36,935 nucleotides of DNA from Acidobacteriaceae bacterium. GTDB lineage: Bacteria > Acidobacteriota > Terriglobia > Terriglobales > Acidobacteriaceae. Positions 1 to 36,935 of this stretch are shown here, in pieces. The stretch is from NCBI GenBank assembly GCA_049696575.1, contig JBAVUB010000592.1:1-36935 (forward strand). Reading direction: 5' to 3'. A program made the position numbers and the translations under genes. Under the pieces are notes generated by a model. It ran no database searches and had not been told where the DNA came from. It saw nothing but the letters and a program-made list of their open reading frames with translations. Numbering within the stretch: the first letter of the stretch is position 1; each line of letters begins with the position of its first letter.

Positions 1-127
1 CCCAGCCACAGTCGCGTGTGAATTGGTTCAGGAATGGCGCTGCTTAGACCGAAGACACCCCGTTCGCTCATACCATTATGAGGGTCGAAATTCATCCGCA
101 GGGCGGCCGTGCCGCACGCCTGAAATC
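1..127. repeat. Terminal direct repeat, copy 1 (identical to 36809..36935)
   Basis: Base-by-base comparison shows the first 127 nt equal the last 127 nt in the same orientation. Confidence 0.97.
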
Positions 128-246
128 CACCGACGGGGCAGCATTGGGGTAACCGGCGCTCAGGTGGGCTGGCACCATTCCTGAGTCACTTTCAAGATGC
201 GAAACATCGCGAGCCGTCACAAGCTCTGCTGCACCCGGGAATCGGG

Positions 247-495
247 TTACTGTGCGGCGGGGGTTGCGGAGGCCGACGACTTGAGCCCGGGCGGCACATA
301 TTGCTGCAGACGGTAATGGATGGGGGTGACCTGAAAAGGCATCTTGTCGCGGGCGCTGACCATCTGCACGGAGCCAAAGTGGAGGGAAAAGACCTCGTCG
401 GTCCAGGGGTCGACGCGCAGGTGGCTTCCGAGGGGGAGAGCGGCAATTTGCTCAAGAAGAGAACCTTGGAGATAGAAACTCGCCTCGCAACACAA
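247..495 (-). pseudogene. Orphan gene fragment, family not recognised
   Basis: 82-codon frame with protein-like composition (LRVDPWTDEVFSLHFGSVQMVSARDKMPFQVTPIHYRLQQY). The only possible start is TTG and no SD is present. It sits in a stretch of other remnants. The opposite-strand frame 301..564 is G/A/D/V-rich, as expected for antisense. Confidence 0.3.
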
Positions 496-933
496 CGGCG
501 GATAAGCTGGAGGACTGTCCGTTCACCGCAGGCGTCCGGCCTTGCTCGCTCACCGTCAAAATGACGCCATGGGCCAAAAGAAAGCCCGGCTGTCTTAGCT
601 TGGCAGCGGGCGAAGAGAAATGCGGTAACTGAGACTGACAATCGCAGGAGAGAGCTTCACTTTTCGCTTGCGACACGGCGGCGTAGCATACATTCCGGTT
701 TGCCGGTGGCACGGCACCCGTCGCCGGGCGCGGCTGGGTATCGACTGCACAGAGATTACCAGGAGAACCGCGAAAGAACTAGCCCGTCGGGTTGGCCCAT
801 CCGAACCGCGCGGGAGTTACACCGAGGCCGCCCTGCGGCTGGCCGAGATCGTTCGCGTCCCGCAAATAAACCGGTCATACGTCCATAATCGCGCTAGCGG
901 AGGCTGCTTTCCACGCTGCTTGCCTGCGTGCTA

Positions 934-1194
934 ATTCGCAGGGGATTCAATGAGTTTCAGGGTGACGTTGCGCCGTGCGCGAATAAGAACCTGACCGCCG
1001 AGGATGATGAAGGGCTTGCCGTCGACCAGCAAAGCATAGCGGCTGCCCCGCTCGACGAGCCGCGGTGGTTCGGCGGCGAAGGCACGGAAGAAGGCCACTG
1101 TGAGGAAAACGGAGAGAAGCGGGGTGGGAGAAGCAAAAGAGAAGTCAGGGCGCGGAAACGCACATAGTTCACCTAAGCACGCGATGTAAATGGT
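934..1194 (-). pseudogene. N-terminal remnant of a GH35-like (DUF5597-type) beta-galactosidase
   Basis: My own translation of the minus strand gives ...PLLSVFLTVAFFRAFAAEPPRLVERGSRYALLVDGKPFIILGGQV, followed by unrelated residues and a stop at 931..933. This is a signal peptide plus the conserved L.VDGKPF.ILGG N-terminus of that family. There is no ATG/GTG/TTG ahead of the signal peptide, and only about 70 of the expected 500+ residues are present. Confidence 0.5.
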
Positions 1195-1257
1195 TCAAAT
1201 CCCTTATGGGATGCCGGCAAATCAATAGCTTCACCCGATTCCGTCCTTCGGCACCCT

Positions 1258-3810
1258 TTACGATTCCCGCAAGATGGGAACCGAGGGCCGCGGTTCAATG
1301 GGTTTGGTGGCGATCTGGACGGTGGCAGACGTCAGGTCGGGGCCGTCCCAGCCGTCCTTTTCCGCCGTGATGTGAATGGCGCCGGGGCGTTTCGTGCTCT
1401 GGATGATGACCTGCGCGAGGCCGTTGAAAAGCGAACGTTTGGGTTCTTTATCGCTCTCGAGGCAGTTGGGATTGCCGTTGCCCACGCCGATGAGCTTGCC
1501 GGGACCGGCGATGGTGAAGGCGATGTGATTGTCCGCGAGGGGAACCAGGCGGCCTTCCTTGTCGAGGCCTTCAACCTTGAGGATCGCGACATCTTCGCCA
1601 TCGGCGTTGATCTCAGTGCGGTCGGCGGTGAGGCGGATGGAGACGGTGGGGCCGGTGGTCTCGCGCTTCTCGGTGAGAGCGACTTCGCCGCCTTTGTAGC
1701 CGCGCGCCTCGATGACGCCGGGCTCGTACTTCGCCTTCCACTCGACATGGCCCAGGTGCGGAACCTTTTGCCGTCCCAGGCTGGAGCCGTTGACGAACAG
1801 CTCGACCTCATCGAGGTTGGAATAAACCCAGACCGGGATCTCGTCGCCTTCGCGCCCGTGCCAGTTCCAGTGAGGGAAGAGATGGAGCGAGGGCTCTTTA
1901 CCCCACCAGGCGCGGTAGTAGTAGAAGTAGTCCTTCGGAAAGCCGCACATATCCACGATGCCGAACTGGGAGTTGATGGAAGGCCAGCCATAGGGAGTAG
2001 GTTCGCCGCGATAGTCGAAGCCTGTCCACGCAAAGCCCCCGGCTTCCCAGTCGCGTGTGCCGTAGAAGGTCCACCACTCTTCCGGTGTTTCGCCCCAGCG
2101 GACGACACCGTCATAGGAATTGACCGTGTTGCGCAGTGGGTCGGTGGAGTACTCGCCGCGGGTACTGATGGCGCTGGAGGTTTCCGATCCATAGAGAGCG
2201 CGTTTGGAGTGCTCCTTGTGGTAGGGGTCGGGCAGCCTGAGGTTGTAGTTGAAGCCGATGATGTCGAGGGCATCGGAGACGCCCTTTTCGTTGCTTCCGT
2301 TGACGGCGGCGGAGACGACGCGGGTGGGGTCGAGCTCGTGGCAGCGCTGGACCATGGTGGCGACGATTTTGGCGCCCTGCTCGGCCATCGGTTCCTGAAG
2401 GATGAACTCTTCGTTGCCGACGGACCAGATGACGATGGAGGGTGAATTGCGATAGCGCTTGACCATGACTTCAAGTTGCGAGAGGCCCTCGGGGCTGGAG
2501 CTCATCTGGCGGGTTTCGCACATCATCATGACGCCCATGCGGTCGCAGGCTTCGACCCACTCCGGGGCGGGCATGTTGTGGGAGGTGCGCACAGCGTTGC
2601 ACCCCATGGCCTGAAGAACGCCGATGCGGTAAGCCTGCAGGCGGTCGGGGAGGGCGGCGCCGACGCCGGCGTGATCCTGGTGGTTGCAGGTGCCCTGAAT
2701 CTTGAGGGATTTGCCGTTGAGGAAGAATCCTTTCTCCGGATCGAAGACAGCGGTACGGATGCCGAAGCTGACGCGTTCAGCATCGCGGGGCTGGCCATCA
2801 GACTGGACGGTGACGATGGCGGAGTAGAGATTGGGATGGTCGACCGACCAGAGCGCGGGACTGGAAAGGTTGGCCGTGGCGGTGTACGGGGCCGAATGGT
2901 CGACGGGGATGGACTGCTCGGGCGATTCGGCGGTGGCGACGGTAGCGCCCCTGGCATCGAGAATCTTCCAGCTGACTTTGGCGGTAGCGGGTTGCTTACC
3001 CTGATTGCGGACCACGGTGGAGAGAGCGAGCGTGGCCGAGTCGCCGTTGACGGTGGCGCGAACGACGCTGTCCCACTTGCCTAAGTGGACGGCATCGGTT
3101 TTGGTGAGCCAGACGTGGCGGTAGACGCCAGCGCCTTCGTAGAACCAGCCATCGCCGAAGCTGGCATCGACGCGGAGGACGATATAGTTTTTCGCGCCGT
3201 AGGCGATGAAGTCGGTGAGGTCGAAGCGGAAGGGAGCGTAGCCGTTATCGTTGCGGCCGATGAAGCAGCCGTTGACGAAGACGAATACGTCGCGCATGGC
3301 GCCGTCGAACTCGACCCAGATGCGGCGGCCGAGGTCGGTGGCGGGGATATCGAATTCGCGGCGGTACCAGCCGATGCTGGTTTCAGGAAAACGGCGGCCA
3401 AGGGGCTTGTATCCGTGCGATTTGAGGGCGTTGTCTCCGCCACCGGAGTCGTCGTGGACGAAGGGGAGTTCGACCGCCCAGTCGTGGGGCAGGTTGAGGG
3501 TGCGCCAGGTGGAGTCGTCGAAGCTGGCCTTGGCGAAATTGAATTCTCCGGTCTTGCTGAAGTCGCTCTGGCCGTAACCGAAGCCGAGGTCTTTGGAAGG
3601 ATCGCAGCCGTTGCCGAGGGTGAATTTCCAACCGAAGTCGAAGAGGAACTGCTCGCGCGGGCCCACGGCGGGAATGGCCGCCACGGAGGGTTCAGCGGAT
3701 TCTGCTGCGAGCAGCGCGGCGGTTCGGGCGAAGGCGGAGCGGGCGGTCAAAGAGGAGGCAGAGAGAACGACTCCGGATAAGAGCAGGTCGCGGCGAGTGA
3801 TGAAGGGCAT
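1258..3810 (-). CDS. Glycoside hydrolase family 2 (beta-galactosidase-like), Tat/Sec exported
   Basis: 850 aa. GH2 blocks are present: NLPHDWAVELPF, GWYRREFDIP, NHQDHAGVGAALPD, AVRTSHNMPAPEWVEACDRMGVMMMCE, IVIWSVGNEE (acid/base Glu) and YGSETSS (nucleophile Glu). The N-terminus ITRRDLLLSGVVLSASS looks like a twin-arginine signal. Confidence 0.92.
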   Translation of the reverse strand: MPFITRRDLLLSGVVLSASSLTARSAFARTAALLAAESAEPSVAAIPAVGPREQFLFDFGWKFTLGNGCDPSKDLGFGYGQSDFSKTGEFNFAKASFDDSTWRTLNLPHDWAVELPFVHDDSGGGDNALKSHGYKPLGRRFPETSIGWYRREFDIPATDLGRRIWVEFDGAMRDVFVFVNGCFIGRNDNGYAPFRFDLTDFIAYGAKNYIVLRVDASFGDGWFYEGAGVYRHVWLTKTDAVHLGKWDSVVRATVNGDSATLALSTVVRNQGKQPATAKVSWKILDARGATVATAESPEQSIPVDHSAPYTATANLSSPALWSVDHPNLYSAIVTVQSDGQPRDAERVSFGIRTAVFDPEKGFFLNGKSLKIQGTCNHQDHAGVGAALPDRLQAYRIGVLQAMGCNAVRTSHNMPAPEWVEACDRMGVMMMCETRQMSSSPEGLSQLEVMVKRYRNSPSIVIWSVGNEEFILQEPMAEQGAKIVATMVQRCHELDPTRVVSAAVNGSNEKGVSDALDIIGFNYNLRLPDPYHKEHSKRALYGSETSSAISTRGEYSTDPLRNTVNSYDGVVRWGETPEEWWTFYGTRDWEAGGFAWTGFDYRGEPTPYGWPSINSQFGIVDMCGFPKDYFYYYRAWWGKEPSLHLFPHWNWHGREGDEIPVWVYSNLDEVELFVNGSSLGRQKVPHLGHVEWKAKYEPGVIEARGYKGGEVALTEKRETTGPTVSIRLTADRTEINADGEDVAILKVEGLDKEGRLVPLADNHIAFTIAGPGKLIGVGNGNPNCLESDKEPKRSLFNGLAQVIIQSTKRPGAIHITAEKDGWDGPDLTSATVQIATKPIEPRPSVPILRES

Positions 3811-3828
3811 AGAGGCCTCGATGAACGG

Positions 3829-3841
3829 TGAAATCGTTTCA
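3829..3841. promoter_or_regulatory. Candidate LacI-type operator-like site upstream of the GH2 gene
   Basis: TGAAATCGTTTCA has TGAAA/TTTCA inverted arms. Its first 11 nt are identical to the site at 5155. It lies 19-31 nt upstream of the GH2 start codon, in the 105-bp GH27-GH2 spacer. Confidence 0.35.
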
Positions 3842-3915
3842 GAGAGTCCGGTCGGAATTGTACTCCCGGATTTGCGTTCCTATTAGCGATGAGCTTCAGC
3901 TGCGATCCTCGAAGA

Positions 3916-5100
3916 TCAGGGTTCGATGGTGATCATGACCACGCCGTGTCCGGGAACTTGAGCGGCGTAGCTCCCCTTTTGTCCGGTGAGTTGCTTTCCG
4001 CTCCAAAGATCGCGCACGGTTGCCGTGAGGCTGTCTGGGTAGCCGATGTCGGTCCACGCGGCTTCAATAGCAGCGGGGGTGGTGGAGCGATTGAGCAGCA
4101 CAACTGCGCGGCCGCCATCGGCGAGCTGTTTGGACCAGACTTCGAGGTCGCCATCTTTCTTCACGCGATGGCCCTGCCGTCCCAGAGGATCCTGATCGAC
4201 CGCGATAACGGCGCGGTTGAGGAGAATCTCTCGCGTATCGGCTGACATGTTGCTGACGTCGGTGCCCACCAGCAGCGGCGCCGAAAAGAGAGCCCACATG
4301 CTGAAATGGGCGCGATATTCCTCGGTGGTCATGCCGCCATTGCCGACTTCGAGCATGTCGGGATCGTTCCAGTGACCGGGTCCGGAGTAGCTCTCGATGC
4401 CATTCATCTGATCGATGATTTGCACGAAGCCATTGCCGCCCCAGGGTTTTTTGCAATCCCAGCAGTCCTGAATATCGCCGGTGGAGCGCCACAGATTGCC
4501 CACCGGTCCGGCCCACAACCAGGGTTTAGAGGAGCCCCACTCGCAGATGCTGAAGACGATGGGGCGGCCGGCGTCGGCGAGTGCGTTGCGAAAGAGGGTG
4601 TAGGACGACTCGCTGTTCTGGCCGGGGAGAGTATGGCACCAATCCTCCTTCACATAGTCGACGCCCCACGCGGCATATTGCTTCGCGTCCTGGTATTCAT
4701 GGCCCATGGTTCCGGGCCGGCCTTCGCAGGTATTGGTGCCGGCGTCGGTATAGAGACCGAATCTGAGGCCTTTGCCGTGGATGTAGTCGGCGAGCGCTTT
4801 AATTCCGGAGGGGAATCTGGAGGGGTCGGCGACGATGTTGCCCTGGGCATCGCGGCTGATCTGCCAGCAGTCGTCGAGCACCACGAACTGGTATCCGGCG
4901 TCCTTCATGCCATTGGTGGCGAGGGCGTCGGCGGTGGAGCGAACGACCGCCTCGTTCAATCCTTTGCAGGCGTACTTGTTCCAGCTGTTCCAGCCCATAG
5001 GCGGCGTTTTGGCAAGGCCGTTGTCCAGCGTGTACCCGGCTGCCGGAATGCCAATGGCGGCGATGATGACCACGGCGCGAAAGAAGGTGCCCCTGCTCAT
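3916..5100 (-). CDS. Glycoside hydrolase family 27 alpha-galactosidase, secreted
   Basis: 394 aa. Signal peptide followed by TPPMGWNSWNKYAC, YQFVVLDDCWQ, VDYVKEDWC, FSICEWG and WNDPDMLEVGNGGMT. An SD (GAGGAGAA) precedes the ATG. Confidence 0.93.
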   Translation of the reverse strand: MSRGTFFRAVVIIAAIGIPAAGYTLDNGLAKTPPMGWNSWNKYACKGLNEAVVRSTADALATNGMKDAGYQFVVLDDCWQISRDAQGNIVADPSRFPSGIKALADYIHGKGLRFGLYTDAGTNTCEGRPGTMGHEYQDAKQYAAWGVDYVKEDWCHTLPGQNSESSYTLFRNALADAGRPIVFSICEWGSSKPWLWAGPVGNLWRSTGDIQDCWDCKKPWGGNGFVQIIDQMNGIESYSGPGHWNDPDMLEVGNGGMTTEEYRAHFSMWALFSAPLLVGTDVSNMSADTREILLNRAVIAVDQDPLGRQGHRVKKDGDLEVWSKQLADGGRAVVLLNRSTTPAAIEAAWTDIGYPDSLTATVRDLWSGKQLTGQKGSYAAQVPGHGVVMITIEP

Positions 5101-5154
5101 AGTTCTCCTCGTTCTCCGATTTCGATCGCGCGGAGAGCTGCAGCCGCAGCGCTC

Positions 5155-5168
5155 TGAAATCGTTTACA
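5155..5168. promoter_or_regulatory. Candidate LacI-family operator in the divergent GH27 / A1 intergenic region
   Basis: TGAAATCGTTTACA fits the generic LacI/CcpA-type pattern TGWAANCGNTNWCA at every defined position. It lies 55-68 nt upstream of the GH27 start and 204 nt upstream of 5372. It is related to the sites at 20048 and 20079. Confidence 0.5.
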
Positions 5169-5371
5169 TCGAAGTCCGTTCGCAATTGTAATCCCAGGAC
5201 GCGGCGGCCGTAATTTTCTGTTGCAGTCCGTTGTGGAAGACGGGGATCCAGCATGCCGGTGGGCCAGAGATGGTGACCCTCGTCACGGAGAGGCAGGAGA
5301 ATCTGCGCCTATAATCTTGGCCGAAGTTTAAGGGTCTCAGATCTTCCTCGAGTACGAGGAGAGGATCGTGC

Positions 5372-6598
5372 ATGGGCATCAGCGCGGACCAGAACGCGTG
5401 GCGTGGCGAGAGCATTGGGAATTCGGATGCCCTGCTGGACCCTTCCCGGCGCGCTTTTCTGCGCGGGGCGGGCTTGCTGATGGCGGAGACGATCCTTCGC
5501 GAGGCGGGAGCCGCTGGAGAGCCGGGGACGCTCGCGGCATCCGGTGACAAGACGATCCTCGTGGTGGTTGGCGGCGTGCGCCGGGCAGAGACATTCTCAC
5601 GCGACGGTCTTGCGAACATCCCGCATCTGGGCGGCGATCTGTTTGCGCAGTGTCTGTTTTATCCGCACACGCGGAACGAGGGCGTAACCGCGCATTTCAA
5701 TGCGATCTCGAGCATTCTTACCGGGAACTGGCAGCGGGTGGACGACTGGGGCAAGCTGGCTCCGACCACGCCCACGCTCTTTGAGCAGTTTCGCCGGGAG
5801 CGGAAGGCAGACCGCAGCGACACCTGGGTTGTGGCCAGCAATAAGGCGCTGACGAGTCTAATCGGGGCGAGTTCGGCGGCGGGATACGGGCCGGAGTACG
5901 GCGCGAATGTTGTTTTTCCGAAGCAACTCATGCTGACGGCCGTGGTGGATGCGATACGCAGCGGGCGCACAGCGGTGATGGCGGATCGCGCCAAGGTGGA
6001 AGCGGAACTGGAGAGCGTAATTGCGGGAGCCAACTATGAAGGGCTGGGCTGGACCGTCTTCGATGCCGCCCAGTCTCTGGATCCGCGCGCGAAGGCGACC
6101 ATCGAGACAGCGATCGCGAGCTTTGTGCGCAGCGGCGGGCCGACCAGTGGTGATGAGCTCACGTTTTTCATGACGCGGGAGATCATGTGCAAATTCTCGC
6201 CGCGGGTGCTGGTGGTTGCGTTGTCCGACGTTGAAGTTGCGCATTTCGGCTCGTATGCGATGCATCTGGCGGGAGTCAGAACCGCCGACCGGCTGGTATG
6301 GCAACTGTGGAATGAGGTGGAAGCGAATCCCGATTACAGGGGCAGAACTACGATGCTGATCCTTCCGGAGTTTGGGCGGGATCCCGATGGTTCGTCGACG
6401 AATGGGTTTTTCAATCACCGGGCTAATGACGACTCGACGCGCGATACATGGATGATGGCGCTGGGTGCGGCCGTGGAGAAACCCGACGTAGTGGAACGAC
6501 CGATTCGCCACGTGGACGTTTGCCCGACGCTGGCGAGCCTGCTGGGATGCAAGCCGATGGAGACCCAGGGGAGACGACTCGATGAATTTCGGGTGTAG
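5372..6598 (+). CDS. Tat-exported DUF1501-like / alkaline-phosphatase-superfamily protein (A1), function unknown
   Basis: 408 aa. An SD (GAGGAGAGGA) precedes the ATG and the twin-arginine motif is SRRAFLRGAG. Blocks VVVGGVRRAETF, DVEVAHFG, ILPEFGRDPD and FNHRAND resemble DUF1501/sulfatase-like cores by eye. Paralog of 25721..26914. Confidence 0.8.
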   Translation: MGISADQNAWRGESIGNSDALLDPSRRAFLRGAGLLMAETILREAGAAGEPGTLAASGDKTILVVVGGVRRAETFSRDGLANIPHLGGDLFAQCLFYPHTRNEGVTAHFNAISSILTGNWQRVDDWGKLAPTTPTLFEQFRRERKADRSDTWVVASNKALTSLIGASSAAGYGPEYGANVVFPKQLMLTAVVDAIRSGRTAVMADRAKVEAELESVIAGANYEGLGWTVFDAAQSLDPRAKATIETAIASFVRSGGPTSGDELTFFMTREIMCKFSPRVLVVALSDVEVAHFGSYAMHLAGVRTADRLVWQLWNEVEANPDYRGRTTMLILPEFGRDPDGSSTNGFFNHRANDDSTRDTWMMALGAAVEKPDVVERPIRHVDVCPTLASLLGCKPMETQGRRLDEFRV

Positions 6599-6627
6599 CT
6601 GACGGGACCGCGTCCGGAGACGTTTTG

Positions 6628-7938
6628 ATGGATGAAGCCATGACGGGAGAGAACGCATATCCCACGGAACTCGAGAGGGTGCTGCAACAAGGGGTGCTGA
6701 CGCGGCTCCCGCTGACGTTTCTTCCGTTCGTCAACCAGCAGCTTCATCAGTGGGAGTATCTGTTTCCGAACGAACGCAACGCGGTGGAGCGGCTGCTGGT
6801 GTACGTAGCCAGCCTCAGCGATGAGGATTCCGCTGCGCTGTTTCGGGATGTGTTCGCGGTGCAGGAGAAGATTGGTGTCCGACACTGGCACTTTTCCACC
6901 AACGAACAGACGATCGAGAACTCCTCGGAGCTGGCGCGGTCGCCGTACTTTCAGGAGTGGAGACAGGCGGTGCAGGCGGTATTCGACGCGGCCGACCGCC
7001 ATGCCCGGGAGATGCACGGAACGCCTGCGGCATCGCGGCACCGGCTCGTGTTGCTGGAATTTCCGAGGACACTACCATTCGACCCGGCAACGGTATGGGC
7101 TCGCTGGCAGGGCGCCGGCAAAGTGGTGCCTATGGATCGGAACTCGGTCGGGTCGGGAGCCGGGACTCTGGCAACGCTGCTCCTGGGTACGCCGCCAGGG
7201 TCCGCGGGTGCGTTTGGGGGGCTTTTGAGGGCAGCGCGCGGCCAGCCCGCTGTGCATGCAGATGCGTGGGTAATCGATGCGGGCCGAGAGCTGATCGATC
7301 CTCTCGTATCGCCGGAGAGCGCGGGTGGTTCCACTCTTCTGTTGAGCTGTGGCCGATTGGAATCCTTTCGGCAGAGCTTCTCGCATGAGATGAATACCAT
7401 GCGCAAAGACCTGACCGATGCCGATGCGGTGTTCGATCGGTTGCGCAAGGTGGATGTATCGGCCTGGTGTCCCCCCGAGGTTGCGGGGGACGCGGCGCTG
7501 CGTGAATTTGTGCGCTCGGTTTATCTGTCAGGAAACGGGGCGGTAATTTTCGGCAATTCGTTTGTGGAGTGGGCGGCTTCGGAGGCGTTCCGCCGGGCGC
7601 GGCCAACGCTGCTGGCGGCGCGGTTCGGCGTGCGGAGCAAGCCGAAACCTTTTACCGGAGTTGCCGTGTTCGAGAACCAGGATCAGGTGAATCCGCTTCC
7701 GGCCGTCGACGATTGCGAAGGCAGTGCGCTGGATGCGCAGATCCTGGCTCTTTATATATGGAGGGCCGCGGGCCGCTACGCCGAGTACCAGAACTCAACG
7801 GTTTGCGTGTGCATCGCCGAGAGCCTGGCACAGGCGTATGTGATCGCTCCGTCCGACTTTCGTCTTGCAGCGGAGCCCGAACCAATTGCACCGGACCGGC
7901 TCGGGAGCAAGCTCCTCGAGTGGTTTGCGCAGGCGTAG
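6628..7938 (+). CDS. Uncharacterised protein B1 (no signal peptide), partner of A1
   Basis: 436 aa. GGAGA lies 8 nt upstream of the ATG at 6628; the track start at 6625 is a TTG one codon earlier. Composition is protein-like. It is colinear with 26918..28126 (LP..F.P...., FPNER.AVE, SGNGAVIFGNSFVEWAASEAFRRA...ARF). I recognise no known domain. Confidence 0.75.
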   Translation: MDEAMTGENAYPTELERVLQQGVLTRLPLTFLPFVNQQLHQWEYLFPNERNAVERLLVYVASLSDEDSAALFRDVFAVQEKIGVRHWHFSTNEQTIENSSELARSPYFQEWRQAVQAVFDAADRHAREMHGTPAASRHRLVLLEFPRTLPFDPATVWARWQGAGKVVPMDRNSVGSGAGTLATLLLGTPPGSAGAFGGLLRAARGQPAVHADAWVIDAGRELIDPLVSPESAGGSTLLLSCGRLESFRQSFSHEMNTMRKDLTDADAVFDRLRKVDVSAWCPPEVAGDAALREFVRSVYLSGNGAVIFGNSFVEWAASEAFRRARPTLLAARFGVRSKPKPFTGVAVFENQDQVNPLPAVDDCEGSALDAQILALYIWRAAGRYAEYQNSTVCVCIAESLAQAYVIAPSDFRLAAEPEPIAPDRLGSKLLEWFAQA

Positions 7939-8062
7939 TTCCGGGCGTGGGAGACGCGCACACCAGAGCGGTCCGGGCCGCGCAGAGGCGTCACCCCTGG
8001 TCGTACAATGGACGTTGTCGCGTGTTCGTGAAGCGTGCCGGAGGGTACACGGTCGAACAGCC

Positions 8063-9745
8063 ATGACGAGGGAGCGAATGGACGCAACCGCGCGTCCGCC
8101 TGAGGGGATCGGTTCACATTCAACGCCTGTCGAGGAAGGGCGAGCGAGTTGTCGCCTTCTTCGATTGGTGGCGATCACCTTGGTTATTCCGATGCTGTGG
8201 GTTGCGGCAGGTGCGCGGGGACAGGAGTCAGCGACAATCCACGGTACGGTGCGCGACGTGGCTGGCGCTCCGGTTGGTGACGCACGGGTGAGGCTGGATC
8301 ATGGCGGCACGCCGGCCGCCGAAACCAGAACAAGCGCCGATGGAGACTTCACATTCTCCGGAGTGGCGCCTGGGTCTTACACGGTGATCGCGGAAAAGTC
8401 CGGTTGGCTGGCCGCGCAAACGAGCATCAGTGCTGATGGCTTGCAAAGCCAGCGCGTGGATTTGAGGATGCACATGGCCAGCGTTGAATCATCCTCTTCG
8501 ACCCCGAGCGGGATGGAGTTTGCCGACGAGCCAAATTTCACGATCGCTGCGGTGACGGACTGGACGGCGGCCGGCGGCCATGGCTCGGACACGGTGCTGC
8601 GAGCAAGCGAGGCGCTCAATCGAGAAGCGATCAGCCTGAAGCCAGAGGCGAAGGCTCAGCCCCCCGGGCCCGCGACGGAAGCGAGTGAGGAGAAAGCGCT
8701 GCAAGCCTCGCTGGCGAAGGCTCCCGAGCAGTTTGCAACGAACTACGCTCTGGGTGCGTTCTATCTGGCAGCCGCGAGGAATAGCGATGCTGTTCCACCG
8801 CTGGAGGCTTCATATCGTATCCGTCCGGATGATTTTGCGAATGAGCTCGACCTTGCGGAAGCTTTGCAGGGCGCAGGGGACATCGCCGGTGCACGCAAGC
8901 ACGTGGGTAACCTGATGGCACGCGGCGAAAATGCCGACGTGGATCGGCTTGCCGGCGAACTGGACGAGAAACTCGGCGACTCACTGACGGCCGTAAAGGA
9001 GCTGGAGCGCGCAGTGCACCAGGATCCCAGCGAACGGAATTATTTCGAATGGGGCTCCGAACTTCTGCTCCATCGCGCCGTGTTACAGGCGAAAGAGGTG
9101 TTCGCGGCGGGGGTGAAGGCGCATCCGGAGTCGGAACGCATGCTAACTGCGCTGGGGGCGGCGCTGTTTGCGGGCGCGCTATACGACGAAGCCGCTCAGC
9201 GTCTCTGCGCGGCCTCGGACCTTAATTTCGACGATGTGGATCCATACCTGTTCATGGGCCGAATCGTAGTCGCAGTGTCGAGCCCGATGCCGTGCGTCCT
9301 CCCCCGGCTGAAGCGATTCTCGGAAAGGCAACCGGAGAATCCGCTGGCCAGTTATTACTATGCGATGGCGATCTGGAAGCAAAACGGTCAGCCGGTAGAT
9401 AAGTCCTCGGTGGCGCCGGTTGAGGCTCTGCTGCACCGAGCGGTCATTCTGGATAACAAATGCGCTGTGGCATGGCTTCAACTGGGCGTTCTCAGTTATT
9501 CGCGCAGAGATTATCAGGATGCTGTCGATTTCTTTCGGCGCGCGACTTCAGCCGACCCACAATTCGGTGAGGCTCATTATCGGCTGGGTATGGCCTATGA
9601 TCGTATGGGCGAACGCGACCAAGCGAAGGCGGAACTGGATCTGCACGAGAAGATCGAACGAGAGCAAAAGGAAAAAGTGGAACGGCAGCGGCGCACCATC
9701 AAACAGTTTCGAGTGTTGGATGCCGGCGAACCCTCCTCACCGTAG
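8063..9745 (+). CDS. CarboxypepD_reg-domain + TPR protein (TPR1)
   Basis: Start chosen at the ATG at 8063, in frame within track ORF 7865..9745 and just ahead of the hydrophobic signal LLRLVAITLVIPMLWVAAGARG. The CarboxypepD_reg-like sandwich is TIHGTVRDVAGAPVGDARVRL...DGDFTFSGVAPGSYTVIAEKSGW. Next comes the FTIAAVTDWTAAGGHGSD motif, then TPR repeats. The C-terminal ~300 aa are homologous to TPR2. Confidence 0.8.
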   Translation: MTRERMDATARPPEGIGSHSTPVEEGRASCRLLRLVAITLVIPMLWVAAGARGQESATIHGTVRDVAGAPVGDARVRLDHGGTPAAETRTSADGDFTFSGVAPGSYTVIAEKSGWLAAQTSISADGLQSQRVDLRMHMASVESSSSTPSGMEFADEPNFTIAAVTDWTAAGGHGSDTVLRASEALNREAISLKPEAKAQPPGPATEASEEKALQASLAKAPEQFATNYALGAFYLAAARNSDAVPPLEASYRIRPDDFANELDLAEALQGAGDIAGARKHVGNLMARGENADVDRLAGELDEKLGDSLTAVKELERAVHQDPSERNYFEWGSELLLHRAVLQAKEVFAAGVKAHPESERMLTALGAALFAGALYDEAAQRLCAASDLNFDDVDPYLFMGRIVVAVSSPMPCVLPRLKRFSERQPENPLASYYYAMAIWKQNGQPVDKSSVAPVEALLHRAVILDNKCAVAWLQLGVLSYSRRDYQDAVDFFRRATSADPQFGEAHYRLGMAYDRMGERDQAKAELDLHEKIEREQKEKVERQRRTIKQFRVLDAGEPSSP

Positions 9746-9769
9746 AACCACGATTTTCTCTCGCGCGAC

Positions 9770-11551
9770 TCAGGCACGACGTGGCTTCATCGAATCTACG
9801 ATGCCGGCGCCTTCGCGAATGGTGAGGATCTGATTGGCGGCAATCCGGGTGAAGCGCTCGATCTTCTGAGTGGTCGGCCACTTCACCTCGATCGCGTCCA
9901 CGATTTCCGCGGTCCCCAGGCCGAAATGCAGGCGCAGGTCATTCTGTGACATCACGCTGGTCCCGCTGCTCACTTCGTCCATCTGGATATGCTTGCCGTT
10001 GATCACGCGGGCACGCGCGCCAATCGCCGTCCGGTTGCATTGGGTGCCGATCAGCCTGAGTTTGATCCAGTTCTGTTTGTTGCCGCCTATATTGTGCAGA
10101 AGAGAAGGAAGATCGTTCATGTTCAGGATGAGGACATCTATGCCGCCGTCGTTGTCGTAATCACCGAACGCGGCGCCGCGGCTTGAGAATTTCTCGGTAA
10201 TACCAGGACCCATCTCCGCGGAGACATCTCTGAATTTCCCGTTTCCAAGATTTTTGTAAACGAGACGCGGATTCCTGAACGATTCGCCGAAGTTGTACCT
10301 GTCGACTTCGGGATAGACGTGACCATTGACCTGCACAATGTCGGGCCAGCCGTTGTTGTCGTAGTCGATAAAGCCACAGCCCCAGGCTACATATTTATTG
10401 TTAATGCCGATACCGGAGTTGAAGGATAACTCGGTAAAAGTTCCGTCTCCGTTGTTATGGTAGAGGTCGGACGTATCGTCGGCGAAGTTCGTCTTGAAAA
10501 TATCGAACCAGCCGTCGCAATCGTAATCGGCCACACCCAGACCCATACCAGCCTGTTCGTGGCCGTCGGAGTTATAGGCACATCCGGCCATCACCCCAAC
10601 TTCACTGAAGGTGCCGTTATGGTTGTTCTGCAGGAACATAGCGGGCTCGGAGTCAACGGCAATATAGATGTCAGGCCATCCATCGTTATCGAAATCATAA
10701 GACACTGACGTGATGGAGTAACGCGGGCCCGGTTTCAAAATGCCAGCCTTCTCCGATACGTCGGTAAAGGTTCCGTCGCCATTGTTGTGGTACAGGATGT
10801 TAGTATCGCCAGGCAGGCCACGCGGACCGCACATGGTTGGCATACCCTTCCACTGGCAGAAGGCGGCCTCATCGCGGGAAGGCGGATGATCGGGATCGAG
10901 CGCGACGAAGTTACAGACGAAAAGGTCGAGATGTCCATCCCGATCGTAATCGAGAAACGAGCAGCCCGTGCCCCAGCGGCCTCTCTCCTGGTACAAGCCG
11001 GCTTTCTTTGTGACGTCGGTAAAAGTGCCGTCGCCGTTGTTATGGAAGAGAATGTTACGGCCCCAAAAAGTGCAGAACAGGTCGTCCCAGCCATCGTTGT
11101 CGTAGTCGCCGACGCACACACCGGTTTGCCAGCCGCTGCGGCCGAGGCCGGACTTCGCCGTGACGTCGGTGAACGTGCCGTCGCGGTTATTTTTGTATAA
11201 GTGCGTGGTGGGGGCTTCTCCTGGCGGCCAACGTTCATTGAGCCGGCTGCCATTCGTCAGATAGATGTCAAGCCAGCCATCGTGGTCGTAGTCGAAGAAA
11301 GCTATGCCGCTCCCCTTGGTCTCGACAATGATGCGTTTGGTATCAACCCCACCCCAGACGTTGGGGATGGTCAGGCCTGCTTGCTGGCCCACGTCGATAT
11401 AGTGGACCGGGGAGGTCGGGGGAGGAGTGGTCTCGGCCCGAACCACGCCGGAGTTTCGCCATCGCCAGAGCGGAGTGGTAAGAACTTCGAGCAGCGTGCT
11501 GCCCAGCACGAACATGGATGAGCCCAGAAATCGTCGCCGCGGTGTGATCAT
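9770..11551 (-). CDS. CRTAC1-family FG-GAP/VCBS repeat protein with ASPIC/UnbV C-terminal domain
   Basis: Start set at the ATG at 11551 (MITPRRRFLGSS, Tat-like), which removes the overlap with the upstream gene. It has repeated DYD.DGW.D / HNNGDGTFTDV units. The C-terminus NRTAIGARARVINGKHIQMDEVSSGTSVMSQNDLRLHFGLG...IEVKWP is ASPIC/UnbV-like. Confidence 0.88.
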   Translation of the reverse strand: MITPRRRFLGSSMFVLGSTLLEVLTTPLWRWRNSGVVRAETTPPPTSPVHYIDVGQQAGLTIPNVWGGVDTKRIIVETKGSGIAFFDYDHDGWLDIYLTNGSRLNERWPPGEAPTTHLYKNNRDGTFTDVTAKSGLGRSGWQTGVCVGDYDNDGWDDLFCTFWGRNILFHNNGDGTFTDVTKKAGLYQERGRWGTGCSFLDYDRDGHLDLFVCNFVALDPDHPPSRDEAAFCQWKGMPTMCGPRGLPGDTNILYHNNGDGTFTDVSEKAGILKPGPRYSITSVSYDFDNDGWPDIYIAVDSEPAMFLQNNHNGTFSEVGVMAGCAYNSDGHEQAGMGLGVADYDCDGWFDIFKTNFADDTSDLYHNNGDGTFTELSFNSGIGINNKYVAWGCGFIDYDNNGWPDIVQVNGHVYPEVDRYNFGESFRNPRLVYKNLGNGKFRDVSAEMGPGITEKFSSRGAAFGDYDNDGGIDVLILNMNDLPSLLHNIGGNKQNWIKLRLIGTQCNRTAIGARARVINGKHIQMDEVSSGTSVMSQNDLRLHFGLGTAEIVDAIEVKWPTTQKIERFTRIAANQILTIREGAGIVDSMKPRRA

Positions 11552-11616
11552 CGGAAGGAAGCGGTACGCCTTTCTATCATCGTGAAGTCTATGAGCTAAA
11601 GCAGGTGCCCTGCAGG

Positions 11617-13350
11617 TTATTTCAATTGCACTTTCGGGAAGGGATGCGGCACGATGCCTGTTCCCTCCTTCACGGCGATTATTGTATCGACTGGCACGTC
11701 GGTAATTTTGTCGGTTTGACCGCTGGGCCACTGAATGACCAGCGAATCGATCTTCGTGTGCCTGCCGAGCCCGAAGTGAATGCGCGGATCGCTGGCGGAC
11801 ATGTAGCTGCCGCCCCCTTTGGCCTGGTCCACGCGGACCAGATCGCTTGCGGTCAGCTTCAGAGTCGAGCCGATTCCGTCGCGATTGGACTTTGTCCCGA
11901 TCAGGAGTATTTCCAGCCAGTGGTTGCCGGTGCCGCCTTCGTTGCGCATCAGTTCGGGGTAGTCTCCGCGACAGTTGACCACGAAACCGACGTTGCCGTC
12001 ATTGAGAAAGTCGGCGGTCGCCAGTCCGCGACCGACCATCGGTCGATTGAAGTCCGGTCCCAACTCATCCGAAGCCTTCTCGAAGTGGCCGCGTCCCAGG
12101 TTATGCCACATCAGCAGTGGCTCCTTATAAGTGACCATGCTGTGGTACAGGTTGACGTTGGTGACCATGGCTCCGTTGGCCTGGACAATATCCGGCCAGC
12201 TATCGTTGTCGTAGTCGATGAATTTCGCGGACACGCCGCTGAGAAACATAGCCTTGTTGCCGATTCCGGAATTGTAAGTAGCGTCGGTAAACGTGCCGTC
12301 TCCGTTGTTGTGATAAAGGCGATTCAGCTCAAAGTCGAGGTGGGTGATGTAGGCGTCGAGCAGGCCATCGGCGTCTACGTCGGCGGCGTCGATGCCCATT
12401 CCGGCTTCGTAGCGCCCGTCTTCGCTGGCGGCGAGGCCGGAAATCAGCGAGATATCGGTAAATGTTCCGTTGCCGTTGTTCTGGAAGAGAAAATTAGGCC
12501 AGGTGTCGTTGGCGATGGCAATGTCAGGCCAGCCGTGACCGAAGAAGTCGGCGGTCACCACGCCCATCCCCTTGGCCTCCGGAATACCTATGCCGGATTT
12601 CTGGCTGACGTCGGTGAAGGTTCCATCGTGATTGCTGTGGTAAAGCCTGATGTGCTGGCCGTGATAGTCGTTGGGATTGCAGTAAGAACGATATCCCGGG
12701 GCTTTCTCTCCGCACCATAGGTTGTTCCTGGGAGTCCAATCCAGGTAATTGAGCACGACCAGGTCGAGCCAACCATCCTTATCGAAGTCTACCCAGGCGG
12801 CGCTGGTAGACCACTGGCCTTCGTCGGCCACGCCGGCCTTTGCGGTCACGTCAGTAAAGGTGCCGTCGCCGTTGTTGTGATAGAGAATGGCGCGGCCGTA
12901 GCCGGTGACGTACAGATCGGGGTAGCCGTCGTTGTCGTAGTCGCCGACTGCCACACCCTGCCCATAGTGGCCCTCGCCTCCTACGCCGGTCTTTGCAGTC
13001 ACGTCGGTAAAGGTGCCGTCGCCGTTGTTGTGGTAGAGAGCCGAGCGCAGAGGATGGTCGGGTTTATAGGCGTCGGTTGCACCGGTCTGGACCAGATACA
13101 GATCCATCAACCCATCCTGGTCGTAATCGAGCCACCCCGCACCCGTGCCCATGGTTTCCAGGTAGTATTTTTCGTCGGTCTCTGTGGAGTCCTGCATGAA
13201 CGTGATTCCCGCGGCCTTACGAATGTCGGTGAAGCGGACCGTCGATGGCTGCGGCTTCGAGGCCTGCTGGGCGCCGGTGGCTTTGATCAACAGAACGCAG
13301 GCGCCAGCGCCGATGAAGAGGATCGCGGCGTTGCGGAGCGGACGAATCAT
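11617..13350 (-). CDS. CRTAC1-family FG-GAP/VCBS repeat protein with ASPIC/UnbV C-terminal domain
   Basis: 577 aa with a signal peptide. It has WLDYDQDGLMDLYLV and repeated YHNNGDGTFTDVTAK units. The C-terminus is NRDGIGSTLKLTA...GGSYMSASDPRIHFGLG...LVIQWPSGQ. The start overlaps the upstream stop (ATGA at 13347..13350). Confidence 0.9.
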   Translation of the reverse strand: MIRPLRNAAILFIGAGACVLLIKATGAQQASKPQPSTVRFTDIRKAAGITFMQDSTETDEKYYLETMGTGAGWLDYDQDGLMDLYLVQTGATDAYKPDHPLRSALYHNNGDGTFTDVTAKTGVGGEGHYGQGVAVGDYDNDGYPDLYVTGYGRAILYHNNGDGTFTDVTAKAGVADEGQWSTSAAWVDFDKDGWLDLVVLNYLDWTPRNNLWCGEKAPGYRSYCNPNDYHGQHIRLYHSNHDGTFTDVSQKSGIGIPEAKGMGVVTADFFGHGWPDIAIANDTWPNFLFQNNGNGTFTDISLISGLAASEDGRYEAGMGIDAADVDADGLLDAYITHLDFELNRLYHNNGDGTFTDATYNSGIGNKAMFLSGVSAKFIDYDNDSWPDIVQANGAMVTNVNLYHSMVTYKEPLLMWHNLGRGHFEKASDELGPDFNRPMVGRGLATADFLNDGNVGFVVNCRGDYPELMRNEGGTGNHWLEILLIGTKSNRDGIGSTLKLTASDLVRVDQAKGGGSYMSASDPRIHFGLGRHTKIDSLVIQWPSGQTDKITDVPVDTIIAVKEGTGIVPHPFPKVQLK

Positions 13351-15896
13351 AGGGTTCGATCCGCGAGTTGCAGCGCCAGCTGAAGAAACTGCGCGCGACG
13401 TTGTGGATCCATCGCCTCGGGTGTAGCGCTTGCGGAGTTCGCGGCGGTATCGAGCACGCGCTCAATCTGATCGGTCGGGAGGCTGGCGCTGGCGCTGCTG
13501 CTTCGGAAGCGGTCGAACACCTCTCTCGCTTTGGCGATTTCTCCATTCTGGAAGTAGAAGACGCCCAGCGCGGAATAGCCGCCGGGCCACTCCGGCAACA
13601 GATCGACGGCTCGCTCCAGTTCGCCGGCGGCCTCGCTGTTGCGCCCCTGCACGGCGGAGACGATACCCAGCCCCCAGAAGAGTTTGCCCGAACCGGGAAC
13701 GCGCGCGCGACCGCGGTCAAGAGTGTGGCGCGCGCCATCCACGTCACCGCCGCGGAGCTGAAGCAATGCCAGGGAGAGATAATTCTGATCGTTGTCGAGG
13801 TTGCGGGCGATGGCGTCGTTGTACATCGCGGAGGCGCGCGCAACGTCGCCCACGTGCGCATATATGTCGGCCAACAGGGAAAGACAGGCTTCCTCCTTCC
13901 TGCCATCGGGAGAGATCTGCATCGCCGCATCGAGAGCTTCAGGGTAGCGACGCGCGCGGAAATAAGTGTCGGCCAGGTCGAAGCGAACTTCATCCACGTT
14001 CACGTTAGCCTGAAGGGCGGCCTGCAGATGCTCGATGGCGCCGTCGAACAAGCGATAGCGGGCCATCAGCACCCCCACTCCGGAGAGCATGCGATAGTCG
14101 CCTGCGCTGGCTTGGTCGAGTTGTGCGATTACATCTTTGGCGCGGTCGACCTGGCCGGCTTTCAGGTAAGTCTCGGCGAGGAAGTAGAGGTTCTCCGGCT
14201 GGTCGGGACGCTGTTTGGCTTCTGCGGCCACCTGCTGCACATCGAGTTGCTCGCGGGCCTGCGGCGGCAGCTTGGAGCGATTGTCGAGGTAATCGAAGAG
14301 GTGCTGATAGGGCATCGGGCCGCTCCCCGACTGCTGCGACAACGTTTTGAAAGCGGCGAGGTCATGATTCGCAGCGTCGGTTTCGTGCAGGCTTCGCTCC
14401 GCCATCGCCAGCTTGTAATAACCGGGCGCAGGATCGCGGCTGAGACGAACGAAGCGACGCAGCAATGCCTCCGCCTCCTGCGGTTTTTTTTCCGCGATTC
14501 TCAGGTTAGCCAGCTCCAGCATTGGGTCGGCGAAATCAGGAGAGTACGCGAGGGCCTGTTCGAAGAACTTCGCCGCCGCGGCGTTATCGCCCTGCCGCTC
14601 GGCGATGAATCCCAGGTTGTACAGGCAGAGGCTGCTTTTGGGGTCCTGCTCGAGCCCATGCTCGAATTGCCGTTTGGCTTCATCGAAGCGGCCGAGGTTT
14701 CGGTAAGACATACCAAGAAACGCATACGAGCGCGGCGAATGTTCGATCTGAACCAGCTGGTTGAACAGCTCGATCGCCTTGTCGGTTTTGCCGGCCATGA
14801 AGTAGCTTTCACCAAGAGCGGCCACCAGCGCGGGCCGTTTTTGGTCGATCTCGAGGCCGGCTTCGAGCACCGGAATTGCATCCTCGAAGAAATTCTGTGA
14901 CATGCTGATCTGCGCCATCAGGAAAAGGATGTCGACATTCTCGGGGGCGAGCTTGCGGGCCCGCACCAGTAAATCGAGTGCATCGAGGGGACGAGACTGG
15001 TTGGCCAGAACCTGGGCCATCAGATAAAGTGCATCCGGCGAATCCGGCCGGATGTGCAAAGCCCGTGTCAGTACCGTCTCGGCTTTAGCGGAATCTCCGC
15101 TGCGAAGAAGATCCTGTCCGAGGTTGTAGAGAATCTCGAAGGTGCCGGGCTGGAGCGCGTCGGCTTTTTCCAACTCCAGCTGCGCGGCCTTGTACTGCTT
15201 CTCTGTTCCGAGGAGAACGCCGAGGGAGAAATGCACCTGCACGTCGCCCTTTTCCGCGGTGGACAGCTGGTTGGCGGCCTCGAGGGCCATGGCCGGCTGC
15301 TTGTTATCGAGGTACGCGCGGACTAGCTGCAGGCGAGTCGCCTTGTCCGGTGGCTCCACTTTCCGGAAGTGTACGATCGCACTGGCGGGGTCGCCTTTGA
15401 TCATCAGCAGAACGCCGAGGTTGTAGTGGGCGTCGCGATCGGCCGGATCCCGCCGCAGCACGGTGCGGAATTCCGTCTCGGCCGGCTCCAGTTGTTTCTC
15501 CATCAGATACACCTTGCCGAGATTGCTTCTGGTTTTTGCCGAGGCTGGGTCAATTTCGAGGGCTTTCCGAAACGCGCTTACGGCGTCGGCGTAATTCTGC
15601 TGCTGACCAAAGATCATGCCCAGCAGGTTATAGGCCTCGATGCTTTTGGGATCGCGCTGGAGGATTTCCAACACGAGGCTTTTGGCTTCATCGAGCCGAT
15701 TCTGCTGCAGGAGGCTCTGCACTTGCTGGAAGTCCGGGTTGGCTTGTGCGTGAAGCGGTTGTTCTAATACCGACATTGAAAAGGCCGTGCACAGGACAAG
15801 TAGCAGCGCGACCAACGGCGATCGTGGGGCGCTGGCCGCAGCCGTTCGGGCTCGGCAGCATCTTTTGCGCAGGTCGGCAATCGCAGCTGCCATCAT
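13347..15896 (-). CDS. Large secreted tetratricopeptide-repeat protein (849 aa)
   Basis: N-terminal hydrophobic signal (LVALLLVLCTAFSMSVL), then uninterrupted TPR-type repeats (A..Y.LG......A...F..AL..DP). The start overlaps the upstream stop (ATGA at 15893..15896). Confidence 0.88.
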   Translation of the reverse strand: MMAAAIADLRKRCCRARTAAASAPRSPLVALLLVLCTAFSMSVLEQPLHAQANPDFQQVQSLLQQNRLDEAKSLVLEILQRDPKSIEAYNLLGMIFGQQQNYADAVSAFRKALEIDPASAKTRSNLGKVYLMEKQLEPAETEFRTVLRRDPADRDAHYNLGVLLMIKGDPASAIVHFRKVEPPDKATRLQLVRAYLDNKQPAMALEAANQLSTAEKGDVQVHFSLGVLLGTEKQYKAAQLELEKADALQPGTFEILYNLGQDLLRSGDSAKAETVLTRALHIRPDSPDALYLMAQVLANQSRPLDALDLLVRARKLAPENVDILFLMAQISMSQNFFEDAIPVLEAGLEIDQKRPALVAALGESYFMAGKTDKAIELFNQLVQIEHSPRSYAFLGMSYRNLGRFDEAKRQFEHGLEQDPKSSLCLYNLGFIAERQGDNAAAAKFFEQALAYSPDFADPMLELANLRIAEKKPQEAEALLRRFVRLSRDPAPGYYKLAMAERSLHETDAANHDLAAFKTLSQQSGSGPMPYQHLFDYLDNRSKLPPQAREQLDVQQVAAEAKQRPDQPENLYFLAETYLKAGQVDRAKDVIAQLDQASAGDYRMLSGVGVLMARYRLFDGAIEHLQAALQANVNVDEVRFDLADTYFRARRYPEALDAAMQISPDGRKEEACLSLLADIYAHVGDVARASAMYNDAIARNLDNDQNYLSLALLQLRGGDVDGARHTLDRGRARVPGSGKLFWGLGIVSAVQGRNSEAAGELERAVDLLPEWPGGYSALGVFYFQNGEIAKAREVFDRFRSSSASASLPTDQIERVLDTAANSASATPEAMDPQRRAQFLQLALQLADRTL

Positions 15897-18800
15897 TGCA
15901 GTTGCTCCAGGGACTTTTTGGCGTTCACGTTTTCAGGTTGCACGGCGAGTAACTGGCTTAGCACCTGGCGGGCGCGCTCCCGATCGTTCTCAAGCGCATA
16001 GAGACGGGCAAGATTGAGATACGACTGATCGAACCCTGGGGCGACGCGAATGCCGGTCCTGAATTGATCCTCTGCGTGCTGGTAGTCCCCCTGGCGCACA
16101 AAGATGATTCCGAGGTTATTTAAGGCTTCGGGATACTCCGGCCGTAAGTCGAGAGCCCGTTCAAGGTAAGTCGCCGCATGCTCCAGCTGATCCAGTTGCG
16201 CATACAGCATGCCCAGGCTGTAGTTGATCTCGGCGTCGTCCGGCAGCAGGTCCTGCGCGCGTGCCAGGCAATCGTGTGCCTGATCGTAAAGCTTTTGCCG
16301 GCGATAGACGTTCCCGAGATTCAGGAGCGCAATGGCGTAATCCGGCCGGTACGCGAGCGACTGCTGAAAATTCCGGACTGCCTCGTCCGGTTGTCCCTGT
16401 TCGGCGGCAACCATGCCAAGATTGTTCCACGCCTCGGGGTAATTGGGACGGAGCTGTACCGTCCTCGTGAGATAACCGTTCGCATGGGCGAAGTCATGGC
16501 GACGCAGGCTGAGGGTGCCGAGGTTGTACAGCGCGTCGGCATCATCAGGCTTGTCGGTAAGGACCTGGAGGAACGAGGCTTCGGCCTGGTCGAGATAGCC
16601 ATGCTGAAACATAGCGACGCCGTAAGTGAAATCGTTGCGCGCCAGGCGGTCCTGAACGAGGATGCCGTTGAAGGGGAGCGCGAACCGTATGCGCTCGGTT
16701 GGGTTTGCCGGAATCGAGCGAGCATCCCTCAGCACAGAGGCCGGATCGAAGCCACCCTGGTACACCTTCACGATCATGCCTTCGCCGTTGAGCAGCAGGG
16801 CGGACGGAATGGGCAGGTCTCTGCGGCGATCGAAAAGATAGCGGTAGATCAGGTTGTAGACGCCGGCGGTCTCCTCGGTGGCAAACAACACGGGAAAGGG
16901 GAAGCGCTTCTGGCGGGCGAACGTTTGCGCTCGGTCCAGATTGGCCGGATCGTTGACGTTCAGGGCAAGGCATGGGACGGCGGAGCCGGTGCGCACAGCC
17001 GAGTTCAGGGCTCGGAGCGCATCGAGACTGGCGGGTGCCGCGGTAGACCAGAAACTGATCAGAACCGGGCGTCCGCGCCAGGAGCGCAGATCGCGCACGG
17101 CTCCATCCAGATCGGGAAGAGCGAACTCGGGTGCTTTGAGCGGCTCAATGAGCCACGTTTGCACGCTGGAGGCCAGGGATTCGCTCTTGCCGGCGGGGCT
17201 GGCAACGAGGTATTCCGAGGGCGTCGCCTGAAACGGTGTGGCCTTGAACGAAGCCGAGCCTTCTTCGATGGCAATGCGATGGACGGCGGGAAGATCCTGA
17301 AACGTCTGCTCGAGGCCGCTGGGCCAGCGAACCACGGCGCGCGTGACTTTGCTCGCGTCCCCGATTCCGAAGAACACTTCCTTCGCATGCTGGGCGAGGA
17401 ATCCCGACCCGGCCTGAAGATATTTGGTCTGCGTGAGTCCCGGAGTCTCTATTGTGATCGCCGTTCCGATCGCATCGCGATTGCTTTTGTGACCGCGCAG
17501 TTGAAAGCTTATCGAGGCTCCGATGGCCTGCATAGAGTTATGGAGGACGCGGATCTGCGGCGCATTGCGGTTTTTCAGAATCACTTCGAGGCGCCCGTCG
17601 TGGTCGATATCGGCCAGGGCAAATGAACGGCTGTCTTCGAGAGAATCGAGCCCCACCGGCCCCGATGCTTCGGCGAAGGCGCCGTTTCCCAAATTGAGGA
17701 AGAACACGTTTCTGGCGAACCCATGCCAGGTGTGATCGGAGCGGATCAGCTCATTAATCGCATTCCAGCCGTGTTCGTAGCGAACCGATGGAGTCGCGTC
17801 CTCAGGCGACCGGGCTACGATCTGGCGCCAGAAAAAGCTGGCCAGATCCTCGCGATCCGGCTCCGAGATGTAGCCATTGGCGACATAAAGATCGGAGAAA
17901 CCATCGTGGTCGAAGTCAAAGAAATCCGCCCCCCACGACCAACGGCCCATTTCGACGCCGGCCTGCTGCCCGACGTTTTCAAATCTGCCGGTGCCCTGGT
18001 TGCGATAGAGAGCATTGCCCCGCGCGTGACGCCGGTAGAGTTCGCGAATGCTGGCGGGCGCGTTCTCGTGGAATTGCTGCTGCGAAGAGACTCTTTGTCC
18101 CGCAGCCTCCCACATGCTCGGCACGTAAATGTCCTGATGGCCATCGTTGTCGTAGTCGCACCAACAGCAACTCATACCCGCGCCTACGCCTTCGACGTTG
18201 GCCTCGTGGGAGACGACGGCGAAGGTTCCATTGCCGTTGTTACGGTAGAGCTGCGAGCTGCCGAAGTCATTGGCAACGAACAGATCGGGGAGACCATAGG
18301 GGCCGGAATTTCCCCAGGCGCAGGAGAAACTGTAGCGGTTGTTGTCGGCGTTCATTCCCGTGGCTTCGGTGGTTTCGACGAACTGGTGTGCGCCTTCGTT
18401 GTGGAAGAGGCAATTGGGAGGACCGTTGCGAGCGTCGTAGTAGGGAATGGGGTAGTTGTACTGGTCGAGTCCCAGATAGTACATGTAAAGGCAAAAATAC
18501 ACGTCGAGGCGGCCATCGCCATCGTAGTCTGACACCGCCGCGTGGGTGAAGGTTCCCTGCGGGGGACGGGCGAAGCGGAACGCATCTTTCTGCAGCGAAA
18601 AAGTGCCGTTCCCCTGGTTGACGAAAAGCAGAGGGCCGGTTCCGCAGACCACGAGCAAATCCTGCAGGCCGCGATTTTCGAAATCGGCAAACAGCGCGCA
18701 GGAGGTGTTGTCGAGCACGCCCACGCTGGCCTTTTCGGTGACGTCCTCGAAGGTGCCGTCGCCACGGTTGCGGTAGAGGCGATTGGGCAGGCCCGATGGC

Positions 18801-19729
18801 TGACAGAGATAGATGTCGTCGAAGCCATCGTTGTCGAAATCGCCGGTTGCCACGCCGTTGTTGGAATAAACATCGACTCCCACTGCGCCATCGAGCACCG
18901 TTCGCCAATGATCGGCTCCGTGCAGCAGCTGCTCGTGATAGGAGGCGGTCGCGCCCAGGGCGAATCCGGTGACGTCGGTGAAAACCGGTGCGGCGGAGAT
19001 GCAACAGGTTTCCTGGTTGGCTATCCAGTTCTTTGCCAGCCAGCCGTTGGAAACGTCACGGAGCCATTCCACCCGCCATGAGCCGACTCTCTCCTCGCGG
19101 TGGCGATCTGGGCCAGCCAGGACCAGGTCATAGCGCAAACGGGTGCGTACAGTCAGTGGCGCGGAGGCGATTTCTTCGATGGCGAAGATCTCGAACTCGG
19201 CGGTCTCGATGTGTGCTGCGTCTTTGAGCCATGCCTGCAGGGAGCGGACAAACGCGTCGCGTCCTGCGACGGAAGCGGAACCGAAGTCGCGCCGAACGGC
19301 GTCAATGCCGAAACGCGACCGCAGGCAAGTTTCCGTGAAGTTGGCAAAATGGAAGCCGGTGATTTGAGGATCCAGAAAAGATGTGATAGCAGGAATGTCT
19401 GACGGGGACTTGCGCAGCGCAGCGCTCCACCGCTTCAGAATCGTTTCGATCTCATGAGCGTATTTCTCGCAGAGGTAGTCGTCTGAACCGGGCGGCACCA
19501 ATGCCAGAACGTCAGTGAGCGGCGAGTTGGCGGGGTAGTGCGGGGTGAAGCGGTAGTCGGAGAAAGAAAAATCACCAGGGAACGCGAGAGCGTCTTCCCA
19601 GGGATGGAGGAGGCCCGCGCCCAGGAAGGGAGCCGGGCGAAGAAGTGTACCTGAAAACGCCAGACCCTTCAGGACCGCTCGACGGGAGATCAAGGGCCTA
19701 CTGTCTTTGTATCTACCACGAGCCATCAT
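15893..19729 (-). CDS. Multidomain protein: unknown N-domain + FG-GAP/ASPIC-UnbV + thioredoxin-fold (no CXXC) + TPR
   Basis: Start taken at the ATG-ATG at 19729 (MMARGRYKDSRPLISRRAVLKGL, a Tat motif); the track start at 19798 is TTG. FG-GAP units are GDFDNDGFDDIYL, YRNRGDGTFEDV and YRNNGNGTF. The ASPIC block is SNRDAIGTAITIET...GSGFLAQHAKEVFFGIG...VVRWPSG. The redoxin-like segment is APEFALPDLDGAVRDLRSWRGRPVLISFWSTAAPAS. The C-terminus has about 7 TPR repeats. Confidence 0.88.
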   Translation of the reverse strand: MMARGRYKDSRPLISRRAVLKGLAFSGTLLRPAPFLGAGLLHPWEDALAFPGDFSFSDYRFTPHYPANSPLTDVLALVPPGSDDYLCEKYAHEIETILKRWSAALRKSPSDIPAITSFLDPQITGFHFANFTETCLRSRFGIDAVRRDFGSASVAGRDAFVRSLQAWLKDAAHIETAEFEIFAIEEIASAPLTVRTRLRYDLVLAGPDRHREERVGSWRVEWLRDVSNGWLAKNWIANQETCCISAAPVFTDVTGFALGATASYHEQLLHGADHWRTVLDGAVGVDVYSNNGVATGDFDNDGFDDIYLCQPSGLPNRLYRNRGDGTFEDVTEKASVGVLDNTSCALFADFENRGLQDLLVVCGTGPLLFVNQGNGTFSLQKDAFRFARPPQGTFTHAAVSDYDGDGRLDVYFCLYMYYLGLDQYNYPIPYYDARNGPPNCLFHNEGAHQFVETTEATGMNADNNRYSFSCAWGNSGPYGLPDLFVANDFGSSQLYRNNGNGTFAVVSHEANVEGVGAGMSCCWCDYDNDGHQDIYVPSMWEAAGQRVSSQQQFHENAPASIRELYRRHARGNALYRNQGTGRFENVGQQAGVEMGRWSWGADFFDFDHDGFSDLYVANGYISEPDREDLASFFWRQIVARSPEDATPSVRYEHGWNAINELIRSDHTWHGFARNVFFLNLGNGAFAEASGPVGLDSLEDSRSFALADIDHDGRLEVILKNRNAPQIRVLHNSMQAIGASISFQLRGHKSNRDAIGTAITIETPGLTQTKYLQAGSGFLAQHAKEVFFGIGDASKVTRAVVRWPSGLEQTFQDLPAVHRIAIEEGSASFKATPFQATPSEYLVASPAGKSESLASSVQTWLIEPLKAPEFALPDLDGAVRDLRSWRGRPVLISFWSTAAPASLDALRALNSAVRTGSAVPCLALNVNDPANLDRAQTFARQKRFPFPVLFATEETAGVYNLIYRYLFDRRRDLPIPSALLLNGEGMIVKVYQGGFDPASVLRDARSIPANPTERIRFALPFNGILVQDRLARNDFTYGVAMFQHGYLDQAEASFLQVLTDKPDDADALYNLGTLSLRRHDFAHANGYLTRTVQLRPNYPEAWNNLGMVAAEQGQPDEAVRNFQQSLAYRPDYAIALLNLGNVYRRQKLYDQAHDCLARAQDLLPDDAEINYSLGMLYAQLDQLEHAATYLERALDLRPEYPEALNNLGIIFVRQGDYQHAEDQFRTGIRVAPGFDQSYLNLARLYALENDRERARQVLSQLLAVQPENVNAKKSLEQLQ

Positions 19730-20047
19730 GGTGAAAACCGGAAGCCGGCGGACGAGGGCATCATAGCACCGGGGAAAACGCGGAGAACAAACCCTCAACC
19801 TCAGGCTTTGTTTCTCCCCTCGACGCTAAAGATCAACGGGCGTGCCCGGCCGAACCTGTGGAAAACGGAGTTGGTCACCGCCCTGCGTGCCGCCGGAATA
19901 CGGATGTTGCGTTATGCTCTCAACCGGTGCGCAGCCTTTGGTTTCGGGGTTTGGCTCCGCGGAATTCGCGCAGATCGACCTGACGGTCGAAAAAAACCTA
20001 CAACTTTGGGTTGACAAAAGGGCGGTCGAGGAACTAGCTTGTTGCCG

Positions 20048-20061
20048 CGTAACCGTTTACT
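20048..20061. promoter_or_regulatory. Candidate LacI-family operator (distal) upstream of the TonB-dependent receptor operon
   Basis: CGTAACCGTTTACT has the core GTAACCGTTTAC, which fits the palindromic pattern GTAANCGNTTAC. It lies 138-151 nt upstream of the ATG at 20199. Confidence 0.5.
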
Positions 20062-20078
20062 TAATTTTGCGACGTAAA

Positions 20079-20092
20079 CGTAAACGATTACA
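20079..20092. promoter_or_regulatory. Candidate LacI-family operator (proximal) upstream of the TonB-dependent receptor operon
   Basis: CGTAAACGATTACA. Its reverse complement TGTAATCGTTTACG matches the 5155 site at 12 of 14 positions. Its centre is 31 bp (about 3 helical turns) from the distal site. It is preceded by an extra GTAAAC half-site copy at 20074..20079. Confidence 0.5.
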
Positions 20093-20198
20093 TTTTAGAC
20101 CCGAAAATCGGCGCTGTCAGGCTGGCGGCTTCCAGCCGATCCCCGGCAGGGGAAGAAGAAATTAACGATAACGGGGCCTGAAGAATGGAGGGATTTTC

Positions 20199-23100
20199 AT
20201 GGGCTGTGACCGCAAGCTATTCAGCAGATTTGGGATCGTCTCCGCTGTCTTCATTACTCTCAGTCTGGTCTTCGTCCCCGCTCGGTCAGCGCGTGCGCAG
20301 GTGGACGAAGGCTCCATTACCGGCATCGTTCAGGATACGACTGGCGCAGTCATTCCGAATGCTCAGGTGACCCTGCTGAACATCGACCAGGGCATCACCT
20401 TGAACACCAAGACGGACAACGCCGGTTCGTACACGTTCTCACCGGTCAGAATCGGGCACTACACGGTTTCGGTAACGGCGCAGGGCTTTTCCAAGACCAC
20501 GCAGTCGAACGTGACGGTTCAGGTGGCACAGACGCTGCAGGTGAATCTGCAGCTGAAGCCGGGCGCGAGCACGGAAACCGTCTACGTGAACACGGCGCCG
20601 CCCCTGATGCAGACCCAGGAAGCTTCAGTCGGCCAGGTCATCGGGACCCAGGAAGTAAACAATCTGCCGCTGAACGGACGCAATTTCACGTTCCTTGCGC
20701 AGCTGGGAGCCGGCATGCAGACTCCGCAGGCCGACACCCGCGGCAACGCTGCATCGGGCGCGTTCTCGGCCAACGGTCTCCGTCCCGCGCAGAACAATTA
20801 CCTGCTGGACGGCATCGACAACAACTCCAATGCGGTCGACTTCCTCAACGGCACCAACTACGTCATTCTGCCGCCGGTGGACGCGATTCAGGAGTTCAAG
20901 GTGCAGACGGCGGACTTCAGCGCTGAACTGGGACGCGCAGGCGGCGCGGTGCTGAATGCAACCATCAAGTCCGGCACCAACAGCATTCACGGTGCAGGGT
21001 GGGAGTTCTTCCGCAACGACAAGCTGGACGCGGCCGACTATTTTGAGAACAATACCGGCATCAAGAAAGGCGAGCTGCGGCAGAACCAGTTCGGCGCCGA
21101 CATCGGCGGTCCGATCATGAAGAACAAAATCTTCTACTTCGGCGATTACGAAGGCTTCCGCCGTGTGCAGGGGACGGCCGAGAACGGCGATGTGCCGACT
21201 TCACTGGAGCGCAGCAGCGGGTACACGAACCTTTCGCAGATTCTCGGGTTTAATGATGGCACGACCCGAACCGATGCTCTGGGCCGTGCGATTCAGAAGG
21301 GCACGATCCTCGATCCTGCGACTACGCGATTCGTTGCCAGTGGAGCCGTGGATCCGGTTTCCGGACGGACCAACAGCAGCGGCAGCGACGCTTATGTGCG
21401 CGATCCGTTCAGCACGGTTTGCGGGCCGGGCACGGCGACCTTCACGACGGCAAACTGCAGCGACCTGAACATGCTTCCGTCTGCGCGGATTGATGCGAAT
21501 GCTGTCAAGGTGCTGAATCTGTACCCGGCGCCCAACTCCGGTACCCAGGTCTATGCCAGCAGCCCCGCGTTGTTCGAGCATCGCAATCAATTCGACATCC
21601 GCGGGGATGTGAACCCGAGCCAAACGGACCAGATCTTCGCTCGCTTCAGCTACTCCGACGATCCGATCTATATTCCGGGCATCTTCGGCGGCATCGCTGA
21701 TGGCGGTTCTTTCTACCAGGGGATTCAGACGGCGAAATCGGCTCAGGCCGTGGCTGGATATACCCACGTCTTTACACCTCTCACCACCAACCAGATACGC
21801 GGCGGCTTTGCTCACCTGCACACCACCCGGTACGGACCGGAGGGCGCGGTAAATGGTATTCCCGCGCAGTTCGGCATTCAGGGCATACCCCAGGGACAGG
21901 AGAACGGCGGCCTGCCGGGCTTCGGAATCTCGAACCTGGCGACCCTGGGAAGCAATAACTTCCTGCCTTCGGATGAAGTTAGTCAAACCCTGCAGGTGAC
22001 CGACGACTTCACGAAGATCTACGGCAGCCACAGCTTCAAGATGGGGATCGAGTACCAGAACGTAAAGTTCTCCACCCTGCAGCCCGCGTGGTCGCACGGG
22101 CAGTTCGATTACAACGGCACATTTGTCGATATTCCCAACAAGGGCAATACCACCGGCGGAATCGCGCAGGTTTTGCTGCCCCCCACGGCTGCCCCAGCGA
22201 CGATTGACGGCGCGCCGAATCCGAACGGCTTCAACTATTCGGGTGGGACGGATTTTGTCTACGCCTCGAATATCAACAAGACCTACGACCAGAAGATGTA
22301 CTTCGCGTCGTATTTCCAGGATGACTGGAAAGTAACTCCCAAGCTGACCATCAACCTTGGGTTGCGCTGGGATAACTTCGGTCCCATTAACGAAACCAAT
22401 GGCGGACAGGCCAACTTCGTCCCCTACGCGATTCCCGGGAAGAACATTGGAGCGGCAACGTACATCATCCCGGCTACCGGGAAGGATAATCGGACGCTCT
22501 CCACCGGACATCCGGCCTACACCAACTATGGAGGGGCCTCTGTTCCTGCAGCGGCTGGGACCTGCCAGGGAGTCGGCTGTTTCGGTCTGCCGGACCTTCT
22601 GGCAAAGGACGGAATCACGCTGGATGTAACGAACAAATACGGTCAGGGGTTGATCGAGGTGGTGAGGGCTAACCTTGCCCCACGTGTCGGTGCGGCCCTC
22701 GAGATCACGCCCAAGTTTGTGGTGCGCGGTGGCGTCGGGCTCTTCTTCAATTCCTTTGAGAACCAGGGGTATGGGCCGAACATCGGTGAGAACTATCCGT
22801 TCGTGTACAACCTGCAATACGGTATCCAGTCCAACCCAGCCGGCCACAGTATTGACTCCCAGGTGGCGCCGGTTAGCTATAACTCCCCCTATGCCGGATG
22901 CGCCACATCCGGACCGGGCGGAACCGCCAGCTTGGAATCGGGATTCTCCTGCATCCCGCTGACCCCCAGCGCAGTGAACGCACTGGGACTCGAGCTGGAG
23001 GGACTGCAGTTCGATTATCAGACTCCGCATACGTTGGAAAGCAACCTGACGCTCCAGTATGCGATCACCCACTCCTTAACCGCCCAGGCGGCTTACGTGT

Positions 23101-24134
23101 ATACGCATGGCGCTAACCTGCAGGGGCTTCCGGGATGGCAGAACGTCACGCAGATTCTGCCTGCGGGTATCGACACCAAAAACTGCGGTAAGTATGCCGT
23201 GTTCCCGGGTGGAAGCTGTGTGCCCTACAAGGACTTCGGCAGTGGCTGGGCCGCAACCTTCGGCCAGAGCAATTACAACGCTCTCCAGACGAAGATCGAG
23301 GAGCAGTTCTCCCACAATGCGACCTTCCTGCTTACCTACACCTACGCGAAAGCTCTGTCGGATGCTGGCGACCAGCTCAATGGCGGGTCAACCGGCGGTT
23401 GGCGTGCATTCTCTATTCCGGGTCTTGGTCCCCGGTTCGATTACAGCCTGGCGGACTACGATCTTCGTCAGGTCCTGCACTTCAGTGGCGGATATCAGCT
23501 GCCCTTCGGAAAAGGCCAGCAGTACATGAACCACGGTGGAATTGGAAATGCCGTGTTGGGTGGCTGGGCGACCAACTGGATTCTCACCCTGCAAGGCGGA
23601 CAGCCGCTCAACTTCGGTTGTCCGACGGGAACAGCGTCCGGCCCTGGTTGCAACGATCTCCTTGTATCGGGTCAGAGCGCGCAGCTGGGAATCAAGTCGC
23701 ACGTTATCGACGGCGCGCCGCGGCCGTTCTGGGTGAACAACGCCAAGGCATTCAACCAGCCTTGCCAGTTGTCGGATGCGGGCGGCCCGATTGCTCCGGA
23801 TCCCTCTTCCGTTGCGGGATGCGTGCCGCTCAACGGAGCGGCTGCTCTTGGTCCGCCGCCCGGCCAGATTCCCGGACCTGGTTTCCACCGGATCGACTTC
23901 TCCCTCTTCAAGAATTTCCAGGTCACGGAGCGGATTTCAACTCAGTTCCGCGCCGAGTTCTTCAACATCGTCAATCACCCCAACTTCAATGCTCCGGGTT
24001 TCGGAGGCAACGGTGTGGTGGCCATCGGCGGGTCGGGGAACTATACCGATCCTCACTTTGGTGAAGTTGGATCGACGCGCGATGCTCCTTACGATCCGCG
24101 ACAGATTCAGTTCGCTTTGAAGACGTATTTCTAA
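20199..24134 (+). CDS. TonB-dependent outer-membrane receptor with N-terminal CarboxypepD_reg domain
   Basis: 1311 aa. An SD (GGAGGG) precedes the ATG and a signal peptide ends ARSARAQV. The CarboxypepD_reg block is GSITGIVQDTTGAVIPNAQVTLL...AGSYTFSPVRIGHYTVSVTAQGF. The plug-like block is NNLPLNGRNFTFLAQLGAG. A long beta-barrel-like Gly/Asn/Tyr-rich body follows, with a terminal ...QFALKTYF (C-terminal Phe). Confidence 0.9.
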   Translation: MGCDRKLFSRFGIVSAVFITLSLVFVPARSARAQVDEGSITGIVQDTTGAVIPNAQVTLLNIDQGITLNTKTDNAGSYTFSPVRIGHYTVSVTAQGFSKTTQSNVTVQVAQTLQVNLQLKPGASTETVYVNTAPPLMQTQEASVGQVIGTQEVNNLPLNGRNFTFLAQLGAGMQTPQADTRGNAASGAFSANGLRPAQNNYLLDGIDNNSNAVDFLNGTNYVILPPVDAIQEFKVQTADFSAELGRAGGAVLNATIKSGTNSIHGAGWEFFRNDKLDAADYFENNTGIKKGELRQNQFGADIGGPIMKNKIFYFGDYEGFRRVQGTAENGDVPTSLERSSGYTNLSQILGFNDGTTRTDALGRAIQKGTILDPATTRFVASGAVDPVSGRTNSSGSDAYVRDPFSTVCGPGTATFTTANCSDLNMLPSARIDANAVKVLNLYPAPNSGTQVYASSPALFEHRNQFDIRGDVNPSQTDQIFARFSYSDDPIYIPGIFGGIADGGSFYQGIQTAKSAQAVAGYTHVFTPLTTNQIRGGFAHLHTTRYGPEGAVNGIPAQFGIQGIPQGQENGGLPGFGISNLATLGSNNFLPSDEVSQTLQVTDDFTKIYGSHSFKMGIEYQNVKFSTLQPAWSHGQFDYNGTFVDIPNKGNTTGGIAQVLLPPTAAPATIDGAPNPNGFNYSGGTDFVYASNINKTYDQKMYFASYFQDDWKVTPKLTINLGLRWDNFGPINETNGGQANFVPYAIPGKNIGAATYIIPATGKDNRTLSTGHPAYTNYGGASVPAAAGTCQGVGCFGLPDLLAKDGITLDVTNKYGQGLIEVVRANLAPRVGAALEITPKFVVRGGVGLFFNSFENQGYGPNIGENYPFVYNLQYGIQSNPAGHSIDSQVAPVSYNSPYAGCATSGPGGTASLESGFSCIPLTPSAVNALGLELEGLQFDYQTPHTLESNLTLQYAITHSLTAQAAYVYTHGANLQGLPGWQNVTQILPAGIDTKNCGKYAVFPGGSCVPYKDFGSGWAATFGQSNYNALQTKIEEQFSHNATFLLTYTYAKALSDAGDQLNGGSTGGWRAFSIPGLGPRFDYSLADYDLRQVLHFSGGYQLPFGKGQQYMNHGGIGNAVLGGWATNWILTLQGGQPLNFGCPTGTASGPGCNDLLVSGQSAQLGIKSHVIDGAPRPFWVNNAKAFNQPCQLSDAGGPIAPDPSSVAGCVPLNGAAALGPPPGQIPGPGFHRIDFSLFKNFQVTERISTQFRAEFFNIVNHPNFNAPGFGGNGVVAIGGSGNYTDPHFGEVGSTRDAPYDPRQIQFALKTYF

Positions 24135-24147
24135 ACGAAGATGGACC

Positions 24148-24193
24148 AACACCCCGACCAGGGCGCACAAAAAGCGCGCTGTGCCGGGGTGTT
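24148..24193 (+). terminator. Stem-loop between the receptor and TPR2 genes (possible attenuating terminator or mRNA processing/stability element)
   Basis: AACACCCCG (24148..24156) pairs with CGGGGTGTT (24185..24193). The loop contains an inner GCGC-acaaaaa-GCGC hairpin and is followed by TTCCTCTCT. It begins 14 nt after the receptor stop codon. Confidence 0.3.
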
Positions 24194-24258
24194 CCTCTCT
24201 GCGGTACCATGTTCTGCGGAGCAGCTGGCTAGCCGACGCAGCAACTGTGGAGGAGACG

Positions 24259-25680
24259 GTGAGCAGGGGTTGGCGTTGTCGCATCGGGTGCTGCGTTCTG
24301 TGCCTGATCAAGATCTCCGTCCTGAACGCCGGCGCGCAGGATCCCCAAAAGCAGAAGCTTGATCGGGAATACCAAGCCGCAGTTGCGGACTATGAGGGTG
24401 GCCGGTACGCCCAGGCGTCCGATGAGTTGCAACACCTGCTGCCATATGCGCCGAGGAGTTACGAACTGCACGAGCTCCTGGGGATGGTCGATGTTGCACT
24501 GGGCGAGAGCGACCAGGCCGTCAAAGAGCTAAAAACCGCCGTCCAGATCAAGCCGGAGCTCGCCGAAGCTCGGGTGAATCTGGGTGTGACGCTGGTTCAC
24601 GCCCGACAGGCGACCGCGGCTGAGGAGCAGTTTCGGAAGGCGAGCCTGCTGGACGCAGGCAACTACGACGCTCCGCACAATCTCGGCGAGTTGTTGGTTC
24701 AGAGAGGCAAGATCGCCGAGGCGCAGCCGTGCCTGGAGCGGGCCTGGCAAATCCACCCTGCTTCGTATGACAACGCCTACGACCTTGCGATGGCCGATTT
24801 CATGTTGGGGAAACTGGACGAGGCCCGCCTGGTGGTGAGCGGCCTGGTGAAGCTGAAGGATACGGGGGAGCTGCGGAACCTTCTGGGCCAGATCGACGAG
24901 AAGGATGGAAAATACGTCGATGCGGCGAATGACTATGAAGCCGCCGCCCACCTCGATCCCAGCGAGGACAATATCTTTAACTGGGGAAGCGAAATGCTGC
25001 TGCATCGGACGTATGAGCCGGCCATTACGATCTTTGAGGATGGGGTTGCGCGCTATCCCCGTTCGCCGCGGATGCAGATCGGGATGGGGCTGGCTTATTA
25101 CTCTCGCGGCAAGTACGACGACGCAATTAAGGCGCTGATTACCGCAGCCGATCTGAATCCAACCGATCCGCGCTGTTATGTTTTCCTGTCGAAGGCTTAC
25201 AACAGCTCTCCACTGCAGGCGGACGAAGTTACGCAGCGGTTCAAACGCTATGCTGAGCTGGAGCCGGGCAACCCGCTTGCGCAGTACTATTATGCGGTGA
25301 GTTTGTGGAAGGGCAGGCGGGTCGAGGATCCGGGAACGGATCCGGCCACTGTAGAAGGGCTGCTGCGAAGGGCGATTGAGCTGGATGACTCGCTTGCAGA
25401 GGCGCATGTGCAGCTGGGCGATCTGTATGCGGACGAGCGAAAATACAAGGAATCGATCCCGCAGTACGTGCGCGCACTGGAACTGGATCCAAACCTTGCC
25501 GACGCGTATTACCGGCTGGGTACGGACTTCGTGCACACCGGGGAGAAAGACAAGGCGCAGAAGGAATTCGCGATCTACCAGAAGGTGCGCGCCGAGCATC
25601 TGGCGGAAGCAGAGAAGGAACGGGCCGAGGTACAGCAGTTCGTGTATTCAGAGAAGTCGGAGTCGGCGAGCAGGCCCTGA
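24259..25680 (+). CDS. Secreted TPR protein (TPR2), homolog of the C-terminal part of TPR1
   Basis: Start proposed at the GTG at 24259, with GGAGG 5 nt upstream and the signal SRGWRCRIGCCVLCLIKISVLNAGA/QDP. The track start at 24181 lies inside the hairpin. TPR repeats run throughout. Blocks shared with TPR1 are DPSE.N.F.WGSE.LLHR, NPLA.YYYA...WK and A.YRLG. Confidence 0.82.
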   Translation: MSRGWRCRIGCCVLCLIKISVLNAGAQDPQKQKLDREYQAAVADYEGGRYAQASDELQHLLPYAPRSYELHELLGMVDVALGESDQAVKELKTAVQIKPELAEARVNLGVTLVHARQATAAEEQFRKASLLDAGNYDAPHNLGELLVQRGKIAEAQPCLERAWQIHPASYDNAYDLAMADFMLGKLDEARLVVSGLVKLKDTGELRNLLGQIDEKDGKYVDAANDYEAAAHLDPSEDNIFNWGSEMLLHRTYEPAITIFEDGVARYPRSPRMQIGMGLAYYSRGKYDDAIKALITAADLNPTDPRCYVFLSKAYNSSPLQADEVTQRFKRYAELEPGNPLAQYYYAVSLWKGRRVEDPGTDPATVEGLLRRAIELDDSLAEAHVQLGDLYADERKYKESIPQYVRALELDPNLADAYYRLGTDFVHTGEKDKAQKEFAIYQKVRAEHLAEAEKERAEVQQFVYSEKSESASRP

Positions 25681-25720
25681 GCGAGGGAAAGAAGCTGCAT
25701 TCGCCCCAGCGAGCGAGGCA

Positions 25721-26914
25721 ATGGATCGGAGCTGGTTCAGAGAACGATGCGGGAACGGTGGCCCGGAAGGGAACGCCGGATTTTCGTCGACGACGGCCCG
25801 CGCCCTGAGCCGTAATCGCCGCGAGTTTCTTCGCGATGCCGTCGGCCTTGCGATTGGATCGACGCTGATCGGTGCAAGCCCATTCCTCCACGGCGAAGCC
25901 ATCCGCAAAAAACGTAAGATCGTCGTTATCACGTTTGGGGGTGGAGCGCGCGACCAGGAGACCTTCGCGCCCGAAGGTCAGGAGAACATCCCTCACATGC
26001 TGCGGGAGTTGATCCCGCAGTCCAGCTTCTTCTCCCATGTCGTGAACCGAGGAATCCTCGGCCACTATGTGGCGACCGCCAGTCTGGCCACGGGCGTTTA
26101 CGAAACGCTCAACAACTTCGCTGCTGTACCTCCACAACACCCCACCGTTTTCGAGTATTTTCGCCGCGACCTGAAGCGTCCCGCCACAGACACCTGGGTA
26201 GTGGCTCCCAGTAACGGCTTCAATCGCATCGGCGAAAGCAACTGCCACGCCTACGGCGCGGGTGCCACGGTCATTCTCCCCAAGCACCTGCTGGCTGCAA
26301 CCCAGCCCGAAGGCGCGGACCTCGATCATCTGCTGCGCGACAATTATGAAAACCCGCTCTACACCCCCGTGCTTGGCGGCGGCGAGTTCGAGCTGCAGCA
26401 GCTGGATCATATACTCCGTCTGTCCGTTGCCGACTTCAACGGCCACGCCCGGACGCTCTCCAGTCCCGATGAGCTTTCGGTGTACATTGCGAAGCGTCTC
26501 ATGCAGCAGGAAGCGCCGAGCCTGCTCTGGATCACGATGCATGACATCGATGTCGCCCATTCTGGCGCCTACTCCTTATATATAGAAGGCATCCGCCGCA
26601 CCGACCGGCTCTGTGCGGAGATGTGGCAGGCGGTCCAGTCCAATCCGGAATATGCCGGCAACACGACCATGTTCATCCTTCCCGATTTCGGGCGAGATGC
26701 CGACCTCGACGCCGGAGGCAATGGGTTCCAGCATCATCGCACCGGCGATCCGGCAAGCCGCACCACCTGGATGATGGCCCTCGGCGCCGGAGTCAGGCCC
26801 GGCGTGATCTACGACGAGCCGATGCAGTCGATCGATCTGGTGCCGAGTCTGGGCGCGATCATGGGCTTCTCGCCGGCACAAAGCCAGGGCAAACCCATCC
26901 CGGAGCTGATTTGA
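25721..26914 (+). CDS. Tat-exported DUF1501-like / alkaline-phosphatase-superfamily protein (A2), paralog of A1
   Basis: ATG at 25721, the only in-frame start after the TPR2 stop; the track ORF start at 25376 overlaps TPR2. The Tat motif is SRNRREFLRDAVG. Blocks shared with A1 are NIPH, HPTVFEYFRR, DTWVVA, DIDVAHSG, NPEYAGNTTMFILPDFGRD and TTWMMALGAGV. Confidence 0.82.
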   Translation: MDRSWFRERCGNGGPEGNAGFSSTTARALSRNRREFLRDAVGLAIGSTLIGASPFLHGEAIRKKRKIVVITFGGGARDQETFAPEGQENIPHMLRELIPQSSFFSHVVNRGILGHYVATASLATGVYETLNNFAAVPPQHPTVFEYFRRDLKRPATDTWVVAPSNGFNRIGESNCHAYGAGATVILPKHLLAATQPEGADLDHLLRDNYENPLYTPVLGGGEFELQQLDHILRLSVADFNGHARTLSSPDELSVYIAKRLMQQEAPSLLWITMHDIDVAHSGAYSLYIEGIRRTDRLCAEMWQAVQSNPEYAGNTTMFILPDFGRDADLDAGGNGFQHHRTGDPASRTTWMMALGAGVRPGVIYDEPMQSIDLVPSLGAIMGFSPAQSQGKPIPELI

Positions 26915-26917
26915 TTC

Positions 26918-28126
26918 ATGCAGCCTCGCGATCTCACCAGCGCGACTTTCACCGCTTACCCGCCGCAGGCGCGGGTCCTGGCGGTGGCGCATCTGGATTT
27001 GCTGCGACAACTTCCCCCTGGATATGTGCCGTCGCTGCTGCGCGAGATCCTCTCGTACGATTTTGCGTTCCCGGCTGAGCGGGTCGCGGTGGAGAAGGAG
27101 CTGGCTGCGCTCTCCGCGCTGGATGAGCGACAGCGGGCGGAGTGGTTCCGCGGCTTCGCACAGCTTTCTCTGTCGCCCGACCTGGAGGACTTCGACTGGG
27201 TGAATCATCCAGCGCAGTTTCAGGAGAAACAGTCGGCATGGCTCTGGAGCAGTCATCAACTGGATGCCTTTCGGGCGGCGGCGACGGACTTTGGCACACG
27301 GTTGCAGAATGCGACGCCTGCCGAGCCACCGCCGATGCGGCGACTGGGCATCGCCATCATCGGCAAAGATGTGGCGACCTGGAACGAGCCTCTGTTTCGG
27401 AATCTTCGCGGCCAGGGTACATGGTTCACGCAAATCAACCCGGACAATGGCGTCCGTATTTTGCTCGATGCTGCTGCTGAGCGCGCACGAGCTCATCCTG
27501 AGTCGTACGCGCACTGGTATATCGACGGTGGGATTCCGTCGGATTACGACAAGGCTCTGACCTGCATCTCCTGGACCGCGCTTGAGCCGCTGCGGACCGG
27601 CCTTCTGCGAAGGATGCAGACGGAGATCAATCGGCCTGGCATGGGCCCGGAACAGCTGCGGACGTGGCTCGCGCAGCTCATGCCCGGCGAACTGGGTGTC
27701 GCGAGTTCCACGGATCCGGTTCTCACCCGTTTTCATGTGAGCCTGTTTACCGAGGGGTCGGGAACACAGATTTTCAGCACGACCTTCGCGCAGTGGACCG
27801 CGCGCGAAGTGCTCCGCCGCGCTCAGGCGCTCACCGTCGTGGCGCGCTTCACGCCGCGGCAGCGACAGCGCCCTATGAATGAGCTGCTCATCGGCAACGA
27901 CGCCACACCTGAGCTCGACCCAACAGGTTCGCTGATCGATGCCGACATGGCCGCCTGGTATCACTGGCTCAACCAGCAACGGCTTCCTGGTTACGAACAG
28001 TCGTCGTTTATCGCCTGGTTCGAGAATCACAATCAGGCGGTGGCGATCGGTCCCACGCTTCCGCGCGGGGCGCAGTCGGATTCGACGGTGGGTCTGGAAA
28101 AGCTGCTCGCTCTTGCTGCGGGCTGA
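26918..28126 (+). CDS. Uncharacterised protein B2 (no signal peptide), paralog of B1
   Basis: 402 aa. The ATG lies 3 nt after the A2 stop. Composition is protein-like (W/F/Y-rich). It is colinear with B1. The long antisense ORF 26576..28030 is Arg-rich junk. Confidence 0.78.
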   Translation: MQPRDLTSATFTAYPPQARVLAVAHLDLLRQLPPGYVPSLLREILSYDFAFPAERVAVEKELAALSALDERQRAEWFRGFAQLSLSPDLEDFDWVNHPAQFQEKQSAWLWSSHQLDAFRAAATDFGTRLQNATPAEPPPMRRLGIAIIGKDVATWNEPLFRNLRGQGTWFTQINPDNGVRILLDAAAERARAHPESYAHWYIDGGIPSDYDKALTCISWTALEPLRTGLLRRMQTEINRPGMGPEQLRTWLAQLMPGELGVASSTDPVLTRFHVSLFTEGSGTQIFSTTFAQWTAREVLRRAQALTVVARFTPRQRQRPMNELLIGNDATPELDPTGSLIDADMAAWYHWLNQQRLPGYEQSSFIAWFENHNQAVAIGPTLPRGAQSDSTVGLEKLLALAAG

Positions 28127-28219
28127 TCGATATTTGCTGATTCCCTCTACAGGCTCGGTAGCGGGGTGCGGTCAAGCGTGGCCGCGCGCCGAATCGGAAT
28201 GCCGAGGAACGAAGCAGGC

Positions 28220-28399
28220 ATGAAGAGGCAGGAGATGATTGCGCGGCTTCAGGAACGCTCGGCCAACCCACACGGCGAGCCTTGGGATGTGGTGGTCATC
28301 GGCGGCGGAGCGACGGGCGGGGGTGTCGCTGTTGTTGCCGGCGCACTGCTCTGTACGGGTCTTCACTCCCGCCAGCATGACAGGTGGCGGATTGAATAA
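28220..28399 (+). pseudogene. N-terminal stump of an FAD-dependent glycerol-3-phosphate-dehydrogenase-like oxidoreductase
   Basis: MKRQEMIARLQERSANPHGEPWDVVVIGGGATGGGVAV..., a dinucleotide-binding GxGxxG N-terminus of GlpD-like layout. It then degenerates and stops after about 60 codons. Confidence 0.5.
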
Positions 28400-28573
28400 C
28401 CCCACGGCAGGCGCTCGAAATTCACCGGCCGCGCTGTAATCCGCAGTGAGGATGCGCAATGAGCCGCTGTGGAGAGATCGCAGCTGTTCGCACGCAACTT
28501 GTCCCGTTTGCGCCGGAGCGCTGGCGCTCAGTGTCGCAATCGCAGCCACCATCATCAATCGTATAAATCTCAC
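28400..28573 (-). pseudogene. N-terminal stump of a tannase/feruloyl-esterase-like gene
   Basis: MRFIRLMMVAAIATLSASAPAQTGQVACEQLRSLHSGSLRILTADYSAAGEFRAPAVG is a signal peptide plus the typical Cys-containing N-terminal strand of that family (compare 34601..36154). The rest of track ORF 28172..28573 is low-complexity read-through over the opposite stump. Confidence 0.45.
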
Positions 28574-28577
28574 GCAA

Positions 28578-28880
28578 TCAGATCTCCAGGGAAAGCATCA
28601 GCGAGCTGAGACTCTTCCCATGCGCGTCAAGACGCAGGGAGCGCGTAACGCTGTCGGTTGGCCGGCGCTGCAACACGAAGTTAAGGCCGCAAAGATTTGG
28701 GACGCAATATCGTGTGACCGGCCTCGTGATGTGTTCCCGGAACAGCTCGCTCACGCGCTCCTCGGTCACGTGCTCAACCAACATCGCGTAATCCTCATCC
28801 CGGTAAGCGAACACGGCAATGTTGACCAGGCTGCCCTTATCGCCAGCACGCGCATGCGCAATGCTTCGCAGCTCCATCAT
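28578..28880 (-). CDS. Small AtuA-associated protein (split C-terminal ferredoxin-fold domain of the AtuA/DUF1446 family, DUF4387-type)
   Basis: 100 aa. Contains AHARAGDKGSLVNIAVFA. The start overlaps the stop of the DUF1446 gene (ATGA at 28877..28880), which is the usual gene pairing. Confidence 0.6.
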   Translation of the reverse strand: MMELRSIAHARAGDKGSLVNIAVFAYRDEDYAMLVEHVTEERVSELFREHITRPVTRYCVPNLCGLNFVLQRRPTDSVTRSLRLDAHGKSLSSLMLSLEI

Positions 28881-30193
28881 GACACCTCCATCGAGATCGT
28901 TGGGGTGATAAGCTTGCCCGCGATGAGCGCCGGCACGATGGCGATGTTCTCCCGCACCGCGAAGGTGACTCCTGCGCCTGCGGCAGGCCCGTTCAGGTAG
29001 AGGCTCTCCACTTCACGTGTCAGGCGCCTCGCATCCATCTCCCGCCTGAATCGTGCCGTTGCTCGCAGCCGCACTTCGTAGGGAGCGGGCCAATCGGCCG
29101 GCGTGCCATGCATAGAGCTCAGGCCGATCAGGTCGATCCTTAGTTCCTCCGAACCAGTCTGCGCGAGACGCTTTTCGAGGATCTGCCGTGCTAACTCGGC
29201 TCGCGCCAGCGCGCCCGGCCCCGCATACGATATCTGGCCTTCAGCGATCAATCCGTCATCAACTCCAATTGAGACTTTGTAATGCTGCGGACGGGGCTTC
29301 CCCTGTGCACCGGACACACGGATTGCGCCAGGTGTCTGCTGTTCGAAGCGGATTTCTGTGAAGTCAGCAATGACGTCGGGCGTTATATACGAGGACGGGT
29401 CCAGAACCTCGTACAGGATCTGTTCGCGGCAGGTCTGCAGGGTGATGAGCCCGCCTGAACCATCAACCTTGGTCAGGAGTGCGGAGCTGTCTTCGCTAAC
29501 TTCTGCCAGCGGGAATCCAAGACGATCCGGATCCTGCACATCTTTATATCCGGGATCCGCAAAGTAACCGCCTGTAAGTTGCCCGGCGCATTCCAGCAGA
29601 TGGCCCACTGCGGTGCCCTGGCTCATCAAGTCCCACGATTCCTTTTCCCATCCAAACGCGTGTATCAGTGCTCCCAAAAAAAGCGAAGGGTCAGCCACTC
29701 TTCCCGTCAGAACAACACCTGCACCGCGATCCAGCACCTCGGCCACGGCGTCAGCGCCCAGATATGCATTCGCCGAGATGATCGTCGTGTCACCCGGAAG
29801 GGGTTGATCGTCGAAGGGCATGAAGGCCTTTTTGAGATGCAGAACGTCATCCCCCTCGATGCATGCGACACGTAATCCGTGAAGTCCCAGCCTTCGAGCG
29901 ATCTCGATGGTCTCGCGCGCGGCCGCACGCGGGTTCGCTGCACCCATGTTGCTGATCACACGCACGCCATTGCGGCAGCATGCCGGCAAAACAGCCCGCA
30001 TGCGTTCGCCGAGGAGCAAATCGTATCCGGCGTTGAGATCTTCGCGCTTGCGCAACTGACTCAACGCGATGGTTCGCTCGGCCAGGCACTCGAAGACAAG
30101 GAAATCGAGATGTCCTTTTTCGGCGAGTTCCACCGCGGGCTCGATCCGATCTCCGGAGAAACCCGCTCCCGCGCCGATTCTGATCTTCTTCAT
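28877..30193 (-). CDS. Acyclic-terpene-utilisation AtuA family protein (DUF1446)
   Basis: 438 aa. The N-terminus IRIGAGAGFSGDRIEPAVELAEKGHLDFLVFECLAERTIA and the block VISNMGAANPRAAA match the DUF1446 signature as I remember it. Confidence 0.85.
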   Translation of the reverse strand: MKKIRIGAGAGFSGDRIEPAVELAEKGHLDFLVFECLAERTIALSQLRKREDLNAGYDLLLGERMRAVLPACCRNGVRVISNMGAANPRAAARETIEIARRLGLHGLRVACIEGDDVLHLKKAFMPFDDQPLPGDTTIISANAYLGADAVAEVLDRGAGVVLTGRVADPSLFLGALIHAFGWEKESWDLMSQGTAVGHLLECAGQLTGGYFADPGYKDVQDPDRLGFPLAEVSEDSSALLTKVDGSGGLITLQTCREQILYEVLDPSSYITPDVIADFTEIRFEQQTPGAIRVSGAQGKPRPQHYKVSIGVDDGLIAEGQISYAGPGALARAELARQILEKRLAQTGSEELRIDLIGLSSMHGTPADWPAPYEVRLRATARFRREMDARRLTREVESLYLNGPAAGAGVTFAVRENIAIVPALIAGKLITPTISMEVS

Positions 30194-30265
30194 CTGCGAT
30201 CTCCTGAACGAATCCTCTTTACGAGCTTCACCTGTGCTTTTGCGTGTGCCCTGAATAGCGCGACG

Positions 30266-31552
30266 TCACAGGGGTATGACATGAAACAGGACGGCCGCGA
30301 TCGTCATTACGACGGATGCTCCCAGCAGAAACGGGCCAGCAAAACGTTGATGCGTGCTCAATTCGATGTCACTCAGTCCGGTTACAAGAAATGTAGCTGG
30401 CGTCAATGGACTTATCGGGAAACCGGTGGTCATCTGCCCCAGTAGTGCGGCTTCCGCGACGCTTGCCGCAGGCAGTCCGAAGCCCTGGACGGCGGCAGCA
30501 AGCACAGGGAGAATCCCGAAATAGAAAGAGTCAGGATCGAACAGCAGACTTAACGGCATGGCGACCAGGCCGAGCACCAGTGGAATGTGCGGCGCGAACC
30601 CTGGTGGTATGTGTGCGATGGACGCTTTCGCCATAGCGGCGAGCATGCCGCTGCCTTTCAGTATCCCCGTGAACACGCCGGCCGAGCAGAGAATGGCACA
30701 CATAGACAACGCCGCCTTCGCGTGACGATCAATCGCCGCGCTCTGTTCGCGCACGGTTCTGAAGTTGTGCAGCAGGGCCAGCGTCGTGCCCAGCATGAAC
30801 GCGATCGCCGGCTCAACTTTGCCGCTGATCACGAGGCCGAGCACCGCTGCCGCGAGAATCAAATTGCAGGCAAAGCGAACACGCGAACCGGGGGAAGCGG
30901 TCGTCGCAATTGGGACAGCCGGCCTGAACTGTGAATCCTTCCGTCCGATTTGCCTGCTCTCTTTGCGCCCGAGGTATACGGCAACACCGAACACATAGAC
31001 AAGGCCCACGATCTGAACAGGAATCAGAGGCTTGAACAAAGCTATGGGAGTGGTGTGGAGTGCGCTGGCAGCGCGAATTGTGGGGCCCGTCCATGGCAGA
31101 AAGTTCACGCCTGCCGCCAGCGATACCGCGCATGCCAGGATCCTGCGATCCATCCCGAGTTCCTGATACAGCGGCAGCAGGGTGGGAATCGCAACCAGAA
31201 ATACGACCGCGCCGGAGCCGTCGAGGTGTAGCAGCAGCGCAAGCAGAGCAGTGCCCGGAACGATGAGCACCGGGTTTTTGCCGATGCCGCTCAGCAGAAG
31301 TTTGACGAACGGCTCGATCGTCCCCGCATCGGTCAAAACGCCGAAGAACAGGATGGCAAACAGGAACATCGCCACCACGGGCGCGATGGATACCACCCCG
31401 GAGAGCGCAAATTGGGCGGTATTCAACCCGAAGCCGGCCGCAAGGCAGGCGGTTACCGGGAACAGGAAGAGGGCAATCAGCGGCGACACGCGCCTGCTGG
31501 TGATCGCCACGATCATGCCGAGGATGGTGACCAGACCCCAAATGGCAAGCAT
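30266..31552 (-). CDS. CitMHS-type (citrate/organic-anion) permease
   Basis: Polytopic hydrophobic protein. Start proposed at the ATG at 31552 (MLAIWGLVTILGMIVAITSRRVSPLIALFLFPV), which resembles CitMHS N-termini. The track start at 31615 adds a non-hydrophobic 21-aa extension. Confidence 0.6.
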   Translation of the reverse strand: MLAIWGLVTILGMIVAITSRRVSPLIALFLFPVTACLAAGFGLNTAQFALSGVVSIAPVVAMFLFAILFFGVLTDAGTIEPFVKLLLSGIGKNPVLIVPGTALLALLLHLDGSGAVVFLVAIPTLLPLYQELGMDRRILACAVSLAAGVNFLPWTGPTIRAASALHTTPIALFKPLIPVQIVGLVYVFGVAVYLGRKESRQIGRKDSQFRPAVPIATTASPGSRVRFACNLILAAAVLGLVISGKVEPAIAFMLGTTLALLHNFRTVREQSAAIDRHAKAALSMCAILCSAGVFTGILKGSGMLAAMAKASIAHIPPGFAPHIPLVLGLVAMPLSLLFDPDSFYFGILPVLAAAVQGFGLPAASVAEAALLGQMTTGFPISPLTPATFLVTGLSDIELSTHQRFAGPFLLGASVVMTIAAVLFHVIPL

Positions 31553-31657
31553 ACTTAGCGACCGGTGACGCGGCCCTCTCGCGAATATGGGGAGTATAGA
31601 GAGCTGCGTCTCCATATGTACATTGCATAAATCCGAAGCCTATAATCTCGAATTCCG

Positions 31658-32602
31658 ATGATTCACGAGCTCCGTCACATTCGTGCTTTTCTCAAAATTG
31701 CAGAGACCCGCAACTTCACACGCGCTGCCAACGATCTGCATGTTTCGCAGTCCGCATTGACCGTCCAGGTGCAGCAGCTCGAGGAGAGCCTGGGTGTCCG
31801 CCTCTTCGACAGAAACAAGCGCGGAGTGATGCTCACGGCCGCCGGGAAGGACGTGTTCGGCCCGCTGCAGCGGTTGTTCCATGATGCCCAGACTATCGTT
31901 GAACATGCACGCGACCTCAGTTCCGCCTCAAGCGGCTTTGTGTCCATCGCTGCTCTTCCCACGGTGTGCGCGGGGCCGCTTCCAGAACTGGTTCGAACCT
32001 TTCTCGAGAGTCATCCCGGCATCCGCGTGCAAATCTCTGATGTGATTGCGGAACGCGTGCGGGAAGCTGTGCTCAAGCGGGAGGTCGATTTCGGAATCGG
32101 GACCCTCCACGGGCGCGATGCGGAGCTCCGTGCGACTCCCCTGTTTCAGGATCGTCTGGTTGTCTTTACGCCTCCGGGGCACCCGCTCTCGGAGAAGCAT
32201 ACCGTCACACTACGCGAGGCTTCCGCTCACGGACTGATTTTGCCGGGGCGGGCGAGCAGCGTAAGGGACGCAGTCGAGGCCATCGCACATCGCGAGCGGC
32301 TGCTCCTCGACGCCCGCTACGAGACGAATTTCATGCCAACGGCCCTGGCCTTTGTTCGCGCCAAACTGGGGATAGCCATTCTGCCGGAGACGGCAGCCGG
32401 CGCTGAAGCTTCGGAATTTGTGATCGTCCCACTGAACAACCGCTTTTCGAACCGCCAGATTGAGCTGCTTGCGAGAAGAGACGCCGCTCTATCGCCTGCC
32501 GCCGCGAGCCTGGCGCGCCATCTCCTACACAAGCTCCATATTAGAAAGCGTGACGGCCGCGGGACAGCGGCCGCACACTCGAGAAAAAAACCTAACCCGT
32601 GA
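31658..32602 (+). CDS. LysR-family transcriptional regulator, divergent from the permease/AtuA operon
   Basis: 314 aa. The N-terminal wHTH is LRHIRAFLKIAETRNFTRAANDLHVSQSALTVQVQQLEESLGVRLFDR, followed by a LysR substrate-binding domain layout. Confidence 0.92.
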   Translation: MIHELRHIRAFLKIAETRNFTRAANDLHVSQSALTVQVQQLEESLGVRLFDRNKRGVMLTAAGKDVFGPLQRLFHDAQTIVEHARDLSSASSGFVSIAALPTVCAGPLPELVRTFLESHPGIRVQISDVIAERVREAVLKREVDFGIGTLHGRDAELRATPLFQDRLVVFTPPGHPLSEKHTVTLREASAHGLILPGRASSVRDAVEAIAHRERLLLDARYETNFMPTALAFVRAKLGIAILPETAAGAEASEFVIVPLNNRFSNRQIELLARRDAALSPAAASLARHLLHKLHIRKRDGRGTAAAHSRKKPNP

Positions 32603-32708
32603 TCGGCAGATGCGATTGATCCGTTCGAATCAATGAATTGTACTCATGCTTCCGGGCACTGTTATAGTCGCGTGCGTCGCGCAAAGCAGCACATTCCGGA
32701 GGCTGTAA

Positions 32709-34316
32709 ATGGATGGTTTGAAGAAGCTCGCCCTGGCGGTGATCGCTTTAGTGGCTGTGCCCCAGTTGTTCTCACAGGCCGGCGCAGTCGGCACCGATTC
32801 AGGCAAATTGCAGGGCGTTACGCAGGGGTCTGTCGAATCATTCAAGGGTGTGCCGTTTGCCACGCCTCCCGTGGGCGAACTGCGTTGGCGCGCTCCGCAG
32901 CCTGTGCAGCCGTGGTCCGATGTTCGGCAAGCCAACGCCTACTCCGCGGATTGCATGCAGGTGCCATTCCCGAGCGATGCTGCGCCGCTCGGCACCAGGC
33001 CGGCAGAAGTTTGCCTTTATCTGAACGTGTGGCGTCCCGCCGGCACGAAAGCCGGCGCGAAGCTGCCGGTCATGTTCTGGATCTACGGTGGGGGCTTTGT
33101 CAATGGAGGCAGCTCGCCCGCGGTGTATGACGGCAGCAAGTTCGCTGAAAAGGGCGTGGTCTTTGTGAGCGCCAACTATCGCCTTGGCCGCTTCGGCTTC
33201 TTTGCGTTTCCTGAGCTCACCAGGGAGAACGCCGACGGGATGGTCGGCAACTACGGCTTCATGGACCAGATCGCCGCGTTGAAGTGGGTTCAAAAGAACA
33301 TCAGCGCGCTCGGCGGTGACCCCGCCAATGTGACCGTATTTGGCGAGTCTGCAGGCGGATTCTCGGTAAGCATGTTGCTCACGTCTCCGCTGTCGCAGGG
33401 CTTGTTCTCGAAAGCGATCATTGAGTCCGGCGGGGGCCGCACCAACCTTGGCGGAGAGCGCTACCTCAACACGGCCCTGCCGAACGGGCCGGCCTCAGCT
33501 GAATCGATCGGCATCGAGTTCGCACGCAGCGTGGGAGTGGATGGAACCGACAAGGACGCGCTGGAGACGTTGCGTGGTCTGTCCGCCGAGAAGGTACTTG
33601 GCAATCTCAACATGGCAACCATGAATCAACCCGGATATGCAGGCCCCTTTATCGACGGCCGCGTGGTCCTGTCCGATCCGCAATCCGTCTACCTGTCCGG
33701 CGCCGGTTGGCATGTCCCACTAATGATCGGGACCAACAGCCTGGATATCGGCTTCGGATTTGCGCGCGATAAGGAAGAGCTGTTCGCGCCATTCGGTGCT
33801 GATCGCGAGAAAGCGATCGCCGCCTACGATCCAACGGGAAATGGCGATTTGCGCGTCGTCCAATACCGGGTCTCCATGGATCGATTCATGGTTGAACCAG
33901 CTCGTTTCGTGGCGAGCATATTCGCTTCGGAAGGCGTCCCGGCCTACGAGTACAGGTTTTCCTACGTGGCGAAGTCCATGCGCAGCAAATGGCCGGGCGC
34001 GCCCCATGCCACTGAAATTCCTTTTGTCTTCGATACCGTGCAGGCGAAGTATGGAAGCGAGCTCGCGCCCGAGGATGAAAAGATCGCACAGGCGATATTG
34101 AGTTACTGGGTATCATTCGCCAAAACCGGCGATCCGAGCACCGGCAACACGCCGGCGTGGCCGCGGTACTCGCCCGCAACCGACATGCTGATGGATTTCA
34201 CCGAGAACGGTCCGGTAGCCGGAAAGGATCCACTGAAAGGAAGGCTCGATGTTACGGCTGCCTATGTGACCAGCTCAGCTCCTGCGCCGGCGCCCAGACT
34301 TCCGGCCCGTCCATAA
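32709..34316 (+). CDS. Type-B carboxylesterase/lipase family protein, secreted
   Basis: 535 aa. An SD (GGAGG) and a signal peptide are present. Motifs: FKGVPFATPPVGELRWRAPQP, VMFWIYGGGFVNG and the nucleophile elbow VFGESAGG. Confidence 0.92.
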   Translation: MDGLKKLALAVIALVAVPQLFSQAGAVGTDSGKLQGVTQGSVESFKGVPFATPPVGELRWRAPQPVQPWSDVRQANAYSADCMQVPFPSDAAPLGTRPAEVCLYLNVWRPAGTKAGAKLPVMFWIYGGGFVNGGSSPAVYDGSKFAEKGVVFVSANYRLGRFGFFAFPELTRENADGMVGNYGFMDQIAALKWVQKNISALGGDPANVTVFGESAGGFSVSMLLTSPLSQGLFSKAIIESGGGRTNLGGERYLNTALPNGPASAESIGIEFARSVGVDGTDKDALETLRGLSAEKVLGNLNMATMNQPGYAGPFIDGRVVLSDPQSVYLSGAGWHVPLMIGTNSLDIGFGFARDKEELFAPFGADREKAIAAYDPTGNGDLRVVQYRVSMDRFMVEPARFVASIFASEGVPAYEYRFSYVAKSMRSKWPGAPHATEIPFVFDTVQAKYGSELAPEDEKIAQAILSYWVSFAKTGDPSTGNTPAWPRYSPATDMLMDFTENGPVAGKDPLKGRLDVTAAYVTSSAPAPAPRLPARP

Positions 34317-34600
34317 TTGCGTGGCCAGGATAAACGCTTCAATACGGGGCCCTGAGCCACCGTGCGCAGTAGCGAACAATCGCGGCTACGTCTCTGACCC
34401 CAATCCCTCTCGACATTTCGCCGGGATCAATCCCATAGCCGACAACCTGCGCCTCATCGCGGATACAACTGAGGAAGCGGTGCAACCTGCGAATAAAGCG
34501 ATTTATATGCGTTGCCGGTGCAGCTCGGGAGTCGTTATAGTCGAGGGTTCCGCGGACCTTAGCAGCTCGTGGCGTGCAAACTTCCTGAAAGGCAGTTTCA

Positions 34601-36154
34601 ATGAGGTACTCAGAGATCGGGATCCTCGTGCTGGTGGCATGTTCGATTGCGACACAGGCGCAATCGAAATCATCGAACCGCCGCGCCGACCTGAAGAGCG
34701 CAACGCTCGCCGGAGTCGAGATCACGAATTCCGAGCCGGTTCCGGCGGGGAAAACTATTGCGCCTGCCTATCCGGGCGCATCAGCCGTCGGACCCCTCCC
34801 TGCACATTGCCGCATTGACGGCGTGATTAATCGCCGCAAGGGGTCTGATGGCGAGGAATTCGGCATCGGGTTTTCGATAGCTCTTCCGGAGCCGAGTGCC
34901 TGGAACGGAGACTTCCTGATGCAGGGCGGCGGAGGCGGCAACGGTGTGGTGGCGTACCCGGCCGGGGCAAGCTTCACAGGAGACAAACCGGCGCTCTCTC
35001 GCGGCTTCGCCGTTGCAAGCACGGACTCCGGACATAAGGCGAAGACGGGCGGCTTCGATTTCACCTTCATGCGCGACGAGCAGGCTTATCTGGACTTCGC
35101 ATACATGGCAAACGCGGAGGTCGCGGGGGTCGACAAACAAATCATTGACCGCTATTACGCGAAGCCTGCGGCCTACTCCTATTTCGTCGGGTGCTCCACC
35201 GGCGGGCGAGAGGGGATGATCCTGTCGCAGCGGTTTCCCGCGGTGTTCAACGGGATTGTCTCAGGCGATCCGGCGATGCGGACAGGCCTGTCGAACCTCG
35301 CGATTGCACAATGGATTCCTGTGGCCTACAACCAGGCGTCGCCAAAGGACGCGTCCGGTAAGCCGGAGATCGACAAGTTTCTGACTCAGAAGAATCGCAA
35401 GGTCTTTATGGACGGCCTGATGAAGCAGTGCGACGCGCGCGATGGCGTGGCGGACGGCATGATCTTCGATCCAATGGGGTGCGATTTCGATCCTGCGGTG
35501 CTCGCATGTAAATCTGGGCAGACCGACACGTGCATCGCGCCTGAAAAGATTGCGGCGATCAAGAAAGCGTTTTCAGGGCCAAGGAATGCTTACGGAACAC
35601 AGGTCTACCCTGGCTTCCTTTACGACACGGGTATTGCTTCAAATGCCGGCATACCCGGATTGCTGGTGCTAGGCAAGAATGGGCTATTTGGCCCGTATAC
35701 CACCGCTACCGAACTCGACGTGGATGCCGCGGCGCTGCACGCGTCGGATCCGCTCGTTGAGCCGGCCTCGACGAACCTGTCTGCGTTCTCGCAGAGCGGC
35801 GGAAAGCTGATCTTCTTCCACGGCGACAGCGATCCGTGGTTCTCGCCGCTCGACACGCTCCGATACTACAAGTCCATGGCCGCAACCAACGGCGGAGCAG
35901 ACGAGGTGGCCGAGTGGAGCCGGATGTTCCTTGTGCCGGGAATGTCTCACTGCGGAGGCGGCCCGTCTCTGGACCACTTCGACATGCTCAGCGCACTCGT
36001 TGGGTGGGTTGAGAAGGGCGCGGCGCCCGAGTCGGTGGTTGCCACCGGCACCGCGTTTCCCGGACGCAGCCGCCCGCTATGCGCCTATCCCAAACACGCG
36101 CAGTACATCGGAAGCGGAGACACGCAGGACGCCCGAAACTTCGAGTGCCGATAA
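34601..36154 (+). CDS. Tannase/feruloyl esterase family protein, secreted
   Basis: 517 aa with a signal peptide. Motifs: WNGDFLMQGGGGGNG, the nucleophile motif FVGCSTGGREG, and the C-terminal PLCAYPKHAQYIGSGDTQDARNFEC. Confidence 0.87.
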   Translation: MRYSEIGILVLVACSIATQAQSKSSNRRADLKSATLAGVEITNSEPVPAGKTIAPAYPGASAVGPLPAHCRIDGVINRRKGSDGEEFGIGFSIALPEPSAWNGDFLMQGGGGGNGVVAYPAGASFTGDKPALSRGFAVASTDSGHKAKTGGFDFTFMRDEQAYLDFAYMANAEVAGVDKQIIDRYYAKPAAYSYFVGCSTGGREGMILSQRFPAVFNGIVSGDPAMRTGLSNLAIAQWIPVAYNQASPKDASGKPEIDKFLTQKNRKVFMDGLMKQCDARDGVADGMIFDPMGCDFDPAVLACKSGQTDTCIAPEKIAAIKKAFSGPRNAYGTQVYPGFLYDTGIASNAGIPGLLVLGKNGLFGPYTTATELDVDAAALHASDPLVEPASTNLSAFSQSGGKLIFFHGDSDPWFSPLDTLRYYKSMAATNGGADEVAEWSRMFLVPGMSHCGGGPSLDHFDMLSALVGWVEKGAAPESVVATGTAFPGRSRPLCAYPKHAQYIGSGDTQDARNFECR

Positions 36155-36249
36155 AGACAACAATCCCAGAGAGAGGTTTGCGTTCATGGTTCATTGTTCC
36201 GTTCGACGGGCAGCGGTTGCCTGCCAGCAACACCGCTTCGGACAGATAG

Positions 36250-36570
36250 GATTGGGCGCAGCAGGGCTACAAAGGCTACGGCGTGATGGTTTGGTATCGG
36301 TTTCAGGTCATCGTTCCGGCCGGGCTGGATCATGTCTCTCTGAACCTTCCCCAAATCATGACCTGCTATGACGTCTATGCCGACGGAAAGCTGATTGGGA
36401 GGTTCGGCAAGATGCCGCCCAACAGGATGCCCTACCTGGGAGGCGCGCTCCACCCAATCTATGACCTACCCCTGGGGCGCGGTGCAGGAACGAAGGTGGA
36501 GGTTGCGCTGCGCGTGTGGCACTGGCCGGGCTGGGCGATGTACGGTGGCATCCACGCTTCATGTCCCTGA
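36250..36570 (+). pseudogene. Internal fragment of a galactose-binding-domain-like sensor/hydrolase ectodomain (7TMR-DISMED2 / GH2-N-like)
   Basis: The open frame starts right after an in-frame TAG at 36247: DWAQQGYKGYGVMVWYRFQVIVPAGLDHVSLNLPQIMTCYDVYADGKLIGRFGKMPP...VEVALRVWHW. It has no signal peptide or N-terminus and stops after about 105 codons. Confidence 0.4.
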
Positions 36571-36775
36571 ACGCTTCGACCGCGCGATCCGAAGCCCAGT
36601 GGTAATGAGGAAACGGGACCTCTTCGATATACGATTTTGAGCGCTGGTAGTCGGCGTCAGTCGGCGGCAGGCGATGCTCGATCGGGGTCTCTTCGCCCTG
36701 AGCCCAACCGCCGAGCGGGAAAGTGGAACGGAGAGATGCGGCTCCTGCGGTAACAAAAAATTCCCGACGATTCAC
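36556..36775 (-). pseudogene. N-terminal stump of a Tat-exported enzyme (possibly GH29 fucosidase-like)
   Basis: A GTG start has a strong SD (AAGGAG 6 nt upstream). The Tat signal is MNRREFFVTAGAASL, followed by ...PFPHYHWASDRAVEAFRDMK. Beyond about codon 73 the track ORF 36356..36775 becomes Arg/Ala/Ser-rich read-through over the opposite fragment. Confidence 0.4.
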
Positions 36776-36808
36776 GATTTCTCCTTTGCAGGCAAATAGC
36801 TAAGCTGT

Positions 36809-36935
36809 CCCAGCCACAGTCGCGTGTGAATTGGTTCAGGAATGGCGCTGCTTAGACCGAAGACACCCCGTTCGCTCATACCATTATGAGGGTCGAAATT
36901 CATCCGCAGGGCGGCCGTGCCGCACGCCTGAAATC
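36809..36935. repeat. Terminal direct repeat, copy 2 (identical to 1..127)
   Basis: Base-by-base comparison with 1..127 found no mismatch. Confidence 0.97.

Follow-up and report, generated by a model that had tools for sequence, protein, structure and literature searches.

The window that we analysed, a stretch of 36,935 nucleotides from an Acidobacteriaceae bacterium, contains two copies of a gene pair, A-B, which are old paralogues and not an assembly duplicate; the cluster around them recurs across soil Acidobacteria, and A-B is its duplicated core. Our tentative proposal, to which we give somewhat less than even weight, is that the window represents one conserved cell-envelope locus of Acidobacteriota in which A-B would be a Tat-exported, two-subunit periplasmic metalloprotein processing a barrel-imported substrate. 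All the open reading frames that an earlier note on this DNA had attributed to the two copies were found where it had placed them (Table 1). As regards translation starts, B1 most likely begins at the ATG at 6628 (the ORF itself opens at TTG 6625), and FG1 most likely near 11554 (MITPRRRFLG) and not at 11731. B2 starts 3 nt past the A2 stop codon, with its ribosome-binding site (GGAG) inside the 3′ end of A2.

Table 1. Genes of the locus, with their positions in the window; signals and classes are predictions.
Feature	Position	Strand	Characteristics
GH2 beta-galactosidase, GalA type	1258..3810	-	Pfam GH2 domains; twin-arginine-type signal TRRDLL
GH27 alpha-galactosidase (Melibiase_2)	3916..5100	-	Pfam E 8e-73
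A1	5372..6598	+	Predicted Tat signal SRRAFLRGAG; alkaline-phosphatase-superfamily protein by predicted fold
B1	6628..7938	+	Signal-less A1 partner, uncharacterised family; GGAG 8 nt before ATG
TPR1	8063..9745	+	Signal peptide + CarboxypepD_reg + C-terminal ~330-residue TPR module common to TPR2
FG1	9770..11554	-	CRTAC1-like FG-GAP + ASPIC/UnbV; twin-arginine-type signal
FG2	11617..13350	-	FG-GAP + ASPIC/UnbV; Sec-type signal
Large TPR protein, 849 aa	13347..15896	-	
FG-GAP + ASPIC/UnbV + thioredoxin-like + TPR fusion	15893..19798	-	Twin-arginine-type signal
TBDR, Oar-class TonB-dependent outer-membrane barrel	20199..24134	+	Signal, CarboxypepD_reg, Plug, PF25183
TPR2	24259..25680	+	Sec-signal TPR protein; C-terminal ~330-residue conserved module
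A2	25721..26914	+	Predicted Tat signal NRREFLRDA; alkaline-phosphatase superfamily by predicted fold, A1 paralogue
B2	26918..28126	+	Signal-less A2 partner

Comparison of the two copies by BLASTP gave 33% identity for A1 and A2 (416 columns, E = 4e-74), 25% for B1 and B2 (414 columns in a single colinear alignment, E = 1e-16) and 36% for TPR1 and TPR2 over 357 C-terminal residues (E = 9e-66), which bears out the old paralogy, at well below 50% identity, that had been supposed. The motifs picked out earlier are present in these alignments, namely NIPH, DTWVVA, D.(E/D)VAH.G, ...ILP(E/D)FGRD and TWMMALGA in A, and, colinearly, LP..F.P, FP.ER.AVE and GNG/GSG...F..W.A.E..RRA in B; the block described as lying between the copies is there as well, the minus strand encoding FG-GAP/ASPIC and TPR proteins from 9770 to 19798. 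The assignment to type 1 or type 2 is congruent between A and B, and each A paralogue has retained its own B: in a distant soil clade, A is nearer to A1 than to A2 in 48/48 cases and B nearer to B1 than to B2 in 75/75, type 1 (A1-B1) being the type present there. Identity among A proteins is 66-88% where that of B is 58-90%, which we read as slow evolution of A.

A survey of gene neighbourhoods found the adjacency of A and B, and their linkage to TPR, TBDR and CRTAC1-like genes, conserved in two clades. A2 lies directly upstream of B2 in 78 of 80 Acidobacteriaceae species genomes, mostly with a gap of 0-5 nt, and A directly upstream of B in all 35 loci of the distant clade, in which B is only ~28% identical; the functional linkage argued for earlier holds in relatives and in the distant clade. 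TBDR and TPR2 precede A2-B2 in 63 of the 72 genomes that have enough upstream DNA for this pair to be scored. In the distant clade, A-B is flanked by a TBDR (37% identity), a TPR module (42%) and FG1 (50%), the FG1 orthologue being encoded directly upstream of A-B, and FG-GAP/ASPIC and TBDR genes also flank A-B in loci L005-L008. These genes are more than neighbours of the two copies; they prove to be conserved partners of A-B. Since A-B travels with TBDR, the TPR module and FG-GAP/ASPIC proteins in both clades, the unit is larger than the TPR + A + B module of the earlier note.

In 15 of the 80 genomes, A1-B1 comes directly after A2-B2 in one operon with a single TBDR-TPR pair ahead, the order seen where both pairs are together being TBDR-TPR-A2-B2-A1-B1-GH2. 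The gene after B1 in these joint operons is GH2 in 8/15 and TPR1 in none, and a TPR1-type gene was never seen directly after B1 in the other genomes examined; proteins of this type (signal, CarboxypepD_reg and TPR) adjoin FG-GAP genes in L040, L049 and L052. The association of TPR1 with A1-B1 is not conserved, so that, of the supposed duplicated unit, the A-B core stands and the place given to TPR1 does not. GH2, which scores 1122 bits against the GalA model of NCBIfam (NF041462, cut-off 900), belongs to the locus often but not always: it is found at most 10 kb from B2 in 29/80 genomes, as a rule immediately behind B2 or B1. The GH27 alpha-galactosidase is an occasional neighbour of A-B, in L049 and L089.

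Both A and B are annotated 'hypothetical protein' in every source, and the view that they belong to no described family was borne out: Pfam and NCBIfam gave no match above threshold for A1 and A2, and none for B. The likeness of A to DUF1501 (PF07394) that had been suspected was not upheld, since A2 scored 14.6 bits (E = 0.019, C-terminal part only) against a Pfam gathering threshold of 27 bits and neither A1 nor five distant-clade A proteins gave any match to this family in the Pfam search; we rejected membership on these grounds. The structural model of A is poor (pLDDT 61, pTM 0.70). Compared with the PDB by Foldseek, it gave 37 matches with E<1e-3, all in the alkaline-phosphatase (AP) superfamily at TM ~0.4, with sulfatases, LtaS/LtaP, AP and NPP among them and YejM/PbgA also present. 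By this predicted fold A can safely be placed in the AP superfamily only. Profile alignment to a sulfatase supports this placing: it set TTMLILPEFGRD of A onto the sulfatase metal-binding strand 'nTivifgDHGR' and 'vDvcPTla.llG' onto the sulfatase C-terminal motif, and the weak Pfam matches of A to Metalloenzyme and DUF1501 fall in the same region as this metal-site part.

Among 144 A sequences from three clades, the conserved Asp, His and Glu residues are H108, E138, D261, E262, D286, H291, D337, D339 and H349, of which D286, H291, D337, D339 and H349, in the C-terminal half, are candidate metal ligands; E/D333 aligns with a sulfatase Asp when sequence and predicted secondary structure are mapped together. 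The same mapping indicates that strand 1 ends in GG, not Asp, and that His108 occupies the nucleophile position. The sulfatase signature used for it is C/S-x-P-x-R, in which formylglycine is made from the Cys or Ser. This motif is absent from A, where A1 reads A-H-F-N-A-I-S-S-I-L-T-G and A2 reads G-H-Y-V-A-T-A-S-L-A-T-G at the corresponding position; together with the absence of a Pfam Sulfatase match, this led us to reject a type I sulfatase (S1) identity. Because two canonical catalytic features of the superfamily are missing, A might bind without catalysing. At its N-terminus, A has the features of a predicted Tat substrate: the twin-arginine motif (SRRAFLRGAGLLMA in A1, NRREFLRDAVGLAIG in A2 and, for the distant clade, RRRDALRFLAACMADWWLP..AFAQ) is followed by an h-region of weak hydrophobicity and a cleavage site of the A-x-A type; the twin-arginine R27 is kept in at least 97% of the 144 sequences, across all three clades.

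B is 400-440 residues long, an N-terminal helical domain being followed by an alpha/beta domain, and its model is confident (pLDDT 87, pTM 0.87). Foldseek found no close match to it in the PDB (best E 6e-3, TM ~0.3), and the weak ones nearly all fall in the AP superfamily, the non-catalytic domain of YejM/PbgA among them. When the B family was aligned to the A family with hhalign, the two were colinear across the whole alpha/beta domain (P 0.0026 in the global mode, 4.7% probability); the global score was reached by 1/30 and the local score by 0/30 of the block-shuffled controls, and an earlier comparison with smaller alignments had seen no similarity. B may, as far as these models go, be a degenerate AP-like protein without metal ligands. 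No signal peptide was found in 183 B sequences, the longest hydrophobic stretch within residues 1-45 being at most 7, and no His or Cys is conserved in B that would indicate catalysis of its own. Natural A-B fusions were absent from the best 150 B representatives. A crude mirror-tree analysis gave a low partial correlation for A2-B2, 0.19 vs 0.69 for B2-TPR2; like the absence of fusions, this counts against the reading preferred below.

The partner proteins could be classified further by their domains. TBDR has a CarboxypepD_reg N-terminal extension (PF13620, E 8e-22), a borderline Plug (residues 146-247, 23.4 bits on the excised region vs a cut-off of 23.9) and a 22-strand-type barrel (PF25183, E 3e-183). 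This predicted architecture puts it in the Oar class of TonB-dependent transporters, described as a CarboxypepD_reg N-terminal extension, a Plug and a beta-barrel (PMC6434023). TPR2 matched generic TPR models only, with neither a SusD or RagB match in Pfam and NCBIfam nor a lipobox, and a SusC/SusD polysaccharide utilisation locus was rejected for want of a SusD-family lipoprotein beside the barrel. FG1, FG2 and the FG-GAP fusion are CRTAC1-like, having FG-GAP repeats (PF13517, E 1e-47 to 1e-49) and then ASPIC/UnbV (PF07593, E 1e-16 to 1e-20). In the fusion, whose gene is divergent from TBDR here and in many genomes, the thioredoxin-like domain has lost its CxxC.

Starting from what the analysis showed (paralogy, adjacency, conserved partners, the fold class of A and the signal-peptide pattern), we infer the A-B complex, the hitchhiking, the catalysis, the substrate and the direction of transport as parts of one model, with an obligate, translationally coupled gene pair A-B as the core of the locus. 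A, as the catalytic subunit, and B, as a pseudo-enzyme subunit, would form a heterodimer in the cytoplasm, and the folded dimer would be exported by Tat, B hitchhiking on the signal of A. That subunits without a signal can hitchhike through Tat is well established, e.g. for PaoABC (PMC4273604; PMC10924467). Judged by its genes, A-B is a candidate pair of this kind: a signal-less partner encoded beside the signal-bearing subunit. In the periplasm, A-B would act with the Sec-exported TPR protein, the Oar-class barrel and the CRTAC1-like FG-GAP/ASPIC propellers, its task being to process a substrate brought in via the TBDR barrel. Most likely, A-B would strip an anionic ester group off a glycoconjugate that contains galactose, and this glycoconjugate would then be degraded by the beta- and alpha-galactosidases encoded alongside. 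The imported substrate may thus be a galactoside, an idea that stays thin because GH2 is found in only about a third of the loci. The A-B pair was duplicated long ago, and a rearrangement in this window would have put the FG-GAP block between the pairs.

Other explanations have to be weighed. We think it doubtful, but worth keeping in view, that B stays in the cytoplasm and helps A to mature, holding it until a cofactor is loaded in the manner of a Tat proofreading chaperone or a metal-insertion factor, instead of being a subunit of the mature enzyme. The lack of a B signal peptide in any clade would suit such a role, as would the strict adjacency and coupling of B to a Tat substrate, the congruent pairing of each A paralogue with its own B and the lack of conserved His or Cys for catalysis. 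However, the Tat chaperones known so far are small (~200 residues) and all-helical, and B is far larger, with an alpha/beta domain that resembles the fold of its client. Moreover, B distances track the Sec-exported TPR protein most, and if this is real, B must meet that protein outside the cytoplasm. A catalytically dead A, in a locus devoted to binding, adhesion or envelope structure (TPR scaffolds, integrin-like propellers and pseudo-enzymes), seems improbable. It would explain the missing first-strand Asp, the absence of Ser, Thr or formylglycine at the nucleophile position and the loss of CxxC in the fusion, and in YejM/PbgA an AP-fold domain without catalytic activity is already known, but D286, H291, E/D333, D337, D339 and H349 form a dense invariant set at the C-terminal metal-site positions, A evolves slowly and cofactor-loaded proteins are the typical cargo of Tat.

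Two further readings concern the locus as a whole. The barrel could work outward, A-B and/or the CRTAC1-like propellers being exported by Tat to the periplasm and then secreted over the outer membrane or displayed at the cell surface by the barrel with help from the TPR protein, as happens with the protease PopC and Oar in Myxococcus. The Oar architecture of TBDR, the co-operonic arrangement of TBDR, TPR, A and B in two distant clades and the twin-arginine-type signals on several locus proteins are all compatible with this. We nevertheless hold it to be unlikely: TonB-dependent transporters as a rule import, Oar being, to our knowledge, the single documented exception, and import of a glycan better suits an operon that also encodes periplasmic glycosidases with export signals. 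Finally, the window might hold two independent, self-contained TPR + A + B modules with the FG-GAP operon and TBDR as unrelated neighbours, as the TPR gene adjoining each A-B pair here and the 357-residue module common to TPR1 and TPR2 would suggest. The joint operons behind a single TBDR-TPR pair, the gene that follows B1 elsewhere (GH2, never a TPR1-type gene) and the FG-GAP/ASPIC and TBDR genes beside A-B in the distant clade and L005-L008 contradict this and leave it a poor prospect.

Returning to the preferred reading, a Tat-exported A-B pair processing an imported substrate, several known systems resemble parts of it. DUF1501 proteins carry a Tat signal, are sulfatase-like and mostly have a DUF1800 or PSCyt/PSD protein as partner; they have no established function. 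They share with A an AP-superfamily fold, a twin-arginine signal, an obligate uncharacterised partner encoded alongside and 'EFGR' at the position of the sulfatase 'DHG', and A2 weakly matches the C-terminal part of the model, but B comes after A whereas the DUF1501 partner comes before, and B matches neither DUF1800 nor PSD. Type I sulfatases are the best structural matches of A, with the strand-plus-metal and C-terminal 'D..PT....G' motifs aligning, and are found in glycan-utilisation loci, likewise alongside TonB-dependent barrels. They differ from A, which has GG for DD after strand 1 and His108 at the formylglycine position, and no sulfatase maturase gene (FGE or anSME) lies in the locus. 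Oar-PopC and SusC/SusD likewise have a barrel in the outer membrane that carries a CarboxypepD_reg extension, and SusC/SusD also has a gene for an all-helical repeat protein immediately downstream of the barrel and glycoside hydrolases in the same operon; unlike SusD, the TPR protein is of another family and without a lipobox, and PopC-type proteases are absent from the locus. The periplasmic domain of YejM/PbgA, where the AP fold is retained as a binding module, is among the structural matches of A and B, but it belongs to a membrane-anchored single protein of LPS regulation with no sequence similarity to them and another gene context. Tat hitchhikers such as the small and large hydrogenase subunits, DmsAB and PaoABC use complex cofactors for redox catalysis, whereas A-B would be a hitchhiker of the AP superfamily, from which we know of no described example. 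As in A-B, however, a signal-bearing gene is tightly coupled to that of a signal-less partner, which is conserved and duplicated along with the signal-bearing subunit.

The gene positions assigned in the earlier note were borne out by ORF calls and translations, and so was the old paralogy of the two copies: BLASTP aligned A1 with A2 at 33% identity (E 4e-74), B1 with B2 at 25% identity in a single colinear alignment (E 1e-16) and the last 357 residues of TPR1 and TPR2 at 36% identity (E 9e-66), and these identities exclude an assembly artefact. The same note had taken TPR+A+B to be a module present in two copies. For A-B the duplication stood, and A-B is the duplicated unit; the inclusion of TPR in that unit did not hold. 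TPR1 differs from TPR2 in its architecture (signal + CarboxypepD_reg + TPR module) and in other genomes adjoins FG-GAP genes instead of lying directly 3′ of B1, and on these grounds the window looks like a rearranged form of a single operon known elsewhere, with the FG-GAP block placed between both A-B pairs. The raw ORFs of the two CRTAC1-like genes, FG1 and FG2, have 115 nt in common; since the Tat-type signal of FG1 begins at a Met near 11554, the real gene is probably shorter than its mechanical ORF and the overlap spurious. The genes past copy 2, from AtuA to tannase, are unrelated to the locus; the neighbourhood survey found no conservation of them beside B2 in other genomes. Three small ORFs (133-149 aa) had no Pfam match, a search of the full window with Rfam for a ligand-naming riboswitch returned no match, and promoter and terminator scans gave results no better than those for shuffled sequence.

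Features of the window, with positions, strands and placement relative to the two copies
Feature	Position	Strand	Remark
Small ORF	192-641	(-)	
GH2 glycosidase (GalA-type beta-galactosidase)	1258-3810	(-)	Upstream of copy 1
GH27 glycosidase (alpha-galactosidase)	3916-5100	(-)	Upstream of copy 1
A1	5372-6598	(+)	Copy 1
B1	6628-7938	(+)	Copy 1
TPR1	8063-9745	(+)	Copy 1
N-terminal part of TPR1 (signal peptide and CarboxypepD_reg)	8063-8800	(+)	
FG1, FG-GAP + ASPIC/UnbV (CRTAC1-like)	9770-11554	(-)	Between copies; raw ORF 9770-11731
FG2, FG-GAP + ASPIC/UnbV (CRTAC1-like)	11617-13350	(-)	Between copies
Large TPR gene		(-)	Between copies
FG-GAP + ASPIC + thioredoxin-like + TPR fusion (between copies)	15893-19798	(-)	
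TBDR	20199-24134	(+)	Copy 2
N-terminal part of TBDR (with CarboxypepD_reg extension)	20199-21000	(+)	
TPR2	24259-25680	(+)	Copy 2
A2	25721-26914	(+)	Copy 2
B2	26918-28126	(+)	Copy 2
Small ORF	28172-28573	(-)	
AtuA-family protein, CitMHS transporter, LysR, type-B carboxylesterase, tannase/feruloyl esterase	28877-36154		Downstream of copy 2
Small ORF	36356-36775	(-)	

The strongest evidence on the locus is its neighbourhood. A scan with one genome per species found B in at least 560 genomes, and the best 80 of these, to which the following counts refer, all belong to Acidobacteriaceae or Terriglobales. In 78 of the 80, B2 is the direct neighbour of A2, mostly with gaps of 0-5 nt, and 63 of the 72 genomes with enough DNA have TBDR and TPR2 upstream. 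A1-B1 comes directly after B2 in 15/80, while GH2 is present at the locus in 29/80 and FG-GAP/ASPIC genes in 22/80. The most frequent layout is TBDR>TPR2>A2>B2>(A1>B1>)(GH2>), examples of other layouts being GH2<TPR<TBDR< beside A1>B1>FG-GAP-fusion> and a convergent arrangement of A2-B2 and A1-B1. In one Acidobacteriaceae lineage (locus L002, 11548-14670 (+), and also L003 and L004), the gene after B2 encodes a protein of 1040 residues without a Pfam match, and next in line is a gene for a VWA-domain protein. In a second scan, for which very distant B sequences served as seeds, 80 soil-metagenome loci of 67% GC came up. The B proteins of this distant clade are ∼28% identical to B1 and the A proteins ∼43% identical to A1, A immediately precedes B in all 35 informative loci, and the flanking genes once more encode a TBDR (37% identity), the C-terminal TPR module (42%) and an FG-GAP/ASPIC protein of FG1 type (50%), in the layouts TPR<TBDR< beside FG1>A>B>, or TBDR>TPR>A>B>. 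Since A of this clade is nearer to A1 than to A2 in 48/48 cases and B nearer to B1 than to B2 in 75/75, A and B were duplicated jointly, type 1 being the widespread type. One more B cluster comes from Bryobacteraceae.

The functional unit is larger than the duplicated one and consists of an Oar-class barrel, a TPR module, one or more CRTAC1-like propellers and A-B, often together with the GalA-type beta-galactosidase (NF041462, 1122 bits). In its architecture the TonB-dependent barrel (TBDR) is of the Oar kind, with a CarboxypepD_reg extension and a borderline Plug ahead of the barrel itself, and TPR2 carries a Sec signal. Besides A1 and A2, twin-arginine-type signals are found in GH2 GalA (TRRDLL), FG1 (MITPRRRFLG) and the FG-GAP fusion (SRRAVLKG); FG1 of the distant clade has a Sec-type signal instead. 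The FG-GAP + ASPIC + thioredoxin-like + TPR architecture of the fusion is kept in other genomes, and its AhpC/TSA (thioredoxin-like) domain, at residues ∼888-1018, reads FWSTAAPAS at the expected CxxC site and appears to be redox-dead. CarboxypepD_reg, the domain that defines the Oar subclass, occurs here on a soluble TPR protein, TPR1. We considered that TPR1 may have originated by fusion of a TBDR N-terminus to a TPR gene, but the identity between the CarboxypepD_reg of TPR1 and the TBDR extension, 32% over 106 residues, is too low to decide.

Scans of A1, A2, B1, B2 and the distant relatives of both families gave nothing above threshold in Pfam, NCBIfam or PADLOC, which excludes a known defence system or a named family. 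The sole family trace of A is a match of the A2 C-terminus to DUF1501 in Pfam at 14.6 bits for a threshold of 27, so that membership of DUF1501 is not demonstrable; no true DUF1501 protein for alignment with A was present in ∼1.5 Mb of loci. More distant A proteins gave equally weak matches to the Pfam ‘Metalloenzyme’ model. PDB sequence searches, with single proteins and with profiles, yielded noise only, save one marginal profile alignment that, independently of the fold matches below, places TTMLILPEFGRD of A on the sulfatase nTivifgDHGR strand and vDvcPTla.llG on the sulfatase C-terminal motif. The AlphaFold model of A, built from a 27-sequence alignment, is mediocre (pLDDT 61, pTM 0.70), and all 37 of its Foldseek matches with E<1e-3 are alkaline-phosphatase (AP) superfamily structures, namely sulfatases, LtaS/LtaP, alkaline phosphatases and NPPs. 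Over 144 A sequences from three clades, all of which keep the twin-arginine signal, the positions conserved at ≥97% include R27 (the Tat arginine), G67, G68, R70, H108, T117, G118 and E138 in the N-terminal half and, further on, D261, E262, D286, H291, D337, D339 and H349. The sulfatase signature is C/S-x-P-x-R-x-x-x-x-T-G. His108 of A presumably occupies the exact position of its formylglycine residue, and the first strand ends in GG, which replaces the usual Asp pair; judged from these residues, A belongs to the AP superfamily and has a site that is conserved yet not canonical, and for the same two reasons we rejected it as a sulfatase.

The B family is narrow, since its profile, run against 1.84 billion representative proteins, found only 764 clusters, and it has no sequence relative in the PDB. 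Its model is confident (pLDDT 87, pTM 0.87) and comprises a helical domain (1-132) and an alpha/beta domain (143-392). Foldseek found no close PDB structure (best E 6e-3, TM ∼0.3), and the weak matches nearly all belong to the AP superfamily, including the non-catalytic YejM/PbgA domain. With larger alignments, hhalign gave a colinear match of the B and A families over the entire alpha/beta domain (global P 0.0026; among block-shuffled controls, 1/30 at the global score and 0/30 at the local score), pairing W200 of B with W152 of A, ..RRAQ..TVVARF with ..SPRVLVVALSD and DAD..WY.W with ADRL..LW. The candidate metal ligands of A are all missing from B in this alignment, and no His or Cys is conserved in B. 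B is probably a degenerate AP-like protein, at slightly better than an even chance. The hydrophobic stretch at the N-terminus exceeds 7 residues in no B sequence, and B thus has no signal peptide.

Other enzymes are known to be exported by Tat hitchhiking (PMC4273604, PMC10924467). B2 starts 3 nt past the A2 stop, with GGAG within the A2 end, and a GGAG precedes the ATG of B1 by 8 nt. This tight coupling, the retained Tat signal of A, the signal-less B, the constant adjacency and the joint duplication together point to a Tat-hitchhiking A-B heterodimer. A and B would assemble in the cytoplasm and leave via Tat, with B as the hitchhiker; the periplasmic complex would act on something passing the barrel, and A would strip an anionic ester from a galactose-containing glycoconjugate, a substrate suggested by the recurrent beta- and alpha-galactosidases. 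To this mechanism as a whole, which reaches beyond sequence features, we give somewhat less than an even chance. A crude mirror-tree test on pairwise distances (59 loci with all four genes, from L010-L089, loci of other genomes) gave the highest partial r for B2-TPR2 (0.69), with 0.52 for TPR2-TBDR and only 0.19 for A2-B2; it does not single out the A-B pair and we draw no support from it. The B2-TPR2 correlation may be a rate artefact or reflect a B-TPR contact. If real, it argues for an encounter of B with the TPR protein after export of the latter, as co-export would allow.

Other explanations are conceivable. The signal-less B could be a cytoplasmic chaperone or maturase, which we find rather unlikely; a contact between B and the exported TPR protein would sit better with hitchhiking. 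Another possibility, clearly less probable, is that the barrel transports outward, as in the precedent of Oar-PopC (PMC6434023), the recurrent galactosidases being what suggests a glycoconjugate substrate instead. Lower still do we rate two independent TPR+A+B modules, an arrangement that the order of genes in the window resembles, A1-B1 elsewhere following B2 directly and TPR1 lying with FG-GAP genes. Equally improbable is a non-catalytic system with a binding or structural role, which would agree with the YejM/PbgA matches and with the non-canonical site of A, the residues of that site being conserved nonetheless. The Tat-hitchhiking heterodimer thus remains our preferred reading.

Acidobacteriota rank with the most abundant bacteria in soil, and little of their envelope biology is known. 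The locus spans at least 560 species-level genomes, contains two protein families outside every curated library and joins four gene types (Oar-class barrels, TPR proteins, CRTAC1-like propellers and DUF1501-like Tat proteins) that recur throughout Acidobacteria, Planctomycetes and Bacteroidetes. For its compact five-gene set the predictions are that A and B form a complex, that B is exported through Tat and that the activity depends on metal; they bring the function of the DUF1501-like AP-superfamily branch within direct experimental reach and permit a test of import versus export by Oar-class barrels in Acidobacteriota. Read jointly, the locus might even encode the first heteromeric AP-superfamily member, in which a catalytic A and a degenerate paralogue B without metal site or signal travel as a Tat-hitchhiked folded dimer, a dedicated TPR adaptor passes this dimer on to an Oar-class barrel, and CRTAC1-like propellers take part: a new envelope-spanning machine, widespread in soil Acidobacteriota, that would serve uptake and processing or Oar-type protein secretion. 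We consider this full picture unlikely. Our literature searches found no functional study of DUF1501, DUF1800, ASPIC/UnbV or CRTAC1 in Acidobacteria, no function for DUF1501, DUF1800 or bacterial ASPIC/UnbV proteins and no description of the A-B cluster, and the databases always name A and B ‘hypothetical protein’. What is undescribed is the A family, the B family and their fixed association; the parts themselves are of known kinds, namely the AP superfamily, Tat substrates, Oar-class barrels, TPR proteins and CRTAC1-like proteins.
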